A DNA stretch of 64,000 nucleotides, taken from a virus (taxonomy: Duplodnaviria > Caudoviricetes). The stretch covers positions 15,204 through 79,203 of the IMG/VR virus record IMGVR_UViG_3300037454_001182; one strand, given 5' to 3'. The position numbers and the translations under genes were made by a program. The notes under the pieces are model-generated. The model did not search any database, was not told where the DNA came from, and worked only from the letters and a program-made list of their open reading frames with translations. This document shows positions 1-64,000 of this stretch, one piece after another; within the stretch, counting starts at the first letter, position 1, and every line of letters starts with the position of its first letter.

Positions 1-16
1 CTATCTTCATGTCAAT

Positions 17-3000
17 TCAAATTATATATCGTGAATACCATTTGTGGTCAGTTGCGTTATACACCAGAATCACACCATAAGCCTTAGAATAATAGGTGGT
101 CGTATCACCACTCCAACCGTCAGTCTCACTATGTGCCTCAACATTAGCAGGTAACACGACACTACCTTGTCCGAGGAAATTACTATATGCTATCAGATTT
201 GAGTGCCGGATAACATCTGAACCAGAGGCAGCTATTGTTACATTAGCCGTATTGTCACTTATAATCGTGAACTGTTGGCCAGTCACGGCATCAGTCGGAA
301 GTGTTACCGTGTATGCAGAACTACCCTCGCATAAGATGATGCTGTCAGTCTTTAGGACTGTGTATGCAGAACTTATCTTAGTGAGTTTCTTGATAAGCCC
401 ACCCTGCAAAGATGTTTTGCCCTGTGATTCAATAGCCGTTGGGCCGTAGGCAATAATTGCCGCACGTCCAGATGCCATCGTGGTTGCAAAGATGCAGTAT
501 GAACTATCATTCATCATGTAGAGGTTGGCATTTCTGGCCAACTCTTGCTGACTGGTTGACATGATGGTGTAAGAATCTCCAAGGAGACCAAAACGCAACA
601 CACCATTATCAGCATAGAAGTAATCTCCACTGATAACCAGATTTCCGAACTTACCACTTGAAGCCGTTACCTTACCTGCTATATCTGCATCGGTAGCCTT
701 TAGCGTTCCTGTGGTCGGGTCAATGGAAATCTTGTTTGTCACCGTTCCATCGGAACTCTCAAAGGAAACCTTATCTGCACGAAGTTTGATGATTCCAGTA
801 GTGATGTCAATACCTGTTGTCAACAGGTTATTCTTTGACATGATTTCTGCAACCAGGGGGCAGACACCACCCAGAACGATACCAACGGCATAGATTCGCC
901 AACTACCCATGACGTGACAGATTCCAACCGTAGAGCCTAAAGCACTGGTCATTCTCTTTGTGGCATAATACTTACGCCAACCATTGCCCAAATCAACGAA
1001 TGGCGAATTGATGGTATCTACGACTATCTGTGTGCCGGAATCATCATAGCCGAAGCACAACCTACTCGGAACCAGAGTACCACCGCTATTCTGGACGTAA
1101 GTCTCATTACTGGTAGCAAGGTTCTTACATATCACATAGAATGTGGCATCGTTTCCAGTCAGCAAAGAAAAGTTGGTTCTGCGAGTAAACAACAACTGCC
1201 AGTGGCCATTGACATTATGGCTCACCTGCAACACCTTTCCGAAAGTTCCATCTGTCACCTCAGACGATGTGAAGTCTGCATTTTCTTCTTTGGTGCCAGT
1301 AACGGCCAGAGGATTCACGATGAAGTTATCCAGACCGTTGCCATCACTTTCCTCTGGAACCCATGAAGTGGCCACACTTCCCTCTTCAACCTTATACCAG
1401 AGAATTGTCACAGGGTATGTGCGAGTACCAGAGTTGCCAGTGCCGTTTGCTCCACCCTCTTCGTTGGTGTCATATAGATAGGATTCTATTTCATAGGTCG
1501 CTGTCTTATCTGCTGTGAATGATACGGATGCAGTTCTGGCAGCACCGCCATTCTTGGTGATGTTAAACGACCTGCTCCATGCCCAACTATAACCAATCTC
1601 GCTTGTCGTACTTGCTTCAGTGGAATCCTTTCTACGGTAGATGAACACTTTCAGCACCATGTTTGAGGGCAGCGAGGTTGGAACTATGCCACTTGCTGAC
1701 AGCGTGTAACTCTTACCTGCCTCCAGTTTCAGAGTGCGCTTTCCGAAGCCATACGCATTACTGGTTTCATTGATGATGGAGTGAGGCAGCAAGTTCGGGC
1801 CATAACCCTTTACACCTGCTACGGCATTGGATATTGCCAGACTGATTGCGTCACCTGCAGTAATGTTCACTTGGTCACCATCAATCTTCACACCGCTCTG
1901 AATCTTATACCCACCATTGCCATCACTCACCTTGGTTACGAATGTTCCCAAATGAGCCTGTGCAAGAATGTTACCGTCTGCATCGGTAGCCTGTGAGAAA
2001 AGTGTTGCCCAATCGGATGAGGTGATGAACCCACTCGAATTGACCACACCATTAGCGGATGCCATAGCCACGGCACGGATATAGCCAGGGAGATTCTGGA
2101 TAACGCTGTGATTCGATTCTTGCAGAACCTCCCAATCAGAACCGTTGTACATTCTGATAAAGATACCACCCTCAACCTCTCTGTTTGCATCACCAACAGG
2201 GAAATTGGTATCTGTGAAAGTTATCTGGGAACAGAGAATGTCATACAGTTTAGGAGTGACCAACGAGGGCTTCAACCTAAAGATTCGGATGGTATAAGTT
2301 CCAGTCAGTTCATACACGGACTTGAACACGTTCTGGAAGAGGTCGTTTTCGATAGTAACCCAACTACCACTCTCAAAACGCTTCACCACGTTAGTATTGG
2401 CACCGTAGGCCATATCACCATTGGCATTTGCCGTACTCGGTATGGTTGCACCAAGGTAGATATTGACGTACTGGTTTATGCTCTTGTCACGGATATATCC
2501 ACCATCGTAAGTATAGACCATGTTCGCCATTGATGCAAGCAACAGACGTGGGTCTCTCTTCTCTGTGATGTCCTTTAGGTTGGCCCAATAATTGCTGACA
2601 GTGTAGCTATTGTTTCCAGAGGCAAGTGCCGTAGTACACACCATCATTTCGTTGGTGTCTGACTGCAACCACAAATCACCCACCTTGAACGGAGGCGTAG
2701 GGGGTGTGTTGGATGAAGACACAAAGTAGGACACATGAGAGACGGATATTGCAGCGACCAAATCAGAACGCTCTTTGTAGTAATTGCTCCAGATAGTCTT
2801 GAAGAGGCTACCACTGATAGCCGTATCACCACTGGCAACGAGAATACTGCCAGCCATTGTGTTGTAAGTGACGTGCCTGTTGGTCGTGCTGTCTGTCTTG
2901 TCATAGAGGTAGTTACCCAGACGATAGAAAGCGTTGGTGTATGCAGAAGAATCTACATGGGTCTTGTTAGCCTGTGCGATAATCTTTTCATATTCATTGT

Positions 3001-6000
3001 ATGCTGCATCCCATTCACGAAGCACGGTCAGTTTCTCAAAGGGTGTCAGAATGTTATCGGCTGCAAGGTTATCCAACTCTCCGAGGGCATCATCACCAGA
3101 CTTCTTAGCAACGTCCACAAACAGGTCTTGAAGTGCGGTACGCTTGTTATAGTACCCATCCCAAGCGGCGTTGAAGTCCAACTTTTGCTGTGCTGTCAAC
3201 GTCTCTGTTCTGGTGAGGTATGTACCTAACCATGAGGGCGTAGGAAAGTTGGCAGGTGTGTTACCACTCGCAAACGAATACTCATAGGTGGTTCCACCAT
3301 TCAACAGGGTAGCCAGAGTATTGAACGCTGTGATGTACTGCGATGAGGCTGTCTGCAACTCTGTTTTCATCGTACCACTTTCAAGCGCATTGGTGTATGT
3401 GTTTGACTGCGATATGAGTACAGGGTATTCAGTCACCACCTCGCGCCAGTTCAAAAGGAGCGTGTTCTTTTCAGCAGGTGTTATCTTGCCATCGGACACT
3501 ATATCATCCAGTCTGTGAAGTGCATCATCGGCCAGAGCCTTTGAATACTCTGCAAAGTCATTCAACAGCTTAACACTCGCATAGTAGTAGGTATTCCAGA
3601 GTTGGCGGTACTTGGTAGCGGTGTATGCAACAGAGGAACTTCCATCGGTGTATGAGTAATTGCCAATCACCGTGTTTGCTTGCAGGTCTCGCAACCACAA
3701 CAACTGCTGACCATTATACAAAAGGACGGTTCTGTTGGTAGCGTCTTTGTTCACCTCTTCTTGACCGCCTCCGTATGTGCCACCATTCAGCATGAGAATG
3801 AGCGCGTCAAAGGCACTCTCAAAAGCGGCCTCATCTTGATAGTAGCCGTATTCCCTTGATGCGTGGTCTTGATTTCCAAACGTTGTGAATCCGTAGGCCG
3901 TAGCCCTTGCCACATAGTCGAAATACTCTTCTTTGGTACGCATCCACTCCTTATAGAGTTCGCTCTTTTCTGTGCCTCCACTGATGATGCCATCGGACAC
4001 TATATCATCTATGAGGTCTTTTGCCTTTTCTGGGAGTGCATCAACGAAAGTAGCCAGAGCGCTATAATAATTTGCCCACCTCTCCCTGTATGTTACAGGG
4101 CTGTTGATGGTGGTGTCTGCATACAGGTTTGCGAACCATGCAGGGGTGAGATAGATGCCGTTGCTGTCTTTGCCTAAATCGCTCCAGTTATTCAGCATAT
4201 TGGCCAGAGCAAGGAAAGCAGCATGATAGGCGTTCCACTCGGTAGTGATTCCGTAGTCAACGGCTCTCACGGCATACTCTTCATGTTCGCTCAACGCTTT
4301 CTTCCAGTCAACGAACACCCTTATCTTTTCGGCTCCACCTGTCAATACGCCATCACTGGCTACGTCTGCAATCTTTTCCAGAGAGGCCAAAGTGTCTGCG
4401 TCCGTAATCTCATCCCAATAGTAGGTGACAGTGCCGTTACTCTCTACTGCAATCCATCGCCATGCCCGGCCTCCAGTAGATGCAGGGGTGCGTGTGGTGT
4501 CGTAGAAAATATCCTGTGCGTGTAACGCTTTGAGTGAATCAGTAGGCCACTCGCTTGCAGGGTAGTTAGGTGTTGCACTCGGACTGTCCTTTGATGGAAG
4601 AGGTGCGCCAGAGCCAAACCAAATGTCAAACTTCTTATCGGCTTGATTCTTGATGTCATTCAGTTGCTCTATCAATGCCCTCAACTGGTCTTCGATGGTG
4701 TTGCCATCACCTGTATTGCCGTGGGTCTCATCCACGACTGAATGGAACTCGCCATAAATGACGTTCTTTGACGGTGACAACAGCAAGGTAGGGTCTGGAA
4801 GAGTGAAATGCTCCACACCAACACCCGAATACTCCATGATGGCAGGTGAACCCGCGCCCTCGACTTTGAGGTAGATAACACCCTGTCTGGCCGCATTAGT
4901 CCAGTTACCCATCTGTACGATGGCATCCTCTGCCTCTGGATATGCGCTACCTGCTTCATAGTCTGTGGAAACCATGTTGGATAAGTCCACATACTGATAC
5001 TGCTTTGAGGCCAATTCTGGGGCCTGTGGCTGCGTTTCTTGCAGTGATGGTATAATTCCTCTACCCACTGCCAAAACTCGCCTCCAGTAGCGTTTATTTG
5101 ACGTGTTGGAATGTACGCCAGAATCTATGTTGAATGTCTCACACAAGGCTTGGTCATTCGCTGCCCATCTGTTTTCTGTGGCTGTGGTGCCATCATCAGA
5201 GTACAGGTAGCAACGGAACTTCTTAACGAGGGGGATATTTGCGGCTGCTTTTGTCAGAACAACATCGCTTGCTCCCAACCACTCCACATAGTAGATTCGG
5301 CTTCCGGCTGCTGAGAAAGCATAGTTTCCACCGACATAGGAGATTTCTCTGATTTCCAGAGAGGCGAAGAAAGCCTTAACCCTCACCAACAGCTCATCGA
5401 CCTCTAACCGTGTCCTACGATTGCCGCCAATGGTCTTTTCTATCAGTTCAAAGCCTTTGCCGAAAAGGTTATCCTCGTTGGCTGCTCCATACGTCTGATA
5501 GTCTTTGGTCTGAACGCCTCTTCTCTGGCCATTGCCAGGATTGAACGTCCAAAGGGAACTGATGCTATCATCCCTGTCTTTACGAGCAAACGACCGCTCT
5601 GTTTTCAGTGCGGAATAGACGTTGCCATCACTTGGCTCTGTATCTTCATTCGTGGTGATGATGTAGATGTTTGAACTGCCACCATAGGCGATGTAGTTAC
5701 TGCCTTGGTAGTTGATGGCATCCATGGCCTCATTGATTTTGGCCTCGGTGTCTCTCTTACTGGAATAGGTGGCACTCTCACCGACATAGATAACAGCACC
5801 ATCGTAGGGCATATCCATCTTATACTCGAAGCCTATCACCCTCGAATTGCGACTGCCACCCTCAAAGAAGTTGTCATTGACCAGACAGATGCGCTGACCC
5901 AATGGGAATGAGCCGACCTTGGTATATGTAGAATCTTGATTGCCGGAACGATCAAGACCAAACATATAATCGGCCATCATCTTACATGGATATACGTTGG

Positions 6001-7315
6001 GGTCTGTGTGGAGTTTCTGCGCATACTCCTGTGTTCTGGTCAGCACCTCATTCTCTGCGGCTGTCACCAGTCCTAATCCAGATTGAATCTTCTTTACGTT
6101 CCAACCCAACAGGACAAATGAGTTAGCCCTTGCAGGTTTCAGTGTCTCGTTTGGAAGATAGAGGCCGTAGGTCTCATTGCGGACAATCTCAAACCACTGT
6201 GAATCTGGATTGACTGCACCGTTCACTTTATCTGGCTCATCGTCTGGATTGAAAGCAAGGTCGAATATCATGCCATTCAATGCACCACTCTGGAACTGCA
6301 CTTGAAGATTCTGGCCGGGCAATATGTAATCCTTTGAGAACTCGAGAGACGAACACTTGAACCGATAGATGGGCACGGTAATGGTGGCGTTCTCATCGTC
6401 TGAGGTCTCATCCTTTACCTCGCGCATATCAGTTTGCAGGTCGGTAATCTCACAGTCCATGTGAGGGTACACATCATCGAATATGACAACTCCCTCGACT
6501 ATCTCATCATCGGAAAGGCCATTGACAATATCCACATACGGAGTGGCCTCTGGCAGCATGACGCGCTTCTGTACCACTCCGTTCATAAGTACCTGCTCAT
6601 CATTCTGGCGGTAGTCAGGCGGTATGTTCCTGTCTGAACCAAAGGCGTAGAGACGTGTGATATACTCCTGTTCGCTCTTCTCGCTGCCCATATCCTCGAC
6701 ATTCACGCCAACCTCGAAGTTGACAGCGGAACCAGTCTCACACTTGCCGAAGTGGATAACGCTATCCTCAATCCACCATTCACATTCAAAGGCTTCAGCA
6801 ATCTGGGTCAAAGCATCCAACAGGTACTTGTTATTGTACTGGATGAAGATGTTACGACTGGCTGATTCGATGGTGTACGATGCAGGGTCAACGGTGTAGT
6901 TCCATCCGTAGAACTCCAGATTACGGAGGAACACCGCCATGTGGTTTTGCAGTTTGTCAGTCAGTGACCAGTTAGCCTCATTCCTGTGTGTGGATGGCTC
7001 AAACTTGAACAGCTTGTTATTCCATTTGTAGTGAGGTGCGTCAAACTGAAGGTCATAGTTATAGCCTCCAGTAGAGGCGTTAAACGTGGGCTTCTGGGGT
7101 TTCGTTATCTCAAAGCGGCCTCTCAAAGCAGGGTCAAAGTCCTGCCCTATCTGGATATAGTCACCGAGAGAGACAGCGAACTTATTGGACGTTGTGAATA
7201 CCAGGCGCACATAATCCTCTTTCATCAACTCGAACTTGCGAACTGATGAAGCCTCGAATACGGCTGAATGTTTCACCGTGCCGTTTCTTCCTACTATGTC
7301 TATTGTTGCTGCCAT
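17..7315 (-). CDS. Large tail spike/fibre (host-specificity) protein, 2432 aa
   Basis: Follows the tape measure and distal-tail genes. N-terminal ~550 aa resemble Bacteroidetes phage tail-hub proteins; four internal DxxSDGxxTxxEK...W repeats; CBM-like GPNLL...KVEEGSVATSW segment; C-terminal fibre-type motif. Confidence 0.8.
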   Translation of the reverse strand: MAATIDIVGRNGTVKHSAVFEASSVRKFELMKEDYVRLVFTTSNKFAVSLGDYIQIGQDFDPALRGRFEITKPQKPTFNASTGGYNYDLQFDAPHYKWNNKLFKFEPSTHRNEANWSLTDKLQNHMAVFLRNLEFYGWNYTVDPASYTIESASRNIFIQYNNKYLLDALTQIAEAFECEWWIEDSVIHFGKCETGSAVNFEVGVNVEDMGSEKSEQEYITRLYAFGSDRNIPPDYRQNDEQVLMNGVVQKRVMLPEATPYVDIVNGLSDDEIVEGVVIFDDVYPHMDCEITDLQTDMREVKDETSDDENATITVPIYRFKCSSLEFSKDYILPGQNLQVQFQSGALNGMIFDLAFNPDDEPDKVNGAVNPDSQWFEIVRNETYGLYLPNETLKPARANSFVLLGWNVKKIQSGLGLVTAAENEVLTRTQEYAQKLHTDPNVYPCKMMADYMFGLDRSGNQDSTYTKVGSFPLGQRICLVNDNFFEGGSRNSRVIGFEYKMDMPYDGAVIYVGESATYSSKRDTEAKINEAMDAINYQGSNYIAYGGSSNIYIITTNEDTEPSDGNVYSALKTERSFARKDRDDSISSLWTFNPGNGQRRGVQTKDYQTYGAANEDNLFGKGFELIEKTIGGNRRTRLEVDELLVRVKAFFASLEIREISYVGGNYAFSAAGSRIYYVEWLGASDVVLTKAAANIPLVKKFRCYLYSDDGTTATENRWAANDQALCETFNIDSGVHSNTSNKRYWRRVLAVGRGIIPSLQETQPQAPELASKQYQYVDLSNMVSTDYEAGSAYPEAEDAIVQMGNWTNAARQGVIYLKVEGAGSPAIMEYSGVGVEHFTLPDPTLLLSPSKNVIYGEFHSVVDETHGNTGDGNTIEDQLRALIEQLNDIKNQADKKFDIWFGSGAPLPSKDSPSATPNYPASEWPTDSLKALHAQDIFYDTTRTPASTGGRAWRWIAVESNGTVTYYWDEITDADTLASLEKIADVASDGVLTGGAEKIRVFVDWKKALSEHEEYAVRAVDYGITTEWNAYHAAFLALANMLNNWSDLGKDSNGIYLTPAWFANLYADTTINSPVTYRERWANYYSALATFVDALPEKAKDLIDDIVSDGIISGGTEKSELYKEWMRTKEEYFDYVARATAYGFTTFGNQDHASREYGYYQDEAAFESAFDALILMLNGGTYGGGQEEVNKDATNRTVLLYNGQQLLWLRDLQANTVIGNYSYTDGSSSVAYTATKYRQLWNTYYYASVKLLNDFAEYSKALADDALHRLDDIVSDGKITPAEKNTLLLNWREVVTEYPVLISQSNTYTNALESGTMKTELQTASSQYITAFNTLATLLNGGTTYEYSFASGNTPANFPTPSWLGTYLTRTETLTAQQKLDFNAAWDGYYNKRTALQDLFVDVAKKSGDDALGELDNLAADNILTPFEKLTVLREWDAAYNEYEKIIAQANKTHVDSSAYTNAFYRLGNYLYDKTDSTTNRHVTYNTMAGSILVASGDTAISGSLFKTIWSNYYKERSDLVAAISVSHVSYFVSSSNTPPTPPFKVGDLWLQSDTNEMMVCTTALASGNNSYTVSNYWANLKDITEKRDPRLLLASMANMVYTYDGGYIRDKSINQYVNIYLGATIPSTANANGDMAYGANTNVVKRFESGSWVTIENDLFQNVFKSVYELTGTYTIRIFRLKPSLVTPKLYDILCSQITFTDTNFPVGDANREVEGGIFIRMYNGSDWEVLQESNHSVIQNLPGYIRAVAMASANGVVNSSGFITSSDWATLFSQATDADGNILAQAHLGTFVTKVSDGNGGYKIQSGVKIDGDQVNITAGDAISLAISNAVAGVKGYGPNLLPHSIINETSNAYGFGKRTLKLEAGKSYTLSASGIVPTSLPSNMVLKVFIYRRKDSTEASTTSEIGYSWAWSRSFNITKNGGAARTASVSFTADKTATYEIESYLYDTNEEGGANGTGNSGTRTYPVTILWYKVEEGSVATSWVPEESDGNGLDNFIVNPLAVTGTKEENADFTSSEVTDGTFGKVLQVSHNVNGHWQLLFTRRTNFSLLTGNDATFYVICKNLATSNETYVQNSGGTLVPSRLCFGYDDSGTQIVVDTINSPFVDLGNGWRKYYATKRMTSALGSTVGICHVMGSWRIYAVGIVLGGVCPLVAEIMSKNNLLTTGIDITTGIIKLRADKVSFESSDGTVTNKISIDPTTGTLKATDADIAGKVTASSGKFGNLVISGDYFYADNGVLRFGLLGDSYTIMSTSQQELARNANLYMMNDSSYCIFATTMASGRAAIIAYGPTAIESQGKTSLQGGLIKKLTKISSAYTVLKTDSIILCEGSSAYTVTLPTDAVTGQQFTIISDNTANVTIAASGSDVIRHSNLIAYSNFLGQGSVVLPANVEAHSETDGWSGDTTTYYSKAYGVILVYNATDHKWYSRYII

Positions 7316-7317
7316 TA

Positions 7318-7713
7318 TTAACGGTTGTTAGGGTTATACTCTCTCAGTCTCAGAACGAACTTTCCAACGCCACGCATGAACTGGCTGAACTGCTGACAGG
7401 AAAGATAGAGGCAATGGTACGTTGAACCAAGCACGCCTATATCGACCTTACCAGTCTTTAACTCCGCACACAAAGCGGCATATCTGGTTAGGAACTCTGA
7501 TTCATTCGCGCCATACACTCCGAGATTCAGAGTGAAGTCACGATAATTCACATAGGCGGCATCCTCTGTCACCACTCTTACACCATGCTCCAAACGGCTT
7601 GAACTCTGCACCCTGTCTTTCATCGGTGGTGGTGTCAGAAGTTGACCGACCGAACTCTCATCAAGGTAGATACCTGCCAGAGTTTTGCTGTTTATCGTTA
7701 CTGCTACTGCCAT
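7318..7713 (-). CDS. Putative distal tail (Dit-like) protein
   Basis: 131 aa between tape measure and tail spike; position is typical of Dit. Confidence 0.6.
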   Translation of the reverse strand: MAVAVTINSKTLAGIYLDESSVGQLLTPPPMKDRVQSSSRLEHGVRVVTEDAAYVNYRDFTLNLGVYGANESEFLTRYAALCAELKTGKVDIGVLGSTYHCLYLSCQQFSQFMRGVGKFVLRLREYNPNNR

Positions 7714-7714
7714 A

Positions 7715-10700
7715 TTATTTCGTCTGGGTTACTATTTTGTCTAACTGTTGCTCGAACTTCTGATAAGCCTTTTTGTTGGCTTCCAGAATGTCCTCAAGGA
7801 ATGCGTTATTTGTTATCATCAAGTTTCGTATTTCTACGAGTGTCAGATTACGACCGTCTGCAAGAGCGGATAAGGCTGCAAGGGTCGTGACCATCGAAGT
7901 GATGCCCTCGCTGATTCTCTCACCTGACATCTGGAGTGCGGTAAAACGTCCATTCAGTTCATCGGCTGTGTCTTGGCCCATGGAACTCCAACCGCCAGTA
8001 GATACGTTCTGCTCGTAGGGGTCTTTGTTGGACTTTATCATTCCAGAGGCTTGCATATTCTCACGCCATGCCAGAGACTTGTCTGAAATGGCTTGGTTCA
8101 TCTGCTCTATTCTGGCTTTCTCTGCGGCATCAATCATTCCATCCTCTGAGGCTTTAGCGATATAGTCATACAGTGCCTTAATATCATCTTTCAGTGTCTC
8201 ATTCACGAAACTCTCAACAAGGGCGTTTGTGATAAGTTCCTGTATGTGGTCTGCGAAATCCTCTGTTGTGCTATCCAGATTCTTCAACATGGACTTATAG
8301 GAATCCATGAAGCCATCCCACGAATAGCCAGTCAACTTCTCATTGAGTGCCGATGTCAGTTCATCAATCTTGCCAGAACGAGCGATATACTCATTCACCA
8401 AATCCTGTGGGTTACGGTGGCCATCGGTAGAGAAAAGTTCTGCCCATCTGGTAGGAGCGAAATCACGGAGCAACTGCATTTCCTCTGGGGTGAGGTTCCA
8501 CATACTACCTGCGCTATTGACCGTACTCGAATAGCCATGCTCACGCAAAATCTGGTTGAACTCATTCCAACCTGCCCATCCGCTGCCCTGTGAGTTGGCA
8601 TTGAATGAGTGTTTACCACCGAGGCCCAGGAATCCATAACCGCTGTTAGCATACTCTGATGCCCTGTCATTGATAGCCCTGCGTTGGTTGGCCTCCCAAT
8701 CCCTTTCAGCATCAAGAGCCTTGCGGTATGCTTCAACGGATTCTTTGTTGGTAGAAGTGGAATCACTAATCTTACTTGCCAACTTCTCAATGGAATCAGA
8801 AAGAATCTCATTCACTCTTGCCAGTTCGGCAATTTCTTTTTCCATTTCATCCTCATTGCCACGACCTGCAAAGATATTGATTCCCATTCGAGCAAACCCG
8901 GCCACTCCATCCAGAACACCGTTAATGGCACCGAACACATCACCCTTTGCAAGCGCACCGATGGCAGAAGTGAAACCATTCACGCCATCTGCGAACCCAT
9001 GCACGGCTTGACCGAAATCGGTATTCTCAACCCCAATCTTATCAATGAAGTCTGCCATGCTCTGGCTGTTCTCGTTGATGAGGTTGATAATGCCCATTGC
9101 TCCACCTCCTTGACTGCTTACTGCGTTCTTGAAGATGTCACCGATGGAACTGCCGGACAACATCGCATTGGCATTAGACACCTTTTTCTGGGCGTTAGAT
9201 GTATCTTCCATCGCTTCGCCCAAATCAGTAGTGGCTATCTGCAACTGGTCGAAAGCCTCTGACAGTCTTTGCCCTGCCTCGCTTGTCTCATCTATGCCGT
9301 ACAACTCGAAGATGTCAAGTTTCTGGTCTGGCGTGACTGTGTTCAAATCGAGGTCAACGTGCATGTCTTCACCGACAACCTCATGTATCTGGTCAATGAT
9401 AGCAAGCTGCAACCCTGTGACCACATCCATTGCCTCTTGCTGCTCACGGAGTTTTCTATTATACTCATCCTGTGCCTCTGCTGCGGCTCTGGTCAGTCTC
9501 TCACGCTCTTTCAAAGCAGGTATGAGTGAACTCCAGACGTTGGTACGCTCACTAATCTTATCCTCAATCTCCAGAATCTTCTCAGCCAACAGTTTTGCGT
9601 TCTCTGGTGAAATGTCTTTCATGTCGAGTGCGGCCTTTAACTTGGCTTTCAGTTGACGAAGTGCTTCAGTAGATTGTCTGTCAAGATTATCAAACAGCGT
9701 TTCCCAGTCGATAGAGTTCTGTAACTCTGTCATATCCAGTTCCGCAATGAGACGGTCACGCTCTTTTTCGAGCGCGGCTTTCTGGATGGCATCTTGCTCC
9801 TTGGCTATCTTGTTAGCATACTCGGCTGCAATGGCGGCTTTCTGGTCTTGGATGGAACCATACTCTTTGATGTAGTCATAGAGGTGCTGCAAATCCTCTT
9901 GCCTCAGATTTTCCAGTGCGCGATTGTGTTCAACCTCGGCTGCTCTCAGTCGCTCACGATAGTTTGCGGTCTCAGCATCGGTATAGTCAGTATTGACGGT
10001 GCTTTCATCGAAAGCCTTGCCCTTGTTATCTGGGTTAGCCTCCCACAACTGGCGAGCCTCATCAATCTTCTTTTGTCTGAGGTCTGCGTATGCACGTTCT
10101 ATTTCCTCTTTCTGTCTTTCAAAGTCAAGATTGATTTGGGCTGCTTGTTTACGGCTACCCTCTTCCATCGCGTCAATGGTGGCTTGGGTAGTGGCAAACT
10201 CCATGTCCTTTGCAGCACGTTCACGGTCGAGCCTCTGTCTGCGCAACAGGTCTTGGTATTTCTGTTCCTGTTTGATGCGCTGCGCCCTCTCATTTGCGGC
10301 TTGCCTGTCACTATTCTTAGATTTGGTAGAGACATCACCACCTACTGCGGCAAAGGCATCCTTGGCGGTGGATAACTCCGACTGTGCGGCAATTCTTTCC
10401 TCTTTGGTGTACTTGCTACGATTGGCATCTATCTCTGCAAGTTTCTTTATGGCTGCATCATAGCGAGATTTGGCTGCATCGTATTCCTGTTGAAGTGAGG
10501 TTGCACCACCCTCTACGGTCTGCGCTGTCAGTCCATTCAGTTTAGCCAGGGCGGCGTTTAACTGCATCTGGAGAGTAGTCCAGTTGAACTTGAACTGTGC
10601 ATTAAGAAAGAAGTCCACTTGATTACTACCGTCACTCTCGGCTTTCTCCTTGATGCCTTTGAGTGCGTCCAGAATCTTTTGCTTCTCAGTCAACTCCAGA

Positions 10701-13315
10701 TTCAACTTTTCATCAATGGGGTTTTCGGCTTGCCTCTGGCGTAATTCATCCAGTTCTGCCTCTGCCTCTTCGATGAAAGCCTCTAACCGGGTCTGGCCTG
10801 TCTCAAAATCTATCTGCTCATTAGCCTCTTGCCAATGCTCAGTCATATCTTTTGCCCGAGAATAGAAGTCAACGATGGACTGTCTGACTTCTGCGTTATC
10901 TCTGGCCTCTTGGATTCGGATTTCAATAGGGGTATTTTCCTCACGGATTCTGGCCTGTAATTCCTCATACTTTTGCACCTGCTCTTCCCATATTTTCAGT
11001 TGAGCCTCTGCACCAGGCAAACGCCTCTTTGCGGTGACTTGACTGTTGGAACCAGTATATTGTGACTGATACATCGCTGTCAAAGATGGTGTACCATCAC
11101 CAATCTCTGCCTTTAAGTCAGCAACTACTTTACGGTACTCTTCGACCTTTTTCTTGGCCTCTTCATACTCTTGCTCTTCCAGTTCTTTGTTGAGTTCTCT
11201 CTGGCCATCGGCTGCACCCAGAGCGGCTAACTGCTGTTGGGTGTACTTGTCTGTGATGTCTGGAACGAGAGTTTTCAACTCATTGTAGGCGGCTAACTGT
11301 GCAAGTTCTGTCTGGTTCTTATCCTGTATGGTACGGAGTAACCCCTGCACCTTATCCCTGCGCTCTTCATTGAGTTTGTTCTGCTCTTCCATCGCCTCAT
11401 TAGCCTTGCGAGTGGCTTTCTCTGTCTCTGATTCAGCGGTACAGAGTTTATACACTAAATAGGTCACACCTACAATGGCCGCACCCATCCAGAATATAGG
11501 GGATGCGAGGAACGAGGCATTAACGGCATCAATGGCTTTCTTCAATGTGAGTTTAACCCCTGCGAGTATTCCAGTGGCCGTTGCATCGGCTCCCTGTGCT
11601 GCGGTATCTACTACGGTTGCGGCACTATTGGCCATCTTTGAAGTGGTCTCTGCCTTTGCTGCGGCTGCGGCTGCAACCTCTCTTGCTGCCATCAATTCCT
11701 TGGCTACACTGTTCCTGTTGGATGCTGCGGTATTCAGTTCCAACTCTGCGGATTCAATGGCTGTCTGGTTCCCAGATTGAACGGCTGCGGCATATTTGGC
11801 TTCTGCGGCTGCTACGGCTGTTTCTGCCTCTTCCAGTCTCAACGCTATCTGCGCTGAAATGGTAGTGGATTCATTGAAAGCGGCCTGTGCCTCTGCGGCC
11901 TGTGCCTGTAAGTTCGCAAGGTGGGCTGCTGCCTCTTCACGCAATGAGGTGATGAGGGCTGCTTTCTCTGGTGTCAGTCTGCCCTCTGCCACGGCAATCT
12001 CGATGTCACTTTGGGCTTCGGCTTGCTTCAACGGTAGGATGGTTTGCAGTTGCGCAATCTCGGCCTCATACGCGGCATTGGTGGCCGCAACCTCACTACT
12101 GGCAACGAGGGAGTTTTTCAGTCCATTTGCTGCCAACATTCCGCGATAGGTGGCGTAGGCTGCAATGAACAATTCCAGAGTAGTCAAGGCCGACTGCATA
12201 CTGCCATTGTCGAAAGCCTCATTCATGCTCTCTGCGATACTCTTACTCATTGAACGAATCTCATCACCAATAGGCATGAAGTACGCAAAGATGTTATTGC
12301 GTAGTCTGGTAGTGGCGTTCCCTGCGGAGTCAGCCATCTTCTCATAAGCGGCTGTGGCTGCACCTGTGGAGTTTTTCATATCCTCGAAGTCCTGACGTGC
12401 TGATGCGGCATTCTCACCAGTGAGTGCCAGAACAGCATTCATGGCTTGTAGTTTTGACAGGTCACTCTTCAAAGCGGATTCAGAACCCTTGGATTTCTCA
12501 GCCACCTCATCCATCGCTTCAAGGAAAGTTCTACTCTTGAAAGCACCATCACCCAGAGAGTTTGTAGTGGCCGTGATAGCATCGCGTACTTGACGGATGG
12601 CAATACCTGTCTTTGTTCCAGATTTGGTGAGTGATGCGACTGCGGCCAGAACATCTTCAATGGCAACTCCATACGCTGCGGCTATTGGTGTCACCTGCGC
12701 AATGTACGATCCTAATTCTCCGTAGGTAGTCTTACCGAGTTTGACAGTGGTAAACAGCAGGTCATTGACGTGCGCGGCTTCCTCTGCACTCATCTTGTAT
12801 GAGTTCAAGATGGTAGTGATGGCATCTGCGGCTATGGCCGTTTCAGTAACGCCACCAATGGCACCCTTGGCAGATTCTTCAAGAACCCTCAAACCATCGG
12901 CTCCATGATGTCCGGCAGATTCAATCTGATAGAGTGCCTTTGCTGCCTCTTCTGGGGCAATGGCTATCTCGGTACAGAGTTCTACGACCCTCTGTTTGTA
13001 TGATTCAAGATTATTGGTGACATCTTCAGACAGGGTGCTAACTTCTTTCATGGCGGCTGAGAACTTGCCCATGTCGCTATACAGGGTCTTGATGAAGTTC
13101 CCAGATTCCATTAACGCGGTCAGTCCGGCCACACCTGCAGCCAGTTGTTTCACTCCACCCAAAGCGGATGAGGTGACACGTTGGAACATGGATTCAATAC
13201 TGTTGCCGCTTTTCTCAACAGCATTCTCCATACGCTTCACTCCCTGCTGCACTCCATTGAAAGAATCCAGTACGTTTCTGTTGTCACCTGTTATGTCGAA
13301 TTTTATACCTGCCAT
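7715..13315 (-). CDS. Tail tape measure protein (TP901-type N-terminal core), 1866 aa
   Basis: Long Ala/Glu-rich helical protein; N-terminal motifs such as AKGAIGGVTETAIAADAITTILNSY and TVKLGKTTYGEL; position after the chaperone gene. Confidence 0.93.
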   Translation of the reverse strand: MAGIKFDITGDNRNVLDSFNGVQQGVKRMENAVEKSGNSIESMFQRVTSSALGGVKQLAAGVAGLTALMESGNFIKTLYSDMGKFSAAMKEVSTLSEDVTNNLESYKQRVVELCTEIAIAPEEAAKALYQIESAGHHGADGLRVLEESAKGAIGGVTETAIAADAITTILNSYKMSAEEAAHVNDLLFTTVKLGKTTYGELGSYIAQVTPIAAAYGVAIEDVLAAVASLTKSGTKTGIAIRQVRDAITATTNSLGDGAFKSRTFLEAMDEVAEKSKGSESALKSDLSKLQAMNAVLALTGENAASARQDFEDMKNSTGAATAAYEKMADSAGNATTRLRNNIFAYFMPIGDEIRSMSKSIAESMNEAFDNGSMQSALTTLELFIAAYATYRGMLAANGLKNSLVASSEVAATNAAYEAEIAQLQTILPLKQAEAQSDIEIAVAEGRLTPEKAALITSLREEAAAHLANLQAQAAEAQAAFNESTTISAQIALRLEEAETAVAAAEAKYAAAVQSGNQTAIESAELELNTAASNRNSVAKELMAAREVAAAAAAKAETTSKMANSAATVVDTAAQGADATATGILAGVKLTLKKAIDAVNASFLASPIFWMGAAIVGVTYLVYKLCTAESETEKATRKANEAMEEQNKLNEERRDKVQGLLRTIQDKNQTELAQLAAYNELKTLVPDITDKYTQQQLAALGAADGQRELNKELEEQEYEEAKKKVEEYRKVVADLKAEIGDGTPSLTAMYQSQYTGSNSQVTAKRRLPGAEAQLKIWEEQVQKYEELQARIREENTPIEIRIQEARDNAEVRQSIVDFYSRAKDMTEHWQEANEQIDFETGQTRLEAFIEEAEAELDELRQRQAENPIDEKLNLELTEKQKILDALKGIKEKAESDGSNQVDFFLNAQFKFNWTTLQMQLNAALAKLNGLTAQTVEGGATSLQQEYDAAKSRYDAAIKKLAEIDANRSKYTKEERIAAQSELSTAKDAFAAVGGDVSTKSKNSDRQAANERAQRIKQEQKYQDLLRRQRLDRERAAKDMEFATTQATIDAMEEGSRKQAAQINLDFERQKEEIERAYADLRQKKIDEARQLWEANPDNKGKAFDESTVNTDYTDAETANYRERLRAAEVEHNRALENLRQEDLQHLYDYIKEYGSIQDQKAAIAAEYANKIAKEQDAIQKAALEKERDRLIAELDMTELQNSIDWETLFDNLDRQSTEALRQLKAKLKAALDMKDISPENAKLLAEKILEIEDKISERTNVWSSLIPALKERERLTRAAAEAQDEYNRKLREQQEAMDVVTGLQLAIIDQIHEVVGEDMHVDLDLNTVTPDQKLDIFELYGIDETSEAGQRLSEAFDQLQIATTDLGEAMEDTSNAQKKVSNANAMLSGSSIGDIFKNAVSSQGGGAMGIINLINENSQSMADFIDKIGVENTDFGQAVHGFADGVNGFTSAIGALAKGDVFGAINGVLDGVAGFARMGINIFAGRGNEDEMEKEIAELARVNEILSDSIEKLASKISDSTSTNKESVEAYRKALDAERDWEANQRRAINDRASEYANSGYGFLGLGGKHSFNANSQGSGWAGWNEFNQILREHGYSSTVNSAGSMWNLTPEEMQLLRDFAPTRWAELFSTDGHRNPQDLVNEYIARSGKIDELTSALNEKLTGYSWDGFMDSYKSMLKNLDSTTEDFADHIQELITNALVESFVNETLKDDIKALYDYIAKASEDGMIDAAEKARIEQMNQAISDKSLAWRENMQASGMIKSNKDPYEQNVSTGGWSSMGQDTADELNGRFTALQMSGERISEGITSMVTTLAALSALADGRNLTLVEIRNLMITNNAFLEDILEANKKAYQKFEQQLDKIVTQTK

Positions 13316-13376
13316 ATCTCGATGTCCTATTTGTACGATTTTACGTTTGCACCTTTTTTATAGTGCGTCAAGTTCG

Positions 13377-14105
13377 TCAAGCCCCCACCTCAACCCCTCT
13401 ATTCTTCATTGCTGCGAGAATCTTCTGTGCGTTGTTGGGGTCAGAGGCATCTACGGATGTTCCTCCTACCTCTTCTGGCAGTTCCTTACGCTCTTCATCT
13501 GTAAGGTGTAGTGTTGTCACCTTATCTGCGAGCATGAGGCGTAGGAACGAGTAGCCACGCTGATAGAGTATTTCGTCAGTAGTGAATCCCATTTCCAGTA
13601 GCGGTGCTATGAACGTGCCGAACATTCCCTTACCATTGAATGATACGGAATTTTTGTCGTGCTTGTTCTTTACCTCCATCACGGTATGCAGTCTATCATG
13701 CTCTTTGTCGAGGCCCATGTGTTTGATAAGCTGCTCTGTCTTATCGGTAGTGAGTACCATGATGAGTAGGGACGCAAGGTCACTGGGTTCAATCTCATTC
13801 ACGAAGTAATTCTTTCGGATGGTGATTGAACGATGGTCGAATAAGTCTTTGTATGTATTGGGGGCTGTATGATACGCTAATATCTGGCAGCACTTTTCCT
13901 TATCTTTGTTGACAAGGCGCATGGCTTCCAGAAATGGATTGACGTGTAAGATGGACTGGTCTATTTCCAGACTGTCTATCTGACGCTTCAACAAGAACAT
14001 TTTGGCAAGGGTGATGGGGTAGAGATAAAAATGCTTGCGACCAACCGTGAATCCGTATGGTCTGCCAATTATAACGTCTGCGAGGTCATATTCTATCTCT
14101 TTCAT
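13377..14105 (-). CDS. Putative tail assembly chaperone
   Basis: Synteny: between tail tube and tape measure genes. Confidence 0.6.
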   Translation of the reverse strand: MKEIEYDLADVIIGRPYGFTVGRKHFYLYPITLAKMFLLKRQIDSLEIDQSILHVNPFLEAMRLVNKDKEKCCQILAYHTAPNTYKDLFDHRSITIRKNYFVNEIEPSDLASLLIMVLTTDKTEQLIKHMGLDKEHDRLHTVMEVKNKHDKNSVSFNGKGMFGTFIAPLLEMGFTTDEILYQRGYSFLRLMLADKVTTLHLTDEERKELPEEVGGTSVDASDPNNAQKILAAMKNRGVEVGA

Positions 14106-14124
14106 CGGTTGTTCTTTTTAGTTG

Positions 14125-14196
14125 CTCTGGGTGCGAGGCTCGAACTCGCGACTTCCACTCTTTCAAGTGACGTTCTACCAACTGAACTAACCCAGA
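14125..14196 (-). tRNA. tRNA-like gene (Phe-GAA-like) with a 6-nt anticodon loop and no encoded CCA
   Basis: Cloverleaf: acceptor TCTGGGT/ACCCAGA, D arm GTTC-AGTTGGTA-GAAC, anticodon arm TCACT-TGAAAG-AGTGG, T arm GCGAG-TTCGAGC-CTCGC. 72 nt, one short of canonical. Confidence 0.75.
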
Positions 14197-14239
14197 TGTG
14201 GGGCCTTACTGCTATCACCCCCACATGGTATGAGGCTCC

Positions 14240-14677
14240 TTAACCGCCAGCTTGTGCAGCTTTGGCGGCAAAGGTGATGTCGGTCAAGTGACCATTTGCG
14301 TCTGTCTTTCCCTTGGTCTTATAGGTGTAAACAGCCACAAGACCATCGGTAGTGTCAAACTTGACAGCAACATGCTTGGAGCAGTCGGTGAGGGTGCAAC
14401 CAATGGCACCTACCAGTTCTGGAGTAACGGTAACGTTGTTTCCGCTTCCAGAAAATCCAAGTTGGCCGTTTACCTCCGACACATCACCGATACGACGATT
14501 GAAAGTAAGGATGTACTTATCTGGGGCTTTCTTCGTACCCTCGGATTCTCCACCCTCAATGTTGGCGTTCTGCTCTTGACCCTCTTCAACAGAAAGCGAT
14601 GTGCTGTTTTCCACGATGTCAGAGAAACCTCCGGCCTCGCACTTACCCCAACCTAAAACTTTTGTTACGTTTGGCAT
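14240..14677 (-). CDS. Major tail (tube) protein
   Basis: 145 aa after head-tail joining genes; GWGKC...ENSTSLSVEEG motif resembles Bacteroidetes phage tail tube proteins. Confidence 0.7.
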   Translation of the reverse strand: MPNVTKVLGWGKCEAGGFSDIVENSTSLSVEEGQEQNANIEGGESEGTKKAPDKYILTFNRRIGDVSEVNGQLGFSGSGNNVTVTPELVGAIGCTLTDCSKHVAVKFDTTDGLVAVYTYKTKGKTDANGHLTDITFAAKAAQAGG

Positions 14678-14681
14678 AGTT

Positions 14682-15083
14682 CTATTCGTTTAATGATTTA
14701 TACTCGATTTGATTATTGATGATGTGTTCACTGGTTGCCTCCACCTCATACACCCTCTGCCGGAGCAGTGAGGCGCGATAGGAGTTGTCTGCACCCCAGA
14801 ACACATTAAACAGTGATACGGCCTTTTTGCAAAGTTCCTCGATGCGCACTGTGTCCTCTTCTGGCTGATTGTCAACGGTGATGTCAGCGACATAGATATT
14901 CACATTCACGGTGGCTACCTGGACTTGACGGTTCTCATTGGCGAGGACAGAGATAATTATATCCTCTTTCTTTGAGTTGTGCGGTCTTTTCCTCTTGCTC
15001 ACCTTTCCTGTGATGGTACTTGCCAACTCCGAGCCTTTGATGTGCTTGAAGATGTCAGTCTTTATCTCTTCGTCCGTTTTCAT
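14682..15083 (-). CDS. Tail terminator/completion protein
   Basis: Synteny and size (133 aa). Confidence 0.55.
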   Translation of the reverse strand: MKTDEEIKTDIFKHIKGSELASTITGKVSKRKRPHNSKKEDIIISVLANENRQVQVATVNVNIYVADITVDNQPEEDTVRIEELCKKAVSLFNVFWGADNSYRASLLRQRVYEVEATSEHIINNQIEYKSLNE

Positions 15084-15562
15084 AGAGTGAGTGCGTTTAT
15101 TTTCTTTAATGCGACTTCCTTTGCTCTTTCGAGCCGTGCGTTTACCTCATTTTGCGCCCATATCCGTGTGGATTCCAGAACGTCTTTACTCTCGATAGCC
15201 TCTACCTTGTCTGCATAGTTCATGGCTGCTACAACCACAAGTGCAAAGACATTGGCATATTCCCTTGCCAGTTCTGCAACCATCTTCTTTCCCTCATCGG
15301 AACCGAGTTTCCCAGACTTGACCACATCGAATGCGGATTCAATCTGTTTCACTCCGTAGTCATAGATGGAGTAGCCGATGGATGAACGCAGGTTGGCGGT
15401 ATGGTCTATCCAACTCTCATCTGCTGTGCGGTCTCTGACCTTGCGAACACTTTCCTCTCCGAGTTTGGCAAAGGCCATGAAGATTTCGTTTTTGATGATG
15501 TCAAAACTTTTCTTCAAGAAAGCCTCAACTGCACTTGCAGGGGTTGTCATTCTTATTGCCAT
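15080..15562 (-). CDS. HK97 gp10-like neck/tail component
   Basis: WIDHTANLRSSIGY motif and AAMNYA; synteny. Confidence 0.65.
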   Translation of the reverse strand: MAIRMTTPASAVEAFLKKSFDIIKNEIFMAFAKLGEESVRKVRDRTADESWIDHTANLRSSIGYSIYDYGVKQIESAFDVVKSGKLGSDEGKKMVAELAREYANVFALVVVAAMNYADKVEAIESKDVLESTRIWAQNEVNARLERAKEVALKKINALTL

Positions 15563-15565
15563 AGG

Positions 15566-15904
15566 TCACACCCAGATTTTACACTGCATTTGGTATCTGT
15601 GAAAGCCCTTTACCTTAAACTCCCTTACCTCTTCACTGTCATAGAATCGGATGCGGATTGTTTCACCGTACTTGAACTCTCGGCAGGTTCTCGGTAGGTT
15701 GTATATGGTGTACTCGTATGGCTCTACCTTTCCGTCTGGAATGGTGATGGTGTTGGCCTTACCTGCTGGCACGATGTCGCACTTGCAGTAGCCATTGACC
15801 CAGACTGATGAGCCTTTGATGTAATCGCCAGTCTCTTCATCATCGTGGCCGGGAACCACCTCCAGATAATCCAGAGTATGAGCGGCAAAGTCGAGTACAG
15901 CCAT
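15566..15904 (-). CDS. Head closure/adaptor protein
   Basis: Synteny; start moved to MAVLDF (ATG at 15904). Confidence 0.55.
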   Translation of the reverse strand: MAVLDFAAHTLDYLEVVPGHDDEETGDYIKGSSVWVNGYCKCDIVPAGKANTITIPDGKVEPYEYTIYNLPRTCREFKYGETIRIRFYDSEEVREFKVKGFHRYQMQCKIWV

Positions 15905-15908
15905 ATTA

Positions 15909-16232
15909 CTAACCTCCGATATATACCATCGGCTCACCGCCTACTGGAGGTTCACCGATGGCTTGGTAAAGTGAATTGATGCGGACTAACAGCCTTTCCT
16001 TATCCTTGTCAGTCAAAGCACTAATGCTCTTGTCTGATTCATGGACGGATGGGGCTTGCAGAAGAGAGTAGAGACAATCAGCCAGAGCACCTTTCCACTC
16101 GTTGGTTTGGGAAATCTCATAGGTGTATTCACCCTCACCGTCAAGTCTGCGCTCAATGAGTTTATTATCCACAAATCCCACTCCTACGGGATAGTGAACC
16201 TCATCAATTAGGGCCTGTCTGATTGTTTTCAT
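15909..16232 (-). CDS. Head-tail connector protein
   Basis: 107 aa directly after the major capsid gene. Confidence 0.6.
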   Translation of the reverse strand: MKTIRQALIDEVHYPVGVGFVDNKLIERRLDGEGEYTYEISQTNEWKGALADCLYSLLQAPSVHESDKSISALTDKDKERLLVRINSLYQAIGEPPVGGEPMVYIGG

Positions 16233-16246
16233 GCGCTATCCAGAGT

Positions 16247-17830
16247 TTAGGCGTTTGCGGCCTGGTTCACGGTAATGGTAGCGGTCTTAGTGCCGACAGT
16301 CACGGTAACTGTACCAGTACGAGCAGGTGCGCTTGTCTCGCTGTTGGCAGCAACCTTAACAGTCACGGTGTCACCGTCAATGGTAGGCGTAATCCATGCC
16401 TGTTCGGTAGTTGCGGTAGCGGTAGCAAGGTTCTCTGTGTCATTGGTGCCGACCTTTACGGTCTTACCTGTGTTGTCAGCGGTCTTGGCGAACTCCAGAG
16501 TGGCAGGTGTCAGAATGGGGAAGTAAACACAGCCTTTCAGCAGTTTCTTCTCATCCTTATCACTCAGACCGTTCACTGCGGTAATCACAGCGGAATCGGT
16601 TGCTGAAGATGCGATGTCAACACCCATAGACTTCAAGCCGCTAATAACGTCAGCCTTGACGTACTTCTTACCATTGATGGTGACGTAGGTATCTTCACTG
16701 TCTGCGGTCTCAGCCGTAGTGTCAACGGCAGCGGATTTCTCCTCGTTGCAGTCAATGACATAAATCTGGTCAACATCCTCAATGACAGGAAGAACGAGTG
16801 CTTGGCCGGAAGTGAACTCCTGCAAGGGGTCATTCTTCGAGTACTTGGAGATAAGTTTGTACTTGTCAACGGTAGCATACTTGACACCCTCAACAGGATT
16901 GGTAGCCTCAGCGAGAGTACCCCAGACGAGAGAGCCAACGATGGTGTTGCAGATGAACACGATGCGCTCGTCATTCCAAGGCTTCTCGGAGTGCTGCTTG
17001 CCGTTCTTTTCAAAGACAACGCTACGGTTGATGATTTCGATTTCATAGCCGAACTCATCCTCAAAGGCTTCCATCATGGCTTTCTTTGACGGAGTTTTCA
17101 GCTTATCATCATCATCGTAAATCTTGCCCTCATAGTCGGCAACCATTTCCTGTGCCCAACGGAGGCGACGGATAGCATCGAACCGCTTCTTAGACATCAG
17201 ACACTTAACGATGGTGTTACCATCCTCATTTGCCTTATCGTTGACGTTCTCGAAGTCCTCCTTAGACAACTCACCTTTCTTGATAGTGCCAAAGGTGTTC
17301 TCTTCCAGATAGCCATAGTTGACGCGGAGGCCAGTACCAGTGTTATCTTCGTCCTCAACAAGCACGACACCCTCACAAAGTCCAGTGAGGAAGTTTGCTT
17401 CGTTCTTTTCGTCAATACCAACCGAACAAGCCACACCGTCATTGGTGAGGTTCTGGATGATGCGGAACTTCTCGGCTTTCTTTGCCTCATCCGTGGTGGC
17501 TGTGGCATAGTGAGCCTTCATAATGTTGATGGTGTTGATTTCCGTTTCACGGAGAATCTTTTTCATACCCACCTTGGGCAGCTTACCATTCGAGGTGGCG
17601 AGGCTACCACGTTTCTTGATGGGCAGAGGGGAATCCATTGCCACCATGTCAGCAGCAACGTAAGTGGTCTTGGCACTTGTGCCCTCCCACTTCTGGTCAG
17701 CGGAATACACCTCGCGGAGCATGGTCTTATGCAGGTAGGTACGCTCTTTCGGGTCAACCTTTTCCTTGACATAGAGAGCCAACTTCGGCCAGATGCCACT
17801 GATGAACTCAATAAAAAGTGATTTCTTCAT
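16247..17830 (-). CDS. Major capsid protein with C-terminal extension ending in a BACON/Ig-like domain
   Basis: Follows scaffold and decoration genes; ~365-aa capsid-like body, then a helical linker domain and a Thr/Val-rich beta domain (QAWITPTIDGDTVTVKVAANSE..ARTGTVTVTVGTKTATITVNQAA). Confidence 0.8.
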   Translation of the reverse strand: MKKSLFIEFISGIWPKLALYVKEKVDPKERTYLHKTMLREVYSADQKWEGTSAKTTYVAADMVAMDSPLPIKKRGSLATSNGKLPKVGMKKILRETEINTINIMKAHYATATTDEAKKAEKFRIIQNLTNDGVACSVGIDEKNEANFLTGLCEGVVLVEDEDNTGTGLRVNYGYLEENTFGTIKKGELSKEDFENVNDKANEDGNTIVKCLMSKKRFDAIRRLRWAQEMVADYEGKIYDDDDKLKTPSKKAMMEAFEDEFGYEIEIINRSVVFEKNGKQHSEKPWNDERIVFICNTIVGSLVWGTLAEATNPVEGVKYATVDKYKLISKYSKNDPLQEFTSGQALVLPVIEDVDQIYVIDCNEEKSAAVDTTAETADSEDTYVTINGKKYVKADVISGLKSMGVDIASSATDSAVITAVNGLSDKDEKKLLKGCVYFPILTPATLEFAKTADNTGKTVKVGTNDTENLATATATTEQAWITPTIDGDTVTVKVAANSETSAPARTGTVTVTVGTKTATITVNQAANA

Positions 17831-17843
17831 TGTTCTCTACGGT

Positions 17844-18251
17844 TTAATCGTGTTCAAAAATGAGGTTCGGAAGAGCGGCCTTGACTGCTGCACGCTGTGT
17901 AGAATCTGCGAAGTCGTAAGGCATTGCCTTGTCATTCACGCGGCCATCATCCATAATACCGACCATAGGATAGTCGGCAGGCTTAGAGGCTACCACCACA
18001 CCTGCGTACTCATGGTCAGCAGGGAGTGAGGCATACTTTTCACCCGACACAGGCATGGGTTTGTAGGTATAGCTACCGTCCTCATCCAGAGTGCGGATAG
18101 CAAGGTGTCCGGCCTTAATCGGACCCTCAAACCCTGTCATATCGAGTGTGCAACCACCAGTGATACCACCGTTGTACTGGCGAATGACTACGGAGTCAAT
18201 ACCTGCAACGACAGCCTGGGGCTCGTTTACGAGATTTGCTTTTGCACCCAT
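17844..18251 (-). CDS. Head decoration protein (gpD-like)
   Basis: 135 aa between scaffold and capsid genes; GGCTLDMTGF..IKAGH motif. Confidence 0.65.
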   Translation of the reverse strand: MGAKANLVNEPQAVVAGIDSVVIRQYNGGITGGCTLDMTGFEGPIKAGHLAIRTLDEDGSYTYKPMPVSGEKYASLPADHEYAGVVVASKPADYPMVGIMDDGRVNDKAMPYDFADSTQRAAVKAALPNLIFEHD

Positions 18252-18286
18252 TGTTGTTAGGATTTAATTGTTAGACTTTGGACGAA

Positions 18287-19036
18287 TTAGCCTTTGGCCA
18301 GTTCCTTGACCTCATCATCCGACATTACTTCTTCATCGTCCTTTTTGACCGTGCTGCCGGGCATCGCACCTGCTGGCTTACTGAGGGTTTCCAAACCCTT
18401 ATCCAGACGGTCTTGATTCTCGGCTTCCAAATCGGCCTCAACCTCATCGAGGAAATCTTCAAAATCCTCTTCGGTCTTGAACGACATACGAGCGAAAGAC
18501 TTCATCACGCGCTCACCGTACTTGCCAGTGTCTTTGACAATAGCCTCCAGACGTGCTTTGCGGCTATCGGCAGTCTTACCACTCTTCAATTCCTCAACCT
18601 GCCCTTTGAGGCTGTTGATGGTCTCAGTCAGTGGAGAGAGAGCCTTGGCGAGTTGTGCAGCGAGGGAATCATCCTCACCCTTTCCACTCTTGCCTTTCTT
18701 TGAAGATGGACTCTTACGACCCTTTGGAGTGACTGGCTCATCGTCTTGGTCGTCATCATCGTCATCATCATCATCATCGTCAGCATCGAGCGAATCTTTG
18801 TACTGTTGGAAACGGCGGTCTGCGGCAGATTGAGCGAACTGTAACACGTCAATGGCGGCATTAACCTCTTCGTCAATGGCTTTTGTTACATCTTCGTCAC
18901 TGGCATCATCTTCGAGGTCAAGTTTATCGGCAACTTTGGCGGCGATACCCTTAATCTCCTTACGGCTGAACCCGAGCGCCTTAATTTCCTTTCTCGTTTT
19001 CAGCACTTCCAGAACTTTTCTAAAATGTCTGTTCAT
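18287..19036 (-). CDS. Capsid scaffolding protein
   Basis: Acidic, helical, with a poly-Asp tract; immediately upstream of decoration and capsid genes. Confidence 0.7.
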   Translation of the reverse strand: MNRHFRKVLEVLKTRKEIKALGFSRKEIKGIAAKVADKLDLEDDASDEDVTKAIDEEVNAAIDVLQFAQSAADRRFQQYKDSLDADDDDDDDDDDDQDDEPVTPKGRKSPSSKKGKSGKGEDDSLAAQLAKALSPLTETINSLKGQVEELKSGKTADSRKARLEAIVKDTGKYGERVMKSFARMSFKTEEDFEDFLDEVEADLEAENQDRLDKGLETLSKPAGAMPGSTVKKDDEEVMSDDEVKELAKG

Positions 19037-19059
19037 TGTTTTACGGATTTTGGTTTGTT

Positions 19060-19165
19060 AAAAATGGTCTGCGAGTGTGATACAGGCAGACCATCATCAG
19101 AACCACATCGTAAGAGCAATGTTTTAATCCGAACAGTTCTGTCACGTGCATCTTCACACGCTTTC
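19060..19165 (-). ncRNA. Candidate sRNA-1 carrying CAUUGCUCUUAC (antisense to AGAGCA-AUG starts)
   Basis: Promoter TTTG-N19-TACCTTTG at 19171-19201; stem CAGAAC/GTTCTG presents the seed (19110-19121) in its loop; terminator ATGGTCTGC/GCAGACCAT plus T-tract at 19060-19094. Confidence 0.6.
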
Positions 19166-19186
19166 GGTCGCAAAGGTACTCAAATT

Positions 19187-19203
19187 TATTTGAATAACAA
19201 ATA
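19187..19203. promoter_or_regulatory. Operator-like palindrome TATTTG-AATAA-CAAATA, copy 1, overlapping the -33 box
   Basis: Exact 17-mer found 5 times in the window. Confidence 0.75.
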
Positions 19204-19287
19204 ATTTTGTGATTTTTTTGCTAAAAAGTGAGGGTATTCGACAACTTTTGCTGCCAAACACCCTCTGGATGCAATGAAAACAGATAT

Positions 19288-19304
19288 TATTTGTTATTCA
19301 AATA
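19288..19304. promoter_or_regulatory. Operator-like palindrome, copy 2 (reverse orientation)
   Basis: TATTTGTTATTCAAATA is the reverse complement of copy 1. Confidence 0.7.
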
Positions 19305-19483
19305 TCTTCATCCTCATCTTCTGGCTCATCCAAATCTTCGATGTAGCCATCATCGACCAGGACGGAATATAAATCCTGTTTTGCGTTCACGGAAATTGCA
19401 TTGAAAACAACGTCCGCAACCTCTTCACTGGCATTCTCATAGAGCCAGTTATATACTGCTTGCTCCTTGGCTTTCGTGAACAT
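19298..19483 (-). CDS. Small acidic hypothetical protein
   Basis: 61-aa ORF in an operon with its neighbour. Confidence 0.6.
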   Translation of the reverse strand: MFTKAKEQAVYNWLYENASEEVADVVFNAISVNAKQDLYSVLVDDGYIEDLDEPEDEDEDI

Positions 19484-19486
19484 ATA

Positions 19487-19972
19487 TTATAATTTATAGA
19501 AGTCAATACCCTTTGCCAACAGTTGGCTCTTCAATTCGTCAAACTGGTGCTTATCTATACTGGTGAACAACAGACCCTCTTTTGTCTGGCCGTGAAACTT
19601 CACATAGGATGGGAAATTCAACTGATTCACGGTCACTGCGTCCTGTTGGTAGAATACGAAATCATGGTCACGCTCAAACATCACCAAAGCCTCTGGATGG
19701 GCTTGCTTGCTCTTGCAATACTCCCTCAGAATCCTCTCACGTTCTGCAACTCCGGCCATCGTACTGAAGAAAGCACTGACGAACATTCTCTTTACTTCTG
19801 CCTCATTTGCTTCTGGGTAGTCAGTCTTGACAATCAACTGACAATTACCTGCATAGTTTGACCAACTTATTTCAAAGTTATAGTAGGTGGCACCCTCCAT
19901 AACTCGTTTGATGCTCTTGCAATCTTGCTCACAGAGATTGCCTAACTCGTTTCCCAAATAGACTTCAATCAT
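19487..19972 (-). CDS. Hypothetical protein with degenerate C-terminal MutS domain I-like region
   Basis: REYCKSKQAHPEALVMFERDHDFVFYQQDAVTV parallels the MutS-I pattern QYxxxKxxHPDAxLxFRxGDFYExFxEDA; AGAGCA-ATG start. Confidence 0.55.
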   Translation of the reverse strand: MIEVYLGNELGNLCEQDCKSIKRVMEGATYYNFEISWSNYAGNCQLIVKTDYPEANEAEVKRMFVSAFFSTMAGVAERERILREYCKSKQAHPEALVMFERDHDFVFYQQDAVTVNQLNFPSYVKFHGQTKEGLLFTSIDKHQFDELKSQLLAKGIDFYKL

Positions 19973-20023
19973 TGCTCTTGATATTAGCGGAGGTGAGCGG
20001 TGAGGCCCACCTCCAGATGAATA

Positions 20024-20746
20024 CTATGCCATAATCTCGATGTCGATACTCTCAACCCTTGCAATCTGGGTGGCTCCCTCGCGGTCAAAGAGATACTTCT
20101 GGAATGCGTCTTTGATTCTCATCACGCTCACACAGCAATACTCTTCACCAACAGGGAAACCATCATGTGAGAGGTCGAAGTTACCAGGCTTCCTGTACGA
20201 CTTGATGCCGTTGGCGTTTGCGGTGGCTCTGGCATCGTTCCAACGCTCATAACCATCACCGTCATTCTTGACGAACATTCTGGTGTTGCGGATGGTATGG
20301 AAATCACTCTCTTGCTTGAAGTACTCCCGAATCACACAGAACTTGTTGATGATGGAGTGTTCGCTGTCAATGAGCGACTGGATGTGTTCGCGGCTGATGT
20401 GTCCAGTCTCAGCGGTCACATCAAAAGTGTACGGCTCTTCGGTGGCAGGTTCAGTCTCAGCCTCATCATTGGTAGGCTCTGGCTCATCAACAGGCTCATT
20501 CTCTGGTTCTGGCTCGATGGCCTCTGGCTCGTTCACTGGTTCCAGATTCTCTTCCGGCTCGATGGCTACCGTGGCATTGGCCTTGGTGCGGTAGTATGAG
20601 ATAAGGGCGGTGAGGCTTCTCTTGCCCTTAACCTCTTCGTACTCCTTGAAGAGTTCAGCGTTAGCACTCAGAGCGGCCTCAAAGGTCATGCTCTCAAAGT
20701 TCACCTTAATCTGGTTCTTAATCTCGTTTACATCTAACTGTTTCAT
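20024..20746 (-). CDS. Hypothetical protein with acidic Pro/Glu linker
   Basis: 240-aa ORF, AGAGCA-ATG start, own promoter upstream. Confidence 0.7.
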   Translation of the reverse strand: MKQLDVNEIKNQIKVNFESMTFEAALSANAELFKEYEEVKGKRSLTALISYYRTKANATVAIEPEENLEPVNEPEAIEPEPENEPVDEPEPTNDEAETEPATEEPYTFDVTAETGHISREHIQSLIDSEHSIINKFCVIREYFKQESDFHTIRNTRMFVKNDGDGYERWNDARATANANGIKSYRKPGNFDLSHDGFPVGEEYCCVSVMRIKDAFQKYLFDREGATQIARVESIDIEIMA

Positions 20747-20790
20747 TGCTCTTAAATTTTAATTGTGAATAATGTTTTTTGTTTAATTTC

Positions 20791-20870
20791 TATACTGCAA
20801 AGATAGCGTATTTTTCTGAATTATCAAAACGGAAACTCGTTTATTTTCAGCGACTTAACTCTGTTTAACG
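20791..20870 (-). promoter_or_regulatory. ~80-bp repeated promoter element, copy 1
   Basis: Minus strand TTTG-ataattcagaaaaatacgc-TATCTTTG (Bacteroidetes -33/-7 consensus) plus conserved upstream block. Confidence 0.8.
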
Positions 20871-21106
20871 TCTTGGCGTTCTCTATATGAGCCTTTCTTT
20901 GTCTCGGCCTTGATTTCGCCATAACTCGCATTACTCTCCCAGACTTTCTCACCATCGTTTATCTCGGTGACGAAATATCCAGTATCACCCAGGAACCCGA
21001 CTATTTTCAAAGTCCAGTAGTAGTGACCATGGGAATAAACATCGTAACTCTTGCCGATATAGGACTGCATGATGTTTCTCATTCTTGTGCTGATACCCTT
21101 TTTCAT
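20855..21106 (-). CDS. Hypothetical protein
   Basis: 83 aa, AGAGCA-ATG start. Confidence 0.65.
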   Translation of the reverse strand: MKKGISTRMRNIMQSYIGKSYDVYSHGHYYWTLKIVGFLGDTGYFVTEINDGEKVWESNASYGEIKAETKKGSYRERQDVKQS

Positions 21107-21126
21107 TGCTCTTACTTGTTTGATGG

Positions 21127-21435
21127 TTACAACTCGATTTCCTCAAATCCGAAACTGTCACAGTAGTAGAACTTATCTTCCAGTTTGATGATGTCAGAGA
21201 CGGAAAGGCTGTGACCCTTGAATCCCTCTGGCTTTCTACCGATATTGAACTGATGGAAGATTTGCTCCAGTGTAACATACACATCGTTGGCCTCTTCAAT
21301 CTCACCCTCCCATACCTTTTCGTACAGGTCTTTGGTAATCTTCAATCCCAGATGCTCGACCATTTCAAGACTGGAAAACATGATGTAGCGAGAATTTTCT
21401 GCATCGTCTCTTACTTGTAAAATCTGATATTTCAT
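21127..21435 (-). CDS. YodL-like domain protein
   Basis: LEQIFHQFNIGRKPEGFKGHSLSVSDII...YYCDSFGF is the YodL family signature. Confidence 0.8.
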   Translation of the reverse strand: MKYQILQVRDDAENSRYIMFSSLEMVEHLGLKITKDLYEKVWEGEIEEANDVYVTLEQIFHQFNIGRKPEGFKGHSLSVSDIIKLEDKFYYCDSFGFEEIEL

Positions 21436-21470
21436 TGCTCTTTTTATTTAATTGGTTATCTTTTATTATT

Positions 21471-21560
21471 GTACTACAAAGATAGCGTTTTTTTCTGAAA
21501 GTACAAAACGAAAAACCAATTATTTTCAGCCAGTTATGCCTCAACCAACCATTTTTAACG
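21471..21560 (-). promoter_or_regulatory. Repeated promoter element, copy 2
   Basis: TACTACAAAGATAGCGTTTTTTTCTGAAAGTACAAAACG...TTTTTAAC on the plus strand. Confidence 0.75.
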
Positions 21561-21580
21561 TATCAAGAAAAAAGACAGCC

Positions 21581-21808
21581 TCAACGCTGCCTTTTGCTGT
21601 TCTGGTGAAGATTGTGCCAGAAACTTTTGTACTCCATACATTTGTCGTAGGTGACACCGTACCGACTGGCCCAATGCTCTATATCTTCTCTGGAGGCATC
21701 GAAGCCTACGACCTCCCAAACACACCCTGCGCGGTGTTTTCTGTCAGTCTCAGCATCTACCGTAAACTCGGAGTGCATTTTTGCAGTCAACTCTTCTTGT
21801 AGTTCCAT
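21581..21808 (-). CDS. Small protein, candidate immunity partner of the MuF-GNAT fusion
   Basis: 75 aa starting 18 bp after the MuF stop codon; role inferred from position. Confidence 0.5.
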   Translation of the reverse strand: MELQEELTAKMHSEFTVDAETDRKHRAGCVWEVVGFDASREDIEHWASRYGVTYDKCMEYKSFWHNLHQNSKRQR

Positions 21809-21825
21809 GATGCAAAGGTACGGAT

Positions 21826-23547
21826 TTATTTTGGATAACCAATATATTCTTTCATGTATTTTACTTGTTTCCTGTTCTCGAAGTCTAAAAAGCCCTGCCA
21901 GTGTTCACCTTTCAGCAACTTTTCACCATACGGCATATTAGCCAACAGGTTCATCGGGAACGATTCAGAACCTCTGCCATTGACAAGCGACATGGCTTCC
22001 TCGTATTCCTCTCTGGTGATTCTTGCAGAACTGACAGCCCTTTGGAGTAGATTCTTCACCTCGGATTGAGTGGCACAGAATCCATACTTTGCCCACGCAT
22101 AGCCACCGACATCAGCATTAGCCTTTACGTTCACTCTGGCAACCCTCATATCGCCATACTCTGCGAACAGATTGCGGAATATCTCTTTTGAGATACCTTT
22201 GCCCTGCAACTCTTTAGGCAGAAAGAATCTGGAGTGATTCACCTCAACGCCTCTGTCTGTATGTCTGAAATCACGCACCACCTCAACACGACCGCCACCC
22301 TCAACAACACCGTTATAGGTCATGGCAGCATTGCCATTCTTGAATATGGTAACAGACTTGTCTTTCCAGTAGATGTCTGCGCTATCACCTATCACGGTCA
22401 TAGCCTCATCGAATCTGGGTAGGTTGTACCCTCTCAGTGCGGAACCATTGTAGGCTTTAGCGGTGAACCTGCCAAAGTTTGGCAACTGGCCAATATCATC
22501 TTCTGTAATCTGCCAGTCGGACGGTTTGAGCGCACGATCAATCTGTCTGATATTATCTCGTACCCAATATGGGGACGTACCACGGCTTTGTGCTGTTTCA
22601 ATCTTGGTCTGGTTGTCTCGCACATAGTCTTTGAATGATTCTGGCAGTTCCGTTACCTGTTGCTCTTCTGCGGTGGTCTCACCCTCGCGCATCTTCCAGT
22701 AATCATCCTCACTCATTATGATGGGAACAACATAACACAAATCATTGGGGTGCCATCCAGTCCAGACAAAATCTTTCGGGTACTTACCTGCAAGCATATC
22801 ACATATATCTGGCTTCGGATGGGAGCCGGACAACTTGACCTCATATCCAGTGATGAAGTCAAACTGCTGCCACCTCGTTTGCTCGGCACTACGATAGGCC
22901 ATATTGATTTCAGAACGAGCCAGACGGAGTGACCTATACTCACAGTCGGCACAATCGACAGCATGGCCGTACTTCTCTTCATAGTCAGCCTTTAGGGTGT
23001 CAAAGTCATTCAGATACTTACTCAAACGCTTGCTCAGAGTGACAGCACTCATACCCTTTTCAATGGCTGACGATATGGCATACTCCATTTCTTGGACGTA
23101 GTTCTCTGACTGGTTCCAGATTTTGGCCGACAGGTTCATACCATGCTCAGTGCGGTTCTGGAATGCTCGGAGCGCATCACTATTCGATTGGAAGTACACC
23201 CTTTGCTGCTGACCGTCTATCTGTGCATCGTAATACTTCAAGACTTTCTTTGCCAACAAATCTTGCATTATATTACTCTGCTTCCACTCTGCCGATGTGC
23301 CGGAATAGATGAGGCCGCGCATCTGGCCGAAAAACTCAGACTTCAAATCCTCGACCATCTGAGCCACGTCTGGATAGTCAGCAAAGAGGAACGCTGCCGA
23401 ACCATCATAGGCCGTAGCCTCAACGATTCTGGCAGTCTGGAGGCACAACTCATCATAAATGCTTTGAACCCTCGCCATGTATTGAGATAAACGAGAGTTC
23501 AAAGCATTGTACGCTTTCTTCTGGTTGGGTGTCTTTGGCTTTCCCAT
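21826..23547 (-). CDS. MuF/SPP1 gp7-like minor head protein with C-terminal GNAT-like domain
   Basis: RLARSEINMAY...CDMLAG.YPK...GWHPNDLC is MuF-like; C-terminus VNHSRFFLPKELQGKGISKEIF...ANADVGGYAWAKYGF contains a GNAT motif A. Confidence 0.8.
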   Translation of the reverse strand: MGKPKTPNQKKAYNALNSRLSQYMARVQSIYDELCLQTARIVEATAYDGSAAFLFADYPDVAQMVEDLKSEFFGQMRGLIYSGTSAEWKQSNIMQDLLAKKVLKYYDAQIDGQQQRVYFQSNSDALRAFQNRTEHGMNLSAKIWNQSENYVQEMEYAISSAIEKGMSAVTLSKRLSKYLNDFDTLKADYEEKYGHAVDCADCEYRSLRLARSEINMAYRSAEQTRWQQFDFITGYEVKLSGSHPKPDICDMLAGKYPKDFVWTGWHPNDLCYVVPIIMSEDDYWKMREGETTAEEQQVTELPESFKDYVRDNQTKIETAQSRGTSPYWVRDNIRQIDRALKPSDWQITEDDIGQLPNFGRFTAKAYNGSALRGYNLPRFDEAMTVIGDSADIYWKDKSVTIFKNGNAAMTYNGVVEGGGRVEVVRDFRHTDRGVEVNHSRFFLPKELQGKGISKEIFRNLFAEYGDMRVARVNVKANADVGGYAWAKYGFCATQSEVKNLLQRAVSSARITREEYEEAMSLVNGRGSESFPMNLLANMPYGEKLLKGEHWQGFLDFENRKQVKYMKEYIGYPK

Positions 23548-23550
23548 GAG

Positions 23551-23844
23551 TTACCTGCGCTTACGGCTCCCTCTGGCTCTGCGGTCACCTGCAGTATCAC
23601 TCTTGCTGCCTCTGTTGGCAGAAGCGGACTTATATACAAGTCCATGTGAAGTGTGGCTCAAATCCTTACCACTGCGAGAGGATTTGCCATACTTCTTATC
23701 ATGCTCACGGTTAGCCTTGGCCAGTTCGGCACGTTTCTTCTGCTGTGACGGTTTCTTATTAAACTCCGTATCATAGGCAGCTTTTTTCTCACGCGCCTTG
23801 GGATGGGTTCTGTAATACTCTGTGGAACGGCTTGCCATAGTCAC
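23551..23844 (-). CDS. Basic hypothetical protein, possibly degenerate HNH family
   Basis: 97 aa, Lys/Arg-rich, GKDLSH...SANR motif. Confidence 0.55.
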   Translation of the reverse strand: MTMASRSTEYYRTHPKAREKKAAYDTEFNKKPSQQKKRAELAKANREHDKKYGKSSRSGKDLSHTSHGLVYKSASANRGSKSDTAGDRRARGSRKRR

Positions 23845-23854
23845 CTCCTTTCAG

Positions 23855-24514
23855 TTAGGGCCACTCTCCCAGAGGGCAACTAAAGCCAGAACCGTCAAAC
23901 ACAGGATTCTTGTCTGAGACATCGCCTGTCACCGCATCCACATACAACTGCGCTCGATTATTGCCGAAGATGTATTGAGGATTGGCGTTCTTTGGCCCTA
24001 CCTGTTTTCGTAGTACACAATGGCGCGAATGAGGCTTGGGATAGTTGGCAGACATGACCTTTTCGTAGGCTTGTGCGAATGTAATTTTGATGCCTTGGTC
24101 ATTCAATGGGAAATCCTCAATCCAGAAGCCGTGATGCTGCTCCATCTGCACGTCTTTCTTAGTGTGCGTAAAGATGATTACCTCAGTATCAGCCCCACCA
24201 GAATCAAGGTCGGTCACTACCTGGAACACATTAGTCACGGTTTCAACGGCTCCTGTCTGGTTCTCGCCATCAAGGTAATCAGCCAGAACGATGTCTGTCT
24301 CATAGTACCGATAGTCGGAACCGTAGTTGACGAACATGTATTCAAGGTCGGAACTGATAGCGGTAGCCACGTTCAGCACGACATTTCCACTTGCAACAGT
24401 CTCGGTTGTGGGAACTGATGCCTCCTGCGTTTTCTTTTTGGGGTCGCAAGAGAACAACCCCATGAGCATGACTGCACATAGTGCAAACAGGCTCAGACGA
24501 AGTAGTTTCTTCAT
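23855..24514 (-). CDS. Lipoprotein with PepSY-like C-terminus
   Basis: Signal peptide with lipobox LFS-C; ITFAQAYEKV...LYVDAVTGDV is PepSY-like. Confidence 0.7.
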   Translation of the reverse strand: MKKLLRLSLFALCAVMLMGLFSCDPKKKTQEASVPTTETVASGNVVLNVATAISSDLEYMFVNYGSDYRYYETDIVLADYLDGENQTGAVETVTNVFQVVTDLDSGGADTEVIIFTHTKKDVQMEQHHGFWIEDFPLNDQGIKITFAQAYEKVMSANYPKPHSRHCVLRKQVGPKNANPQYIFGNNRAQLYVDAVTGDVSDKNPVFDGSGFSCPLGEWP

Positions 24515-24519
24515 GTTGT

Positions 24520-24768
24520 TTAATTGATTTGGTTTGGAAATATATCACTTTTTGGTTGGAAGTGAATACAACTCTTTTGACTTAGTAGGACACAGAATTT
24601 CTTGTTAGTGTAGTGAGGGCAACGGCCTAAAGTCGGCTTTCCTTCCAGACTGATTGTGTGGTGCGCTGTCTCATACTCACACAAGGCACAATCACGGCAT
24701 TGGTGATTCCCCACCTCCTGTCTCTGCCTCTGGTTCTGGCTCGGTGTCTTGGTCGGCTTTCTTGACAT
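24520..24768 (-). CDS. Cys-rich hypothetical protein
   Basis: CxxC..C motifs; start may lie downstream of the ORF-track start. Confidence 0.5.
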   Translation of the reverse strand: MSRKPTKTPSQNQRQRQEVGNHQCRDCALCEYETAHHTISLEGKPTLGRCPHYTNKKFCVLLSQKSCIHFQPKSDIFPNQIN

Positions 24769-25087
24769 ACACGTTCAATCTGGATTCAACGATGGTGGAT
24801 TCACCCTGTCTATACACACTAACCTCAACAATATCTTTGGCAGTATTGAAGATGCCAGAAAGATTATGCTTGATGGTCTCATCAATCAGCATACGCAAGG
24901 CTTTACGGCTTGACTTTTCATTATTCTCACGCTTGAACTTACGGAGTTCATTTTTCGTGATTTCATGACCTATGCCGATGGCTTTGGCCTCATAGTGTTC
25001 ATAGATGGGAACTACGGCCGATATAGCGGCCTCTGGATTCAGTTTCATTGCCCACTTGGTGAGTAGGGCGGCTAACTTTTTCTTCAT
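24692..25087 (-). CDS. Hypothetical protein
   Basis: 131-aa ORF right after the portal gene. Confidence 0.6.
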   Translation of the reverse strand: MKKKLAALLTKWAMKLNPEAAISAVVPIYEHYEAKAIGIGHEITKNELRKFKRENNEKSSRKALRMLIDETIKHNLSGIFNTAKDIVEVSVYRQGESTIVESRLNVYVKKADQDTEPEPEAETGGGESPMP

Positions 25088-25098
25088 ACTATTTCGGA

Positions 25099-26562
25099 TT
25101 ACATTACTACTTGATTGCTCATTGCAAAGGCATCGGCCTTGGTCTGTGCCGTGGCCTTTTCCTCTTTCTGAATCTGCTCTAACGTCTGCTGTGCGTTGTC
25201 GCTCATGCCGTAACGCTCGATGGATTCCAGTTGGCTTTCGATGGGCTTGCCACCGTTGGCCACCTTACGCTTGTTAATCTCTGCCAGTTCGTCATTCTGG
25301 ATGAAAGGCGATATGATATGCTCACAGGTGATTGCGTCAATGTCTGCGGCCCACTTGTTATTCATGCACTTCAAGAATGCCTTGATAACATTGAACTCAC
25401 GCTCCAGAAACTCTATCCAGATTCCAGACATTTCACCAATCTTCAAGTGCGCATCTGTGAGCATCGTCTGACGGGCATCAAAGCCGATGTTGCCCAGACC
25501 TTTCATGTTCTCGAAAGATATGTCTGGTATCTGCGCTTGCATCCAGTAGAGTTTGAGCATGGTGTCAACATGGTACTTCAAAGCCTCGATAGCCTGCTGC
25601 CATGCGACATATCCCACATCACCGCCATTCTCGACGCGGAAGATTCTACGGCTTTCGCCCTTATCCTCTTTGCCTTTCATGCCGCCAATGATTTTGAGGA
25701 TGGGGGCAGAGTTGTAGGCTATGACGTTGGAGTTTCTGGAAAGTGTGTACTCTATCTCTTTGCGTAGTCCAGTCAGTCCATGATAGACAGGCTTCGGCAA
25801 CCATGCGTAAGCACCGGGAATCTTCACAATCTGGATTTCATCACCGTGGACTTCCTCACCCTCATCTGAGGTTCTGGCCGTAACCTCTTCCCAGTCACCA
25901 CCTGTCAACTCTTGCCTCCAGATATAGTGACGGTCGGCTGTGTACGTCTCAAAGTAGGTGATACTCTTATCCTTGATTTTCTTGGTGTACTCAAATGACA
26001 TCGACAACATATCATCCATTTCGTCAATGATGGGGTACAACTTTGTGCCGTTCATTGGCGAGTACGTCTTACATTTGAGTTTCCATTTGGAATCAAAGCC
26101 ATACAGGGTGTTAGGCTTCTTTACCGCATACCAGATAGTGAACACTTCACAGGCTGCATACAAATCAAGTCCACGCTTCAAGTTCTCAGAATCAATGCGG
26201 ACGTTTTTGTAGATAGCCTCTAAAGCCTTAACGATGGCCTGTCTGGTCTCATTGGGCGAACCATCATCATTCGTGGTGTTGGAATAAACACGCTTGACAG
26301 GCAGGGCAAAAGTGAACTCTGCCATACGCTTTGCCAACAGTTTTTCCAGTCCGATGCTGATACGTGCTGAAGGTTCTGTTGTACCGTCCGACCGCGTTTT
26401 GTCTTTGAGCGTAGTTGTGTCAGTACAAATCTCATGCTTGGTCGGCTCATAATCTTCAACCAGTTTTTCCCAATCGGGAACTGGAACGGATTTCTCTTTG
26501 AGGTCAGCGATAATTTCACTGGCCTTTCGAGTAAAGTCAATGATGGATGATATATCGGCCAT
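25099..26562 (-). CDS. Portal protein (SPP1 gp6-like)
   Basis: 487 aa upstream of MuF; sequence pattern of SPP1-type portals (YFETYT, ISFENMKGLGNI, DAHLK). Confidence 0.85.
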   Translation of the reverse strand: MADISSIIDFTRKASEIIADLKEKSVPVPDWEKLVEDYEPTKHEICTDTTTLKDKTRSDGTTEPSARISIGLEKLLAKRMAEFTFALPVKRVYSNTTNDDGSPNETRQAIVKALEAIYKNVRIDSENLKRGLDLYAACEVFTIWYAVKKPNTLYGFDSKWKLKCKTYSPMNGTKLYPIIDEMDDMLSMSFEYTKKIKDKSITYFETYTADRHYIWRQELTGGDWEEVTARTSDEGEEVHGDEIQIVKIPGAYAWLPKPVYHGLTGLRKEIEYTLSRNSNVIAYNSAPILKIIGGMKGKEDKGESRRIFRVENGGDVGYVAWQQAIEALKYHVDTMLKLYWMQAQIPDISFENMKGLGNIGFDARQTMLTDAHLKIGEMSGIWIEFLEREFNVIKAFLKCMNNKWAADIDAITCEHIISPFIQNDELAEINKRKVANGGKPIESQLESIERYGMSDNAQQTLEQIQKEEKATAQTKADAFAMSNQVVM

Positions 26563-26589
26563 TTTTCAAAAAAGTTGTAATTACGACCG

Positions 26590-26621
26590 CAAAGGTACAC
26601 AATTTATTTGAATAACAAATA
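26590..26621 (-). promoter_or_regulatory. Portal promoter (TACCTTTG) with operator copy 3 (26605-26621)
   Basis: -7 box at 26590-26597; exact 17-bp palindrome over the -33 region. Confidence 0.75.
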
Positions 26622-26642
26622 AAATTAACTATAAAAATCAAT

Positions 26643-26668
26643 AAAAGGCGCACTTTCGCACACCTTTT
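26643..26668 (-). terminator. Intrinsic terminator
   Basis: Minus strand GGTGTGC-GAAA-GTGCGCC-TTTT. Confidence 0.65.
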
Positions 26669-26697
26669 ACTGTAAACACCCCGATTTTTGCAGGTTC

Positions 26698-26940
26698 TTA
26701 TGCCCTCTGGAACTCTCTATGTCGCGCTAATTGGCTACGATAGCCCTCCATGCAACGCTTCATGTAACTTGTGGCTGCATACCTCGTTGGATTGGTCATG
26801 TACGGCTCTGTCTTATACAGGTTGATTTCCCTGCGACACGTCCACATCTGCTGAATGAGCCATACTTCTGTTTGCGTCTTTTGTCGTTTCATTGCTCTTC
26901 GATTTAGATGTATCAAGATAGCCGATAATACGACCATCAT
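26698..26940 (-). CDS. Hypothetical protein
   Basis: 80-aa ORF. Confidence 0.45.
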   Translation of the reverse strand: MMVVLSAILIHLNRRAMKRQKTQTEVWLIQQMWTCRREINLYKTEPYMTNPTRYAATSYMKRCMEGYRSQLARHREFQRA

Positions 26941-26958
26941 AGAAAGAACGAATAGGTC

Positions 26959-27600
26959 TCATGCCCATAACTTCACGGCTGTATCGTAATTCTTCTGGGC
27001 TTCATTAACGGCTTTCTTGGCATAGGTCAGAGAGTAGGCATGTTCGCGCTCAATCTTACCCTCTTTCATGGCTTGATGGTATGCCTTGGCCTTTTCCAGA
27101 ATCTCAGCGTAATACTGTATGCTCTCTGGCATTGACAGGTTGATGTCCTCAGTGTGACGTTCCCAACCCTCGGCCTTGTCACGGTAGGCTTCTGCCTTAT
27201 CCATTTCAGCGGCCATCTTTCCAGTGTTGCGCCATGCGTCCTCAATGGCTTTGCGGTGTCTGCGCTCAGAATGATGTCCGACTTTGATAGGCTCTCCCAG
27301 AGAGAGGAAAGCTGCATCTTTGTTGGACTTGTCGAAATACTCACCTGCGCGTCTGTCTGCATTGGCGGCTGCTTGCTCGTACTTCTCGACTTTCCGTTTG
27401 GCTCTCTCCTGGCAGTTGTAGCCATCAGCCCGAACGATGGAGTAGTAGAAAAATCCACCACGTTCTGCCACGAGGTTGTAAACGATGTGTTCATTCTCTT
27501 TGCCGTACTTTGTAGTTACGGTGATGATTTCGCCTCTTTCGTGCCTCTCTTCGCATTTTGCTACAAATACGTTGGGGCAATACTTTTGATACGTGTTCAT
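26959..27600 (-). CDS. DUF3560-like protein
   Basis: GEPIKVGHHSERRHRK motif; AGAGCA-ATG start. Confidence 0.8.
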   Translation of the reverse strand: MNTYQKYCPNVFVAKCEERHERGEIITVTTKYGKENEHIVYNLVAERGGFFYYSIVRADGYNCQERAKRKVEKYEQAAANADRRAGEYFDKSNKDAAFLSLGEPIKVGHHSERRHRKAIEDAWRNTGKMAAEMDKAEAYRDKAEGWERHTEDINLSMPESIQYYAEILEKAKAYHQAMKEGKIEREHAYSLTYAKKAVNEAQKNYDTAVKLWA

Positions 27601-27623
27601 TGCTCTTACTTTTTATAGGGTTA

Positions 27624-27926
27624 CTACTTAATTGTCACTTTCACTGGTTGAACGTCCTCGATGATGTCATTTACCCATGTGATAGCCTTGATAGGCTCCA
27701 ATGTCTCGCGGTAGTTCTCAGTATCATACTTGAACTCGATTTCATACAGGGTGCCCGGCTCTCCCTCAAAGAGTATCGACCAGTAGCCATCACTCCAACA
27801 CTCATTGCTGATTTCGTAGGCTTGATTCTTCTGGCTGTTGCTCAACTCGTTCAGACAGTCATTGATAATCGCTGTTCTCTTAACGGTCTCACCGTTACTC
27901 TGGAACTGAATCTTAATCGTTTTCAT
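27624..27926 (-). CDS. Hypothetical protein
   Basis: Start moved to AGAGCA-ATG at 27926 (MKTIKIQ). Confidence 0.65.
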   Translation of the reverse strand: MKTIKIQFQSNGETVKRTAIINDCLNELSNSQKNQAYEISNECWSDGYWSILFEGEPGTLYEIEFKYDTENYRETLEPIKAITWVNDIIEDVQPVKVTIK

Positions 27927-27950
27927 TGCTCTTATTCTTAATTGATTTCT

Positions 27951-28028
27951 ATACTGCAAAGATAACCATTTTTTCTGAATTATCAAAACCGATTGAACTC
28001 TATTTTTAACCGACCAACTCTTTTTAAC
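27951..28028 (-). promoter_or_regulatory. Repeated promoter element, copy 3
   Basis: TATACTGCAAAGATAACC..TTCTGAATTATCAAAAC...CCAACTCTTTTTAAC. Confidence 0.78.
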
Positions 28029-28034
28029 AATATG

Positions 28035-28371
28035 GGAAACAGCGACTTTAATCGCTGCTCCATGCGCCTTTGATTACTGGTACGCTTCCAGAGGATGATT
28101 AAGCGTTCACTCTGCTGTCTGGGTGATACGTGCGACCACGGTTTCTACGGTTTTCTCCTTTGCCCCATCGGTATAAGTTCGGAGGCGTTGACTGGTTACG
28201 AGCTTTTCCTTGCCCCGACTGTCGGCCTGTCTGGTCGCCGCATCGCTTTCAAGTTCCTGTTTTTGTTTCAGAGGATGAGTGCAACTTCAAAGGTGCTAAC
28301 GAAAATGCGGATAACTCACCCTAACCCTAATGAGAGGTTTGTTGGTGCCCGAGGCTCGAACTCAGGCGCAC
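28035..28371 (-). ncRNA. Candidate structured RNA beginning with a tRNA minihelix-like hairpin
   Basis: ~340-nt stretch without a convincing ORF; 5' GTGCGCCTGAGTTCGAGCCTCGGGCACCA; 3' hairpin CAGCGA/TCGCTG followed by TTT. Confidence 0.35.
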
Positions 28372-28375
28372 AGCC

Positions 28376-28759
28376 TTACTGATTCACCATCGGAGTGACT
28401 AACTCCGTAATACCACGCTTGACCGTTTTCTTTGGGGCTTCCAGTTGGTCACAGATGGCGATTCTTTTTCCAGCCCTTACCAGTTTGGGCAGGTAGGTAT
28501 CAAGGGCATGGTGAGGGAACCCGGCCATTGCACCGCGATATGTCTTGTAGTCTGGTCTGACATTTCTACGCCATGTCAGAGTGATACCCAGAATGTCTGC
28601 ACATGTCTTGGCATCCTCATTGTAGGATTCATAGAAATCACTGACACGGAATAAAAGCACTGCGTCTGGATGCTTACTCTTGATGTCGTAATACTGCTTC
28701 ATCATTGGCGAAAGCGTTGTCATATCAACAACCTTTGCACTGGTCTCTGTCTGCTCCAT
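28376..28759 (-). CDS. Stand-alone MutS domain I (mismatch-recognition) protein
   Basis: [35 protein letters not shown]...[29 protein letters not shown]; start moved to MEQTET. Confidence 0.88.
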
Positions 28760-28900
28760 ACTAATCTTCAGTAAATTGGTTACAACTGTCGCCCCTCGAT
28801 GTGGAACGCTCATACTTATCTGAACTCTCATTCGTGCATTCGTAGTAGTGATAACCCATGCACTTCCAGAACTTGCAATTTTCGCAACAGTCTTTCATAA

Positions 28901-29254
28901 TCATGCCTCCCCATATAAGCGGTTAATGAACTTTTCCAGATAGCACTCATCTTTCATTTCAGACAATGGCTTCGGATTGTGGCAGATGTCTCTCTCAACA
29001 CCGCAACCCCAACTATTCTTCAAGTTCTGGAGTTCGGTAAGGCTGAAATACCCATACTCACATTCTCCATACCCATTGACTACGATTCCAAAAGCCAGAT
29101 TCTCTTTTAGGTCGGCTTCCAACACATACCAGGTATGCGCCCCACCAGTGAGGAAATACTTAACTACGCAAATGGCATTTTGCTTTTTGTCGCTCTGGGA
29201 GTACAGCGGAAATTTCGCTAACTCCTTTTCTACTTGTTTCGTGACTAATTTCAT
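28901..29254 (-). CDS. DUF2958-like protein
   Basis: VVKYFLTGGAHTWYVLE...EYGYFSLTEL...VERD motif. Confidence 0.75.
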   Translation of the reverse strand: MKLVTKQVEKELAKFPLYSQSDKKQNAICVVKYFLTGGAHTWYVLEADLKENLAFGIVVNGYGECEYGYFSLTELQNLKNSWGCGVERDICHNPKPLSEMKDECYLEKFINRLYGEA

Positions 29255-29276
29255 TGCTCTTACTGCTATGTGGTTA

Positions 29277-29561
29277 TTACTTTACTTCCAACTCATCCAG
29301 AGAGATTTCTTCAAAACTTCCTGGCCAGTTGTAGATGGGCGTTGTGTCAAATGCTCCATACTCTACTATCTCTAACTCATCGCCCTGTATCTCCCAGATG
29401 TCACCATTCTCATTACCATCACTATCCTCATACATGATGGCAATGTTAGTGAAATTGGCAGTCTCTTCAACATAGAGACCTGTGAACTCTAAACCATTTT
29501 CTTTGAGGTTGGCAATCAGTTCCTCGACCTTTGCTTTCAGTTGTGCTGTAATTGATTTCAT
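29277..29561 (-). CDS. Acidic hypothetical protein
   Basis: 94 aa, AGAGCA-ATG start. Confidence 0.65.
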   Translation of the reverse strand: MKSITAQLKAKVEELIANLKENGLEFTGLYVEETANFTNIAIMYEDSDGNENGDIWEIQGDELEIVEYGAFDTTPIYNWPGSFEEISLDELEVK

Positions 29562-29597
29562 TGCTCTTGAATTTTGAAAGTTATTATCTTTATTATT

Positions 29598-29676
29598 GTA
29601 CTACAAAGATAGCGTTTTTTTCTGAATTATCAAAACGAATGAACCTTTATTTTCAACTGACCAACTCTTTTTAACT
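29598..29676 (-). promoter_or_regulatory. Repeated promoter element, copy 4
   Basis: Same consensus as the other copies. Confidence 0.78.
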
Positions 29677-29683
29677 CTTGAAA

Positions 29684-29914
29684 TTAGAGATACTTTTGAG
29701 CGAGTATCACCTTTGCCTCTTCCAGTATGGAATCAGTATTGATGCCCAAACTCTGGTAGAACTGACCGCCACCGTTCAACGTCTCACTGGCTATCTGGAT
29801 GGTTCTGCGCTCATCACGGCTAAACCCCATTCGGAATGTCCGAAAGACAGCCAGAGCCTCGCGCATCCGGCCATCTTTCAGTAGGGCAACAGCTTTACTG
29901 GTTTTCGTTTCCAT
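29684..29914 (-). CDS. Hypothetical phage protein
   Basis: Start moved to METKTSKAV. Confidence 0.65.
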   Translation of the reverse strand: METKTSKAVALLKDGRMREALAVFRTFRMGFSRDERRTIQIASETLNGGGQFYQSLGINTDSILEEAKVILAQKYL

Positions 29915-30074
29915 GAACAACGTAGATTTCGTGACCCTCAAAGTCACCACTGTCTAACACTATCTCTGAGGCTTTCCACTGTGCTTCGACCTTATCCCAA
30001 GCCTCATCGGAACTATTGGCCTCGACCTCTACCGTTCTGGATAGGGTCTCAATGATTTTCACTTTGTACGTCAT
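29895..30074 (-). CDS. DpnD/PcfM-like small protein (59 aa, absent from the ORF track)
   Basis: Manual translation: MTYKVKIIETLSRTVEVEANSSDEAWDKVEAQWKASEIVLDSGDF... Confidence 0.7.
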   Translation of the reverse strand: MTYKVKIIETLSRTVEVEANSSDEAWDKVEAQWKASEIVLDSGDFEGHEIYVVHGNENQ

Positions 30075-30352
30075 AACTGCTTTTTATATGGGTCATAAAC
30101 TTCTTCAGTATGGGTAAACTCATACGGCTCACCGTCAATTCTCAACACTATTGCGCCATGTTCCAGAGCGGCCTCAACCGTATCAAATGGATAATCACAA
30201 CCATCAACATGACAATTATACTTATCCTCATACCATCTACCGGGACAATCAATCTGGAATGCTATGCGTTCCACTATCTTTCTGCCAGACTTGTACTGCG
30301 TTGTAATCCAGATGTGGTTATCTACAACTGGATGAACAATATATGTCTTCAT
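30071..30352 (-). CDS. Hypothetical protein
   Basis: 93 aa, translationally coupled. Confidence 0.6.
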   Translation of the reverse strand: MKTYIVHPVVDNHIWITTQYKSGRKIVERIAFQIDCPGRWYEDKYNCHVDGCDYPFDTVEAALEHGAIVLRIDGEPYEFTHTEEVYDPYKKQL

Positions 30353-30354
30353 AT

Positions 30355-30873
30355 CTAAAACGATGGGTCAATGTAATGTCTGCGGAAACCGACTGTCAGT
30401 GTCACACTACCGAACTTCTTAGGTTGGCCCTCTTCAACCCATTTGCCATTCTTGCGCAAGGTGAACGTGTGCTTTCCCATATACTCGGCAATGGAATCCA
30501 GAACCTTGTAACGGCCACCGTAGTAGTCTAAACATTCAGTCTCATTTTCCTGTACTATGATTTTCTTTGGACTTACAACCTCTACGATGGTCATAGCCCT
30601 GTGGTCACTCCAGAGGTTCATTGTGGCACCGAGGCCGACTTTCAATTCTGGATTGGATTCAGCAAACACCTCGGCTGCAACCTCCGGCCAATCTTCACGC
30701 TTCCATCTGGTCAGAAACTCATTCATAAAGTAGTCGAAGTCATAGCCATTCAACTTGCACACATCGGCATCATGGCGCATTTCTTCCAACTGGCTTTCTG
30801 TCAGTTCAATGGTGTAGGCTTTGCCATCCCACATCTTTGTTTTGGTCTTTACAACCGTTTCTTTTGTTTCCAT
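30355..30873 (-). CDS. Hypothetical protein
   Basis: 172 aa, AGAGCA-ATG start. Confidence 0.7.
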   Translation of the reverse strand: METKETVVKTKTKMWDGKAYTIELTESQLEEMRHDADVCKLNGYDFDYFMNEFLTRWKREDWPEVAAEVFAESNPELKVGLGATMNLWSDHRAMTIVEVVSPKKIIVQENETECLDYYGGRYKVLDSIAEYMGKHTFTLRKNGKWVEEGQPKKFGSVTLTVGFRRHYIDPSF

Positions 30874-30884
30874 TGCTCTTTGAT

Positions 30885-31208
30885 TTAGAATATTAACTTT
30901 CGTGCGATTGGGCAGTTGGCATACGCCTTGACCAATCTTTGCTCTTCTTTCTTGAATGCCCTGTTGTGGGTGGCGTTACCATCATTCTCAATGAGTATCT
31001 GGTGGGCTACCTCATGACAGAGTGCGTAGGCAGCACCGATACAGATTCTTGCGAGGTCTATGCTGATGGAATAAACACGCTTTCCAGAATAGGTGCAACA
31101 GGCACCGCCCTTTCCAACTCGCTTGAACCGCAAAGGCTTCTGGGTGATTTTCTCTGTCTGGCAGATGAACTTGTAAAGTTCTTGCAGGGTAAGCATATCT
31201 TTCTCCAT
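30885..31208 (-). CDS. SprT-like zinc metalloprotease-fold protein
   Basis: LCHEVAH (HExxH) followed by H.xxFK motif. Confidence 0.7.
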   Translation of the reverse strand: MEKDMLTLQELYKFICQTEKITQKPLRFKRVGKGGACCTYSGKRVYSISIDLARICIGAAYALCHEVAHQILIENDGNATHNRAFKKEEQRLVKAYANCPIARKLIF

Positions 31209-31220
31209 GACTTCGGGCGT

Positions 31221-31487
31221 TTAGAGTGAATCAATATATAAGTTCTTAACCTCTCCACTGGCAATCATTGAGGCAACTTTCTCATTGATTGCGTCCAGTC
31301 CGATGATGTCCTGGCTGTCATGCTGCTCAACCTTGATAAGATGAAACTGCCTGTCTGATTTCAGCAACTCAATCACGCATTCACCGTTGACGGTCTCAAT
31401 GACTATCTGCTGCTTCCAAGGGTCATACTGGTAAGCCATCTTATCGTACTTCTTTTGAAGTGACTTTGTTTCTTTTGTCTGTCTCAT
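31221..31487 (-). CDS. Hypothetical protein
   Basis: 88 aa, AGAGCA-ATG start. Confidence 0.65.
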   Translation of the reverse strand: MRQTKETKSLQKKYDKMAYQYDPWKQQIVIETVNGECVIELLKSDRQFHLIKVEQHDSQDIIGLDAINEKVASMIASGEVKNLYIDSL

Positions 31488-31508
31488 TGCTCTTATAGTT
31501 TGAATTTC

Positions 31509-31588
31509 TATACTGCAAAGATAGCGATTTTTTCTGAATTATCAAAACGGAAAACTCTTTATTTTCGCCTTGCCAACTCTTTTTAACC
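31509..31588 (-). promoter_or_regulatory. Repeated promoter element, copy 5
   Basis: Same consensus as the other copies. Confidence 0.8.
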
Positions 31589-31591
31589 AAT

Positions 31592-31663
31592 AAAAAAGGT
31601 GTGTCCTAACTTCACAGTCGAGACACACTAAGAGCAATGAAATCGTCAAAAGAAACGATTTCG
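31592..31663 (-). ncRNA. Candidate sRNA-2 carrying AUUUCAUUGCUCUUAGUGUGU (antisense to AGAGCA-AUG starts)
   Basis: -7 box TAATTTTG at 31668-31675; 5' hairpin GAAATCGT/ACGATTTC; unpaired seed; terminator GTGTGTC/GACACAC plus T6. Confidence 0.65.
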
Positions 31664-31705
31664 GCTGCAAAATTACAAAATAATATTCAAACCATCTAAT
31701 TTTTG

Positions 31706-33217
31706 CTACAAAATATCTTTCTCAATATCTTCATCGTCTGAAAAATCGTAGTCACGCGGATAGAACGTGTTGGCCAACGCATCGAATTTGTCTGGTGAAC
31801 GCTTCAACCGCTTCTTTATATCATCCTTGCTCTCCATGATGATACTACCGTTACTCTGGAACTTCCAGTGTATTTCTGTGGCTTCCTCAATCAAGCCATC
31901 GTCTGGAGGCAGTGCCGGATTAAAGCCGTTCTTTGGATTTAGCCAGTCACGGACTGCCCAGAACAGGTAAGCCCTCATGTTGGCAAAGGTGTACTGCTCT
32001 GTGATGTCGGACAGCCCTTTCGTACCCTCAGAGAACTTGCACGAATAGGCATTGGAATACTCCAACTCTTCCAGTCTGGAATAGACACCTGCACCCTCTC
32101 CGATGGTGTCAATGAAAGCCTTTGCGTCTGGGTCTGCAAGATAGGGCGTAGTCATTCCGACAACGTGCATGTGGTCGGCCTTTCCACCAGACTGATGCAC
32201 CTTGATTTCTGGAACCCATGAGCCATAGCGAGGCAGCAGAATACTATTGTCACGACCCATACCTGCGACATCGACACCGAGACGGACGGACTTCTTTGTA
32301 GTGAATCCAGATTCTTTCAACTCGTACCACCGTCTGTTTGCCAGTTCCACCCACTCGTAAGGTATGAGTATATCTTCTGCGGCTTTCGGGAACATGCCCA
32401 ACACCTTGACCCTAAACAGGTCATTCGGACGGTACATCTTGCCCTCCCAGAAGAAATCACCCTGCCCCTCATCAAACTCTTCCGGCCTAATCGGTGTGGC
32501 CCAATTCTCCACCTTATCCTTGACCCACTCATAATCGACCTGCCCAGGAATGACATTACGCTTCTTTACCACATTCTCAGCATTGAGCGAGTTTAGTCTG
32601 AACTTGTTGAATCGGCCAGACTTCATAGCCTTGGCCGCATATCCAGTTGTGATGTTCGGGTTAAAGACGATCAACAACCGCGAATTACCCTGCAAGTTAC
32701 CCTCAATGGCATTGAACGTGTTTTCAGAGATACCCGATGCCTCGGTGACAATAAACATGGTATTGACTGCATGGAATCCAGACCACGCCTCGGTGTTATC
32801 CTCGGAACTCTTGAATCCTGTCAAGTACCACTCATCATAATTGGTACGGATGCCGTTAGAAAGCAAACGACCGGGCAGGAACTTTGCAGTACGGAACAGA
32901 CGCGCCACCTCTGGAATCATAATGTCCTTTACCTGTCTGCCAGTGGGTGCGGTCATTGCTATCTTGGTATTGCCTACGAGGTTGCCATCCTTGAATCTGG
33001 GTGTGAGATACATAAAACACATCGCAGCGCAAGCGGCCACATAGTCCTTTCCTCTGGCAGTACCAGAGGCTACGGCTGTCATGGGATTGTGCTGCACCGA
33101 AGAAAGTATTGCCTGTTGCTCTTTGTCGAGATTGGCACGCAATACGTCTCTGGCAAACAGATTCCAGTCGGCTTGCCATTTCTTCAGTTGGTGCTGTGCT
33201 TTTCTGTTGTCTATCAT
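31706..33217 (-). CDS. terL: Terminase large subunit
   Basis: Walker A-like SGTARGKD, Walker B FIVTEASG, nuclease motifs GVDVAGMGRD and SPDKFDALA. Confidence 0.93.
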   Translation of the reverse strand: MIDNRKAQHQLKKWQADWNLFARDVLRANLDKEQQAILSSVQHNPMTAVASGTARGKDYVAACAAMCFMYLTPRFKDGNLVGNTKIAMTAPTGRQVKDIMIPEVARLFRTAKFLPGRLLSNGIRTNYDEWYLTGFKSSEDNTEAWSGFHAVNTMFIVTEASGISENTFNAIEGNLQGNSRLLIVFNPNITTGYAAKAMKSGRFNKFRLNSLNAENVVKKRNVIPGQVDYEWVKDKVENWATPIRPEEFDEGQGDFFWEGKMYRPNDLFRVKVLGMFPKAAEDILIPYEWVELANRRWYELKESGFTTKKSVRLGVDVAGMGRDNSILLPRYGSWVPEIKVHQSGGKADHMHVVGMTTPYLADPDAKAFIDTIGEGAGVYSRLEELEYSNAYSCKFSEGTKGLSDITEQYTFANMRAYLFWAVRDWLNPKNGFNPALPPDDGLIEEATEIHWKFQSNGSIIMESKDDIKKRLKRSPDKFDALANTFYPRDYDFSDDEDIEKDIL

Positions 33218-33594
33218 TCTTCTGAATCTTCATCGTCTGGCATTTCTCGCAACAGTTTCTCAAAGGCATTCACATCTACCTCATTCTCCATACGCTCAAT
33301 GTAACCACGTTTCTTGCCCTTGGTCTTTAGGTAGAATATGATGGCCGTAGGATTCTCATTGCGAATTAGGGACAGCAACTTACTCTCTGCATAGTCCAGA
33401 TTGGATTCGTTCACCTCTTCCACGGCATCGGCAAACTCTGGATTCTTCATCCAGTTATAGTACGTCTGACGCGACACCTTGACTTTGGCACACGCTCCAG
33501 TCACGTTTCCGAGTGACAGCTTCAACGCTTCAAGGAAACGGTTCTGCTCCTTAGAGAGATTTTCATACTTCAACTTCTTAACCGCCATGCTCAA
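33214..33594 (-). CDS. terS: Terminase small subunit
   Basis: HTH region (GNVTGACAKVKVSRQTYYNW) and AIIFYLKTKGKKRGY; directly upstream of terL. Confidence 0.85.
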   Translation of the reverse strand: MSMAVKKLKYENLSKEQNRFLEALKLSLGNVTGACAKVKVSRQTYYNWMKNPEFADAVEEVNESNLDYAESKLLSLIRNENPTAIIFYLKTKGKKRGYIERMENEVDVNAFEKLLREMPDDEDSEE

Positions 33595-34348
33595 AAATTG
33601 ATTTCAGTCCTACTCGATAATTACGGTACGTTAGCGGAACTGTGAACATCTGACGGTCAACGTCCTGTGTCACGTTGTCGCGCTCTCTGGGATGAGGGTC
33701 ATAGAGGATGCGCACACCATTGTACTTCGCCACCTCTTCGGCAAAATCGGCTATTCTGGTAGGCTCATAGTTCACCACGTTTACTACTTGATGATGGTAG
33801 CCCAACGCGGCAATAAGCCCATCCGTGGCATCGTCTATGTGTGTAAAACAGCGGATATTCTCACCGTTGTTATACAGGGTCACTTCTGGGTTATTCATCA
33901 AGACGTGTAACAGGGTGCCAGAACGCGGTTCTGAGCCATAGACGTTATGCAGTCTTACCCCTGTCGCGTTCTTGGCGTAGAGTGCTGCAAACTGCTCATC
34001 GAAACGCTTACTCAACCCATAGAGTGAGGTAGTGTTGCCATCGTTGGCGGTTGAGGATGAGGCATACACCAACGGCACATTATGCCTGTTACACTGCTCC
34101 ACCACCTCGATAAATGTCACGATGTTATCATCTGCAATCTGGCGCAGGTCATTGTTAAACACGCTTGTCTGTGCTGCAAGGTGGAACACCCCTACAACAT
34201 CACCATCCAGATAGTCACCAATACCTTTTGCCTCAATGCCGAGGTGACGGTCTATCCGTATCACCTCGACATTCTTTCTGGATTCCAGTTTCTTGCAAAG
34301 GGCTTTGCCAATGAAGCCCTCACTTCCTGTCACTACGACTTTATCCAT
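33578..34348 (-). CDS. NAD-dependent nucleotide-sugar epimerase/dehydratase
   Basis: GSEGFIG Rossmann motif, YASSS, YGLSK (YxxxK), RLHNVYG. Confidence 0.88.
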   Translation of the reverse strand: MDKVVVTGSEGFIGKALCKKLESRKNVEVIRIDRHLGIEAKGIGDYLDGDVVGVFHLAAQTSVFNNDLRQIADDNIVTFIEVVEQCNRHNVPLVYASSSTANDGNTTSLYGLSKRFDEQFAALYAKNATGVRLHNVYGSEPRSGTLLHVLMNNPEVTLYNNGENIRCFTHIDDATDGLIAALGYHHQVVNVVNYEPTRIADFAEEVAKYNGVRILYDPHPRERDNVTQDVDRQMFTVPLTYRNYRVGLKSIFEHGG

Positions 34349-34355
34349 ATACTAA

Positions 34356-34892
34356 CTATTGAAAGAAATCATCAAAGAGGCCCAACTGTCGCGGCTTCAA
34401 CGCCTCGAACTCTTCTCTGAAGAACTGGTCTTTGGTGCGCCCCATCATCTTACCCTTGCGAGTGTGAACATCGTAGGTGTATTCTGGAATGGGAATCGGG
34501 TACCGTCTGGCATCTTCGAGCCATGCGTCCACATTCTCCAGTCGGTTCTGGTCATAGACAAGATTCTGCAAGTGGTCTGCATCACGGCTTTTGCGACACT
34601 CACACAGGAGCAGAACGGCCTTACTGACGAACACCCTGCCTTTCGGCACAGGTTGTTTCTTGTTTACTAACTCATGGCCCTGCCATAACGCCTCAATCTC
34701 TTGGGTGATGAGGCCGTAGCAGTCTTCCGCGCTTATCGTGTATAGTCTCTTCCAGACATAATCACGGTAGCCTGAATGCCATAATTCCAGGGCGAAATAC
34801 CCTGCTGTTCGTGCGTCTGCTCTACGAATGGCCTTTTGCATGGCTGATGATACTTCGTAGAAATCGTAACCTTTAACTGTTCTTAATTCCAT
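34356..34892 (-). CDS. RarA/MgsA C-terminal-like domain protein
   Basis: YEVSSAMQKAIRR...RLYTISAEDC motif; no AAA+ core; C-terminal QLGLF. Confidence 0.7.
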   Translation of the reverse strand: MELRTVKGYDFYEVSSAMQKAIRRADARTAGYFALELWHSGYRDYVWKRLYTISAEDCYGLITQEIEALWQGHELVNKKQPVPKGRVFVSKAVLLLCECRKSRDADHLQNLVYDQNRLENVDAWLEDARRYPIPIPEYTYDVHTRKGKMMGRTKDQFFREEFEALKPRQLGLFDDFFQ

Positions 34893-34987
34893 TGCTCTTA
34901 CTTTTGGTTTTGTTATTCTTGTTTTCTAACAGTAAAGTTAGTCATTTTTAGCGAGATATGCAAATTTTCAAACTTCTTTTTCATCGT

Positions 34988-35749
34988 TCAAAACCTAAAA
35001 TTTGTTATGATGTTGTATTGTACTTTGTTGATGGTCTTTTCAGAACCATTCGACCCTTGCCCTTTCAGTTGGATGGCTTCACCGAACATCTTACGCATGA
35101 AGAGGATGCTACGCCTTTCCTCATCATGGTTACGAATCTCGGACAAACCACCTGCATTGACAAAGGTGTCTTTCTGGACGAACGTATAACGCTCATCTGT
35201 CAGTATGCGCCTTTCCTTGAACTTCATATAACAGGAAATCCAGAAATCTTCTTTCAACTTCAACTCTTCATTCCACCAGACGTTTTCATTGAAGCGGACA
35301 CCATACGAGCAACCTGTAATCTGTCTGGTGAATGAGAGGTAACACTGCTCATCATACTGTACTGGTGTCTTTCGGTTGGTGTAACCCCAACAGTGAACAT
35401 CAAGCATTTCTGCCAGTTCGTGCAACTCTTCGACTATGCGCTGCACCTCATTGGGGTCTTTGATATTGCACTTCTCGCCTTTCTCATTGTAGAGTTTCTT
35501 GAACTGAAAGACATCATCATCGACCATGAACAAATCTCCGAAATGCCGTGCCATCCAGTTACGCTTCGGGATAAGCCCTACTACATCGTCTGGATGGGTC
35601 ACAATCTCACACTCTGGATTGAAACGCCTATACTGTTCCGCTTGGCTTTCGGCCACGCAGATAATGGGCGAGGGGAACAGCTTCTTTGCTACCACTCTAT
35701 CCCACCGCTTATGACTGGGTATGACTATCTTCAAGGGCATGGCGCACAT
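34988..35749 (-). CDS. GT-A fold glycosyltransferase (TET-associated/GREB1-like)
   Basis: IVIPSHKR, KRNWM, MVDDDV (DxD), KEDFW, NAGG motifs. Confidence 0.75.
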   Translation of the reverse strand: MCAMPLKIVIPSHKRWDRVVAKKLFPSPIICVAESQAEQYRRFNPECEIVTHPDDVVGLIPKRNWMARHFGDLFMVDDDVFQFKKLYNEKGEKCNIKDPNEVQRIVEELHELAEMLDVHCWGYTNRKTPVQYDEQCYLSFTRQITGCSYGVRFNENVWWNEELKLKEDFWISCYMKFKERRILTDERYTFVQKDTFVNAGGLSEIRNHDEERRSILFMRKMFGEAIQLKGQGSNGSEKTINKVQYNIITNFRF

Positions 35750-36386
35750 CTTCTATACTGATAACATTTGACTTGCACAAACGACCGCTCTTATATGATT
35801 TCATCCTCTGCATACCCAACTTCTCACGGAGCCAGTTAGAATCGACCTCATTTGAACTATGTATGATGAACAACTCGTGTTTCTCATCATACTTGGGAAT
35901 CATCGGGTAAACGGCATCTTCATCCTTGATGTTGTTGAACCTCTTTTCAAAGGCATCTTTCTTCTTTTCCTCTGGCAGTTCAACACCCCAACCCATCAAC
36001 TCATCTGGGTTCCAGTCATTCATCATGGCTTCGATGTCATTCTCACCAAAGGAAACATTGTCTTTGGATGCGTACTCACGCAACTTTGCAGCAGTAGTCT
36101 CTTTAGGCAGTATCTTGACTGGAACCTCCTTAAATCCCAACTCCCTGCATGCGCGAAGTCTGAGGTTTCCGCAAACGGCTACCAGGACATCATCAACAGG
36201 GTACGCGATAATCTCACGAAGAGACAGCATTTCGGGTGATTCCTCGATGCTTTTCTTCATCAACTTGTAACGCAAATCTCGGACAAAACGAGGGTTCTTT
36301 GGTACTCCCTCTATCTGTCCTGTATTGTACTGCAACCGAGACACTTCAACGATTGACAGTGGTATTGCCTTAAATTCTCTCTGCAT
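35709..36386 (-). CDS. ParB/Srx N-terminal domain protein
   Basis: PKNPRFVRD, VCGNLRLRACRELG, KDNVSFGE; start moved downstream of the promoter (MQREFK). Confidence 0.8.
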   Translation of the reverse strand: MQREFKAIPLSIVEVSRLQYNTGQIEGVPKNPRFVRDLRYKLMKKSIEESPEMLSLREIIAYPVDDVLVAVCGNLRLRACRELGFKEVPVKILPKETTAAKLREYASKDNVSFGENDIEAMMNDWNPDELMGWGVELPEEKKKDAFEKRFNNIKDEDAVYPMIPKYDEKHELFIIHSSNEVDSNWLREKLGMQRMKSYKSGRLCKSNVISIEDVRHALEDSHTQS

Positions 36387-36413
36387 ATTTGAACTTATTT
36401 TGTAATTTGGGGG

Positions 36414-36457
36414 CAAAGGTACAAAAATTTCTCTTAATTCTATTTGAATAACAAATA
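36414..36457 (-). promoter_or_regulatory. Promoter of the ParB-terminase operon with operator copy 4 (36441-36457)
   Basis: TACCTTTG at 36414-36421; exact 17-bp palindrome upstream. Confidence 0.7.
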
Positions 36458-36491
36458 AATTTGCCAATTTTAGCGTGATAGTGTACTCTTT

Positions 36492-36710
36492 TCACATGTC
36501 AAAGAGGTCTAATTGCACCGCCTTTGGCTTCGGTGGGTGGTTACAGGCGATGCAACCGTTATGCTCATTGCACCACTCATAGCGGATGAAGTAGGGGCAT
36601 CGGTTGTGACCGCCACCAGAGTAACAGACATCATTCTGGAGGTCTCTCTCACCAAAAGGACACTTAACCTGTTCCTTTGGGATGAATGCGTTTGGTACAT
36701 AGGTAATCAT
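36492..36710 (-). CDS. Cys-rich protein with C-terminal QLDLF motif
   Basis: 72 aa; ends AVQLDLFDM. Confidence 0.6.
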   Translation of the reverse strand: MITYVPNAFIPKEQVKCPFGERDLQNDVCYSGGGHNRCPYFIRYEWCNEHNGCIACNHPPKPKAVQLDLFDM

Positions 36711-36713
36711 AAC

Positions 36714-36971
36714 TCAAAAACTAAATGACAGTTGTATTGGTTGTGAATGATGGGTGGCTTTCGTTCTCGCATAGATGGAACACTCATTCCTGTATGCACA
36801 TCTTCCGGCCTTGGCCTCAGAGAAACGCAACGCCCACAAATCTTGTCTGTCAAGCGTTAGTTGCTCCTTGCTCTCATTCATAATGAAGCCTACAAGTTTC
36901 ATGCAGAAAAACCCTTTGTCGGTTGACTTTTCATCTACCAGTTCTATAAGTCCGTTCCCTACTGGTCTCAT
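36714..36971 (-). CDS. Hypothetical protein
   Basis: 85 aa; ends IQLSFSF. Confidence 0.6.
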   Translation of the reverse strand: MRPVGNGLIELVDEKSTDKGFFCMKLVGFIMNESKEQLTLDRQDLWALRFSEAKAGRCAYRNECSIYARTKATHHSQPIQLSFSF

Positions 36972-38623
36972 ACGGCTACCCTCCTTTCTATCTCATCCAG
37001 ACGGTCACAGAGGGCTTCGCACAACACCCTCGCCATGCCGACCTCTACCGCATTGCCAATGAACTTCTTTTGCTCTGATTGACTGCCTACCAGGACGTAA
37101 TCAGTAGGGAACCCCATAATGCGTTTCAACTCGGACACCTTCAGCATCCTCATCTTAATGTCGATAATACTATACATCGCCATGAACTCCTTAATCTTCT
37201 GGGTCATTGGGCTGTCAGTCTCATACACCTCTATGCCTACTCCCTCTTTGGTGCTGATAAGGTACGGCGGCATCTTATCCATACGAGCAATCAGAGTGAA
37301 GCAAGGGTCATTGACCGAGCCACCTTTGCTTGCAAACTGCGGATTCATCAAGTAGTGCCATTTGGCCGTAGTCTGTTCTGCGGTCACTAACTGGTACTTC
37401 GGATTCGTGGTCGCTGTTGGTGCCGGACTTTCAATAGATGAGGGTGTGCCATTGCCGTACTGCATATCCAGAAAGCAAGCCTTGACTTTCTCGAAGCGGT
37501 CTTTGGTGGTGACGGTTGGCGATGGTTTTTCCAGAGAGGAATTGAAGCCATTACCATAGTGAGCCGTTAGGAACTCCGCTTCAACGAGTGCGTGATGGTC
37601 AATACAGGTCAATGTTCCTGCAGGCCCATCCACGCTGATATTCTTGTCTGACGGATTGCCAGAGAATTGCTTTGACAGGAAGTGTACCTGTGCAACACCG
37701 AGGCGGTTCTGACAGGCAACAGTCGGACACGGCTCATCAATGGATGGTGCAGAATAGCCACCACTTCGATTCATGGAGTTGTATTTCACGATGAAAGCCG
37801 CAAAGTCTCTCTGGCTCATTCCGGCCACAAACTTAATCAAACCTGCATAGATTCTTTCGAGGGTCTTTTCAACCAGTGGCTTCTTTCTGTCAAAGATGGA
37901 TTCGCCCTCATCTGAGAAATCCAGAACGTCACGAACAGGCTTCCATTTCTTCATTTCTCCAAACATTCCACCTGTATCACCATCCTTGGAATGGGTGGCT
38001 ACCGGGAATGTGATGGGGAGGCCAGTCTTGGCGAATTGACCAAAGAACCGCTTTCTGGAAGTATAGGCTCCGTAGTCGGCAGCGTTCAGAATACGCCAGT
38101 AGTAATCATAGCCATAACTCTTCACGTTCTGAATCCATTTGAGATAACAGCGGCCTTTATCCTTGCTGATGGGGTGGCCGTGTTCGTCCATATCGCCCCA
38201 ACTCATGAACTCTTCCACATTCTCAATCTGGATATAGTCTGGATTCAGAGCCTCAATATAACGGAACAGGTGTTCAGCCAACGTGCGGCTGTCTGCGTCT
38301 CTGGGCATACCACCTTTGGCCTTACTGAAGTTCGTACATTCCAGTGAAGCCCACAATACAACGTAGGCATCTGGGTACTTCGCTTTCATCTTCTTTAGAT
38401 GGGCAACCATTGGCGTTAGTTCCAACGTCCTAATATCCTCAGTGTAATGTACTGCCTCTGGATGGTTGGCAGCATGAGAGGCAATAGCGTTTGCATCGTG
38501 ATTGACACAGGCTATTACCTTGGCACATTTCTTGCCGTTGTGGGTCGCTTTCTCCACGCCAGTAGATGTGCCACCTGCACCACAAAACAGGTCAATGTAT
38601 AACAATCTAATATCTTCCATCAT
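36968..38623 (-). CDS. C5-cytosine DNA methyltransferase
   Basis: DLFCGAGG (motif I), SLECTNFS (variant motif IV), IENVEEF (VI), RKRFF (VIII), FIGNAV (X). Confidence 0.92.
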   Translation of the reverse strand: MMEDIRLLYIDLFCGAGGTSTGVEKATHNGKKCAKVIACVNHDANAIASHAANHPEAVHYTEDIRTLELTPMVAHLKKMKAKYPDAYVVLWASLECTNFSKAKGGMPRDADSRTLAEHLFRYIEALNPDYIQIENVEEFMSWGDMDEHGHPISKDKGRCYLKWIQNVKSYGYDYYWRILNAADYGAYTSRKRFFGQFAKTGLPITFPVATHSKDGDTGGMFGEMKKWKPVRDVLDFSDEGESIFDRKKPLVEKTLERIYAGLIKFVAGMSQRDFAAFIVKYNSMNRSGGYSAPSIDEPCPTVACQNRLGVAQVHFLSKQFSGNPSDKNISVDGPAGTLTCIDHHALVEAEFLTAHYGNGFNSSLEKPSPTVTTKDRFEKVKACFLDMQYGNGTPSSIESPAPTATTNPKYQLVTAEQTTAKWHYLMNPQFASKGGSVNDPCFTLIARMDKMPPYLISTKEGVGIEVYETDSPMTQKIKEFMAMYSIIDIKMRMLKVSELKRIMGFPTDYVLVGSQSEQKKFIGNAVEVGMARVLCEALCDRLDEIERRVAV

Positions 38624-38862
38624 GTTTCTCTTACAAATCGTTTACTACTTATGCGCTTATACTTCACTTTGGGGTCATAGTTCTTAATCAGCATACGAAT
38701 CTGGGCATCTGTCAAGTTCGGACAATCTGCCTCTTTGAAGATTCTGGCATCGCCTTGGTGTTCACCGAAGTTCCGCAAGGGAAAATGCCTCAGATACCCA
38801 TGCTCTCCAACCATTAACACGGTCACTTCGTAACCATCATTCCAGTTAATACCGAACTGCAT
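38620..38862 (-). CDS. Hypothetical protein
   Basis: Start moved to MQFGINW. Confidence 0.55.
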   Translation of the reverse strand: MQFGINWNDGYEVTVLMVGEHGYLRHFPLRNFGEHQGDARIFKEADCPNLTDAQIRMLIKNYDPKVKYKRISSKRFVRET

Positions 38863-39295
38863 ACTGCTTGATTTTATTGATGTAATCTGGGAACTCTTCA
38901 AAGGGGAACTCATCACGGTTGAGGGCATCAATCTGTGCGAGAACCTGTTGCTTCTTAGCCTCATTGTCTTGGCTCTTGAAGTGAAACAAATCATCATCAA
39001 CCACGCCCTTTTCCAGTTGCTTCAACTTGGTTGCTCTGGACTTCAACAATGTGGCTCTCCTATGTTCGTGCCACTCCTTGCCAACTAATATATCCTGTGG
39101 GCCTTTGTAGAACTCAACCTTTCTATGAGGATTGTTCACCTTGACCAGTGCGGCCAGATATTCAAAGTACCACAGCCACCTTGTAACAAAGTCTGGTGTC
39201 ATGCCAGAGCGGTAATAGACTACATCATCCATGTGGAAATAGTTAGTCTCACCGCTCACGGCAATCTTCACCACGCATTTATTCAAGTCTGCCAT
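38846..39295 (-). CDS. Hypothetical protein
   Basis: 149-aa ORF in operon. Confidence 0.65.
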   Translation of the reverse strand: MADLNKCVVKIAVSGETNYFHMDDVVYYRSGMTPDFVTRWLWYFEYLAALVKVNNPHRKVEFYKGPQDILVGKEWHEHRRATLLKSRATKLKQLEKGVVDDDLFHFKSQDNEAKKQQVLAQIDALNRDEFPFEEFPDYINKIKQYAVRY

Positions 39296-39296
39296 A

Positions 39297-39455
39297 TTAC
39301 TTACGCATCATTGCGTTGCTTTGTGTACTACTGTCTGGTGAGGTCAGAATGGTAAATGCCCATAGTGGGGACAATACAATCACAACCACGATAAGGATAA
39401 TATAGCAGATTGCCATCAAAGCGTACAAACCTGCTGACTTCAAGAACTTTCTCAT
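39297..39455 (-). CDS. Small membrane protein (52 aa, absent from the ORF track)
   Basis: Manual translation MRKFLKSAGLYALMAICYIILIVVVIVLSPLWAFTILTS...; fills the gap between genes. Confidence 0.55.
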   Translation of the reverse strand: MRKFLKSAGLYALMAICYIILIVVVIVLSPLWAFTILTSPDSSTQSNAMMRK

Positions 39456-39456
39456 A

Positions 39457-39876
39457 TCACAAACTATTTATCAGTTGGTCGATTCTCTCTTTAACATAAG
39501 GCAGCTTCCAGTACCCATCTTCACCGAATATCTGAGCCTCGGAAAACTCATGGGTGTCTGGTTTGTATTCCAGACCGATGAAGCCACCATCTGGGAAACG
39601 AATATCAATGCGAGGATTCTCAAAGCGCACTCGCAACTCTATCTTTGGCCGCGGCTTGCTTTCATCCACATCATCCTCAAAGATAGGGTATGAGTAGCGG
39701 ACACTCTCAAAGGTTGGTACTTCGTTGGTTCTGAGGTATCTCTTGGCTGCACAGAACGATGTACCCCAAAACTTGTCTTTGGTCAAATCCTCTGTGCGAT
39801 GGTCTGTCTCGATATAGCCGAACTTCTGGGCTATCTCTTCTGCGACCTTTAATAATGCTTGATTGACGATTTTCAT
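39457..39876 (-). CDS. Hypothetical protein
   Basis: 139 aa, AGAGCA-ATG start. Confidence 0.7.
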   Translation of the reverse strand: MKIVNQALLKVAEEIAQKFGYIETDHRTEDLTKDKFWGTSFCAAKRYLRTNEVPTFESVRYSYPIFEDDVDESKPRPKIELRVRFENPRIDIRFPDGGFIGLEYKPDTHEFSEAQIFGEDGYWKLPYVKERIDQLINSL

Positions 39877-39889
39877 TGCTCTTTTGTAT

Positions 39890-40126
39890 TTAGTCGAAAT
39901 GCTTGTTTATATACTCGTTAAACTCGGAATCAGTCAGCGACCTTAACACCCTGTCTGGCACAAAGCCGTATAACTGTTCGTCTATGATTCTGGCTCTTTC
40001 GTCTGTGTATTCAACGTGCCTATTCAGTAACGCTGCTTCCAGAGACATACCGCCAAACTCAACTGCACCTGCAACATTGTGAATGCCTGTGCGCGTCTGG
40101 AACTCTTGGCCTCGGTACTGTATCAT
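39890..40126 (-). CDS. Hypothetical protein
   Basis: 78 aa, translationally coupled. Confidence 0.6.
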   Translation of the reverse strand: MIQYRGQEFQTRTGIHNVAGAVEFGGMSLEAALLNRHVEYTDERARIIDEQLYGFVPDRVLRSLTDSEFNEYINKHFD

Positions 40127-40458
40127 ATCTCACGCTCTTCTATCATTTCCAACAACTCATTGATTCCAGCCTCATCAAACTCATCTAACAGATGCTCTTC
40201 GGATGGGTCATTGGGATTCCAACGGTTGGACGTGATGTTTACTTTGCTCTTTTCTGGCTCCAACAAATCAAAGGTGATGGATTCCACAAAAGGCTGATAC
40301 TCTTCGGCCTCATCAACCAGTTCTGGATGAACAAAGGCGATGCCGTGGGTGTTCTCTGGATAGAACCACATACTGATGGAGCGAGAGAACCACACTCCAG
40401 TAGAACTACCGTATCTCTGTACGGCTTTCTTGAATCGTTCTTTTTGCTCTTGTTTCAT
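40123..40458 (-). CDS. Hypothetical protein
   Basis: Start moved to AGAGCA-ATG at 40458. Confidence 0.65.
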   Translation of the reverse strand: MKQEQKERFKKAVQRYGSSTGVWFSRSISMWFYPENTHGIAFVHPELVDEAEEYQPFVESITFDLLEPEKSKVNITSNRWNPNDPSEEHLLDEFDEAGINELLEMIEEREI

Positions 40459-40506
40459 TGCTCTTTGGTATTTGGTGGGGTGGTGGTTAGCCACCCCGTG
40501 ACCTTG

Positions 40507-40917
40507 TTATGCTGCTTTCAGATACTTGCGGATTTCCCAGAGCATCGTACTCATGCGCTTGTAGAGGTAGTAGTTAGCACGGCTATTGTACTCTTTCAGT
40601 TTCAGCCCGGCTTCCTCAATGGTCTGTTCCTCTCTCTGGGTGAGTGCGGTGTGAACCAGTGTACGCTCTTTCCAGTCGAAGTCTTTCCAACCGTACTTCT
40701 CGATGATGTGCCAAAGTTTCTCGCGCATCTTCTCTTGCTTCTCTCTGGCCTTGGCTTGTTCTTTGGCTTCCTTTACCCTGGAATGATTCATCTTGACCCA
40801 GAGAGCGCAAAACTCATCTTTGCAAAGGTCGCTGTTCATGTAAACAACTTCGATGTGAGAATACTCTTCTGGGGTAACTCTCATTCCTACTCTCGTTTCA
40901 AATTCTGACTGTATCAT
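40507..40917 (-). CDS. Hypothetical protein
   Basis: 136 aa, AGAGCA-ATG start. Confidence 0.7.
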   Translation of the reverse strand: MIQSEFETRVGMRVTPEEYSHIEVVYMNSDLCKDEFCALWVKMNHSRVKEAKEQAKAREKQEKMREKLWHIIEKYGWKDFDWKERTLVHTALTQREEQTIEEAGLKLKEYNSRANYYLYKRMSTMLWEIRKYLKAA

Positions 40918-40953
40918 TGCTCTTTGATTTTAATTGTTATTATTTCATCTTTT

Positions 40954-41032
40954 GTACTACAAAGATAGCGTTTTTTTCTGAAATATCAAAACCGAATAGC
41001 AATTATTTTCAGCCGACCAACTCTTTTTAACT
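40954..41032 (-). promoter_or_regulatory. Repeated promoter element, copy 6
   Basis: Same consensus as the other copies. Confidence 0.78.
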
Positions 41033-41275
41033 CTTTGATTCAGAGGGTACTTTCTTGGCTCTGTACTGTTCCCTACGTTTGGCGTTTCTGGCCTCACGTT
41101 CCTCTGGTGTCTCAGTGGCTTTCTTACGATGGTAATACTCACGCGAGGCTTTGCGATGGGAAACAGGATCTGCGGCCACCTGCTTTCTTCCAGATTGCTT
41201 ACGAGCGGATAAAATGCCCTCTTTGTGGGATTCATAGTACCGCCTGTTATACTCACTCTTCTTTTCCTTATCCAT
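41027..41275 (-). CDS. Basic hypothetical protein
   Basis: 82 aa, Arg/Lys-rich. Confidence 0.55.
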   Translation of the reverse strand: MDKEKKSEYNRRYYESHKEGILSARKQSGRKQVAADPVSHRKASREYYHRKKATETPEEREARNAKRREQYRAKKVPSESKS

Positions 41276-41290
41276 AGTTGTACGTTTTAG

Positions 41291-41680
41291 TCATACCTTA
41301 CCTTTCTTTACTTTCTCGATGCAGTCTGTGATGAACCCTACCAGGTAGGAATGAGGCTCATCATTGGCAACATCAACCTTGGCACCAATGGCCTTGAAGA
41401 TTTGGTTGGCCGCATGGTCGGCCTCATGTGCCATGATTCCAGTTGTGATGTCCGGCAGCTTGTGTAACCAGACTATCACACCGTAATCTCCAGAACTTCT
41501 TTCTACCACATCATCAGTCAGAGCATAGGAATTTTCTACGACCTCATCACTTACCATGTATGGGTCTCGCTCCATATCATCGAAAAGGTCTGCGAGGTCT
41601 TTCTTCTCGCCACCTTTGGCCACCCATACCTTACGAGGGTAGATTACAGGGTCAAACTTGTGGATTTCAAACTTCGCCAT
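41291..41680 (-). CDS. HExxH-containing protein
   Basis: MAHEADHAA motif. Confidence 0.65.
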   Translation of the reverse strand: MAKFEIHKFDPVIYPRKVWVAKGGEKKDLADLFDDMERDPYMVSDEVVENSYALTDDVVERSSGDYGVIVWLHKLPDITTGIMAHEADHAANQIFKAIGAKVDVANDEPHSYLVGFITDCIEKVKKGKV

Positions 41681-41682
41681 AT

Positions 41683-41850
41683 TTATAGATGGTCATATTC
41701 AACTTCCTGCCAGTCTTTACCATTGAATGTAACTTTGTCGGCAGCGACATCAACAACACAGTGAATCGTTTCACCATTCCACATGTTTTCGTATGTGTAC
41801 CAGTCAGTCCAAAACGCTGTCTGGTCTTTGCAGATAACAAGGTATTTCAT
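41683..41850 (-). CDS. Small hypothetical protein (55 aa)
   Basis: Start MKYLVIC overlaps the upstream stop codon (ATGA). Confidence 0.55.
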   Translation of the reverse strand: MKYLVICKDQTAFWTDWYTYENMWNGETIHCVVDVAADKVTFNGKDWQEVEYDHL

Positions 41851-42014
41851 CTTCTTTTTCTCTTTGATTTTGGGCATTCGATTATGGCATCTATTGGAGC
41901 AGCACCATCGTAACGAGGGTGGCAACATAGCAAATCATCAGTCTCACATTCTGACATGGATATATGGGATGGCCTACAAACGTAGTCGCATTGATAGCAG
42001 TTTACTTTCTTCAT
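41847..42014 (-). CDS. Small Cys-rich protein (55 aa, absent from the ORF track)
   Basis: Manual translation MKKVNCYQCDYVC...CCHPRY...ECPKSKRKRR; coupled at both ends. Confidence 0.5.
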   Translation of the reverse strand: MKKVNCYQCDYVCRPSHISMSECETDDLLCCHPRYDGAAPIDAIIECPKSKRKRR

Positions 42015-42463
42015 TACTCAAACCTCCTTTCCAGTTTCTCTTTGATTTGTCGGCATACCTCACCATTATGGCACTTCTTACCGTCAATACGAGGTTGTAG
42101 CATCTGCAACAGTATTCCTACTTCCTCATTGGTAAACCTGACTTCCGGCCTACGTCTGTCTATCTGGCGTTCCAGAGTATCAACGGCAAACCGCAACCCT
42201 TTTAGGAATGTCTCTAACTCGCTGTCACCTCCTAACGTGATAGTGACTTCCCCAACTTTATTGCCATTATCCAACGGCTCGAAGTCTAACCGCATTTCTG
42301 TTTGTGACAGGTCTTTGATACGGAAGTACGTTCTGGAACCCTTAGTGAAATCACCGCCTTGGTAGCCATTGGTGCCTACTTCCACCTCAATGAGGTTGGC
42401 ACTCTCAAACTCTTCTACCAGTGTGGGGATGGTATGACCATCTACAACAGCATTACTCTTCAT
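42014..42463 (-). CDS. Hypothetical protein, paralogue of 47904-48536
   Basis: Shared IEVEVGTxGYxGGD..xGxRTYFxI motif. Confidence 0.7.
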   Translation of the reverse strand: MKSNAVVDGHTIPTLVEEFESANLIEVEVGTNGYQGGDFTKGSRTYFRIKDLSQTEMRLDFEPLDNGNKVGEVTITLGGDSELETFLKGLRFAVDTLERQIDRRRPEVRFTNEEVGILLQMLQPRIDGKKCHNGEVCRQIKEKLERRFE

Positions 42464-42833
42464 TGTTCTCTACTATTTGATAATTTACGTTCTTTGGTCT
42501 GGAATCAATCTTGGCCATTCTCTCTACGAAGATTCTATGGAAAGCCATAGAGCGAGTTTCTGCCCTGTGCTTGGCATCGTATCTGTTGTGACACGCCTGG
42601 CACAATGCGCGTAGATTCTCTGGGTCGCAATTCTCTGGCGTATGGTCGAGGTGGGCAATAGTCAGCACCACCTTAACCATCTTACCTGTTTTCTCATTCC
42701 AAAAGTAGGTGTGATTCTGCTTGCCGCAAAACTCACAGCGATTGTGCGCCCTCTCCAATATGGATTCGCGTATCTGCTTCCAGTTGGCAGGGTAACGCTT
42801 CTTATTCTCTGGTTTGATAGGCATATCACTCAA
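42453..42833 (-). CDS. HNH endonuclease-like protein
   Basis: RCEFCG...LTIAHLDH..N...NLRALCQACHNRYD. Confidence 0.82.
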   Translation of the reverse strand: MSDMPIKPENKKRYPANWKQIRESILERAHNRCEFCGKQNHTYFWNEKTGKMVKVVLTIAHLDHTPENCDPENLRALCQACHNRYDAKHRAETRSMAFHRIFVERMAKIDSRPKNVNYQIVENNEE

Positions 42834-42990
42834 CTTTTACGAAATGTCTGTTGTAATCACCGTTTACTGTCATACACGCTTGTGGATGGCAAACGTCCAG
42901 AGATTGCAGTGCGCAACCATCACACTTTGAACCATCATCTTCGACAATCTTCAACTTCATGCCATAGATTTCATATACCTGCTCATTCAT
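42826..42990 (-). CDS. Small Cys-rich protein (54 aa, absent from the ORF track)
   Basis: Manual translation MNEQVYEIYGMKLKIVEDDGSKCDGCAL...C....C. Confidence 0.5.
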   Translation of the reverse strand: MNEQVYEIYGMKLKIVEDDGSKCDGCALQSLDVCHPQACMTVNGDYNRHFVKVE

Positions 42991-43201
42991 GGCCCACCTC
43001 CTTTTCTGTGTCTGAATGGTTACACTTCACCTGTTTTGGATAATCTATGAGGTCACCGAAATGCGGACAGATACGACAGCCTCCAGAACCTACCTTGATA
43101 GGATTTCCGCTTGGATGCTTCTGGCCGTAAGGGCATGGGGTGATACACTTATCGGGTCTGTTTGCTGACAGGCTGATAGTCTCGTATAATAGAATCTTCA
43201 T
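42983..43201 (-). CDS. Cys-rich hypothetical protein
   Basis: 72 aa with CPY and CxxC motifs. Confidence 0.55.
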   Translation of the reverse strand: MKILLYETISLSANRPDKCITPCPYGQKHPSGNPIKVGSGGCRICPHFGDLIDYPKQVKCNHSDTEKEVGHE

Positions 43202-43857
43202 TTATCACCTCCTTTCAGAAAGATAACATTCTTACCGTCCTTTCGATTCTCCTTATAGCAGAAACCACTAAACTTGCAATCATCATCCTCTGCAAGAAAG
43301 GCGCAACCGCTACAATCTTCACCGTCTGTCTTTTCCACGCAAAGAAGATGCTCACCTTTGAACTCCACAACATCGCCAATAGCGACATCGCGCTTTTGCT
43401 CTGGTTCTGGTTCTGGCTTCGGATTCATCAACTCTCTCAAATCTATCTTATCCAGTTTGGCGCATAGTTCCTTGGCATATTCGATAGACAGGTTGGTAAT
43501 GAAATCGACACAACCATCTTCATTCAAATCTTTGATGTTCTTTGTACGCATGAGTGACTGCATCGCCATTCCAGAGAATACGCAAAGGTGGCTTTCGTAT
43601 GCCCTTACCTTTTCCCTTTCCTCAAAATCTGAGACTTCCTCAAAATCCCATGCGAGATTAAGCCCCTTGACCATTTCATGCTCATCCAGATTAGCGTCAA
43701 TGTAACTGACCCAATCCGTCTTTCTTCTTTTATCACTTTCTCCGTTGTGACTTACGACATAGACAATTTCACCAGTCTTTCGATTCTTGGCCTTGCCTCT
43801 TCCTAATATAAACATAATTGATTCGATTAAAATAAACGTGAACGAATACGATTCCAA
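43198..43857 (-). CDS. Hypothetical protein with Cys-rich C-terminus
   Basis: 219-aa ORF; true start possibly downstream. Confidence 0.6.
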   Translation of the reverse strand: MESYSFTFILIESIMFILGRGKAKNRKTGEIVYVVSHNGESDKRRKTDWVSYIDANLDEHEMVKGLNLAWDFEEVSDFEEREKVRAYESHLCVFSGMAMQSLMRTKNIKDLNEDGCVDFITNLSIEYAKELCAKLDKIDLRELMNPKPEPEPEQKRDVAIGDVVEFKGEHLLCVEKTDGEDCSGCAFLAEDDDCKFSGFCYKENRKDGKNVIFLKGGDK

Positions 43858-44276
43858 TAACTTTTCTTTGAGTAGTTCCTACGCTTATTGTAGGCATGGA
43901 GTTTTGAACGGTATGGTGGCACTGGTGGCTCTGGAGCCTCAACCAGAGGAATGAAATCAATCAATGGCGGTTCTGGCAGCTTAGTCAAAACATACACTTG
44001 GTTTTCCATTTCTGCCACCTCGATAGCATCGTATGTCTCAGTATCAATCTGAACACAGACATCAACAGTCTGCAATTCGGTGTCTGGGGCTATCCTCTGG
44101 GCGTGTGCCTCTAATTTGGTCTCAATCTCAGAGGGTGACAGCTTGCCATCGTTCACGTCATAGATGAACTTGCACAGGCTCTTATAGCCCTCACCGACAC
44201 ACTTACGGCCTCTCAGTGGATTGTAGGCATATACCTTACCAATCTGGAGTTTGATATTGAAAGTCAACTCTGCCAT
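43827..44276 (-). CDS. Hypothetical protein
   Basis: 149 aa. Confidence 0.6.
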   Translation of the reverse strand: MAELTFNIKLQIGKVYAYNPLRGRKCVGEGYKSLCKFIYDVNDGKLSPSEIETKLEAHAQRIAPDTELQTVDVCVQIDTETYDAIEVAEMENQVYVLTKLPEPPLIDFIPLVEAPEPPVPPYRSKLHAYNKRRNYSKKSYWNRIRSRLF

Positions 44277-44848
44277 TATACCAGTTCAAATGAATAGGCG
44301 TACACTAACGGATTATCAATCCAAGTATTGCGACCACACACCTTATTGATGAGGTGATGGAACGCCTCTCTGGGAGTACCCCAACACTCTTCACAGTTCG
44401 GATAGGTGTAGTAGTCACCATCTTCAACATCGTAGCCCTTGATGATACCCTCGGCCAGACAATCCTCATCCGAAATATCCTGCAGACATTCCACCTTGAT
44501 TCCAGTAATGCGGATTGAGTGAGGCATCAACTCGGCTTTGACATACATCTTATTTGTCACTCCGATGTGATTCTCTTCGACCAGACGAATGACCTCATTT
44601 TCCAATCTGGGTGGCAGGTACTCCGCTTCCAGAATGTCCTTATACCTCTGACCGATGGCCACGACCTCACCGACCTTGAAAGGCGAATGTGCAAGCATGT
44701 ACTCATCACGCTTGGCGATGTCACCACCTGCATAGGTCATGGCATCAACAACAAGCCTGTTTGGAATTGACCTGCGCGTATTCCATTTGTCTTTCTTCAG
44801 CACGGCTTGATGAAGTCCCTGCTCTTCGGAAAACATTATCTTTCTCAT
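44276..44848 (-). CDS. ASCH/PUA-like domain protein
   Basis: K.NTRR, RITGIKVECLQDISDEDCLAEG, W..NP.V.AYSF pattern. Confidence 0.7.
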   Translation of the reverse strand: MRKIMFSEEQGLHQAVLKKDKWNTRRSIPNRLVVDAMTYAGGDIAKRDEYMLAHSPFKVGEVVAIGQRYKDILEAEYLPPRLENEVIRLVEENHIGVTNKMYVKAELMPHSIRITGIKVECLQDISDEDCLAEGIIKGYDVEDGDYYTYPNCEECWGTPREAFHHLINKVCGRNTWIDNPLVYAYSFELV

Positions 44849-45123
44849 ACCTCCTTGATTTCAAACAGGTGGAACACCAACATTCCGTTACGCATCTGGA
44901 TAGTTCCGATGTAGTTCAACTTTCTGGCTTCATCAGTAGAAATGTCATGGCCAGTTCCGGCCAATCTGAACTTTCTCACCTCTGCCTTGTTATCTGGATT
45001 CACCAAAGCCCAGATACACGGCATACCATTCTGAACCTGCACCGTCAGAATCTCAGCATTTTGCGGTAAGGTGACAGACTGGTAATCTGTCACCTCGATA
45101 GGATATTTGAACACTTTCATCAT
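44845..45123 (-). CDS. Conserved phage hypothetical protein
   Basis: VFKYPI...LP..AEILTVQVQ...GTGH...YIGT.Q..G.LVFHLFE. Confidence 0.7.
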   Translation of the reverse strand: MMKVFKYPIEVTDYQSVTLPQNAEILTVQVQNGMPCIWALVNPDNKAEVRKFRLAGTGHDISTDEARKLNYIGTIQMRNGMLVFHLFEIKEV

Positions 45124-45134
45124 TGCCTTGCCTC

Positions 45135-45719
45135 CTACTCGCAGAAAATGAAGTCCATATATTCAGCAAGGAACTGTTGGCCCGCGTACTCCGCTAACGC
45201 TCTATTTTTGAAGCAGAGGCGACCGCCGCCGTACGTGCTCGAGAACGACGAAGCGTTACTCGTGAGCGACAAAGCGACACCCGCATTCGCACTCGCGCTG
45301 TTGTACGAGCGACCGAGAACGCGGATTCCCTTTTTGTCCTCTTCATCCATACCGTCCAGTTCCTCCTGTGTGTAGAACACGAACCAAGGGAAATAGCGGT
45401 ATTCATCCTCAGTAAAATTCGGCTTCCATCCCTCATTGAGAGCTTCAACAATAGTCTTTAGTTTGATGTAGGCCACCTCATCCTTTTCGAGAAAACAACG
45501 GCTGTTGTCAATCGGTGAAGAATAGCGCAGGTCGTGGAAGTTTACAGGCTGAATACCGAGGACTTTGCAAGCATCCTCATACGTCTTTACCCTCTCTGTG
45601 ATAGGCAGCAGGGAATCCAGACCATCAACCTGTACGTCATGCTTACGCATGAGTTCCATCATTTCTTTTGCAAACACTTGTGCCTTATCATCTGGCACGA
45701 TCAGTTTTAACTCTTTCAT
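45135..45719 (-). CDS. Hypothetical protein with DGR-type variable-repeat-like C-terminus
   Basis: GRSYNSASANAGVALSLTSNASSFSSTYGGGRLCF, encoded by alternating TCG/GCG/ACG and NNC/NNT codons. Confidence 0.75.
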   Translation of the reverse strand: MKELKLIVPDDKAQVFAKEMMELMRKHDVQVDGLDSLLPITERVKTYEDACKVLGIQPVNFHDLRYSSPIDNSRCFLEKDEVAYIKLKTIVEALNEGWKPNFTEDEYRYFPWFVFYTQEELDGMDEEDKKGIRVLGRSYNSASANAGVALSLTSNASSFSSTYGGGRLCFKNRALAEYAGQQFLAEYMDFIFCE

Positions 45720-45766
45720 TGCTCTATGAGTATTTAATATACGCAGGGCGGTTACTCCTGCAAATC

Positions 45767-46018
45767 CTATAAATCAATATCAAAGCCCATATCAGACAGG
45801 GCAAGGATAACGGCTACTGGCAATTCATAGATACCATCGTAATCTATCACAGTGTTGCCATCAGTGACATAGTTTCCACAAACGTAGGTATCATCGTCAT
45901 TGTCTTTCTCCCATTCCCAACTGTGGGAACTCGGAGTGATTGCTACCCACACATCATCATCATCAAAATAGAAGTGATGGATGCCGTCATTATCAACGTT
46001 TCTTCTGGTGATATTCAT
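45767..46018 (-). CDS. Acidic hypothetical protein
   Basis: 83 aa, AGAGCA-ATG start. Confidence 0.65.
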   Translation of the reverse strand: MNITRRNVDNDGIHHFYFDDDDVWVAITPSSHSWEWEKDNDDDTYVCGNYVTDGNTVIDYDGIYELPVAVILALSDMGFDIDL

Positions 46019-46030
46019 TGCTCTTATATT

Positions 46031-46264
46031 TTATAGTTCTACTGGTATGGATTTGCCTGTTAACCTTTCAAGTGCGACTAAGACATTCCATCCCAAATTT
46101 GTCTGTATTTGCTGCATCTTTTCGTGATGCTCCATTGCCTTATTACGGTAGGTTTCACTCTCTTGCCTTTTGGCAAAGTAGTAGTTGAAACTCTTAACGT
46201 GGTCGATGTATTCATCAAGAACTTCTTGATTTACATTTACTGTCACAATTACTGGAAAACTCAT
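46031..46264 (-). CDS. Hypothetical protein
   Basis: 77 aa, AGAGCA-ATG start. Confidence 0.65.
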   Translation of the reverse strand: MSFPVIVTVNVNQEVLDEYIDHVKSFNYYFAKRQESETYRNKAMEHHEKMQQIQTNLGWNVLVALERLTGKSIPVEL

Positions 46265-46276
46265 TGCTCTTTGGTT

Positions 46277-46660
46277 TTATTGGTTTACTTTCTCGAATGA
46301 TATTTGGCCATCCTCTTGCGCTCGATTCAAGATACCCAGTACGTAGTTGTTCACGTTCTCTTCATCACCGACCTCTCTTGCAGTTCTGAGGAACAGCGTT
46401 TCGTTCATGTAACGCTCTCTCATCTTACCCTGCCAGTCTGTGAAGATTCCAGTGATACGGATTCTGGTAACTTTCTTCTGCATAAGGCTCTTGGCTCTTG
46501 TCTTTACCCATGCAAGGCTGTAAGACGTATAGACATTGGTAGGGGATTTCATGGAACCGCTACCGTGCATCTTTGAATAATCCCACAGGTTGTAGAACTG
46601 TCTGCCTGTGCTGTCTTTTTCCTCAGTATAGGAAAAGCGGTCATTGATTTTGTGCTCCAT
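46277..46660 (-). CDS. Hypothetical protein
   Basis: 127 aa. Confidence 0.65.
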   Translation of the reverse strand: MEHKINDRFSYTEEKDSTGRQFYNLWDYSKMHGSGSMKSPTNVYTSYSLAWVKTRAKSLMQKKVTRIRITGIFTDWQGKMRERYMNETLFLRTAREVGDEENVNNYVLGILNRAQEDGQISFEKVNQ

Positions 46661-46672
46661 AACTCAAACCGT

Positions 46673-47065
46673 TTATTGTTCATTCATTCTTGCTTGCCCA
46701 TACTCTCTACTCCATTGCTTTGTGACTTTCTCGCGGTCAATTCCAGTGAGTGCCTGGCTGAAACGCTCAGTGATGAAAGCACCGTAAAGAATGGTATTCT
46801 TATTCAACTTCATGCCGTTAGGGCAAAGACCGTTGGCATATCTACCATATTGCATATAGATGTTACGGTCAGCAGATGGAATGTAGTTTACTCTCTGACC
46901 ATCCTTTTTCATTGCCACTTCCCAATGGGAGCCGGTATAGGTCTTACTGCTCATCCAGTTATCTTGCGTATAACTGTCAGATTCAGATACGAGCCTTGCG
47001 ACAATCTCATAATGTCCGCAATCGCTCTGCAAGTAGATGTACCTTGTTTTGATATTCGATTTCAT
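46673..47065 (-). CDS. Hypothetical protein
   Basis: 130 aa, AGAGCA-ATG start with a 17-nt match to sRNA-2. Confidence 0.7.
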   Translation of the reverse strand: MKSNIKTRYIYLQSDCGHYEIVARLVSESDSYTQDNWMSSKTYTGSHWEVAMKKDGQRVNYIPSADRNIYMQYGRYANGLCPNGMKLNKNTILYGAFITERFSQALTGIDREKVTKQWSREYGQARMNEQ

Positions 47066-47086
47066 TGCTCTTATAGTTTGAATTTC

Positions 47087-47166
47087 TATACTGCAAAGAT
47101 AGCGATTTTTTCTGAATTATCAAAACGGAATGACTATTATTTTTGCCTTGCCAACTCTTTTTAACT
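47087..47166 (-). promoter_or_regulatory. Repeated promoter element, copy 7
   Basis: Nearly identical to copy 5. Confidence 0.8.
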
Positions 47167-47753
47167 CAATACTTTTTGCCGTGCCTCAAAGGTCTGGTTT
47201 CATTGTACTTCATCTTGGCCTCGATGTGAAAATCAAGGTCAATGCCTAACTGCTTTGCCCACTCATAGACGAACTCAATGGATTCAGACAGGTTGGCCAT
47301 TCCAGAGTTGAGGACACCACGAACAAGGTAGTCGGCTGCTTCAGTGAATGACCATCTTTCAAACACTCGCACCCTGTATGTTTCCCAGTGCATTTCCTCA
47401 CCGAACTTCTCATAGGCGAAATCCAGAATACGGATGAAGATGTCGGCAAACTCTTCATCCACGCTACCCTTGATGTACTCATTGAAATAGACCGAGTACC
47501 AATTTTGATACCACTGTTCCGTTAGCCCTATCTCACCCTCTTTCTGTATTCTCAACGTCTCTTTCATTGCTTGGGTGTTGGCACGTTGGTTTTTCCTGTC
47601 AGCCTCAACAGCTTCAGCGACCTCGGTCATTATCATGCACAGCCAATGGCTATCAGATTTCTTTTCGTCATGCCATCCGTGGGCACAGGCATTCTTGTGT
47701 ATCTGTCTGGCCCACGTCTGTAACTTTTCTTGATTCAGTCTCATATCAATCAC
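47166..47753 (-). CDS. MazG-like nucleotide pyrophosphohydrolase
   Basis: MIMTEVAEAVEA...EEFADIFIRILD...KMKYNETRP..HGKKY. Confidence 0.8.
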   Translation of the reverse strand: MIDMRLNQEKLQTWARQIHKNACAHGWHDEKKSDSHWLCMIMTEVAEAVEADRKNQRANTQAMKETLRIQKEGEIGLTEQWYQNWYSVYFNEYIKGSVDEEFADIFIRILDFAYEKFGEEMHWETYRVRVFERWSFTEAADYLVRGVLNSGMANLSESIEFVYEWAKQLGIDLDFHIEAKMKYNETRPLRHGKKY

Positions 47754-47901
47754 GATTTATGTAACCGTCTCTGGTAATATCATTGCACGATTCCATCCAC
47801 CACCAGTTACCATCTGGCAGTTTCAGTCCATCCAGATAGCGGACGCAATGCTCTCTCAAAGCACACTGCTTACCTTTGCAGTAGGCGAAGTCGTTACTCA
47901 T
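47746..47901 (-). CDS. Small Cys-rich protein (51 aa, absent from the ORF track)
   Basis: Manual translation MSNDFAYCKGKQCALREHCVRY... Confidence 0.55.
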   Translation of the reverse strand: MSNDFAYCKGKQCALREHCVRYLDGLKLPDGNWWWMESCNDITRDGYINRD

Positions 47902-47903
47902 GG

Positions 47904-48536
47904 CTATTCGCTTTTACGTTGGTACTTGGGCATAGGTATGTCTTTCTTGGACGAATTGACATACTGGTAAATCTGGTTGGATAGTTCGGAATCCAACAGC
48001 GACACATTATCCTTGACTGCATCATTCAGCCCGAACTCAAAGAAGTTGGTCTTGGTGATTCCACTTGTGCCGTACTTCTTTCGCACCTCACTCATTCCAG
48101 AGAGTTTGCCAGTCTTGGCGTACAACAGAATCAACTCGCTCAGATAGCATCTGAACTTGTCTTGCTTCAACTCCTTGGTGGTCATAATGTGTCTGCCTCC
48201 GGCCTGTGATTTCAGCACGTCCAGAGCAAACTCCAATGCCTCGATGAAAGTCTCCATTTCAGCATCACCACCGAACATTAGTTCAATCTGTTGCAGATAA
48301 TCCTCGCTGACTTTGTTACGGCCTTGGATGCGGCACGACATATCAGTACTGGAAACATTGGCTATCTTGAAGTAGGTACGGCCACCGTGACCTGTATCAC
48401 CTCCGCAATATCCAGTTGTTCCTACCTCGACTTCAATAACATTGCAGTCGATAATCTCTTTTTTGAAGGTCTCGACCTGTGAGCCGTTGACCATCACTTG
48501 ACCTCTTACGGCCTCTTCGTTTGGGTTGTCAATCAT
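47904..48536 (-). CDS. Hypothetical protein, paralogue of 42014-42463
   Basis: Shared N-terminal domain motif. Confidence 0.7.
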   Translation of the reverse strand: MIDNPNEEAVRGQVMVNGSQVETFKKEIIDCNVIEVEVGTTGYCGGDTGHGGRTYFKIANVSSTDMSCRIQGRNKVSEDYLQQIELMFGGDAEMETFIEALEFALDVLKSQAGGRHIMTTKELKQDKFRCYLSELILLYAKTGKLSGMSEVRKKYGTSGITKTNFFEFGLNDAVKDNVSLLDSELSNQIYQYVNSSKKDIPMPKYQRKSE

Positions 48537-48704
48537 AACGGTAATTTTTAGGGGTTTATATCTATTGTTAGTTCCGTACTGAGTGCTGCGGCAATCTCAT
48601 CATGAGCGGTGCCGACATTCATTCTCTCCAGTTCGTCTTTTGCCCTTTGCAGGTGGGCGAACATCTGAACGATTTTATCTCTTTCCTGTATGGTTGCTTT
48701 CATA

Positions 48705-49457
48705 CTACACGAACAAATTAGGTTGTGACAGTTTGATGAAATCTTTTGCGGCCTTATAGAAGTCCTTTTTTATCTCGAATCCGTATGCCCTGCGATTCAT
48801 GTTGGCTGCGGCCAGAAGTGTTGAGCCACTACCTGCGCATGGGTCTATTACCACTTCATCCTTATCTGTGAACAACTCAATGAGCCTTTCCAACAGTGCT
48901 ATTGGTTTCTGGGTAGGATGGATTTTCGGGTATCGCGTCTCTCTGGGGAACTCCATGCAGTTGAACACCATCGAGCCGTTATTGTTGAACTTTGGCAGCT
49001 TATCGCGGTAGAGTATCAGTCCATACTCACAGTTACCTACGACCCTCATATTGGCTTTCAGCACCTGTGCGCTGAAGTTCTTACGGAACACCAAAGGAAT
49101 GTAGTTCTTTAGTCCGTACCTCTGGCCCAACTCTATATAGTAGTGCAACTGCTCAAAGGCACAGAAGAGAATCATGCACGGTGCCTTGCCTGTTTCCTTT
49201 GGCTCCTTGACTAACATCTGACTGCAAAAGTGCATAAACTCCGCTGGCTTGAAGTTGATGTCAGTATCAAAAAACTCTTTCCCTGCAAGTTCGCTCTCAC
49301 CATTCTTGTTATCACCTCCGACATACCAGGATGGATTACTGGCGTAGGCGTTCTTACCCAAGTTATAGGGTGGGTCAGCGATTATCAACTGCGCCTTTGG
49401 CAACTGATAGACCTTGAAGTTCTGGAAGTGGTCATTATATAACTCTACTCTTTCCAT
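48705..49457 (-). CDS. Amino (N6-A/N4-C) DNA methyltransferase, beta class
   Basis: IADPPY before HPTQKP and IDPCAGSGST. Confidence 0.9.
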   Translation of the reverse strand: MERVELYNDHFQNFKVYQLPKAQLIIADPPYNLGKNAYASNPSWYVGGDNKNGESELAGKEFFDTDINFKPAEFMHFCSQMLVKEPKETGKAPCMILFCAFEQLHYYIELGQRYGLKNYIPLVFRKNFSAQVLKANMRVVGNCEYGLILYRDKLPKFNNNGSMVFNCMEFPRETRYPKIHPTQKPIALLERLIELFTDKDEVVIDPCAGSGSTLLAAANMNRRAYGFEIKKDFYKAAKDFIKLSQPNLFV

Positions 49458-49462
49458 ACGCC

Positions 49463-50290
49463 TTAATCAAACAGGGTTTTATCCATGTCGTAATTGAATA
49501 CCAGTACCTCAGTCTTTTTTCTGGCATGGCCTTTGAAGTTGGCTACTTTCATGGCCATTGTGATAGCCTTGAAGTTCCAACCGTTCTTTGCTATATGCTC
49601 CATGAGGGTGTCACTCATGAACTGGCTCAAAAGGAATTTGCCTTTGATGGTGGCCAACCTTGTGAGTAGTTCCTCCAGATTCTCAAAGGTGAATCCACGG
49701 TAATGCTTTTGCACACAACCGGGATATGGTGGGTCAAGATAGAAAAACGTCTCTGGGGTGTCTCGCTGCTCGATGCACAGAAGCGCATCACGGCAACTTA
49801 TTTGGGTGTCTTTGATTCTCTCATGCAGTGCCTCGGTAAAGTTCTCTCTGGAATGTCTCATCACCCTGCCAGTGTGCGACCCTGCGGAACCATTACACCA
49901 CTTCCAACCGCCATCAGGCGAACCACTGAAAGAAAAGTTGGTCAGCATCCAGACAGCCCACGCCCTTTCAAGTGGTGTGGATTCCTGGCCCTGCCATATT
50001 GCCCTCGCCCTCTTCCATTCTGATTCACAGCAGAGGGTGTGCTGCACCTTGTCAAACAGCGCGTCAAAATTGTTCTGGAGTTGCAGGTAGAACGTCACCA
50101 GATTATCGTTGATGTCATTGATGGCTTCCAGATATGACGGACGCTTGGCAAAGAACACGGCACCGCCACCGAAATAAGGCTCACAATATATCCTGTGAGA
50201 CGGTATCATCGGCAATATGGTTTTGACAAGTTGCTGCTTGCCGCCATAGTAGGTGATGGGTGTCTTTACTCGTTTCTTTTGATTATCCAT
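49463..50290 (-). CDS. Dam-family (alpha class) adenine methyltransferase
   Basis: YYGGKQ, EPYFGGGAV, YLDPPY. Confidence 0.9.
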   Translation of the reverse strand: MDNQKKRVKTPITYYGGKQQLVKTILPMIPSHRIYCEPYFGGGAVFFAKRPSYLEAINDINDNLVTFYLQLQNNFDALFDKVQHTLCCESEWKRARAIWQGQESTPLERAWAVWMLTNFSFSGSPDGGWKWCNGSAGSHTGRVMRHSRENFTEALHERIKDTQISCRDALLCIEQRDTPETFFYLDPPYPGCVQKHYRGFTFENLEELLTRLATIKGKFLLSQFMSDTLMEHIAKNGWNFKAITMAMKVANFKGHARKKTEVLVFNYDMDKTLFD

Positions 50291-50295
50291 TGCTC

Positions 50296-51105
50296 TTATT
50301 TATCGTATTTGTCTATGTACTCTTTCATTTCCATGCCGTACTTTTTCTTGAACAGTTTGCCAAACTGCGCCTTGGTGTTATCATCGGCCATCGGGTCATT
50401 GAGTAGGGATTTGGCAAGCCTCACTATGTCTGCCGGATTCTCCTTTGGCTGAGGCTTCGGCTTTCTCTTTAGTTTGCCAATAGGTTGCTCCCACGGCTTG
50501 GGTCGAATCTCGCCATACTCTCTCATGCAGTAATCTTCCCACGTCTCTTTTGGCCTCTTGGCCTCTTCCTCTCTCTGGCGTTCCCTCTCTTCCTGTTCGT
50601 GCTTGTCATAGGCTGCTGACCTCTCTTTGAGGAAATCACGCAAAGAGGTAGTGATAACAAGAGGGTCAACAGAACCGTAGAATCTTCCATATCTACCAGA
50701 CTTGAACCGATGGAAGAATAGCATCAATTCAGTAACAGACAAATAACTGAACTCTGTGGCTATCACGATGGCACATTCTTTGAGTTGGTTGTCTGTCAGT
50801 TTGTCACGGCATCCGCAAAACTCTGACAGGTTATAGAGTTGAGGCACAAGCCACATGGCCGCTGTCTGCTCTCCGTAGGTTGTATTCAGCAATCCGAGTG
50901 TAGGCGCACCACCGAAGAAACATATATCAGTATGGGCGCATACTTTAAGCTGCAAGTCTGGATTGAAGGTAACGAGAAAGTTTTCACGCGCACCGTAGGC
51001 TTGCACTATCTCATTACTCTTCTGCCGCAAGGCTGGCAATAACACTTGCTGCTCCTTGCGCTCTTTCGGCTGCTGTTGTAGAAGTTCGACTATTGACGTT
51101 ATCAT
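50296..51105 (-). CDS. Replication-associated protein (DUF6633-like, possible helicase loader)
   Basis: LSVTELMLFFHRFKSGRYGRFYGSVDP motif; follows the initiator; AGAGCA-ATG at 51105 overlaps the initiator's 3' end. Confidence 0.7.
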   Translation of the reverse strand: MITSIVELLQQQPKERKEQQVLLPALRQKSNEIVQAYGARENFLVTFNPDLQLKVCAHTDICFFGGAPTLGLLNTTYGEQTAAMWLVPQLYNLSEFCGCRDKLTDNQLKECAIVIATEFSYLSVTELMLFFHRFKSGRYGRFYGSVDPLVITTSLRDFLKERSAAYDKHEQEERERQREEEAKRPKETWEDYCMREYGEIRPKPWEQPIGKLKRKPKPQPKENPADIVRLAKSLLNDPMADDNTKAQFGKLFKKKYGMEMKEYIDKYDK

Positions 51106-51724
51106 TGCTCTTACCTTTATATGATTTATCATTATTGGCCCATCTTTGTAACCTCTTTTCGAGTACCCAGGTAGGCTCTTGCTCCCATTTCATTTTACTG
51201 CCGGACTTGTTTGTTTCCGACCAGTAATCATAGAACGCCCTCACCATTTCCTTGCCGTATGTCTGAACGTATGGAACCAGAGACTTATAGAACTCTTTCA
51301 TCCGCTTCTCAGTTTCGGCCTTTATCTCTTCTTTGGTTTTCTTGGGCTTGGATTGTTCTGGGGTGTTGTTTGCTTGTGCGTTGTCTGTTGGTTGACTGTC
51401 ATTGTCTGAGGTGTCGCACTGATATTCCTCATACTTACAGACGGTTATGATGGTAAACTTGTTTGTTGAATACCGTTCTATCTCACCTGTCTCTTCCAGT
51501 CTGGCTAAACAAGTTCTGAGGGTCTGGACTGAAAGCCCTGTCTTAATTCGGAGAGATTCATAACTCGTAACCAACTGCCCCCTGTTGACTGGTGTGTTAT
51601 GCCACCTCTTGTTAGACACAGACGCATTCAGCAACAAATGTAGAAACAGATGCACCATTTCCGATTTGTCGTACCATTCCCAATCAAGGAACTTCCGATG
51701 TATCTTAATCCAACCGTCTGACAT
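51014..51724 (-). CDS. Phage replication initiator (lambda O-like replisome organiser)
   Basis: GWIKIHRK..DWEWY, RGQLVTS, wHTH, TIITVCKYEEYQ. Confidence 0.85.
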   Translation of the reverse strand: MSDGWIKIHRKFLDWEWYDKSEMVHLFLHLLLNASVSNKRWHNTPVNRGQLVTSYESLRIKTGLSVQTLRTCLARLEETGEIERYSTNKFTIITVCKYEEYQCDTSDNDSQPTDNAQANNTPEQSKPKKTKEEIKAETEKRMKEFYKSLVPYVQTYGKEMVRAFYDYWSETNKSGSKMKWEQEPTWVLEKRLQRWANNDKSYKGKSNDNVNSRTSTTAAERAQGAASVIASLAAEE

Positions 51725-51847
51725 ATTGGTCAAAAGTTACCCCTATCTTTCTTGCATCGCTGCTAATGCAGGTGGAACAGATGCAATACTCAATAGGGGT
51801 TAATATCGTTGTCTGAAAGTTCCACGTTTCAGATTCGTTTCTGGCAG

Positions 51848-51880
51848 CAAAGTTAATCAAAATTATTTGAATAACAAATA
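51848..51880 (-). promoter_or_regulatory. Promoter upstream of the initiator with operator copy 5 (51864-51880)
   Basis: TTTG-N19-TAACTTTG with the exact 17-bp palindrome. Confidence 0.75.
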
Positions 51881-51914
51881 GAATTAACGTAAAAGTTGCC
51901 ATAATAAACTCTTT

Positions 51915-52406
51915 TTATAGATTTATCCTAATTCCTTTGAGGGTACTTAACTTTTTCGCCTCTCTGGTGTAGTGTTCAATCATCTGCTCTAACTCGTAAT
52001 CAAGAAAGTGCTTCGATGAATGAGCCTTGACGTTAAGCCAGTCCACTTTCTGCTGACCAATCTTCTTAACCAGATTCTTCTCGTACTGGATGAGGTGGTC
52101 GGCACTCATGCGGTTGCAGTAGTGACATTCGCCGTGGCAATTATCCTCATCAAACCTCGTAGCCATGTGCATACGACCGTGGAAATGTCCGCAATCAATC
52201 TCGGCAAATGGCTTGATGCGTCCACATGAGATACACCTGCAATAACCGCTCGGCATGGTGTCTCTCAGTCTGATATACAGGGCAAACACCTTATCCAGTT
52301 TCTTCACCAGATTGGGTTTGCGTTTCTTCTTTACCTGTGGGAAGAGGTCTAAAGCCTCATCCTTGGCCTTTTTCTTCTTTGGTTGTTTCTTCCAGTATGG
52401 CAGCAT
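51915..52406 (-). CDS. ninG: NinG/Rap-like recombination endonuclease
   Basis: LDKVFALYIRLRD, CISCG, DCGHF, RFDEDNCHGECHYCN. Confidence 0.85.
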   Translation of the reverse strand: MLPYWKKQPKKKKAKDEALDLFPQVKKKRKPNLVKKLDKVFALYIRLRDTMPSGYCRCISCGRIKPFAEIDCGHFHGRMHMATRFDEDNCHGECHYCNRMSADHLIQYEKNLVKKIGQQKVDWLNVKAHSSKHFLDYELEQMIEHYTREAKKLSTLKGIRINL

Positions 52407-52407
52407 A

Positions 52408-53222
52408 TCACTTCAATTTTGATACCTTAAACTTGTCTGATAGTTCACTCACTTTGTCGGCCATCTTCTGGTTCTCGATGGCGTTCAACTCTTCATTATA
52501 CTTTTCCTCAATGACAGGGTTTAGATGGATGGCCTTTTCTGCCTGTCTATCCATGAGGTCATCGTCTCGGATGGTGGCTAACATCTTATTCCACGCGAAC
52601 TGTACCATGTTGCTTTTGAAAACGTCATAGCCAGTAACCAGATGCAGGTATGAGCAAAGTTGAATGAATGTGGCGTTGAACTCTTCCATATTGGCATACA
52701 TGAAATCATTGGAGAAATCTATGCCACACTCTTTCTTGACATCTTCAAAGAATGTCTTATAACTGTGGGTACATATCTTCAGCATCTGGATTGAGGTTTC
52801 TGCCTCGGCTACAAACTGCGTGTCTCTCACTCCCTTGGTGATGAGGTGGTCGCGTACTGCATTGATTACCCCCCCACATAGGGACGGACTACATCGGTAG
52901 TCAGCATGAAGTTATCTTGCAACAGGTAATAGACGTGTTCCTCTGTGTTCTTGCGTATAGTGAACAGGTAATCATGCCAAATCTTATCCAGTTTCTTGTA
53001 TAGGAGTTTGGCCTTGAACTTTATCAGCCCTCGTTTCTCCATTTCGTCAAACACACGGATGCAGGTGTCATAGGCATAGTTATTGACCCTGTGAATGACA
53101 ATGAACTGCGTCCTGGCTACATCATACATGGTCTCTATCTCATCCAGACGTACTTTCTCCTTGTCTGTGAGTTTCCGTTTGAGCATCTTTTCATAGACTG
53201 CTATTCTCTCTGCCTGTTCCAT
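52408..53222 (-). pseudogene. Single ~270-aa gene split by a frameshift at a G7 tract
   Basis: ORF 52866-53222 stops right after GTG GGG GGG; a -1 shift gives VGGVINAVRDHLITKGVRDTQ, joining ORF 52408-52830. Confidence 0.6.
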
Positions 53223-53223
53223 A

Positions 53224-53538
53224 CTACTTGAAAATTACTGGTTCAGATACTCCCTCGAATTTGACAGGAATACCGCAAGCCATAGCAACGAGAAATTCAG
53301 TCTGACACCCTGCGCTGTGATTCCAACGCTCCATCATGTAGATGCAGTCACAGTCCAACAATGCCTTGATGTCGGTTTTCATGTGCGCACTGGTAGGCGC
53401 ATTCTCTGGAAGTCCATTCTCCAGAGGGTTGAACACATCATGACCTGCCTTTTCCAGAACTGCCTTAGTCTTGGCAAAACAGGATCTGCGCTCGTTTATG
53501 TCGTGGCCACTGATTGGCCCAGAAATATACACTTTCAT
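53224..53538 (-). CDS. DUF4406 / nucleoside deoxyribosyltransferase-like protein
   Basis: KVYISGPISG...FNP...DCDCIYMMERWNHSAGCQTE. Confidence 0.82.
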   Translation of the reverse strand: MKVYISGPISGHDINERRSCFAKTKAVLEKAGHDVFNPLENGLPENAPTSAHMKTDIKALLDCDCIYMMERWNHSAGCQTEFLVAMACGIPVKFEGVSEPVIFK

Positions 53539-53542
53539 ATCG

Positions 53543-54721
53543 TTAGTGGAATAGTACGTTTGTTAGTTGCTTTCCTCTGGAATAGACACACCATTTCTGG
53601 GTACTGCCGTATTCCATTCCAATCTTCAAGTCGGCCACGTTTCCGAACCGCTTATAACTGCCTCCCAAATCGACAATCCAACCATCCTTGCCCTTGAACG
53701 GACGGATGGCACGGCCTACCATCTGATAGTACAGTGCGAGTGACTTTGTGGGTCTGCCCAGGATAACGGTGTCAAGTTCTGGATAATCGAAGCCAGTAGT
53801 CAGAGTGCCGACATTGGCAACCACCTTTATTCTTCCGGCCTTGAAATCTTCCAGAATGGCCTCGCGTTCTTTCTTTGGTGTCTCTCCTGTCACGATGGAT
53901 GAATTGATGCCTACTGACTTCAACCTCCCTACAAGCGTATTAGCCTCATCAATGAATCTGGTGAACACCAACACCCCTTTTCTGGGAATGCCATTCTTCG
54001 GGTGCAATACCCGAACCGTAGTAGATGCCAACTGGTCTTTGAATCCCACTCGCTCATACTCCAACCTCAGTGACTTCTCATCATAGTCTGCGCCTGTTGT
54101 GTTCGGTGCAACTCGGCTCATGTCAAGTTTGGTGCAATCGAAGTACTGAAGGTTTGCGAGATACCCCTTTCCCAAAAGGTCGGAAATCTGACAGTAATAC
54201 AGGACATCGGAGAAAATGCGCGGTCTCGTTCTGGTGAGGAACTTCAAAGTTGAGCCGCCTTGGTATGAGCAAAGTCTGTAAGGGGTTGCTGTCAGTCCGA
54301 CAACTCTTCTGTCTGCTGCTTCGAGGAATTTCTTGTATTGCCCGGCCTTGCTATTGACATAGTGGCACTCATCAATCATTACGTTTTTGAAGTGAGCAAA
54401 ATCTTCCATGTGATTCATCACACTGCCGATGGTGGCAAACGTGATTCTATTGATGTCCTTATAGCCAACAGAAGCGGAATAGATGGAGGCATCCCAACAG
54501 CCATACGATTGCAGCTTTGCGAAGTTCTGTTCCAGAATCTCTTTTGACGGTTGGAACACCAACAGAGGCCCATCCAACTTGCTTGCGATGTCTGCAATGA
54601 CAAGGCTCTTACCTGCACCTGTCGGCAGAATCAATAAACCGTTATTGGCTTTCTTATCTTGGAATGCCCTAACAGCCGCAATACTGGCGTTTCTTTGATA
54701 GTCTCGTAAGACGTATTTCAT
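53543..54721 (-). CDS. Superfamily II (DEAD/DEAH-like) helicase
   Basis: LRDYQ, PTGAGKS, DECH, GLTATP, QMVGRAIR; start moved to AGAGCA-ATG at 54721. Confidence 0.92.
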   Translation of the reverse strand: MKYVLRDYQRNASIAAVRAFQDKKANNGLLILPTGAGKSLVIADIASKLDGPLLVFQPSKEILEQNFAKLQSYGCWDASIYSASVGYKDINRITFATIGSVMNHMEDFAHFKNVMIDECHYVNSKAGQYKKFLEAADRRVVGLTATPYRLCSYQGGSTLKFLTRTRPRIFSDVLYYCQISDLLGKGYLANLQYFDCTKLDMSRVAPNTTGADYDEKSLRLEYERVGFKDQLASTTVRVLHPKNGIPRKGVLVFTRFIDEANTLVGRLKSVGINSSIVTGETPKKEREAILEDFKAGRIKVVANVGTLTTGFDYPELDTVILGRPTKSLALYYQMVGRAIRPFKGKDGWIVDLGGSYKRFGNVADLKIGMEYGSTQKWCVYSRGKQLTNVLFH

Positions 54722-54738
54722 TGCTCTTAGTGTGTGGT

Positions 54739-54811
54739 AAAAAAGGATGGCCGTGAGTGGGTTCAAAGTATGCCCATGTGGTTAATCAGTCTTAGCACCA
54801 CCCACGGCCAT
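54739..54811 (-). terminator. Branched stem-loop plus T-tract just upstream of the helicase start
   Basis: Minus strand ATGGCCGTG...CACGGCCAT-CC-TTTTTT with two inner hairpins. Confidence 0.5.
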
Positions 54812-54816
54812 GTTAC

Positions 54817-55506
54817 TTAATCCTCATCGTCTGGGTCGGCATCGTCTGGGTCTGAATCCTCATCACCCTCTTCACCGAATGGCAAATCATCACCATTAGT
54901 TTCCTCTTCTGCGGTGACAGGTTTCTTCACCTCTGGGAACTCGATACCGAACACTTCCATCATGGCTCTGCGGTTCCAATCCTCTTGCGACCACAGCGAG
55001 TTTTTATCCCAATCGGGAATCTTCTCTACCTTGGCAAGCTGCATCTTGCCATCGACCCATGAGAAGAACAGGAAGTGACCATTGAGCGCGATGCGGACGG
55101 TCTCAGTGGATGGCAGTTGGAAATCCGTTGTGCCTTTCTTTACCCTGGCCGCGAGGTCTGAGATTTCTAACAGGATGGAGTTGTAAGCCTCTTCCGCGTT
55201 TTTCTTCATGGCCTTGATGCGCTCCAAAGTCTCTTCCAGATACTTCTTACGCTCTGGGGCTTCATTCTCCTGTTTCAGACAGTACTCTTCACGAATCTCT
55301 TGGATTTCGTGGGCATCGTAGTTTCTGGTTGCCACTTCACCCTCTGGGAATAAGCAGTTGAACTTATCCTCAAAGACCTTGATGGCCTCCTTACTGGTCT
55401 TGGCACCCTTGCAGATTTCCAAGACATCTTTGAACATTTCTTTCTGCGCCTCTGTGAGAACGAAATCAATCGTCTCTGGGCGGTAGTTTAACAGATGTGC
55501 TAACAT
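54817..55506 (-). CDS. Hypothetical protein with acidic tail
   Basis: 229 aa. Confidence 0.7.
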   Translation of the reverse strand: MLAHLLNYRPETIDFVLTEAQKEMFKDVLEICKGAKTSKEAIKVFEDKFNCLFPEGEVATRNYDAHEIQEIREEYCLKQENEAPERKKYLEETLERIKAMKKNAEEAYNSILLEISDLAARVKKGTTDFQLPSTETVRIALNGHFLFFSWVDGKMQLAKVEKIPDWDKNSLWSQEDWNRRAMMEVFGIEFPEVKKPVTAEEETNGDDLPFGEEGDEDSDPDDADPDDED

Positions 55507-55527
55507 ACTTTTTGAAGTTGAATATGA

Positions 55528-55935
55528 TTAAAACTTGTTGGTGATTCTCTCCCAGAGGCTACGACCTTTGAGGCGTTCAATCTCGGCTTCGAGGTCAGAG
55601 ACTTTCGTCTTACTCTCTGCCAGTTCTTTGATGAGTTTCTCATTGGCCTTGCCAACCTCTTCATTGATGATGGCTTCCTCAAACTGTGGGCGCACCTTAT
55701 CCAGACCGACAACCTCCAGAACATGAGGATTGCCACCGAACAAACGGCCAAATGGTGATTCTACCATTACGGCAATCTTGCCCTCTTCTTTCAGTTGGCG
55801 GATTTCGTCTTGATGCTTCTTTTTGAGGGTTTCAATCTCTTCTTTGAGGACATCAGCCGACTTGGCTTTGTCTCTGATTGAATTGTAGTAACTCAAATCA
55901 ATCGTAACTCTTGATGTTGTTTTCTTTTCTGACAT
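55528..55935 (-). CDS. Coiled-coil hypothetical protein
   Basis: 135 aa. Confidence 0.65.
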   Translation of the reverse strand: MSEKKTTSRVTIDLSYYNSIRDKAKSADVLKEEIETLKKKHQDEIRQLKEEGKIAVMVESPFGRLFGGNPHVLEVVGLDKVRPQFEEAIINEEVGKANEKLIKELAESKTKVSDLEAEIERLKGRSLWERITNKF

Positions 55936-55953
55936 AATTTTATGAATTAGTGG

Positions 55954-56403
55954 TTACATAAATTCTTGGTACTGTTCTACTTGTTGTTGGGCGAAGAATA
56001 TGGCTTCCTGCTCATTGGGTTCTGGCAGATATAAACCACATTGGGCACTACTGTAATTTCTGAACCGCTCGATGGCCTGTGTCATTTCCAGTTTGTCTAA
56101 CTCGGTACTGCTGCGGACATATCTAACTTCATTGCCTCGCTTGTTTCTACGCTGCCGGATGAAGATGTCTGGGTTGCAGTGCTTTTTGAAGATGTCAAAC
56201 TTCACCTCTTCCAGAGTATATCCAAACTCTGACGCAAAGTAACCGAGTAACAGGTGCAGGTATGAGTTCTGAGCCAGACTGCGTTGTGTGTGCTTCTTTT
56301 TCAGTTCCACATAATCCTGTGCCAACACCATAGCGTTAGCCTTTTCCTTGAAACGCTGACGGTCATACGGATTCTTTAGATTGTACAGTGCCATATTCTT
56401 CAC
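55954..56403 (-). CDS. NinB-like protein
   Basis: RSLAQNSYLH...SSTELDK.EMT..IE motif. Confidence 0.7.
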   Translation of the reverse strand: MKNMALYNLKNPYDRQRFKEKANAMVLAQDYVELKKKHTQRSLAQNSYLHLLLGYFASEFGYTLEEVKFDIFKKHCNPDIFIRQRRNKRGNEVRYVRSSTELDKLEMTQAIERFRNYSSAQCGLYLPEPNEQEAIFFAQQQVEQYQEFM

Positions 56404-56408
56404 TCACT

Positions 56409-56945
56409 TTAGAATGGCAAATCGTCTGGGTCACCTCCTATCGGATTCCCATTCTCATCAACGGCAGGTGGGAACGGCTGCGGTGCAGGTGCTCCAGTGG
56501 GTGCAGTTGCAGGGAACGGATTAGATGGCTGTTGGGGTTGGTATGCAGGTTGTGCCTGACCTTGGTATGCAGGTTGCGTTTGGCCTTGATATGGTGCTGC
56601 CTGTTGAGGCTGTTGCACTGGCTGTTGTCTCTGGTACAACTCCACCTTGTAACCTGTAATGTTGGTAAAGTAGTTCACCTGTCCGTCTTTCTCTACCTTT
56701 CTTCCAGAGAGTACGAAAGAGACGGTCACGGCTTGGCCTACCTGGAACTGGTCAAGCATGGTGCAGTTGTTACCCACAAACTCGAACTTCGGATAGTTTT
56801 CAAACTTCCGACCGCTAAACTGGTCATATCTGGATGCGTCCAGTATGAGTTCCCTCTTATAGAACGGTTGGCCGTTCTGATTGTTAGTCGGAACGGCAAC
56901 CGTCTGACCTATGAAGAGGATTAGTCCTGTTACAGTATTGGCCAT
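56409..56945 (-). CDS. Single-stranded DNA-binding protein (DUF3127 family)
   Basis: OB-fold-like N-terminus, Q/P-rich linker, acidic tip DDLPF. Confidence 0.88.
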   Translation of the reverse strand: MANTVTGLILFIGQTVAVPTNNQNGQPFYKRELILDASRYDQFSGRKFENYPKFEFVGNNCTMLDQFQVGQAVTVSFVLSGRKVEKDGQVNYFTNITGYKVELYQRQQPVQQPQQAAPYQGQTQPAYQGQAQPAYQPQQPSNPFPATAPTGAPAPQPFPPAVDENGNPIGGDPDDLPF

Positions 56946-56949
56946 CTTC

Positions 56950-57912
56950 TCAGTCTTTGATTGTGAATGTTAAACCCATTGAAGTGAGATAATCCTCCAG
57001 AGCCTTAAACTGCTCATCGTTGGCGTTTATCTCATAGTAGCGAGGATAGACAGTCGCTTTCTTGGCAACTCCTGCAGACTGTCCCAGAATGTCGGCAAAG
57101 GCATCTGCGGCATCAGCCTCGGATTCGTCAATATCATGGTGACTTGACTCTTCTTTCTCTGGCTCCTTGTCCTCTGGCTTGCTCTCTGTGTCAATAGGCA
57201 CGGATGGGGTCTCTGGTGCTGTCACTCTTTCCTCGGCTTCCTTGGCCTTGGCTGCGGCTTCACGCTGTTCTTTGAGTTGGTTCGCATAGCGGACGGTCTC
57301 TTGCAGGTTGAAATTCTCCTTATAGCGGACTGCCAGAACATCGTAATCCTCAGCAAAGGACTTCAATGTTTCGAGGTCTGACGTGATAGTGGCTATTCTC
57401 TCTCGGATTTCTTTCTCCACAGCCTTTAGTGACGTGGTTTTGTTCAGCCACTTGTCATTCCAGATGGTAGAGAGACGGATGCCCAACTCTTCCAGTCCTA
57501 ACTCTTCGGCCAGATGTTCAACGGCCTCTCGTTTCTCAGCCTTGGCACGTTCCTCATCTTCCTTGATTACGGCATCAATCTTGGCCACGGCCTCCTTGAT
57601 GAGTTTGACCGTCTCAGCAACAACTTCCTTGAACTCTCCGAACGGTGCCATGAACTCACGTTCAAACTCAATGCGCTTGTCATTGAGGGTCTTTGACGCT
57701 TTATTCAGCAAAGCCTTGTCAGCCTTGGCCTTGGCAATATCATCCGTAGAGTAGTTGGAAATGTCATACCTTGGGAGTGCCTGTTGAACCAACTCCCGAA
57801 TCTGCTTTGCGTTGGTTGTGAGGCTACCAATGGTTTTCTCACTCACGACCAGTTCTAATTGACTGGCCTCCAGTTCCACAACAGGAATAGGCATATTGTT
57901 TTCTTGATTCAT
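56950..57912 (-). CDS. DUF1351-like coiled-coil protein
   Basis: AKADKALLNK..K.LNDKRIE...PF..FK motif, in the recombination module. Confidence 0.75.
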   Translation of the reverse strand: MNQENNMPIPVVELEASQLELVVSEKTIGSLTTNAKQIRELVQQALPRYDISNYSTDDIAKAKADKALLNKASKTLNDKRIEFEREFMAPFGEFKEVVAETVKLIKEAVAKIDAVIKEDEERAKAEKREAVEHLAEELGLEELGIRLSTIWNDKWLNKTTSLKAVEKEIRERIATITSDLETLKSFAEDYDVLAVRYKENFNLQETVRYANQLKEQREAAAKAKEAEERVTAPETPSVPIDTESKPEDKEPEKEESSHHDIDESEADAADAFADILGQSAGVAKKATVYPRYYEINANDEQFKALEDYLTSMGLTFTIKD

Positions 57913-58676
57913 CTTAAATTGAAAATTTTGGTGTCTGTGATTAACTCACGATTTTGTTTAAGGAATCTGATAAAGTCCTCACAATGTTCTGTGAGCCGTG
58001 GAATGTCACGGTCTGGGACGAATGAGTAACTTTCAGTGTAGGTGCGGTAGTATGTCTTACCCAACTCCACGATGTTATACTCAAAGTCTGGAACATTGCA
58101 ACCGTTCTTCATCAGCGCGTAAGGATAGACGATATGCTGCCAGTGGTCTTTGTAGTTCCCGACTGCATACTGCCCTGTGGTCTTTAGGTCATGGGTGCAG
58201 AACGGTAGAACATAGTCAATGTAACCGTAGAGCAACACATCACCGAAAATCGTAGGCAGAACAGCTTGAATGTACTGCTGCGGCAATCCACCTTGATAAT
58301 AGTCGGCTACCTCCCTGCAAAGAGGCAGAGGGAAATAGAATGTGCGACTGTTATAGGTGGCGTTCAGTCCAGTAACCGAACCATCATTGCCACGAACTTT
58401 CTGCACCTTTACTTTGTCGGAGTTCTTATGCAGTATCATACAGTCGATAACCTCATTGAACGCTGTGCCCCTGTCTGCCTTTTCGCTGTCGAATGGCACA
58501 CGGTTAATCCTGTCAATGAGTGACTGGAATTGCTGCTGCCTAAATTCCTCTGGGGTATGGGGCGGCTCTTCCGAGAAACCCCAATACTTTTCCCAGATGG
58601 TATCACTGTTGAGATACTGCGAGAAAGCATCTAACAGTGTGGCATAGAATTTGAACTCCAACTTAGGCTGCTGCAT
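57909..58676 (-). CDS. PD-(D/E)XK-type exonuclease-like protein
   Basis: GYIDY...DLKTT...QHIVY motif, next to the Sak4-like ATPase. Confidence 0.65.
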   Translation of the reverse strand: MQQPKLEFKFYATLLDAFSQYLNSDTIWEKYWGFSEEPPHTPEEFRQQQFQSLIDRINRVPFDSEKADRGTAFNEVIDCMILHKNSDKVKVQKVRGNDGSVTGLNATYNSRTFYFPLPLCREVADYYQGGLPQQYIQAVLPTIFGDVLLYGYIDYVLPFCTHDLKTTGQYAVGNYKDHWQHIVYPYALMKNGCNVPDFEYNIVELGKTYYRTYTESYSFVPDRDIPRLTEHCEDFIRFLKQNRELITDTKIFNLR

Positions 58677-59613
58677 CTTCGTACTGCTTTGTGTCTTTGT
58701 TGTACTTCAAACCGAGGGCCTTAACACGCTTACTGAAGATGTCTCTGGCGAAGAGAATCACGCTGTTGCCGAGGTTGGCATAATCCTTGATGTGTTCGAG
58801 GAAATGATTTGCGCCCACGGCATCAGTCATTAACTCACAGGCATTCTTGATTTCTTCCAGAGCGGCTTGATATTCCTGTGCGGCCTTTTCCTTGACGGAA
58901 ATCATAGACTGGTACTTGGAAATAATCTGCTTCTCGATGAAATCATTGGCTCCTGTGGGCTGTCCGTTCTGGTTGAGAATATTCTGGATGAACATCACTC
59001 CTGGCAGTTGGCAGGTGTTCTTACCGTCATTGCGAGAAGTGGGGTCGAATGTGATAGAGCGTTTCTGCACTCCGTTCTCATTCTTCATTTCCAGATAGCC
59101 GAGCAAATCCAACTCGGTAACGATGGAGTTGTAGGACTTCTCACGCAAGGCAGGTACAAACACCGTATCATCACCCTCTTTGCGAGAATCGCGGTGGGCA
59201 ACAAAGATGATGTGCTTCCCTAATCCAGACAGGGCGTTTACAAACCACTTGAAATCATTGTTGATAGTTCCCCAGTCCTGTACGCGAGGATTCCGGCCAC
59301 CACAACGGTAAGCGATGATGAAATCCATCATCTTGCCGATGGTGTCAACAACGATAGTTCCAAAGGGTGCCAGTTCGGCAGCTTCAGTGGTGAGCAGTGT
59401 CACGATCTCCTGCCAGTTGTTAATCTGGACGATACCAACATTATCTCCCAGATGCGCGTTGTTTACTCGCTTGACACCGTTGTCGAAGTCAAGCAACAGT
59501 GGATTGGGCGAAGAGAGCGCGAGGGTAGTCTTACCCATACCTGCTTGCCCATAGACCATCATCTTTACATTCTTCTGGATGGTCAACTCGTTACTTTTTT
59601 TAATCAATCCCAT
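58663..59613 (-). CDS. Sak4-like AAA ATPase (recombinase)
   Basis: YGQAGMGKT, LLLDFDNG, IVVDT; start moved to AGAGCA-ATG at 59613. Confidence 0.85.
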   Translation of the reverse strand: MGLIKKSNELTIQKNVKMMVYGQAGMGKTTLALSSPNPLLLDFDNGVKRVNNAHLGDNVGIVQINNWQEIVTLLTTEAAELAPFGTIVVDTIGKMMDFIIAYRCGGRNPRVQDWGTINNDFKWFVNALSGLGKHIIFVAHRDSRKEGDDTVFVPALREKSYNSIVTELDLLGYLEMKNENGVQKRSITFDPTSRNDGKNTCQLPGVMFIQNILNQNGQPTGANDFIEKQIISKYQSMISVKEKAAQEYQAALEEIKNACELMTDAVGANHFLEHIKDYANLGNSVILFARDIFSKRVKALGLKYNKDTKQYEDAAA

Positions 59614-59653
59614 TGCTCTTAGTGTGATTAAAATTGTGAAACATAAAAAATAA

Positions 59654-60202
59654 CTAAAAAAGATTATGCCTGTTGGCATATTGAATAAACTCGGACTTTT
59701 CGTGTATTCCTAACTTGCAATACACGCTCTTGATGTGATTCTTGACAGTATGAGGTGAGAGATACAACTGTTCTGCAATCTCTTCTTTACTCATTCCATC
59801 ATACACAAGTTTCATCACGCGCAACTCTGAATCCGACAACTTTGTGTTGAATGTCGGAAAGCAGATAACGCCCTCATACTTACATTCACCTCTCAATGGG
59901 CAATCTACCTTTTCAAAGTTGAACTTCCCAGAGGCCTCTACATCTAACTTCGTGGTATCAAGTTTGCCGAAGTTGCACTTGCAGAATCTCCGAACTATGA
60001 GGTACTGGTAATACTTCACATTCCCTGCGCTCTTCTGGTACTCTTTTTCAAGAGCCTTGTAAGCGGTGGGGTAGTGTTCGCGTATCAATTCCAGTAGGTG
60101 CTGAATCAACTCCGTATTGGATTCAGTCACTACCTCATTGCGGCCATCTGCATACTTGCACCACAATTCACTTTCGTAGATGTAAAACTCTAACTGTTCC
60201 AT
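59654..60202 (-). CDS. LuxR-type HTH transcription regulator
   Basis: LSDSELRVMKLVYDGMSKEEIAEQLYLSPHTVKNHIKSVYCKLG. Confidence 0.88.
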   Translation of the reverse strand: MEQLEFYIYESELWCKYADGRNEVVTESNTELIQHLLELIREHYPTAYKALEKEYQKSAGNVKYYQYLIVRRFCKCNFGKLDTTKLDVEASGKFNFEKVDCPLRGECKYEGVICFPTFNTKLSDSELRVMKLVYDGMSKEEIAEQLYLSPHTVKNHIKSVYCKLGIHEKSEFIQYANRHNLF

Positions 60203-60429
60203 AACTCATCAGCAGGGATGCCAGAAATTTCAGACAACTTTGTAACGTGGTCTGGGTTGAATGGTCTCGTTAGACCCATGACCCAATTTCGGGCGGTTGT
60301 GAATGAGACACCGCACTCACTCATTATCCGAGTGATGAAATCCGTCTTTGGGTGGCTTGCCTCTGGAAGAGACAAATAATAGCCCTTGAGGGTCATTTTT
60401 TCGTTTTTTTTGTTAAAATCGTTTGTCAT
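60190..60429 (-). CDS. Cro-like HTH protein
   Basis: Small HTH divergent from the cI-like gene. Confidence 0.7.
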   Translation of the reverse strand: MTNDFNKKNEKMTLKGYYLSLPEASHPKTDFITRIMSECGVSFTTARNWVMGLTRPFNPDHVTKLSEISGIPADELWNS

Positions 60430-60473
60430 TTGGCTAATTTTCTATACTTTTGCATTGACAATTTTGATATTTC

Positions 60474-60550
60474 ACTGCAAAGGTAGGCATTTATTTTAGA
60501 ATAAACTCACGTTAGTCTAATTATTTTGCCCATGTTAAGTTTTTTTAACG
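60474..60550. promoter_or_regulatory. Divergent cro/cI promoter region
   Basis: Minus strand TACCTTTG box; architecture resembles the ~80-bp repeat. Confidence 0.6.
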
Positions 60551-60553
60551 ATT

Positions 60554-60952
60554 ATGGATTCGGTTAAACAGAGATTGCTCAAATTTATTGAGTACCTCGG
60601 AATTAAAAAGAATGCGTTTGAACAGACCATTGGAATGAGCAATGGATTTGTCAACAACACAAATGACCGTATGACAAAAAGGTCATTGGATGCAATTCAA
60701 GCAACGTACCCACAACTCAACACCGACTGGCTGATTTCTGGCAGGGGTGAAATGTTGAGGCCGGAAGTTCCAGCAAGTACCACTCCTAATAGTGAGGTCA
60801 TGGCCTTACTCCAACGTATTGACCGCCTCATCGAAATGCACGAAAAGGACATTGAGATTCACGAACTAAATGCACGGAACATGGATAGGCTTCTCACACT
60901 ACTTACTGAAAAGTCTGGATTGTCTTTGTCTGAAGAAAAGGCTGTCGGATAA
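60554..60952 (+). CDS. CI-like repressor (XRE HTH, no peptidase domain)
   Basis: RLLKFIEYLGI...FEQTIGMSNGFV...LNTDWLISGRGEM. Confidence 0.8.
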   Translation: MDSVKQRLLKFIEYLGIKKNAFEQTIGMSNGFVNNTNDRMTKRSLDAIQATYPQLNTDWLISGRGEMLRPEVPASTTPNSEVMALLQRIDRLIEMHEKDIEIHELNARNMDRLLTLLTEKSGLSLSEEKAVG

Positions 60953-60983
60953 TCCATCTATTCTATATATACGGTAAATACTA

Positions 60984-61277
60984 TTGGGTATGATAATCAA
61001 GATAGCCCCAGAGGGCGTTAATACCACAAAGCGTTTCTTCATGGCTCTGGATATGTTGCGGAGGCAACGCAAGATTCGTGGACTGTTAACGTTCACCGAG
61101 AAATACGGATTGAACTACTGGAATATGAACACTCTCAAAGAGGAACCAGAAAGAAGAATCCTAAAGTCTGAATGCCTCACCTACCTTGTGCGAGATTTCG
61201 GAGTGTCTGCTGAATGGCTCCTGTGTGGAACTGGCCCCATGATGAAAGAGGCAGAACTTGTAAACGATAACAAATAG
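60984..61277 (+). CDS. HTH-type regulator
   Basis: FGVSAEWLLCGTGPM XRE-like C-terminus. Confidence 0.7.
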   Translation: MGMIIKIAPEGVNTTKRFFMALDMLRRQRKIRGLLTFTEKYGLNYWNMNTLKEEPERRILKSECLTYLVRDFGVSAEWLLCGTGPMMKEAELVNDNK

Positions 61278-61279
61278 GT

Positions 61280-61852
61280 ATGGGATTCTATATAAGGAAA
61301 CGTGCGCGAATACTTCCTGGCATCTGGCTCAACCTTGGAAAGAACGGCCTTTCTGTGTCTGCTGGGTTTGGGTCTCTCAGATACAGGCAACGATTGATTG
61401 GAGGTAAGAAAAGACAGCAAGAATCATACGAACTTCCACCAGAACCTACCACGGCTCAATATGTGGGGTGTGGCATCTACTCTGTTGGTCTGGTCATTCT
61501 TATAATTGGTATTTGTGCCGGATTCTTTACGACTGGCCTCTACATCTTTCTGGGGTGTCTTGCACTCGGTTCGTTCATTAACATTGTCGGCAAGGATTCC
61601 ACCCCAGACATCAAGATGGTAAGAGTTACTGATGAAGCAAGCCTTAACGAAGCTGTTGCCAATCTTAACACCATAGTCTCATTGATGGAAAGTGATACCG
61701 ATGCAACTACTCTCTCAAAGCATTATCAGTATGCACGGCTGCAACTAAACGAACTGCCGCCCTCTCTGGAACTCAATCATCAATCCAGACAGGATGCAGA
61801 AAACACTATCCTATGTCTGTATGCAGACAGGTTGAAAGTTTTGAAGAAATAA
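61280..61852 (+). CDS. DUF4236-domain membrane protein
   Basis: MGFYIRKRARILPGIWLNLGKNGLSVSAG plus two hydrophobic segments. Confidence 0.78.
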   Translation: MGFYIRKRARILPGIWLNLGKNGLSVSAGFGSLRYRQRLIGGKKRQQESYELPPEPTTAQYVGCGIYSVGLVILIIGICAGFFTTGLYIFLGCLALGSFINIVGKDSTPDIKMVRVTDEASLNEAVANLNTIVSLMESDTDATTLSKHYQYARLQLNELPPSLELNHQSRQDAENTILCLYADRLKVLKK

Positions 61853-61994
61853 TTGATATTGCCTGTTTGCTGCCTCAAAGCCTCCCTGTGACCTTTCAAG
61901 TTCTGGATGGTTGGATTTTATAGGCTCCTATCATCCAATGCCTCTATTGGCCTTTTTTCAAGCCTCGACCACCACGCGCATATATTATAGTTTG

Positions 61995-62021
61995 GTAGAT
62001 AAGTCGAATAGACTTATCTAC
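61995..62021. repeat. Perfect 11-bp inverted repeat
   Basis: GTAGATAAGTC-GAATA-GACTTATCTAC. Confidence 0.85.
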
Positions 62022-62043
62022 ATATATATTCTTTCTTTCTTTA

Positions 62044-62181
62044 GATGTTGTTAGTTGTTTGTTACTTGTCTGTTGTTTGTTTGTTAGTTGCTTGTTGATT
62101 TTACTTTTGCAAATAACGCAAAGCCTTTATTTATAAGGAGTTTCAGCGTGTTTCTTGCTTGTTACCTTGTTTGTTAGCAAA
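62044..62181. repeat. Iteron-like array (TTGTTAG/TTGTTTG/TTGCTTG), candidate replication origin
   Basis: Tandem degenerate 7-8-mers next to an AT-rich tract. Confidence 0.6.
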
Positions 62182-62254
62182 TAAGAAACGCCCACCATCC
62201 TCTCGGACAATGGGCGAATCATCAGAAATAATAGATATGATGGTTTACAGAGAT

Positions 62255-62455
62255 TTACAGGGCAGCTTTCCAGAACTTCATAATATCCATACCAGTGTAA
62301 AACTTTTGCTTGTTGGTTGGTCTGTAACCGCAACCAATCATTCCGGCAGCAGTGTACTTCGCCAACGTCTTTCTGGATATGGTCAGAATGGCGCAGGTCT
62401 CATTGATGGTGTACCTGTTGTTAGGCATCACTCTGGGTTCAGTGCTTGTTACCAT
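62255..62455 (-). CDS. Excisionase-like HTH protein
   Basis: RYTINETCAILTISRKTLAKYTAAG.I (HTH_17/MerR-like). Confidence 0.75.
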   Translation of the reverse strand: MVTSTEPRVMPNNRYTINETCAILTISRKTLAKYTAAGMIGCGYRPTNKQKFYTGMDIMKFWKAAL

Positions 62456-62457
62456 AA

Positions 62458-62703
62458 CTATACGCTTGTTTTCTTCAGCAATTCTTTCAACTGTTCCTTG
62501 ACCTCCAGTAGTTCCCGATGGTAACGAGCGGACATAGAACCTGCTGCAAGATAGGCACGGCGGTACTTCTCGACTTCCAGACGCAGGTACTTGTTTTCCT
62601 CGATGGCCTTATCTGCCCTTGCCCTCTCTGGGGTGGCAAACCTACCCTTACTGTCTCTCATTCTGAGAGCAGGGTCATTGTCAAACAGTGTAGGTTGCTC
62701 CAT
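62458..62703 (-). CDS. Hypothetical protein
   Basis: 81 aa; RDSKGRF motif; N-terminal QPTLF. Confidence 0.65.
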   Translation of the reverse strand: MEQPTLFDNDPALRMRDSKGRFATPERARADKAIEENKYLRLEVEKYRRAYLAAGSMSARYHRELLEVKEQLKELLKKTSV

Positions 62704-62705
62704 GA

Positions 62706-63179
62706 TTATTGCTTAATGATTGGTTGCTTGTTACTTGAACGATACAGGATATAGCCGACAGTGGAAGTCAGAGTGCCGACATAGAGGAATCCGACAACGG
62801 TACTGATGCAGAACAACGTCACCAGTAGGATGAGCAAGCCGACACAAAGGATTGCAAGTGCTATGTTTGGATAGTATGGTGCAGGATTCTTTTCATGTAC
62901 TACAAAGCCCGGCTCTGGCACACCCTCGAAACGAGCCTGTTCACCATCCAGTATGTACTCTGTCTTTGCGCCAACAAGCCACCTCAGTTCTGGGTAGTCA
63001 GTGATGAACGTATCATAGTTTTTGTACTTGTAGTAGCACGGCTTTTCTTTGCCAGATTCACCAGGAATCGGAGTGTAGATGTACCCACCCTTATCAAAGA
63101 ACTCTTTTAAGGTGTAGTATTTCCACACTCTAAAAGTTGTAACGAATACGCTACGAAAGAATGATACTAACTTTCTCAT
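62706..63179 (-). CDS. Membrane protein
   Basis: Start moved to MRKLVS (ATGA overlap); two C-terminal hydrophobic helices. Confidence 0.65.
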   Translation of the reverse strand: MRKLVSFFRSVFVTTFRVWKYYTLKEFFDKGGYIYTPIPGESGKEKPCYYKYKNYDTFITDYPELRWLVGAKTEYILDGEQARFEGVPEPGFVVHEKNPAPYYPNIALAILCVGLLILLVTLFCISTVVGFLYVGTLTSTVGYILYRSSNKQPIIKQ

Positions 63180-64000
63180 TTGTCTTTCTCTGTGTAGGTT
63201 GTAGTAACGATAACGGCACATCTGGAATGGTCGTGGTTCCAAATCTTTTCGTTTATCTTGATGTAATATACCTTGCTCTTGTCAAACTCGATAGCGAGGT
63301 ACTTCTGGAGGTAGGCAATCACATTCTTGTGAGTGATGGCGTAGATGTCGGACGAATACGAATTGAGATTGTAGGTAAGACCCTTTCCGAACACGAACAC
63401 AAGACGGTTGGTATTCCTATCTACCTGCATATCCATCGTAAGCAAGCCGAACTGCTCCAGATACTTTGTGATGTGGGTACTCAGAACAACGGTATTTTCG
63501 CTTGCTGTGCAAACGCGGATTTCCAGAGGTTGAGGCTGTGGCATCGTTTTCTTTCTGGCAGGTGTCAGTGGAACGAGGTTAAGGCCAGACCAATCATGAC
63601 CGACAAAATCGGCCCTCTCTGGTTCTGGCATGTGTTCGGGTGCAGGTTGTTCATTGACCGCTGGCGATTGATGGATTGAACCGTCTGGATTCTTAACAGG
63701 TATGCGAGGTATCTTGATTTCACCTTGATAGAAGCCATGTTCTGCCTGTGCTTTCATGTACTTCATCCATTTCTGTGTGAGTTCAGCCCAGAAATGACCA
63801 TTGAAAGCCGAAGTCTCAGAAAGTTTGTTGAAGTCGAAAGCGGACTGAATCACGAAGTACGAATCAACCTGCTCGAAATACTTTTCAATATCCTCTGGAT
63901 TGTTTGGGAAGCGGTAATCACGGTACATTCCGAGAAACATCTTATCAAGTCCACGATAGGACAGGAACCGCTTAAACAGTTTAATGTTTACTTTCTTCAT
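63176..64000 (-). CDS. Hypothetical protein
   Basis: 274-aa ORF starting at the window edge. Confidence 0.7.
   Translation of the reverse strand: MKKVNIKLFKRFLSYRGLDKMFLGMYRDYRFPNNPEDIEKYFEQVDSYFVIQSAFDFNKLSETSAFNGHFWAELTQKWMKYMKAQAEHGFYQGEIKIPRIPVKNPDGSIHQSPAVNEQPAPEHMPEPERADFVGHDWSGLNLVPLTPARKKTMPQPQPLEIRVCTASENTVVLSTHITKYLEQFGLLTMDMQVDRNTNRLVFVFGKGLTYNLNSYSSDIYAITHKNVIAYLQKYLAIEFDKSKVYYIKINEKIWNHDHSRCAVIVTTTYTEKDK

Follow-up and report, generated by a model that had tools for sequence, protein, structure and literature searches.

The late leader of the lambdoid phages consists of the promoter pR', the 6S RNA and the terminator tR', with antitermination by Q. Phage antisense RNAs that act on start regions are known as sar in P22, c4 in P1/P7 and CI in P4; c4 and CI come from the leader of the operon that they control, and the targets of each of these RNAs lie in one operon (ant/icd or P4 alpha). 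In T4, the translational repressor RegA and the nuclease RegB are proteins, and many early mRNAs that share a feature of the start region are shut off jointly. The sRNAs rnTrpL and SreA/SreB derive from attenuators, and such leaders sense a metabolite or the charging of a tRNA. The hairpin loop of lambda nutL boxB is GAAGA. To our knowledge, next to nothing is known about gene regulation in phages of Bacteroidota, and their hosts work without Shine-Dalgarno-led initiation, Hfq and ProQ. A literature search on antisense RNAs of Bacteroides phages found nothing. In Stx phages, a short transcript that ends just after the late promoter can act as an sRNA (StxS; PMC7547250), and sRNAs derived from 5'UTRs have been reported in Bacteroides, B. 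thetaiotaomicron (PMC7366714).

The locus described here is the leader of the head operon in a 64,000-nt stretch of a virus record (IMGVR_UViG_3300037454_001182, positions 15,204 to 79,203), referred to below as the window. It belongs to an undescribed, strongly conserved family of leader RNAs at the entry to the head genes, for which an alignment and a covariance model are provided. The family is tied to genomes with dozens of identical start-codon contexts and with RNAs that bear the exact complement of these. An even chance is given to the reading that the locus makes a head-operon leader RNA with a promoter-proximal terminator, the terminated product of which may double as an antisense RNA.

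As in the lambdoid pR'-6S-tR' unit and StxS, an intrinsic terminator lies no more than about 100-200 nt past a late promoter and ahead of structural genes, and regulation by base pairing of the short terminated RNA, of which StxS is capable, is proposed for the head leader. Unlike in the lambdoid phages, the promoter is of the Bacteroidota sigma-A type with a palindromic -33 box, and a Q homologue was not found; neither sequence nor Rfam models relate the locus to the lambdoid leader or StxS, and the proposed targets are genes of the phage itself, not host mRNAs. With sar, c4 and CI it shares the design of a short structured RNA from the 5' part of an operon that is complementary to phage start regions. 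Its seed, however, matches about 23 dispersed genes instead of one operon, there is no sequence similarity, and RNase P processing, as in c4 and CI, is not indicated. The logic of RegA and RegB, a joint shut-off through a shared start-region feature, is similar, but the proposed effector is an RNA. Like rnTrpL, SreA/SreB and the 5'UTR-derived sRNAs, a prematurely terminated leader would double as a trans-acting RNA; unlike for rnTrpL and SreA/SreB, no ligand or leader peptide is indicated. The first hairpin (P1) offers a lead towards lambda boxB: both are short hairpins at the start of the transcript, and P1 has an invariant purine-rich GAAGA(U) loop on a covarying stem. Unlike in boxB, the six-base loop of P1 is closed by U-G, and an N-like protein was not identified. 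Neither its sequence nor a protein partner nor an Rfam model places the leader in any of the families compared.

The head operon and its leader RNA

The record of which the window is a part has 79,203 bp and is classed as a complete provirus, and the minus strand of the window holds nearly all of its genes. The source is a temperate Prevotella/Bacteroidaceae phage (prophage). The head operon opens with a gene for an acidic protein, for which gene position and composition suggest a scaffold role, followed by genes for a 135-aa protein (phrog_38330) and the major head protein (16247-17830). The starts of these three genes (17830, 18251 and 19036, minus strand) read TAAAACAATG, AACAACAATG and GAGAACAATG and are close to the start motif AAGAGCAAUG discussed below; the exact motif is absent from them. 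Upstream of the head-operon promoter, the preceding gene is closed by a terminator-like hairpin (19265-19230). On this side the regulatory region of the operon adjoins a gene for a 161-aa protein (19487-19972, minus strand) with a match to MutS domain I (PF01624, 1e-6), the start of which has AAGAGCAATG.

An earlier note on this DNA had described a consensus promoter overlapped by an operator, a 5' hairpin, a CAGAAC/GUUCUG stem and a terminator. All of these are present on the minus strand, and the promoter points at the scaffold-like gene (Table 1). Its elements match the consensus given for Bacteroides in PMC7366714, with TTTG at -33 and TAnnTTTG at -7. The transcription start of the leader is predicted at about 19166-19164, and the sequence GAAA begins five nt after the -7 box; in every relative described below, the -7 box stands 2-6 nt ahead of GAAAG.

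Table 1. Features of the head-operon leader, its start-motif matches and the second seed-bearing RNA; coordinates are those of the window unless a contig is named
Feature	Position	Strand	Description
Palindromic box ATTTGTTATTCAAAT	19188..19202	.	15-17 bp; covers the -33 TTTG of the head-operon promoter
-33 element TTTG	19201-19198	-	followed by a 19-nt spacer and the -7 box
-7 box TACCTTTG	19171..19178	-	matches the TAnnTTTG/-33 TTTG consensus
5' GAAA and hairpin P1	19144..19165	-	GCGUGU / loop GAAGAU / GCACGU; hairpin at 19161-19144
Hairpin P2	19098..19142	-	ACAGAAC (19142-19136) pairs with GGUUCUG (19104-19098); extension possible
Seed CAUUGCUCUUAC	19110..19121	-	exact complement of GUAAGAGCAAUG
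Hairpin P3 and U5	19060..19094	-	intrinsic-terminator-like; stem of 9-10 bp, 13-nt loop; arms AUGGUCUGC (19094-19086) and GCAGACCAU (19072-19064); T run 19064-19060
Scaffold-like gene	18287..19036	-	first gene of the head operon; acidic 249-aa protein, phrog_5824; ATG at 19036
Exact 12-mer GTAAGAGCAATG	21104-21115, 27598-27609, 29252-29263, 34890-34901, 51103-51114	-	gene start regions
sRNA-2	31590..31666	-	separate small RNA gene directly after the terminase gene; seed shared with the leader
sRNA-2 in relatives	L033:19581-19687	-	
sRNA-2 in relatives	L037:16975-17081	+	
sRNA-2 in relatives	L040:14072-14178	-	

The predicted leader RNA has about 105 nt and consists of the 5' GAAA and three hairpins, P1, P2 and P3, with the anti-start-codon sequence in the apical part of P2. 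From the end of P3 to the ATG of the scaffold-like gene there are 24 nt. The fold has a predicted energy of -33.4 kcal/mol (z = -2.75 against shuffled sequences), and P3 alone has -16.2 kcal/mol. In the minimum-energy fold, CAUUG of the seed region pairs with CGAUG in a small apical stem, leaving CUCUUA alone in the loop; the same apical stem is predicted in most relatives, with CGGUG or CAAUG as the partner. In an alternative fold of nearly equal energy, a large loop displays the entire seed, and the predicted cost of opening is 1.0 kcal/mol for the 10-mer and 4.2 kcal/mol for the 12-mer.

Among the covariance models of Rfam 15, none other than that for tRNA reached its gathering score in the window, and at a relaxed threshold the region 18950-19350 gave chance-level matches alone (E at or above 0.56). 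The tRNA gene (14124-14196, minus strand; 51 bits with Rfam) is read by ARAGORN with a four-base anticodon (gaaa), and its 3' end is ...CCCAGAGCA.

Distribution and conservation

Relatives were found with the hairpin pattern of P1 in three collections (viral, metagenome and bacterial genomes). The leader is present in 24 viral contigs, about 12 metagenome contigs and five Prevotella/Bacteroidaceae genomes or MAGs; removal of duplicates leaves about 16 variants in about seven lineages, with a constant position. In the relatives, the order is a palindromic -33 box, a -7 box, GAAAG, P1, P2, P3 and the ATG of a scaffold homologue, and the scaffold proteins are 42-69% identical to that of the window. 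Full copies of the leader occur once per genome. A search with the covariance model of the leader (R1) gave no extra copies in 150 sampled genomes of the Prevotella vespertina family and, in six phage genomes, no paralogues except a lone P1 in G005. This second P1 copy (L044:19075-19143, minus strand) reads GAAA-UCGUAU-GAAGAU-AUACGA and has a compensated stem; it stands at a second late-type promoter, right before a tail-type ORF of 1097 aa, and is accompanied by neither P2 nor P3. One of the bacterial genomes that hold the leader is that of the isolate Prevotella vespertina A2879, which carries a relative of the G002 type. Because this strain is a cultured lysogen, the transcriptional part of the proposal is directly testable in it.

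Pairing was assessed in an alignment of 14 sequences (A3). The homologous leaders, for which the earlier note had suggested covariance modelling, keep the pairing: 99.4% of 322 pair cells are standard, versus 27-55% in controls with slid partners. A further twelve types of pair are found, disruptions are very rare, and nearly every substitution in a stem is an A-U/G-U/G-C transition that preserves the pair. P3 is pair-compatible throughout (100% in the 14 variants); P2 has nine pairs that are 98% compatible, with changes that are always one-sided (A-U/G-U/G-C). Double-sided compensation is rare within A3, since the sequences are so conserved; the L002 class has compensated stem changes in both P1 and P3. 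Owing to 56 G-U cells, the helices are 99.4% compatible on the sense strand and 82% on the opposite strand, so the structure belongs to an RNA of the sense strand.

No variant departs from the 5' GAAA or from the loop of P1. The closest relative is L175, a Bacteroidaceae MAG; between it and the window, 5 of the 105 nt from P1 to the U-tract have changed, compared with 45% of the fourfold sites of the adjacent gene, which argues that the whole leader is under strong purifying selection. We are confident that the leader is a conserved structured RNA.

If the P1 loop and the 5' GAAA are set aside, no unpaired segment is conserved as well as the anti-start-codon loop. The eleven seed columns are identical in 5-6 of six lineage representatives; they thus equal the stems and exceed the adjacent loop columns (2-3 of 6) as well as the greater part of the P3 loop. 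The sequence CAUUGCUCU is intact in the window, L175, L016/G001, L015, L168, L048, L134 and L141, and in L168 and the G002/G003-type clade the complementarity extends into AUGAAA(U), the codons with which genes that carry the start motif most often begin. Conservation of the seed in relatives, a point on which the earlier note had made its claim depend, thus holds for most representatives but not for all: three sublineages of the G002/G003-type clade have one or two seed mismatches (CAGUGCUCU in L013/L021/G002, CAUUGAUUU in L023/G003 and CAUUGUUCU in L024), the G004 lineage has the seed reduced to GCUCUUAG, and the L002 class has a different P2 and no seed. The twelfth base of the seed matches the commonest motif flank of the same genome in G000 and G001; covariation of the two flanks is neutral in G007 and was not seen in the partial contig of G008.

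All lineages with an altered seed keep P1 and P3, and all but the L002 class keep the P2 stem. The core function of the leader is therefore independent of the seed, which, judged from these alignments, is old and mostly maintained, yet dispensable for that function.

The start motif, complementary RNAs and competing explanations

The earlier note had listed 12-nt matches to the seed at the gene starts at 21106, 27600, 29254, 34892 and 51105, and each of them was recovered (Table 1). With up to one mismatch allowed, there are 15 matches, compared with 0.35 expected from shuffled sequences. On the sense strand of the 79-kb genome the 10-mer AAGAGCAATG is found 23 times, nearly always at an ORF start, so that perfect complements of 10-12 nt to the seed cover the AUG of about 23 genes. 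Its antisense complement occurs at two sites alone, the head leader and sRNA-2, with a chance expectation of about 0.06 per window. The motif genes are non-structural and form a discrete class with 10/10 matching positions; one gene has 9/10 and the remainder 8/10 or less. A literature search for the motif returned only unrelated primer matches. In the 16S rRNA of Prevotella vespertina, a member of the host genus, there is no complement of at least 6 nt to the motif, which is therefore not Shine-Dalgarno-like. For the same reason, a role of the motif as a pairing site for 16S rRNA, with the leader as an rRNA mimic, was ruled out.

Perfect duplexes have predicted energies of -12.5 kcal/mol (10 bp) and -16.5 kcal/mol (12 bp). 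Duplexes of the P2 region with each start region of the genome were also predicted: the 20 called motif genes all fell between -14.6 and -22.5 kcal/mol, versus -14.9 kcal/mol for the best of the other genes and a genome median of -10.4 kcal/mol. The motif genes are likewise set apart by predicted duplex energy in G001, and this separation is largely lost where the seeds are mismatched, in G002 and G003.

The second RNA, sRNA-2, is composed of its own -7 box, a 5' hairpin, the single-stranded sequence AUUGCUCUUA and a terminator; its fold has z = -5.4, and the seed is predicted to be fully single-stranded. In five related phage genomes, its position is kept in G000, G002, G003 and G004, and a diverged form is found in G001. 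In the four genomes with a kept position, the seed CAUUGCUCUUAGUGU is invariant and both hairpins vary with the pairing preserved. Complementarity between sRNA-2 and the start region of a helicase gene extends over 20-21 nt in three genomes. Given this conservation, antisense control of the motif is plausible in this group of phages; as the sRNA-2 seed is invariant and single-stranded, the seed of the leader may be partly redundant. The leader had been said to have a backbone unrelated to that of sRNA-2, and this was borne out, the leader model matching sRNA-2 only at E of about 1. The further argument, that the same seed on unrelated backbones is not due to chance, also stood up, given the excess of matches over shuffled sequences and the conservation across lineages.

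We rate as slightly better than even the chance that the P2 loop works through base pairing to AAGAGCAAUG start regions, and as somewhat short of even the chance that it does so in trans. If the pairing is functional, the phage would encode an RNA regulon that controls its own translation, and start-codon masking would occur naturally in a host that lacks Shine-Dalgarno sequences.

The leader could instead be purely a transcriptional leader or attenuator, an mRNA-stability element or a protein-binding element, in which a phage or host factor recognises P1, P2 and P3, the P2 loop is conserved for that purpose, and nothing in trans depends on its complementarity to the start motif. We consider this rather unlikely. 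It would account for the strong constraint on the whole leader and not on the seed alone, for stem sequences that are conserved more than pairing requires, for the retention of everything else in the three sublineages with mismatched seeds, for the presence of P1 alone at the second late promoter of G005, and for the pairing of CAUUG in most predicted folds. What it leaves unexplained is that an exact complement of 9-16 nt to the motif persists in at least five deep lineages in which fourfold sites are saturated, and that the motif so complemented stands at 10-24 gene starts per genome. The restriction of the antisense 10-mer to the leader and sRNA-2, against the low expectation given above, and the continuation of the complementarity into AUGAAA(U) in several lineages also speak against it. 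Even less credence is due to a functionless chance match or relic of an inverted gene start. The plus strand of the antisense motif does continue as ATG TTT TAA, which is readable as the remains of a gene start, but the motif is conserved across lineages with saturated neutral sites and is embedded in a sense-strand-specific RNA structure, and 15 matches stand against the 0.35 from shuffles; we give this explanation almost no weight. Hardly more can be said for a leader peptide, translated from the AUG of P1 (MHVTEL...), the translation of which would control termination as in classical attenuation. A frame of 36 codons starts in the window at that AUG, which lies in the 3' arm of P1, and the first six codons are similar in relatives. 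The frame, however, varies from 8 to 37 codons, the peptide diverges past the conserved nucleotides, the AUG lies within the P1 stem, and the conservation follows the RNA pairing pattern, G-U pairs included. The leader-peptide attenuator was rejected, as neither the length nor the sequence of the uORF is conserved.

Masking in cis would have the P2 loop pair with the start of the scaffold gene itself and hide its AUG until opened. Most scaffold starts are near-motif (AGCAAUG; UAAGAGUAAUG in G001), and full-length folds pair the seed region with the leader's own start in 8 of 12 variants, with a probability of an unpaired AUG near 0. The match in G001 is 11 bp long (UAAGAGUAAUG, one G-U), and the L002 class, with its different P2, still has an 8-bp complement to its own start. 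In the window, by contrast, the match is merely 5+5 bp, with the AUG about half open, and the scaffold start ranks 36th of 89 among the non-motif genes for pairing with its own leader; the ranks across six genomes combine to p of about 0.09 (Fisher combination), which is not significant. The multi-gene AAGAGCAAUG motif is a closer match to the seed than the start of the scaffold gene itself, and the seed is fixed on this consensus while the scaffold start varies, with a deviation that differs by lineage; selection by many targets in trans would leave such a pattern, which is the opposite of what co-evolution in cis would produce. Pairing in trans is ranked above pairing in cis because the seed tracks the multi-gene consensus while the scaffold start deviates lineage by lineage. 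Masking in cis is on the whole improbable as the role of the loop; to judge from the predicted folds, it may contribute in lineages such as G001.

Proposed read-through and switch, and the boxed promoters

With 24 nt between P3 and the ATG, the space is too short for any promoter. Since no promoter fits downstream and the upstream gene is separately terminated, transcripts of the head genes must pass P3. The proposal that the terminator doubles as an attenuator, which needs antitermination for capsid expression, therefore agrees with the anatomy of the locus; an antiterminator, its other part, was not found. Neither a Q-like protein (PF06530, the sole Q family searched) nor a NusG-like protein (PF02357) had a match in the 79-kb genome. 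A U-run follows P3 in five of seven lineages and is weak in L015 (AUAUUU) and the G004 lineage (GUUAUU); since the U-tract is poor in these two, termination may not be the only role of P3. On balance, we think it fairly probable that P3 gates the transcription of the head genes. A toggle in which occupancy of the seed opens the terminator was rejected, as P3 still forms in silico when the seed and the 3' strand of P2 are blocked. P1, with its invariant loop, covarying stem, position at the 5' end and lone copy in G005, is on these sequence features the likeliest site for the loading of a read-through factor.

Under the preferred reading, in which the leader combines termination, control of read-through and silencing in trans, transcription would start at a Bacteroidetes-type promoter with its -33 element inside the palindromic box. 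Most transcripts would stop at P3 and yield the RNA of about 105 nt; read-through would have to be imposed on RNA polymerase, with P1 as the likeliest recognition element for the factor responsible, and expression of the head genes would thus be gated at the leader. The terminated RNA, and possibly also the full-length leader, would pair through the P2 loop with the AAGAGCAAUG starts of about 23 non-structural genes; this pairing would cover the start codons and supplement the action of the better-conserved sRNA-2.

A broader picture, which we put forward tentatively and with more doubt than belief, is an RNA-based switch from early to late expression, in which sRNA-2 and the abundant terminated head leader silence the regulon. 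The regulon would then comprise about 23 accessory, replication and other non-structural genes, all fixed on the identical start AAGAGCAAUG. Should the switch exist, it would be an RNA counterpart of T4 RegA, undescribed in phages of Bacteroidota, in which the late promoter makes the silencer.

The palindromic box of the head promoter is found in identical form on three other TAnnTTTG promoters (26606, 36442 and 51865), and an inverted copy lies at 19289. The four boxed promoters serve the head operon, the portal, the gene at 36386 and a long structured leader ahead of 51724. At the corresponding position of the head promoter, the palindrome of the relatives is spelled differently, as TTTG-N5-CAAA. 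The box is probably bound by a regulator of the phage, and a candidate for this role is a 182-aa protein with a HTH domain of the LuxR/GerE type (59654-60202, minus strand; PF00196, 6e-16). Binding of the box by this protein would affect initiation, not read-through. Its gene is the first of a long array of minus-strand genes. The leader of about 140 nt between the fourth boxed promoter and the next gene (51724-51865, minus strand) contains long inverted repeats (CCCCUAU...AUAGGGG) and is unrelated to the head leader.

Follow-up and report, generated by a model that had tools for sequence, protein, structure and literature searches.

A start-codon tag on non-structural genes of a gut Bacteroidota phage and its candidate antisense small RNA readers

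Many genes of this gut Bacteroidota phage open with one identical leader, AGAGCA-ATG, which raises the question of what reads it. The 64-kb window (the whole stretch of DNA analysed, 64,000 nucleotides) contains 25 exact copies of the tag AGAGCAATG; 23 are on the minus (gene) strand and two are on the plus strand. Chance expectation is 1.10 +/- 1.06 copies, with a maximum of five, in 100 dinucleotide shuffles of the window. Every one of the 23 gene-strand copies adjoins an ATG that opens an ORF, 64-392 aa in length (Table 1). The whole 79,203-bp phage genome contains 24 minus-strand and two plus-strand copies; the 24th minus-strand copy is located beyond the window, within a 481-aa gene. The original prediction had listed 22 genes with this leader; all 22 of its ATG positions are right, and one start, at 26892, had been missed.

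Tagged genes make up approximately a quarter of the genes of the phage, and all are non-structural. Between 19037 and 60202, 23 of 76 called genes are tagged, compared with none of 29 in the head-tail module (up to 19036; Fisher p = 3e-4). The earlier claim that virion structural genes lack the tag therefore holds, and a count of starts versus elsewhere in the phage, proposed at the same time, places all gene-strand copies in the window at ORF starts and none at the late head-tail genes. Within the window, no tag is present at head, tail, portal (25099-26562) or MuF (21826-23547) starts. A 503-aa gene at 31706-33217 is also untagged; neither PHROGs nor Pfam provides a terminase name for it. 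Just two starts differ from the tag by one mismatch. Both read AGAACA-ATG; one is at 42463 and the other is at the capsid gene (17830), where this variant had been reported. With 23 exact and only two one-mismatch starts, the distribution of the tag is all-or-none and not graded, as expected of a pairing seed.

The tag is an exact 9- to 11-mer; its extended form is U-A-AGAGCA-AUG. In six ORFs (59613, 54721, 51105, 40458, 27926 and 26892) the tag is downstream of the longest-ORF start; this fits the original suggestion that it corrects ORF-track starts. Seven of the tagged genes have a class I promoter cassette in front of them, and these cassettes are nearly identical.

Table 1. Predicted sRNAs, promoter elements and tagged genes in the window
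Feature	Position	Strand	Remark
sRNA2 (type B), ~72 nt	31592..31663	-	ends inferred; structure z = -5.3
sRNA1 (type A), ~107 nt, head-operon leader	19060..19166	-	ends inferred; structure z = -3.0
-7 box TAATTTTG, sRNA2 promoter	31668..31675	-	motif position
-7 box TACCTTTG, sRNA1 promoter (class II)	19171..19178	-	3' of repeated upstream element TTATTTGTTATTCAAATAAAT
Class I promoter cassette (TTTTG, ~19 nt, TATCTTTG)	47094..47125	-	28 nt before tagged ATG
Class I promoter cassette	40960..40991	-	
Class I promoter cassette	31516..31547	-	
Class I promoter cassette	29604..29635	-	
Class I promoter cassette	27957..27988	-	
Class I promoter cassette	21477..21508	-	
Class I promoter cassette	20798..20829	-	
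Tag AGAGCAATG, Sak4-like annealing protein (316 aa)	59611..59619	-	16-nt contiguous match to sRNA2
Tag, DNA helicase (392 aa)	54719..54727	-	21-nt contiguous match to sRNA2
Tag, 269-aa gene	51103..51111	-	ORF start
Tag, DNA methyltransferase (275 aa)	50288..50296	-	second 13-nt match, to sRNA2 5' hairpin, 5 nt past ATG codon
Tag, 130-aa gene	47063..47071	-	class I promoter in front
Tag, 77-aa gene	46262..46270	-	ORF start
Tag, 83-aa gene	46016..46024	-	ORF start
Tag, 194-aa gene	45717..45725	-	ORF start
Tag, 136-aa gene	40915..40923	-	class I promoter in front
Tag, 111-aa gene	40456..40464	-	ORF start
Tag, 139-aa gene	39874..39882	-	~20 nt near-continuous pairing with sRNA2
Tag, 178-aa gene	34890..34898	-	ORF start
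Tag, 88-aa gene	31485..31493	-	class I promoter in front
Tag, 172-aa gene	30871..30879	-	second 11-nt match to sRNA2
Tag, 94-aa gene	29559..29567	-	class I promoter in front
Tag, 117-aa gene	29252..29260	-	ORF start
Tag, 100-aa gene	27924..27932	-	class I promoter in front
Tag, 213-aa gene (phrog_17519)	27598..27606	-	tag kept in 17/20 diverged orthologue contexts
Tag, 64-aa gene	26890..26898	-	ORF start; absent from the original list
Tag, 102-aa gene	21433..21441	-	class I promoter in front
Tag, 83-aa gene	21104..21112	-	ORF start
Tag, 240-aa gene	20744..20752	-	class I promoter in front
Tag, 161-aa gene	19970..19978	-	ORF start

Both plus-strand copies of the tag are located in the two non-coding gaps, where they are the seeds (CAUUGCUCUUA) of two predicted sRNAs. 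Read on the gene strand, each seed is flanked by a TAnnTTTG box and a hairpin with a U-run; a promoter and a terminator are predicted for both RNAs and are conserved in relatives. sRNA2 is found just after the 503-aa gene, with its antisense 9-mer at 31631-31639. Its predicted layout is a 5' hairpin, the seed in an unpaired stretch, and a terminator hairpin capped by a GUGA loop and followed by U6. A TAnnTTTG box immediately precedes the 5' hairpin in almost every type B homologue displayed. sRNA1 has its antisense 9-mer at 19113-19121 and is predicted to form a P1 hairpin, a P2 helix with the seed CAUUGCUCUUAC in its loop, and a terminator with U5. The type B seed has a predicted unpaired probability of 0.76, compared with 0.36 for the rest of the RNA; the sRNA1 seed is partly paired, with five bases predicted to be mostly paired.

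The stems of both RNAs covary across more than 100 related phages. Of the 10 positions around the GUGA loop of the type B terminator, all but a 1x1 position (34/47) keep canonical pairing in 45-47 of the 47 unique homologues, and several show 3-4 pair types. Type A homologues share three helices, with compensatory changes at 7 of 20 pairs and the seed unpaired inside P2. Neither RNA matches an Rfam covariance model at the gathering threshold or at E <= 1.

The seed is an 11-nt exact complement of the initiation region of its targets. Contiguous pairing beyond the 9-mer amounts to 100 nt summed over the 23 targets, compared with 33 +/- 6.4 nt under the null (5000 draws, maximum 54 nt). Seven matches of at least 10 nt to the sRNA2 5' hairpin are found; four of these, all collinear with the seed, start no more than 10 nt past the A of a tagged ATG. 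Among type B RNAs, lineage-specific 5' modules mirror class I leaders at their 5' ends, with unrelated sequences, over 18 nt in three leaders, 13-17 nt in eight and 10-14 nt in others. These lineage-specific matches lack collinearity with the seed and would therefore need either a knotted geometry or a second RNA molecule to pair.

A motif search in related phages, also proposed in the original prediction, finds the tag kept in orthologues and co-occurring with seed RNA. Such phages and prophages are found in Prevotella, Parabacteroides, Bacteroidaceae and Paludibacteraceae, and on more than 100 IMG/VR contigs; some are integrated in isolate genomes, for example on a 395-kb contig of Prevotella vespertina. 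Among orthologues of gene 27600 (61-85% aa identity), AAGAGCAATG is kept in 17 of 20 distinct contexts and positions -25 to -10 are scrambled. The same comparison finds no conserved upstream block at capsid, 503-aa gene or portal starts. Judged from these alignments, the tag is under selection. Loci anchored on the 503-aa gene have a mean of 4.1 tagged starts when seed RNA is present (n = 86) and 0.55 when it is absent (n = 31), although these counts are not phylogenetically independent. The two exceptions carry a seed RNA elsewhere, as does one further phage (L155). Across relatives, tag and seed occur jointly and are lost jointly.

Variants of the seed are also found. In two independent lineages with the seed CAUUGCUUU (U-seed), AAAGCAATG is present at 6/6 and 3/7 gene-strand ARAGCAATG sites. 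In pooled loci, nearly all of which have the C-seed, it accounts for approximately 10% of such sites; some C-seed phages keep a few mismatching AAAGCAATG starts. One RNA (L162) has both seeds in tandem.

The tag is probably the address of a trans-antisense sRNA regulon, presumably used for translational shut-off. Since the two putative sRNAs carry its exact antisense, the gene set is most likely switched together by RNA pairing at the start codon. This agrees with the original proposal of a regulon address read by two sRNAs: the only two reverse copies are seeds of conserved, structured RNAs with promoters and terminators, tag and seed co-occur and are lost together, pairing continues past the 9-mer, AAAGCAATG starts tend to go with U-seeds, and neither host genomes nor 16S rRNA offer an alternative reader. 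AGAGCA-AUG would be a fixed RNA address marking where translation begins on 23 early, replication and accessory genes, which would be transcribed from the seven repeated host-type class I promoters and their operons. The sRNAs, with the antisense sequence in an unpaired stretch or loop, would pair across the start codons of tagged mRNAs. The duplex would extend over -8 to +3, and in some targets over 16-24 nt, which should keep the 30S subunit from binding and so turn off all tagged genes at once. Antisense pairing over a start codon is the textbook arrangement for an initiation block.

sRNA1, which would form a terminated head-operon leader, has the promoter type and the upstream element of the morphogenesis promoters; consequently, switch-off would most plausibly occur when those promoters fire. 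We infer expression of the two RNAs, in vivo pairing and a repressive effect, the last solely from the position of the duplex. Two RNAs would have to titrate many mRNAs, which is a difficulty for this reading.

The tag might instead act mainly in cis, as a private Kozak-like initiation signal recognised by ribosomes, by a host factor or by an RNA-binding protein of the phage; the antisense copies would then be secondary (e.g. titrating decoys) or unrelated. This is unlikely, even though the tag adjoins the AUG within an A-rich leader typical of Bacteroidia and persists in some clades whose type A seed is mutated or missing. Bacteroidota ribosomes ignore Shine-Dalgarno sequences, and 16S rRNA of two host species contains no complement of at least 6 nt to the tag context, which rules against Shine-Dalgarno-type pairing. 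In five host genomes with related prophages, tag matches cluster in the prophage and the remainder is at chance level; the tag is thus not equally frequent in the host, and host genes do not use it.

The Kozak-like context of Bacteroidia (A at -3, A at -6 and an A-rich leader; Baez et al. 2019, PMC6847099) is, like the tag, a start without a Shine-Dalgarno sequence. The tag shares with it A at -6 and an A-rich stretch at -14 to -11. In contrast to that context, in which A at -3 is a positive determinant, the tag has G at -3 in 23/23 starts; it is also one fixed word, whereas the context is a bias at certain positions, and host genomes are at background. The Kozak-like context was rejected as the identity of the tag on these grounds. 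Phage T4 has protein readers of shared initiation regions: the RegB endoribonuclease and the RegA translational repressor provide coordinated post-transcriptional shut-off via an address common to early mRNA initiation regions (PMC3014915). That address is a GGAG Shine-Dalgarno or a loosely defined site; here, the tag is exact and the inferred reader is RNA. A protein reader would leave unexplained why complementarity extends beyond the tag, why the RNAs have second modules, why seed and target show apparent covariation and why the tag disappears where seed RNA is absent. The all-or-none distribution also speaks against a cis-acting signal.

Somewhat less likely still, the sRNAs pair with the tag with an outcome other than simple repression: RNase cleavage guided by the duplex, processing polycistronic mRNAs at every gene start, stabilisation or activation of the mRNAs, or prophage-state immunity against leaky or superinfecting related phages. 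C4 (P1/P7) and CI RNA (P4) are trans-acting immunity antisense RNAs whose loops pair with repeated targets on the phage's own transcripts, masking the ribosome-binding site or causing termination. Relatives of this phage are integrated as prophages in isolate genomes, and a seed identical across many phages would give cross-immunity. However, the seed is frozen while immunity determinants usually diversify; the promoter type of sRNA1 is that of morphogenesis genes, which fits a lytic-cycle timer; and the start-codon pairing geometry is that of an initiation block. C4 and CI are processed from the one operon that contains their two targets, whereas the present tag marks 23 targets spread over many operons, and the predicted sRNAs have their own promoters and terminators and no Rfam match.

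It is very improbable that the 9-mer has no role of its own and marks only a recombination joint of gene modules or what is left of promoter-leader-start cassettes after duplication. Class I cassettes do precede tagged genes, and the tagged genes are mobile accessory genes with patchily distributed orthologues. However, 16 of 23 tagged starts have no such cassette immediately upstream (several come right after the stop codon of a preceding gene), the promoter-to-tag leaders vary in sequence and in length (28-51 nt), the tag is exact where its flanks are saturated with changes, and it is strictly strand- and ATG-locked.

By analogy, the closest published counterpart of the tag is the Start-Associated Sequence (SAS) of Cluster K mycobacteriophages (Pope et al. 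2011, PMC3203893), for which the authors left open an RNA or a protein reader. Both are short repeats immediately 5' of many start codons, exclusively of non-structural genes; both have a single orientation with rare reverse copies (here 23 versus 2), are essentially absent from the host genome and are conserved ahead of unrelated genes (across subclusters for SAS). SAS is a 13-mer, GGGATAGGAGCCC, which contains a Shine-Dalgarno core and is located 3-7 bp before the start. The tag differs in being an unrelated word with zero spacing that includes the AUG and has no rRNA complement. It is also found in a phylum with Shine-Dalgarno-ignoring ribosomes, and has a candidate reader, the two sRNAs, with comparative support. 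Unlike in Cluster K, no ESAS-like inverted repeats were seen here.

Motifs common to the starts of phage non-structural genes have been on record since 2011; a candidate reader in the same genome turns this descriptive puzzle into an experimentally addressable question. Prevotella vespertina A2879, Prevotella sp. KH2C16 and Parabacteroides faecalis AGMB00274 are cultured strains with related prophages, which makes the sRNA regulon testable. In practical terms, the tag would fix start-codon annotation in this phage family, and the seed/tag pair could be an orthogonal knock-down handle in gut Bacteroidota. If true, the regulon would be a rare case of viral trans-acting sRNAs with more than 20 targets on their own genome. 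A broader view is plausible but tentative: this large family of Bacteroidota phages and prophages may have a private post-transcriptional operating system, in which an exact start-codon tag marks the early and accessory set, modular master sRNAs read it by combining a universal seed with a lineage-specific leader-mirroring module, and one such sRNA, part of the head-operon leader, couples late transcription to translational shut-off. Under this broader view, master sRNAs would also supply the missing reader for start-associated sequences of other phages. The case would illustrate gene-class-specific translational control by a phage in a phylum that ignores Shine-Dalgarno sequences.

The tag AGAGCAATG (AGAGCA-ATG) occurs in 25 exact copies in the window; dinucleotide shuffles give an expectation of 1.1 ± 1.06 copies and a maximum of 5. 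Two copies are on the plus strand and 23 are on the minus strand, which carries nearly all genes. Every minus-strand copy lies at the start of an ORF (64-392 aa). All 22 positions named in the original prediction are recovered by exact search, together with a 23rd tagged start at 26892. The complete 79,203-bp genome, of which the window is bases 15204-79203, contains 24 minus-strand and two plus-strand copies; the 24th AGAGCAATG (genome position 12706, about -2497 in window coordinates) is outside the window within a 481-aa late-region gene. It is not a called start; it may have arisen by chance or mark an internal start.

Positions -6 to +3 are invariant over the 23 tagged sites. Upstream, A is found at -7 in 22 sites and T at -8 in 13; leaders are A-rich at -14 to -11, and AAA is the most frequent second codon. 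Just two starts differ from the tag by one mismatch, both with AGAACA-ATG: the capsid gene, where the variant had already been described, and the start at 42463. The word thus occurs in full or not at all.

The distribution of the tag follows gene class: of the 76 genes in 19037-60202, 23 are tagged, and none of the 29 head-tail module genes is (Fisher p = 3e-4). No tag is found on the portal or MuF genes either, in agreement with the claim that virion structural genes lack it. In PHROG and Pfam scans, the tagged genes with names encode a Sak4-like annealing protein, a DNA helicase and a DNA methyltransferase; the remainder are numerous small genes of unknown function. Several methyltransferases are untagged. 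PHROGs and Pfam provide no name for the 503-aa gene used here as an anchor for comparing related loci.

Features of the window referred to in the text
Feature	Position	Strand	Tag	Remarks
Capsid gene	start 17830		untagged	named from tblastn similarity to major capsid proteins with annotation
Entire head-tail module	at or below 19036		untagged	
sRNA1 (type A)	~19166-19060	gene strand (-)		predicted; ends inferred
MuF	21826-23547	-	untagged	
Portal	25099-26562		untagged	
sRNA2 (type B)	~31663-31592	gene strand (-)		predicted; ends inferred
503-aa gene	31706-33217		untagged	
LuxR/GerE-type regulator	59654-60202		untagged	

The MuF-like head morphogenesis protein has a further match, to a PHROG with the annotation Bxa ADP-ribosyltransferase (E = 1.7e-64), which suggests a MuF protein with a fused extra, possibly toxin-like, domain. 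A tRNA gene at 14124-14196 (-) scores 51 bits in Rfam and is reported by ARAGORN as 'tRNA-???' with the four-base anticodon gaaa. This call implies an enlarged anticodon loop; the phage tRNA could resemble a frameshift suppressor or be atypical in another way. Among the plus-strand genes at 60.5-62.5 kb, DUF4236 is the sole Pfam family and no integrase is found.

Comparison with hosts and with related phages had been proposed as a check on the tag. Megablast of 24 kb against GenBank phages gives no match; protein-level searches identify relatives, all distant, among human faecal phages and Cellulophaga phages. The 503-aa protein has relatives in Bacteroidota genomes, including the isolates Prevotella vespertina A2879, Prevotella sp. 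KH2C16 and Parabacteroides faecalis AGMB00274, whose related prophages have both the tag and seed RNAs. In five such host genomes, the tag 9-mer clusters in a prophage or phage contig; for example, in a 1.9-Mb genome 25 of 38 matches are on one contig, 23 of them inside ~42 kb. Beyond the prophage or phage contig, the tag is at chance level in all five genomes (~14-35 per 2-4 Mb, near the reversed-pattern control). The 16S rRNA of two hosts contains no complement of at least 6 nt to the tag context, and an rRNA-pairing (Shine-Dalgarno-like) model is rejected on this basis. The tag has G at -3, unlike the A at this position which is the positive start determinant in Bacteroidia (PMC6847099). 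The strand specificity of the tag and its fixed position at ATG lead to the rejection of a DNA-level site, whether for a methylase or as a regulator operator. The tag is neither a host signal nor an rRNA-pairing signal.

Several untagged starts (43201, 42990, 36971, 23838, 45123, 15904 and also 44848) have a strong Shine-Dalgarno-like GGAGG 6-9 nt before the ATG. Bacteroidota ribosomes normally disregard Shine-Dalgarno sequences; these six or seven genes may form a third translational class, or may have been acquired from phages which use such sequences.

In most of ~160 related IMG/VR loci, AGAGCA is the most frequent 6-mer before ATG, with 3-13 occurrences per 21 kb. For an unbiased test of selection, orthologues were picked by protein similarity and the motif was not used for the choice. 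Orthologues of gene 27600 (61-85% aa identity) provide 20 distinct start contexts. AAGAGCAATG is exact in 17 of these, one has a single mismatch and two lack the tag; the region from -25 to -10 is scrambled. Orthologues of the capsid, 503-aa, portal and other untagged genes have no conserved block before ATG. A gene that is tagged in one phage can have an untagged orthologue in a second, so assignment of the tag is to individual genes. Judged by these alignments, it is under selection.

Scanning the window with the Bacteroidota -7 box TAnnTTTG identifies two repeated promoter types. Class I consists of seven near-identical cassettes (TTTTG, ~19 nt, TATCTTTG) located 28-51 nt upstream of a tagged ATG; their leaders vary in sequence and length. 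The 16 tagged starts without a class I cassette directly upstream include several which immediately follow the stop codon of the preceding gene. Class II consists of TACCTTTG or TAACTTTG preceded by a repeated upstream element, TTATTTGTTATTCAAATAAAT. It precedes the head-operon leader and the genes for the portal, 36386 and 51724, all with untagged starts; the predicted promoters would drive sRNA1 with the head operon, the portal gene and a small number of further untagged genes. The upstream repeat adjoins the -7 box at ~19171-19200, 26590-26625, 36414-36450 and 51848-51880, and the LuxR/GerE-type regulator is a candidate for binding it.

Both plus-strand tag copies sit in this region's two non-coding gaps, where two predicted RNAs carry the antisense copy, or seed. 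Read on the gene strand, sRNA2 follows a -7 box (TAATTTTG) and consists of a 5' hairpin of 9 bp, unpaired CAUUGCUCUUA, a GUGA-loop terminator hairpin and U6; its predicted fold has -27.3 kcal/mol (z = -5.3). sRNA1 lies behind a class II promoter and consists of hairpin P1, then helix P2 (CAGAAC/GUUCUG) with CAUUGCUCUUAC in the loop, and a terminator with U5; it ends ~25 nt upstream of the first head-operon gene (z = -3.0). Neither matches any Rfam family at the gathering threshold or at E ≤ 1. By pattern scan, the seed-plus-terminator signature is present in at least 108 IMG/VR contigs, chance matches among them, and both RNA contexts recur in relatives despite very different stem sequences.

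In type B, 45-47 of 47 unique sequences have canonical pairs at ten symmetric positions about the GUGA loop, except that at one of these, the 1x1 position, 34 do; several positions have three or four pair types. These pairs were tallied by a loop-anchored count because MAFFT/RNAalifold gave the inner terminator pairs only, the 5' hairpins differing in length. The RNAalifold consensus of type A includes P1, P2 and the terminator, with compensatory changes in 7 of 20 pairs and the seed unpaired within P2. The seed has a predicted mean unpaired probability of 0.76 versus 0.36 for the remainder of type B; in the sRNA1 of the window, five of nine seed bases are predicted to be mostly paired. Comparative sequence support for both RNAs is strong.

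In the sRNA2 terminator (31601-31630) and its 47 homologues, the tetraloop is invariantly GUGA (GNRA) and the fourth position is a near-invariant G-U pair; the hairpin also has a 1x1 mismatch. It is conserved beyond the needs of a plain terminator and may be a protein-binding or tertiary-contact element. In one large clade (e.g. at L130:12662 and L056:8707, two related phage loci), type A keeps P1 (loop GAAGAU), P2 and the terminator without the seed, while type B retains it. From this loss, type A probably serves primarily as the leader of the head operon, and the seed is a module added to it; the leader probably has a separate conserved role, and is perhaps a target of termination/antitermination control of the head operon.

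Tag and seed occur together. Among loci anchored on the 503-aa gene, the 86 with a seed RNA behind it have a mean of 4.1 tagged starts versus 0.55 in the 31 without; these counts are not phylogenetically independent, and both states are represented at equal 503-aa protein identity (72-75%). In the two exceptions the seed RNA is located elsewhere. In one phage the RNA copy behind this gene is degenerate; intact RNAs of types A and B are present at other places, and 8 starts are tagged.

Over the 23 targets, contiguous complementarity past the 9-mer totals 100 nt, using the better of the two RNAs for each; flanks of untagged starts give 33 ± 6.4 (maximum 54 in 5000 draws). Individual matches extend to 21 nt (helicase) and 16 nt (Sak4-like). 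This test was used in place of RNAduplex over whole sRNAs, which is too permissive past the seed. The sRNA2 5' hairpin has seven matches of at least 10 nt in the window, four of which start within the 10 nt that follow the A of a tagged ATG. These second-module matches (genes 50290, 30873, 31487 and 39876) are collinear with the seed and would form bipartite duplexes 20-24 bp long. Type B RNAs of other lineages carry, in their 5' part, the reverse complement of class I leader 5' ends, in sequences unrelated across lineages: 18 nt in three leaders of one phage, 13-17 nt in eight leaders of a Prevotella provirus, and 10-14 nt in three additional lineages. These lineage-specific matches are not collinear with the seed, and would therefore require either a knotted geometry or the participation of a second RNA molecule.

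In some lineages, seed and tag may also vary together. Where the type B seed is CAUUGCUUU, in two independent lineages, AAAGCAATG occupies 6 of 6 and 3 of 7 gene-strand ARAGCAATG sites; in pooled loci, nearly all C-seed, AAAGCAATG makes up ~10% of ARAGCAATG starts. U pairs with A as well as G. An IMG/VR scan for U-seed RNAs returns mostly chance matches, and three true RNAs from two lineages. In a Paraprevotella-associated relative (L162:3829-3860), a single type B RNA has tandem seeds, CATTGCTTT then CATTGCTCT, corresponding to both start variants, AAAGCAATG and AGAGCAATG. As a counter-example, some C-seed phages retain two to four AAAGCAATG starts.

In bacterial sRNAs, pairing within the 30S footprint prevents initiation. 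The predicted duplex would span at least -8 to +3 of the tagged mRNA, within this footprint, so that initiation would be blocked. Coordinated translational repression of the tagged set would be the most likely outcome of such pairing. sRNA1 and the morphogenesis genes share a predicted promoter type, and the RNA ends in a strong putative terminator before the head operon; consequently, sRNA1, if expressed, should accumulate when the morphogenesis promoters fire. Such accumulation would bring about an early-to-late switch, in a logic analogous to that of T4 RegA/RegB (PMC3014915).

Alternatively, pairing could have another outcome: guided processing, activation or prophage immunity. If pairing is dropped, the tag would have a protein or the ribosome as reader, or would be a cassette remnant. 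Co-occurrence, extension and the matching starts of the U-seed lineages favour, in silico, an sRNA reader, one of the two options (the two sRNAs or an RNA-binding protein) in the original reading of the tag as a regulon address.

The closest published parallel to the tag is the Start-Associated Sequences of Cluster K mycobacteriophages, a 13-mer before many genes, non-structural only (PMC3203893). These are found in a single orientation with one reverse copy per genome and are absent from the host; their reader is given as 'either RNA or protein' (PMC3203893). The tag is likewise restricted to non-structural genes, has one orientation with rare reverse copies, and is at background level in the host. 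It differs in sequence, spacing and Shine-Dalgarno content, and in being accompanied by identifiable candidate readers. The C4/CI RNAs of P1/P7/P4 are antisense RNAs with a functional resemblance to sRNA1 and sRNA2; in contrast to these, sRNA1 and sRNA2 have more than 20 predicted targets and no Rfam membership. Comparative support for the tag/sRNA system is unusually complete. Start-associated sequences and antisense sRNA control are known kinds; the tag with its candidate sRNA readers would be a new form of these.

Follow-up and report, generated by a model that had tools for sequence, protein, structure and literature searches.

Directly downstream of the probable large terminase gene of a Bacteroidota prophage, the minus strand carries a compact unit, sRNA-2, which probably specifies a trans-acting antisense RNA of ~68-72 nt that blocks translation of a tagged early and accessory regulon. 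The stretch exposed between its two predicted hairpins mirrors a motif that spans the start codon of 23 genes, and this one RNA probably switches off all 23 of these non-structural genes. The shared motif, referred to below as the tag, and the RNA seed that faces it recur together in related prophages, where both are nearly invariant and the stems around the seed change by compensatory substitution. We infer the transcription of sRNA-2, its repressive effect on translation and its timing from sequence.

Genomic setting

The DNA analyzed here (the window, 64,000 nucleotides) comprises bases 15204-79203 of a 79.2-kb IMG/VR provirus record, a Bacteroidota prophage. Nearly all of its genes lie on the minus strand, with early replication and recombination genes at ~60-39 kb and packaging, head and tail genes below ~34 kb. 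The original prediction placed the sRNA directly after terL, and the unit does adjoin a gene of 503 aa (Table 1). The name terL is itself a lead from synteny and a protein language model: the gene follows that of the small terminase, its language-model neighbors carry Terminase_6N, its protein has no match in Pfam, NCBIfam or the PDB, and PHROGs returns only an unannotated family. We refer to it as the probable large terminase.

Two further features of the window are recorded here in their own right. A tRNA gene at 14124-14196 on the minus strand scores 51.3 bits with Rfam; ARAGORN gives it a four-base anticodon (gaaa) and no amino-acid assignment, which may reflect an enlarged anticodon loop in a tRNA-Phe-like gene. 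A LuxR/GerE-type helix-turn-helix regulator (59654-60202, minus strand; PHROG 'transcriptional regulator') directly precedes the tagged Sak4-like gene on its upstream side, and the Sak4 leader region contains TGTTT.ACAATTT, which is kept among relatives.

Table 1. Positions in the window of the sRNA units, the adjoining gene and the tagged start regions
Feature	Position	Strand	Basis or relation
503-aa gene, probable large terminase (terL)	31706-33217	-	directly upstream of the sRNA-2 unit
sRNA-2, -7 promoter box TAATTTTG, Bacteroidota type TAnnTTTG	31675-31668	-	sequence read
sRNA-2, 5' hairpin, 8-9 bp, arms GAAAUCGU/ACGAUUUC	31662-31639	-	fold and sequence
sRNA-2, seed UUCAUUGCUCUU, 12 nt, predicted single-stranded between both hairpins	31641-31630	-	fold
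sRNA-2, intrinsic terminator, 12-13-bp stem, GUGA tetraloop, U6	31628-31592	-	sequence and fold
sRNA-1, same-seed paralogue (tag mirror at 19113)	19059..19201	-	sequence and fold
Helicase start region	54715..54735	-	21-nt perfect complement of sRNA-2, -14 to +7
Sak4-like annealing protein start region (gene 59613)	59611..59626	-	16-nt perfect complement, -13 to +3
Start region of the 130-aa gene (47065)	47057..47073	-	17-nt perfect complement, -8 to +9
Other 20 AGAGCAAUG-tagged starts	span 19970..51111	-	tag count and ORF starts
Tagged ATGs 1-10 of those 20	19972, 20746, 21106, 21435, 26892, 27600, 27926, 29254, 29561, 30873	-	
Tagged ATGs 11-20 of those 20	31487, 34892, 39876, 40458, 40917, 45719, 46018, 46264, 50290, 51105	-	

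Anatomy of the sRNA-2 unit

Read along the minus strand from 31675 to 31592, the unit consists of a -7 box, a 5' hairpin, the unpaired stretch UUCAUUGCUCUUA and a GNRA-capped terminator followed by U6. The arms of the 5' hairpin, GAAATCGT and ACGATTTC, occupy 31662-31655 and 31646-31639, and unpaired AUUGCUCUUA sits on its 3' side. Next to the seed, the 3' arm of this hairpin is the mirror of codons 2-3 in several targets; the seed itself mirrors AAGAGCAAUGAA, positions -7 to +5 of the tagged genes. In the terminator, GTGTGTC (31628-31622) faces GACACAC (31605-31599), the stem extends to 31598, and T6 occupies 31597-31592; the GC-rich stem, GUGA loop and U6 together have the form of a Rho-independent terminator for a short RNA. 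Its 5' arm (GUGUGUC) also mirrors the helicase and Sak4 leaders. A 121-nt region containing the unit folds at -32.5 kcal/mol (z = -3.85), and none of 200 shuffles is equally stable.

The sequence and the folds agree with the anatomy first proposed, that is, a hairpin, an unpaired stretch, a GTGTGTC/GACACAC terminator and T6. The proposed -7 box is also present, just outside the interval 31592-31663 to which the RNA had been assigned. A canonical -33 TTTG was sought 17-21 nt upstream of this box and is absent. Because the window copy has the -7 box but lacks the canonical -33 element, its transcription from a promoter of its own is uncertain.

A start-codon tag on 23 genes

Against 1.1 expected occurrences, the window contains the tag AGAGCAATG 25 times, and none of 100 shuffles reaches that number. 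On the minus strand, the gene strand, there are 23 copies, and every one opens an ORF of 64-392 aa. Both plus-strand copies are intergenic and lie inside promoter-hairpin-seed-terminator units, one in sRNA-2 and one in the paralogue at 19113, where they open frames of 20 and 2 codons, respectively. The genes for the helicase, the Sak4-like annealing protein and a DNA methyltransferase carry the tag, as do many small genes whose function is unknown. In contrast, it is absent from the genes for the small terminase, the probable large terminase, the portal, MuF and the major head proteins of the window. The target set is as originally described (helicase, Sak4-like protein and others), with packaging and head genes outside it. 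An earlier count of 22 tagged starts, each complementary over at least 9 nt, is borne out in length and corrected in number: there are 23, the additional one being 26892.

One promoter cassette, ...TTTGATAATTCAGAAAAAA.CGCTATCTTTG.AGTA..., is repeated upstream of seven tagged genes (starts 20746, 21435, 27926, 29561, 31487, 40917 and 47065). It consists of a -33 TTTG, a 19-nt spacer and a -7 TATCTTTG box, followed by a ~30-nt leader ending in the tag.

Complementarity to translation-initiation regions

Complementarity between sRNA-2 and translation-initiation regions exceeds chance, with 23 starts matched over 9-21 nt. The three longest perfect matches are given in Table 1, and genes 29561 and 29254 each match over 15 nt; the predicted lengths of 21, 17, 16, 15 and 15 nt all proved exact on recheck. 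Predicted net interaction energies range from -7 to -22 kcal/mol for tagged starts versus 0 to -7 kcal/mol for an untagged comparison set of seven starts, five of which belong to packaging or head genes. When sRNA-2 is paired with the helicase or the Sak4 mRNA, the terminator is open in the best predicted joint structure. At three tagged starts (30873, 50290 and 31487), codons 3-6 contain CAAAAGAAAC(G), the mirror of the loop of the sRNA 5' hairpin (31647-31657), which adds a second complementarity of 11-13 nt; this patch may be chance in A-rich N-termini.

Initiation in Bacteroidota relies on an unstructured start region, not on a Shine-Dalgarno sequence. The RNA would either be transcribed from its own -7-box promoter or persist as the 3' end of the transcript of the terminase gene, and with either origin its 3' end would lie at the GNRA-capped intrinsic terminator. 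The seed, exposed between both hairpins, would then pair with AAGAGCAAUGAA across the start codon of the 23 genes, and since this pairing covers the AUG, it should keep the 30S subunit off. Two tiers of targets are predicted, many at 11-15 bp and a few at 16-22 bp. The Sak4 and helicase duplexes would extend into the 5' arm of the terminator and reach 16-21 bp, which would make these two mRNAs the strongest targets and possible substrates of RNase III.

Conservation and covariation in related prophages

A search of viral contigs with the 503-aa protein gave 355 relatives. Among the best 80 of these (73-89% identical), 77 keep CATTGCTCT after the terL stop, nearly all of them ~55 nt downstream. 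Their alignment displays the -7 box, an invariant TTTCATTGCTCTT and two stems that differ between lineages yet remain complementary. The promoter motif TAnnTTTG occurs in 23/23 aligned variants; when distinct upstream contexts are counted, 24 of 28 have the -7 box and four do not, and in 11 of the 24 with the box a TTTG also stands 17-21 nt upstream of it.

An initial MAFFT/RNAalifold alignment recovered only the terminator, owing to loop indels, and a covariance model built from 14 sequences was used instead; it finds 41 copies, 36 of them distinct. The resulting alignment leans towards structure, as the model shaped it. Pairing holds in 92% of its cells versus 73% after shuffling and 38-54% with slid partners, changes occur on both sides in 16 of 21 pairs, and the covariation score is reached by 0/500 shuffles. 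Compensatory changes are found at six pairs of the 5' hairpin, whose two helices are 96% and 87% paired across the 36 distinct sequences, and at 10 of the 12 pairs of the terminator. Folded independently, all 23 variants form the hairpin, the open seed and the terminator. The seed is accessible in these 23 folds and conserved in the 36 distinct homologues, each of its 12 positions being identical in 34-36 of them while the flanks vary.

RNAs with the exact seed are found in closer prophages within Prevotella, Bacteroidaceae, Paraprevotella and Gallipaludibacter genomes. Homologues are carried by P. vespertina A2879, on contig NZ_VVIQ01000002.1 with the prophage at ~174-213 kb, and by Prevotella sp. 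KH2C16, on NZ_FOOW01000020.1. Variant seeds occur in a Parabacteroides prophage (one letter changed) and in Bacteroides, Bacteroidales and Prevotella MAGs. The RNA is absent after terL in more distant Bacteroidota prophages with related terminase genes, and a blastn search of 31200-33300 against GenBank phages found no cultured phage relative.

Co-occurrence of tag and seed

The tag is the top over-represented start context in the window and in 11 of 12 fully fetched related elements, with 8-23 tagged starts in each, and it is the sole start context common to the window and those 11 elements. A second tag class was sought in the window and the fetched related genomes, and none was found. Each tag-bearing element has a seed copy on its gene strand, with one to three exact copies or, in one element (G013), variant copies only. 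Counts in two host genomes show the tag to be phage-private: in P. vespertina, 11 copies fall within a ~40-kb prophage and 15 within the other 2.76 Mb, and in Prevotella sp. KH2C16, 14 fall on one 52.8-kb contig and 12 elsewhere.

The twelfth element, a rabbit-gut Bacteroides prophage of the same family (G007 contig 6, L129-L132), has only (A)GCAATG, at ~15 gene starts. Its two mirror RNAs, with seeds CAUUGCUCA and CAUUGCUAC, keep CAUUGCU only, so that tag and seed are shortened together.

Covariation between RNA and targets is located in the flanks of the seed. The terminator arm and the Sak4 leader share CACAC in the window, AAGCAC in G001 and G011, TAACACAC in G014 and AAACACAC in G015, and in three of these (the window, G001, G015) the helicase leader changes with the terminator arm. 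The long match of G002, at 22 nt, involves a different small early gene. The mean match of the RNA to tagged starts of its own genome exceeds the cross-genome mean in 10/11 genomes, and the own-genome maximum is usually 3-6 nt longer than the cross-genome one. Regulon-wide, agreement between RNA and leader at -8 is a weak trend. Given that the events are few and the genomes related, flank covariation could partly reflect gene conversion between short repeats. The helicase was also considered as a universal long target and rejected, as most relatives have an untagged helicase and the match in G011 is only 14 nt.

The original prediction asked whether seed and tag co-occur and covary in relatives. 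They co-occur and their flanks covary; seed and tag show no classical covariation with one another, both being invariant across the family. Proteins of this family differ by 25-40% while the seed and tag are frozen, a pattern that could arise because at least 20 identical targets per genome hardly allow drift.

sRNA-1 and further copies

The paralogue sRNA-1 begins with a TTTG-N19-TACCTTTG promoter, followed by a 5' hairpin, CAUUGCUCUUAC and a terminator with U5. A strong terminator (19265-19230) directly precedes this canonical promoter, and the succession of a strong terminator and a textbook promoter points to a stand-alone transcription unit. It lies ~20 nt before the first gene of the head operon and shares with sRNA-2 the first bases after the promoter, TTTGC..CCGAAA.CG. 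The longest match of sRNA-1 to a target is 12 nt, and it lacks long flank matches; it would act as a second RNA with the same seed. Homologues are present in four relatives (G002, G005, G013 and G014), with a conserved GUGUGAAG.UGCACG hairpin and seeds of the form CAUUGCUC(UU/AA).

In two relatives (L083/L085, 5520-5600), the copy after terL has decayed to CTATTGCTTGG plus the terminator. These relatives keep intact copies of both the sRNA-2 and the sRNA-1 type elsewhere in the same genome (G005, gene-strand coordinates 16261 and 18579).

Alternative explanations

Several other accounts of the unit were weighed against a trans-acting antisense RNA. The RNA might be real and have a narrow range, controlling just the few mRNAs with long matches (Sak4-like, helicase and one or two others), with AAGAGCAAUG on the other ~20 genes serving as a phage-specific initiation context or RNA-binding-protein site where pairing is without consequence. 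We regard this as unlikely, though it has more in its favor than the remaining alternatives: between two and five targets per genome reach at least 15 nt, flank covariation is confined to long-match targets, the regulon-wide agreement at -8 is weak, and the G007 prophage uses the shorter GCAATG only. A restriction to long matches sits poorly, however, with the perfect AUG-spanning duplexes of 11-15 nt that are predicted to be stable at nearly all tagged starts and are ample for seed-type action, with the sharing of the same seed by sRNA-1 in spite of its short matches, and with the invariance of the 3' half of the seed (CUCUU), which pairs solely with the tag. The tag could also mainly serve a translation function of its own. 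In a further account, which we consider improbable, the unit is an attenuator and not a diffusible regulator: tagged early mRNAs (helicase, Sak4) would pair with the seed, invade the 5' arm of the terminator and license read-through into the region downstream. The long matches do enter that arm, in the predicted cofolds it is just these two mRNAs that open the terminator, and sRNA-1 is placed between a canonical promoter and the first head-operon gene, like a terminated leader. Yet the gene that follows sRNA-2 is preceded by a canonical promoter of its own in the window and in most relatives, an RNA acting in trans would need to find the nascent transcript before more than a few further nucleotides were made, and an invariant seed next to a variable arm suits many targets more than one antiterminator. 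Such a leader or attenuator role would be less economical than the trans-acting antisense reading.

The unit could instead be nothing but the terminator or 3' UTR of the terminase gene, the mirrored tag being what is left of an inverted gene start, or else a site that works at the DNA level, for example a recombination boundary or protein-binding site. It directly follows the terminase stop, the -7 box is missing in a few relatives, and its plus strand resembles a gene start, but a relic would decay, whereas the seed is nearly invariant in 36 distinct sequences despite turnover of the stems by compensatory change. In addition, the tag is always in register with ATG, which points to a role at the RNA level, and extra copies of the same architecture occur at other places; this explanation is given very little weight. 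The least credible of all, to the point of being nearly dismissed, is that the plus-strand AGAGCAATG opens a real protein gene of 20 aa (MKSSKETISAAKLQNNIQTI). A perfect tag with ATG and an open frame of 20 codons are indeed present on that strand. The frames of relatives have unrelated sequences with indels that are not multiples of three, a plus-strand promoter box is missing upstream, and the second mirrored tag, at 19113, opens a frame of only two codons. A conserved plus-strand protein (MKSSKET...) was rejected as a candidate, since the frame runs from 8 to at least 135 aa in relatives (a lower bound, one copy being open off the fetched stretch) and frames and sequences differ. The original prediction had named such a protein in relatives as the finding that would overturn it; the 20-aa ORF is not conserved, and the sRNA reading stands. 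The gene-start appearance of the plus strand would follow from the RNA itself, which mirrors both the tag and the first codons of its targets (Met-Lys-Ser/Thr).

Relation to known regulators

Neither sRNA matches a known RNA family: cmscan of the window against Rfam at the gathering score returned only a tRNA, and a scan of 31540-31720 and 19030-19230 at E values up to 10 gave chance hits only, none of them to C4 (RF01695). Closest in logic are the c4 RNA of P1/P7 (immI region; Rfam C4, RF01695) and the sar RNA of P22, which are likewise small phage antisense RNAs that pair with initiation regions of phage mRNAs. They block translation of icd/ant and of ant, respectively, without a host chaperone, and serve lysis-lysogeny and immunity control. 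Whereas c4 and sar each control a single operon that adjoins or overlaps the gene of the RNA, sRNA-2 would address 23 dispersed genes with one seed through a tag that spans the AUG. The window also differs in holding two seed-bearing RNAs, similarity in sequence or structure to c4 and sar is absent, and the host phylum is a different one.

sRNAs derived from 3' UTRs in enterobacteria, such as DapZ, MicL and CpxQ, resemble sRNA-2 in sharing the terminator of the upstream protein gene and in carrying, ahead of that terminator, a conserved single-stranded seed; sRNA-2 may likewise be made from a promoter at the end of that gene or by processing. The enterobacterial RNAs belong to the host and require Hfq, whereas sRNA-2 is phage-borne and its predicted targets are genes of the phage itself; to our knowledge, Bacteroidota are a phylum without Hfq. 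Phage and prophage small RNAs that base-pair in trans include PreS of lambda (bioRxiv 10.1101/2024.10.31.621285), DicF and IsrK. These act through Hfq mainly on host mRNAs and on one or few targets, in contrast to an RNA directed at the phage's own genes. We know of no description of any of the three with a genome-wide start-codon tag on the genes of its own phage. A functional parallel is offered by RegA of T4, a protein repressor that recognizes loosely related sites at many early mRNA starts and brings about their later shut-off. Both would set one phage factor against many early-mRNA start regions, but RegA is a protein with loose sites and sRNA-2 an RNA with an exact 10-mer address. A search of open-access text for the tag motif and for sRNAs of Bacteroides phages found nothing on the tag/sRNA system.

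Timing and significance

Two times of action fit what is seen. Expression in the lysogen, for silencing or immunity, would suit the conserved promoter and the moron-like sRNA-1 unit, while the place at the end of the packaging operon fits a late shut-off of early functions. More speculatively, and with the balance of probability against it, the system may be a family-wide RNA code for immunity or timing, in which a resident prophage, or an infection at a late stage, employs one ~70-nt RNA to silence every AAGAGCAAUG-tagged early or accessory gene, including those of incoming related phages (Prevotella, Bacteroides, Parabacteroides), and in which extended duplexes that unzip the terminator of the RNA itself lead to destruction of the Sak4 and helicase mRNAs. 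The extension to incoming phages is suggested by the family-wide constancy of seed and tag. Such a code would amount to a post-transcriptional master switch that works without a chaperone, a type not known to have been described for phages.

RNA regulation is little understood in Bacteroidota, which lack Hfq and Shine-Dalgarno-led initiation, and an arrangement of one seed with many identical targets would make a good system for chaperone-independent sRNA action. The pair of tag and anti-tag may also become a portable means of controlling genes in Bacteroides and Prevotella. Provided that the RNA is transcribed and works as predicted, widespread prophages of gut and rumen Bacteroidota would control ~twenty of their own genes with one antisense RNA and a 10-letter address, an unusually large and simple post-transcriptional regulon that could explain the shut-off of early genes or cross-immunity among related prophages.

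What the first reader, a model, noticed from the sequence alone, without database searches (positions are those of the whole stretch)
45185..45325. DGR variable-repeat signature in a non-structural gene, with no template or RT in the window
Seen: codons CTC GGT CGC TCG TAC AAC AGC GCG AGT GCG AAT GCG GGT GTC GCT TTG TCG CTC ACG AGT AAC GCT TCG TCG TTC TCG AGC ACG TAC GGC GGC GGT CGC CTC TGC TTC. Invariant-looking TCG/GCG/ACG codons alternate with NNC/NNT codons, in contrast to the rest of the gene. Known: DGR template repeats encode AAC/AAT at these positions and adenine-specific mutagenesis yields such NNY codons; G..N..AG.....N..S.....G.RL is the C-type-lectin VR pattern. Inference: a remote DGR target in the early/middle region rather than the usual tail fibre, diversified in trans by an RT elsewhere in the genome or host. 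The gene also has an AGAGCA-ATG start.
Basis: partly seen in the sequence, partly recalled or inferred. Interest (0 to 1): 0.8.

Follow-up and report, generated by a model that had tools for sequence, protein, structure and literature searches.

The report
Remote second DGR target, small early gene
A small non-structural gene of this Bacteroidota prophage is rewritten by the phage's own mutagenic retroelement, which lies 55 kb away outside the window; the finding is correct, but this arrangement in this protein family is already published for gut Bacteroides phages and the protein's job is still unknown.

Summary
The 194-aa gene at window 45135-45719 (minus strand) carries a 113-nt variable repeat, VR2, at 45212-45324. 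The template repeat (TR), an intact reverse transcriptase (RT) and a first variable repeat (VR1, at the end of a 2166-aa tail-module protein) lie on the same 79.2-kb prophage, at genome 3.8-12.2 kb, outside the window.

- **Adenine specificity:** 15 of 16 TR/VR2 mismatches and 12 of 12 TR/VR1 mismatches fall on TR adenines.
- **Hypervariability:** across 34 homologues, the 15 codons with a TR adenine at position 1 or 2 have a mean entropy of 2.34 bits. The 20 adenine-free codons have 0.06 bits.
- **Recurrence:** the same unnamed family (phrog_11581, no Pfam) is a DGR target in every lineage where a template was sought and found. These are a 72-kb relative, three 50-65-kb phages with two targeted paralogues each, LoVEphage/Quimbyvirus, and Pedobacter and Chitinophagaceae prophages. 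In the last two it sits directly beside its own TR and RT.
- **Location:** wherever neighbouring genes were named (four lineages), it lies in the early, replication or methyltransferase region.

Benler et al. 2021 (PMC8008677) described this distal non-structural target. A 2025 Nature paper (PMC12629997) reports four more such prophage species. This scan has also noted it on at least 21 other genomes. It is therefore a new member of a known kind. A C-type-lectin fold could not be confirmed, and the function remains unknown.

The parts
45135..45719 (-). Gene for the 194-aa DGR variable protein 2 (family phrog_11581, no Pfam family, no signal peptide seen in the N-terminus)
   Evidence: ORF. phrog_11581 matches at E 1e-45 and Pfam gives nothing. 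There are 1563 homologues and 2864 clusters at 50% identity.
45212..45324 (-). Variable repeat VR2 (113 nt, codons R133-C169), cognate to the TR at genome 5440-5552 (L002, minus strand)
   Evidence: blastn of the region against the whole genome. Of 16 mismatches to the TR, 15 are at TR adenines. Entropy is 2.34 bits at the 15 adenine codons and 0.06 bits at the 20 adenine-free codons.
45210..45230 (-). G+C-rich 3' end of VR2 (GGCGGCGGTCGCCTCTGCT followed by TC), the inferred IMH-like homing boundary. VR1 has the same TC where the TR has AA.
   Evidence: Three-way alignment of TR, VR1 and VR2. A role as IMH is inferred from the BPP-1 paradigm and was not tested.
45717..45725 (-). AGAGCA-ATG start-codon tag, which earlier notes of this scan say is shared with about 22 early-type genes of this phage
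   Evidence: Read directly from the sequence. The genome-wide count comes from unchecked notes e1-5871043 and e1-5871031.

Best explanation
The gene encodes a second, remote variable protein of the prophage's own diversity-generating retroelement (DGR). The cassette sits at the left end of the prophage, in L002 coordinates on the minus strand: a 2166-aa tail-module target whose 3' end carries VR1 (5656-12156), the TR (5440-5552), a spacer of about 220 nt, and a 451-aa RT (3862-5217).

Inferred mechanism, from the BPP-1 paradigm: the TR is transcribed, and the RT copies it into cDNA while misincorporating opposite template adenines. The cDNA then replaces any DNA segment that shares the TR's ends and the G+C-rich 3' boundary. 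Two such segments exist, VR1 and VR2, so one template rewrites both genes whatever the distance between them (55 kb when integrated, about 24 kb if the record's ends join on circularisation). In VR2, twelve AAY codons plus one TAT and two ACG codons are randomised, giving about 8e15 possible peptides without creating stop codons.

The product is most likely a soluble, early-expressed, non-virion protein. Its well-predicted, mainly helical scaffold presents a hypervariable segment of about 30 residues that binds a variable ligand in the phage-host conflict.

Shown: the repeat relationship, adenine specificity, the intact RT motifs, family-wide hypervariability, and recurrent targeting with an early-region location in other lineages. 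Inferred: current activity, the homing mechanism, cytoplasmic location, and the ligand. My odds are about 0.95 that this is a true DGR target, about 0.8 that it is still being diversified, about 0.65 that the role is non-structural, and about 0.3-0.4 that the role is specifically counter-defence or exclusion.
For: - TR, VR1 and VR2 are the only copies of the repeat in the genome.
- Mismatches are 15/16 and 12/12 at TR adenines.
- The RT matches RVT_1 at E 1e-15 and is an uninterrupted 451-aa frame. Read, it contains IGLRSSQ and YCDD, the DGR-type motif-4 and catalytic boxes.
- Consensus of 45 homologues: RVLGRSxxxAxAxAGVAxSxTxxASSxSxxxxGGRLCF, where each x falls on a TR codon with an adenine at position 1 or 2.
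- Entropy is 2.34 bits at the adenine codons and 0.06 bits at the adenine-free codons. The 93%-identical protein P0002 differs at 11 of the 15 adenine sites but at only 3 of the other 179 residues.
- Homologues are targeted by their own TRs, with mismatches at TR adenines in these proportions: G001 11/13; G002 11/12 and 16/17; G003 14/14 and 18/18; G005 14/14; LoVEphage 19/19.
- In Pedobacter and Chitinophagaceae prophages, tandem paralogues of the family sit directly upstream of a TR and a short RT. In Ferruginibacter and an uncultured Bacteroidetes MAG an RT is likewise adjacent, but no TR was aligned there.
- Early or non-structural context: HNH endonuclease and MazG-like pyrophosphatase; three DNA methyltransferases, DnaD-like loader, helicase, Sak4 and NinG.
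- The same kind of context holds in LoVEphage, phage Versailles and a Mu-like Pedobacter prophage beside a phrog_116 methyltransferase.
- Published precedent: PMC8008677 and PMC12629997.
Against: - No reads or near-identical genomes were available, so ongoing diversification in this particular prophage is not shown.
- One TR/VR2 mismatch is T>G at a non-adenine, which hints at some ordinary drift.
- No Avd-type accessory gene was found.
- No strong hairpin follows either VR.
- The fold of the VR segment is unpredicted (pLDDT below 50 for residues 134-162) and no C-type-lectin or other solved fold was matched.
- Nothing tested here shows where the protein goes or what it binds. A virion-associated role is not excluded by gene position alone.
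Confidence: 0.9

Rival explanations
1. VR2 is a relic. It was written by the DGR in the past but is no longer a homing substrate, or the element is now inactive in this prophage. On this view the pattern is historical and the protein is now fixed.
For: There is one non-adenine change (T>G at repeat position 55), which DGR mutagenesis does not normally produce. No Avd accessory gene is detectable. In relatives, some paralogues are visibly decaying: L015 10715-11248 has a 7-nt deletion inside its VR, and two of the three Pedobacter paralogues are frameshifted.
Against: The RT frame is intact with its catalytic motifs. Both ends of the repeat and the 3' G+C-rich boundary are perfectly conserved between TR and VR2. 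The ORF is intact. Near relatives at 81-93% identity differ mainly at the adenine-encoded sites, which implies recent rewriting in this lineage.
Confidence: 0.15
2. The protein is a virion-associated accessory adhesin, for example a small decoration or tail-tip lectin. It is encoded away from the structural module but assembled onto particles, so VR2 broadens receptor or mucus binding as VR1 does.
For: Known phage DGR targets are overwhelmingly receptor-binding proteins (PMC10743442 abstract). VR2 shares one template with a tail-module protein. Weak PHROG hits to a 'tail protein' family cover the VR segment, and a homologue in phage Versailles is annotated 'tail protein'.
Against: The tail-family hits cover only about 40-50 residues, essentially the shared VR segment. 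In the four phage lineages where neighbours were named, the gene lies among replication, recombination or methyltransferase genes, never in the structural block. In the Mu-like Pedobacter prophage it has a dedicated RT in the early region. It carries the start-codon tag that earlier notes restrict to early-type genes. No fusion to a recognisable structural domain was found among longer family members.
Confidence: 0.2
3. The codon pattern is chance or compositional: a Ser/Ala/Asn-rich low-complexity stretch, or similarity from recombination with the tail gene, with no retroelement involved.
For: The region is compositionally simple.
Against: A 113-nt repeat 86% identical to a TR next to an RT, with mismatches almost only at TR adenines, is not expected by chance (about 1e-8 by my estimate). 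VR1 and VR2 differ from each other only at TR-adenine positions plus position 55, which recombination would not produce. The same relationship recurs in the independent lineages examined.
Confidence: 0.01

Closest known systems
Distal second DGR target of Quimbyvirus / LoVEphage ('ORF 80/84' in Benler et al. 2021, Microbiome 9:78, PMC8008677; LoVEphage MW660583 protein QVQ57199.1)
   Same: It is a homologous protein: tblastn gives 40% identity over residues 44-192 at E 6e-18, and it is also 194 aa long. The VR is near the C-terminus and is written by the same TR that serves a tail-module target, with 19 of 19 mismatches at adenines. It lies in a non-structural region with DNA methyltransferases and other conflict-type genes.
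   Different: The phage lineage differs: this TerL has no match above 32% identity in the phage collection, and LoVEphage is not among the 12 listed matches. The RT here is one intact 451-aa ORF, whereas in LoVEphage the RT matches are split over frames (PMC8008677). The VR sequence type differs: RVLGRS...GGRLCF here versus LVLWGG...GSRLAV there. The TR-VR2 distance is 55 kb in the integrated form.
[quoted passage not shown] 3c)
   Same: [quoted passage not shown]
   Different: That paper gives no family definition or function. I could not check whether those four targets belong to this family, because figures are not held.
Bordetella phage BPP-1 DGR (mtd-avd-TR-brt), the experimental paradigm
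   Same: It shares adenine-specific TR-to-VR information flow, a VR at the 3' end of the target ORF, a G+C-rich 3' boundary, and the order TR, spacer, RT.
   Different: BPP-1 has one target, a tail fibre adjacent to the cassette. It has an Avd accessory protein and a hairpin after the VR, and neither was found here. Here there are two targets, one of them remote and non-structural.
Two-target phage DGRs with tentaclins (Baykov et al. 2023, PMC10743442)
   Same: One TR serves two functionally different target genes in gut phages.
   Different: Both of those targets lie within the cassette. [quoted passage not shown] They are interpreted as receptor-binding proteins.

Membership tests
Diversity-generating retroelement (DGR) target / variable repeat | A cognate template repeat exists and differs from the VR essentially only at template adenines | tested here: met
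   The TR is at genome 5440-5552. Of 16 mismatches, 15 are at TR adenines for VR2, and 12 of 12 for VR1.
Diversity-generating retroelement (DGR) target / variable repeat | A DGR-clade reverse transcriptase lies next to the TR, with the motif-4 signature [ILV]GxxxSQ and a YxDD box | tested here: met
   RVT_1 matches at E 1e-15 in an intact 451-aa frame about 220 nt downstream of the TR. IGLRSSQ and YCDD were read in the translation. No phylogenetic placement of the RT was done.
Diversity-generating retroelement (DGR) target / variable repeat | The VR lies at the 3' end of an intact ORF, and the randomised codons cannot become stop codons | tested here: met
   The VR covers codons 133-169 of 194. 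Enumerating all adenine substitutions gave no stop codon and about 8.3e15 peptides.
Diversity-generating retroelement (DGR) target / variable repeat | An IMH at the 3' end of the VR is distinct from IMH* in the TR | tested here: inconclusive
   The G+C-rich end is shared. Immediately after it both VRs read TC where the TR reads AA. Function as a homing signal was not tested, and no convincing hairpin lies downstream.
Diversity-generating retroelement (DGR) target / variable repeat | An accessory variability determinant (Avd or HRDC). This is common but, from general knowledge, not universal, so I do not treat it as defining | tested here: not met
   PF05635 and TIGR02436 gave no match in the 79-kb genome even at E 10. 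There is no room for such a gene between target 1 and the TR.
Diversity-generating retroelement (DGR) target / variable repeat | Observed diversification at adenine-encoded sites in natural variants | tested here: met
   Homologue entropy is 2.34 versus 0.06 bits, and P0002 differs at 11 of 15 adenine sites versus 3 of 179 other sites. This is between-genome evidence. Variation within a population of this prophage was not testable.
Quimbyvirus/LoVEphage-type distal DGR target family (phrog_11581) | Sequence homology over the whole scaffold to the published LoVEphage/Quimbyvirus second target | tested here: met
   phrog_11581 matches at E 1e-45 over residues 18-192. tblastn to LoVEphage records gives 38-40% identity over residues 42-192. 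The LoVEphage gene was verified as a VR target of its own TR.
Quimbyvirus/LoVEphage-type distal DGR target family (phrog_11581) | Location outside the structural module, among replication or DNA-modification genes | tested here: met
   for this phage, 59 for LoVEphage, 87 for Versailles and 83 for the Pedobacter Mu-like prophage.
C-type-lectin-fold DGR variable proteins (Mtd, TvpA, TaqVP class) | A CLec/FGE-like fold with the VR forming the exposed binding face | tested here: inconclusive
   AlphaFold2 with a 122-sequence alignment gave mean pLDDT 81 and a mainly helical scaffold, but pLDDT below 50 for residues 134-162. Foldseek against PDB gave nothing at E <= 0.001. The VIA-align wide search gave a best Z of 3.6. 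Profile searches against PDB sequences gave nothing, and Pfam gave nothing. Benler et al. report C-type-lectin domains by HHpred for the Quimbyvirus targets; I could not reproduce that here.

The most novel reading that the evidence does not exclude
The phrog_11581 family is a cytoplasmic, early-expressed 'antibody-like' module. A conserved helical scaffold, with invariant residues R43, K45, T46, D49, N95, E96 and W98, would dock onto a fixed partner. The DGR-randomised loop would recognise fast-evolving host immunity proteins or proteins of competing phages. On this reading Bacteroidota phages carry a self-diversifying counter-defence or exclusion factor, in some lineages with a DGR dedicated to it alone.
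Probability: 0.3. Interest if true: 0.75.

Novelty: new member of a known kind. Interest (0 to 1): 0.3.

Why it matters
DGR targets in phages are usually assumed to be receptor-binding tail proteins. A small soluble protein that is repeatedly kept under DGR control inside early, replication or methyltransferase modules points to a second use of targeted hypermutation inside the infected cell. That use has not been characterised. This locus adds another lineage to the published cases: the TerL is unrelated to LoVEphage, the RT is intact, and the prophage record is rated 100% complete. It could serve as a clean system for asking what the protein binds. It does not add a new principle.

Tried and rejected
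- **Nucleotide search against phage records.** Searching the locus found nothing.
- **Fold prediction and search.** A first AlphaFold2 run on a 45-sequence alignment gave pLDDT 63 and uninformative fold hits. The second model was better, but matched nothing in PDB by Foldseek or by VIA-align wide (best Z 3.6). In BFVD it matched only uncharacterised homologues.
- **Sequence and profile searches for the family.** Pfam on the protein, on 122 family members and on 10 longer fused members gave nothing meaningful. PHROGs on the fused members found only phrog_11581 plus VR-only hits. Profile searches against PDB sequences gave nothing, including for the C-terminus of target 1. ESM Atlas returned only unnamed viral clusters.
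- **Search for near-identical relatives.** Exact-pattern scans for VR2-type loci found none in viral or metagenome contigs.
- **Accessory features.** Avd searches were negative. Folding the DNA downstream of both VRs showed no BPP-1-like hairpin; the strong hairpin after the target-1 stop codon is about 50 nt from VR1 and looks like a terminator.
- **Whole-domain duplication rejected.** I considered that the similarity to the tail protein reflects a duplicated domain. BLASTP similarity between the two targets is confined to the 38-residue VR.

Full report
**Observation**

The quoted codons lie on the minus strand at window 45317-45210, inside an ORF at 45135-45719 that encodes 194 aa. The ORF starts with AGAGCA-ATG. 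It sits in a long minus-strand gene array, 12 nt upstream of the next gene and 48 nt downstream of the previous one.

The window is bases 15204-79203 of a single 79,203-bp virus record. IMG/VR classes it as a provirus, and CheckV rates it 100% complete.

**Template and reverse transcriptase**

A low-stringency blastn of the region against the whole genome gave exactly two further hits, on the same strand. They are at genome 5695-5809 (86% identity) and 5440-5552 (86% identity). An RVT_1 match (E 1e-15) lies at genome 4378-4965 in an open frame. The ORF there is 451 aa, at L002 3862-5217 on the minus strand. Its translation contains IGLRSSQ and YCDD, the motif-4 and catalytic boxes typical of DGR reverse transcriptases. 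That typicality rests on established knowledge, not on a test here.

The 5440-5552 copy is the template repeat (TR). It lies in no real gene, is rich in AAC/AAT codons, and is followed by a spacer of about 220 nt and then the RT. The 5695-5809 copy is VR1. It forms the C-terminus of a 2166-aa ORF (L002 5656-12156) that has no Pfam match. An integrase, an amidase endolysin and further very large ORFs flank the cassette, so it belongs to the tail/lysis end of the prophage.

Over the 113-nt repeat:
- TR vs VR1 shows 12 mismatches, all at TR adenines.
- TR vs VR2 shows 16 mismatches, 15 at TR adenines and one T>G at repeat position 55.
- VR1 and VR2 differ from each other only at TR-adenine positions, apart from position 55.
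- With 29 adenines in 113 nt, I estimate the chance probability at about 1e-8.

Just past the shared G+C-rich end, both VRs read TC where the TR reads AA. This is the kind of IMH/IMH* distinction expected for directional homing, but I did not test it. No Avd-like gene exists in the genome. No convincing hairpin follows either VR.

**Hypervariability in homologues**

A search found 1563 homologues of similar length. In an alignment of 45 of them the consensus reads RVLGRSxxxAxAxAGVAxSxTxxASSxSxxxxGGRLCF. Every x falls on a TR codon with adenine at position 1 or 2.

Among the 34 sequences with this VR type:
- The 15 adenine codons have a mean entropy of 2.34 bits (range 0.83-3.01).
- The 20 adenine-free codons have 0.06 bits.
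- The two codons with a third-position adenine have 0.19 bits.

The closest relative, P0002 (93% identity), differs at 11 of the 15 adenine sites but at only 3 of the other 179 residues. The TR can encode about 8.3e15 peptides with no stop codon.

**Recurrence in other lineages**

The family turned out to be a dedicated DGR scaffold.

- **G001, a 72-kb provirus.** It is syntenic with this locus, and its homologue shares 59% identity. That homologue matches a TR beside that phage's RT, with 11 of 13 mismatches at adenines.
- **G002, G003 and G005, records of 50-65 kb.** Each carries two paralogues about 3 kb apart. Both paralogues match the single TR beside the RT, which also serves a cassette-adjacent VR. 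In the five intact VRs that were counted, 11/12 to 18/18 mismatches fall at adenines. The second G005 paralogue has a 7-nt deletion inside its VR and was not counted.
- **LoVEphage (MW660583).** QVQ57199.1 is also 194 aa and shares 40% identity. It matches a TR next to an RT whose matches are split over frames, with 19 of 19 mismatches at adenines.
- **Pedobacter and Chitinophagaceae genomes.** Tandem paralogues sit immediately upstream of a TR and a short RT of 329-355 aa, so here the small protein is the primary target.
- **A Ferruginibacter MAG and an uncultured Bacteroidetes MAG.** An RT is likewise adjacent to the family gene, but I did not align a TR there.

One further record, G004 (rated 90% complete), had no RT match, so no template could be sought there. 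An exhaustive profile search counted 2864 clusters at 50% identity.

**Genomic context**

In this phage the neighbours are an HNH endonuclease, a MazG-like pyrophosphatase, three DNA methyltransferases, a DnaD-like loader, a helicase, Sak4 and NinG.

- In LoVEphage the neighbours include cytosine and adenine methyltransferases, radical-SAM proteins and RtcB.
- In phage Versailles they are SbcC-like, NinB and replisome-organiser genes. The homologue there is annotated 'tail protein', which I read as a VR-driven mislabel.
- In the Pedobacter element the genes lie between Mu-type transposition genes and a phrog_116 DNA methyltransferase.

In these four lineages, the only ones where neighbours were named, the gene lies outside the structural block. 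No signal peptide is evident in the N-terminus (my own reading). Longer family members carry no recognisable extra domains.

**Structure**

With a diverse 122-sequence alignment, AlphaFold2 gave mean pLDDT 81 and a confident, mainly helical scaffold (helices 10-27, 47-54, 79-94, 118-130 and 173-191). Residues 134-162, which are the VR, scored below pLDDT 50.

- Foldseek against PDB gave nothing at E <= 0.001.
- An exhaustive VIA-align search gave a best Z of 3.6.
- BFVD returned only uncharacterised phage homologues from sipho-, podo- and crAss-like viruses.

Similarity to target 1 is confined to the 38-residue VR. It is not refuted.

**What is already known**

Benler et al. 2021 described in Quimbyvirus a DGR with two targets. 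One follows the tail-fibre genes. [quoted passage not shown] They proposed a role in phage-host conflict (PMC8008677). The 2025 Nature paper cites the same work for LoVEphage and reports four induced prophage species with a distal second VR near counter-defence genes (PMC12629997).

I verified that the LoVEphage gene is homologous to the one here and is itself a VR. Roux et al. 2021 state that their survey could not detect remote targets (PMC8144416). Two-target cassettes of another kind, the tentaclins, are also published (PMC10743442).

After I had reached these conclusions, the scan's own index showed at least 21 earlier notes of the same phenomenon on other genomes, with the same closest-known assignment. 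It also held a note on this same stretch read from another window.

**Verdict**

The observation and the main inference are correct. The system is a genuine two-target DGR whose second target is remote and non-structural. It is a further member of a published kind, in a phage lineage distinct from LoVEphage by TerL.

Three things remain open: what the protein binds, whether it is ever in the virion, and whether this copy is being rewritten now. My best guess is an early cytoplasmic binding protein used in phage-host or phage-phage conflict, at roughly 0.3-0.4 for that specific role.

Noticed in passing
L002:3862-5217 (genome coordinates, outside the window): The DGR RT is 451 aa. The RTs beside the same target family in Pedobacter and Chitinophagaceae are 329-355 aa, and those in G002, G003 and G005 are 364 aa. 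The extra C-terminal residues (about 110) have no Pfam match, and no Avd exists in the genome, so the extension might substitute for an accessory protein.
   Followed up: no
L002:5605-5645 (genome coordinates): A strong G+C-rich hairpin, with a 9-bp core stem and a GAAA-type loop, lies just after the target-1 stop codon and before the TR. It is probably a terminator separating target-1 transcription from the TR RNA. VR2 has no counterpart.
   Followed up: partly
window 17-7315 and 7715-13315 (minus strand); L002:5656-12156: Three very large ORFs (2432, 1866 and 2166 aa) lie in this part of the prophage. Only the 2166-aa one carries a VR. A 2025 paper notes unannotated DGR targets of about 2000 aa in Bacteroidaceae temperate phages (PMC12694917).
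   Followed up: no
L015:10715-11248; L107:10160-11483: Some paralogues of the family are broken inside or just after their VR: a 7-nt deletion in L015, and two of the three tandem Pedobacter copies frameshifted. This could be decay of redundant targets, or assembly error at a heterogeneous VR.
   Followed up: partly
L109:4863-5444 (Bacteroides phage Versailles ON453897, WAK79127.1): The family member is annotated 'tail protein' although it sits among recombination and replication genes. The label most likely comes from VR-only similarity to phrog_5302.
   Followed up: partly
L029/L030 (LoVEphage MW660583, 48183-48768): The RT matches fall in two different frames with short open frames. This agrees with the published claim that the Quimbyvirus RT is encoded in overlapping frames. 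Its TR/VR mismatches are still 19 of 19 at adenines.
   Followed up: partly
window 44276-44848 and 44845-45123 (minus strand): The two genes immediately downstream of the VR2 gene (phrog_874, 190 aa, and phrog_3848, 92 aa, both of unknown function) overlap each other end to start. A homologue of the 190-aa gene is retained next to the target in the 72-kb relative G001.
   Followed up: no
window 45767-46018, 46031-46264, 46673-47065 (minus strand): Several neighbouring small genes also start with AGAGCAATG according to earlier notes. I confirmed the motif only for the VR2 gene, whose version is TAGAGCAATG rather than the AAGAGCAATG 10-mer.
   Followed up: partly
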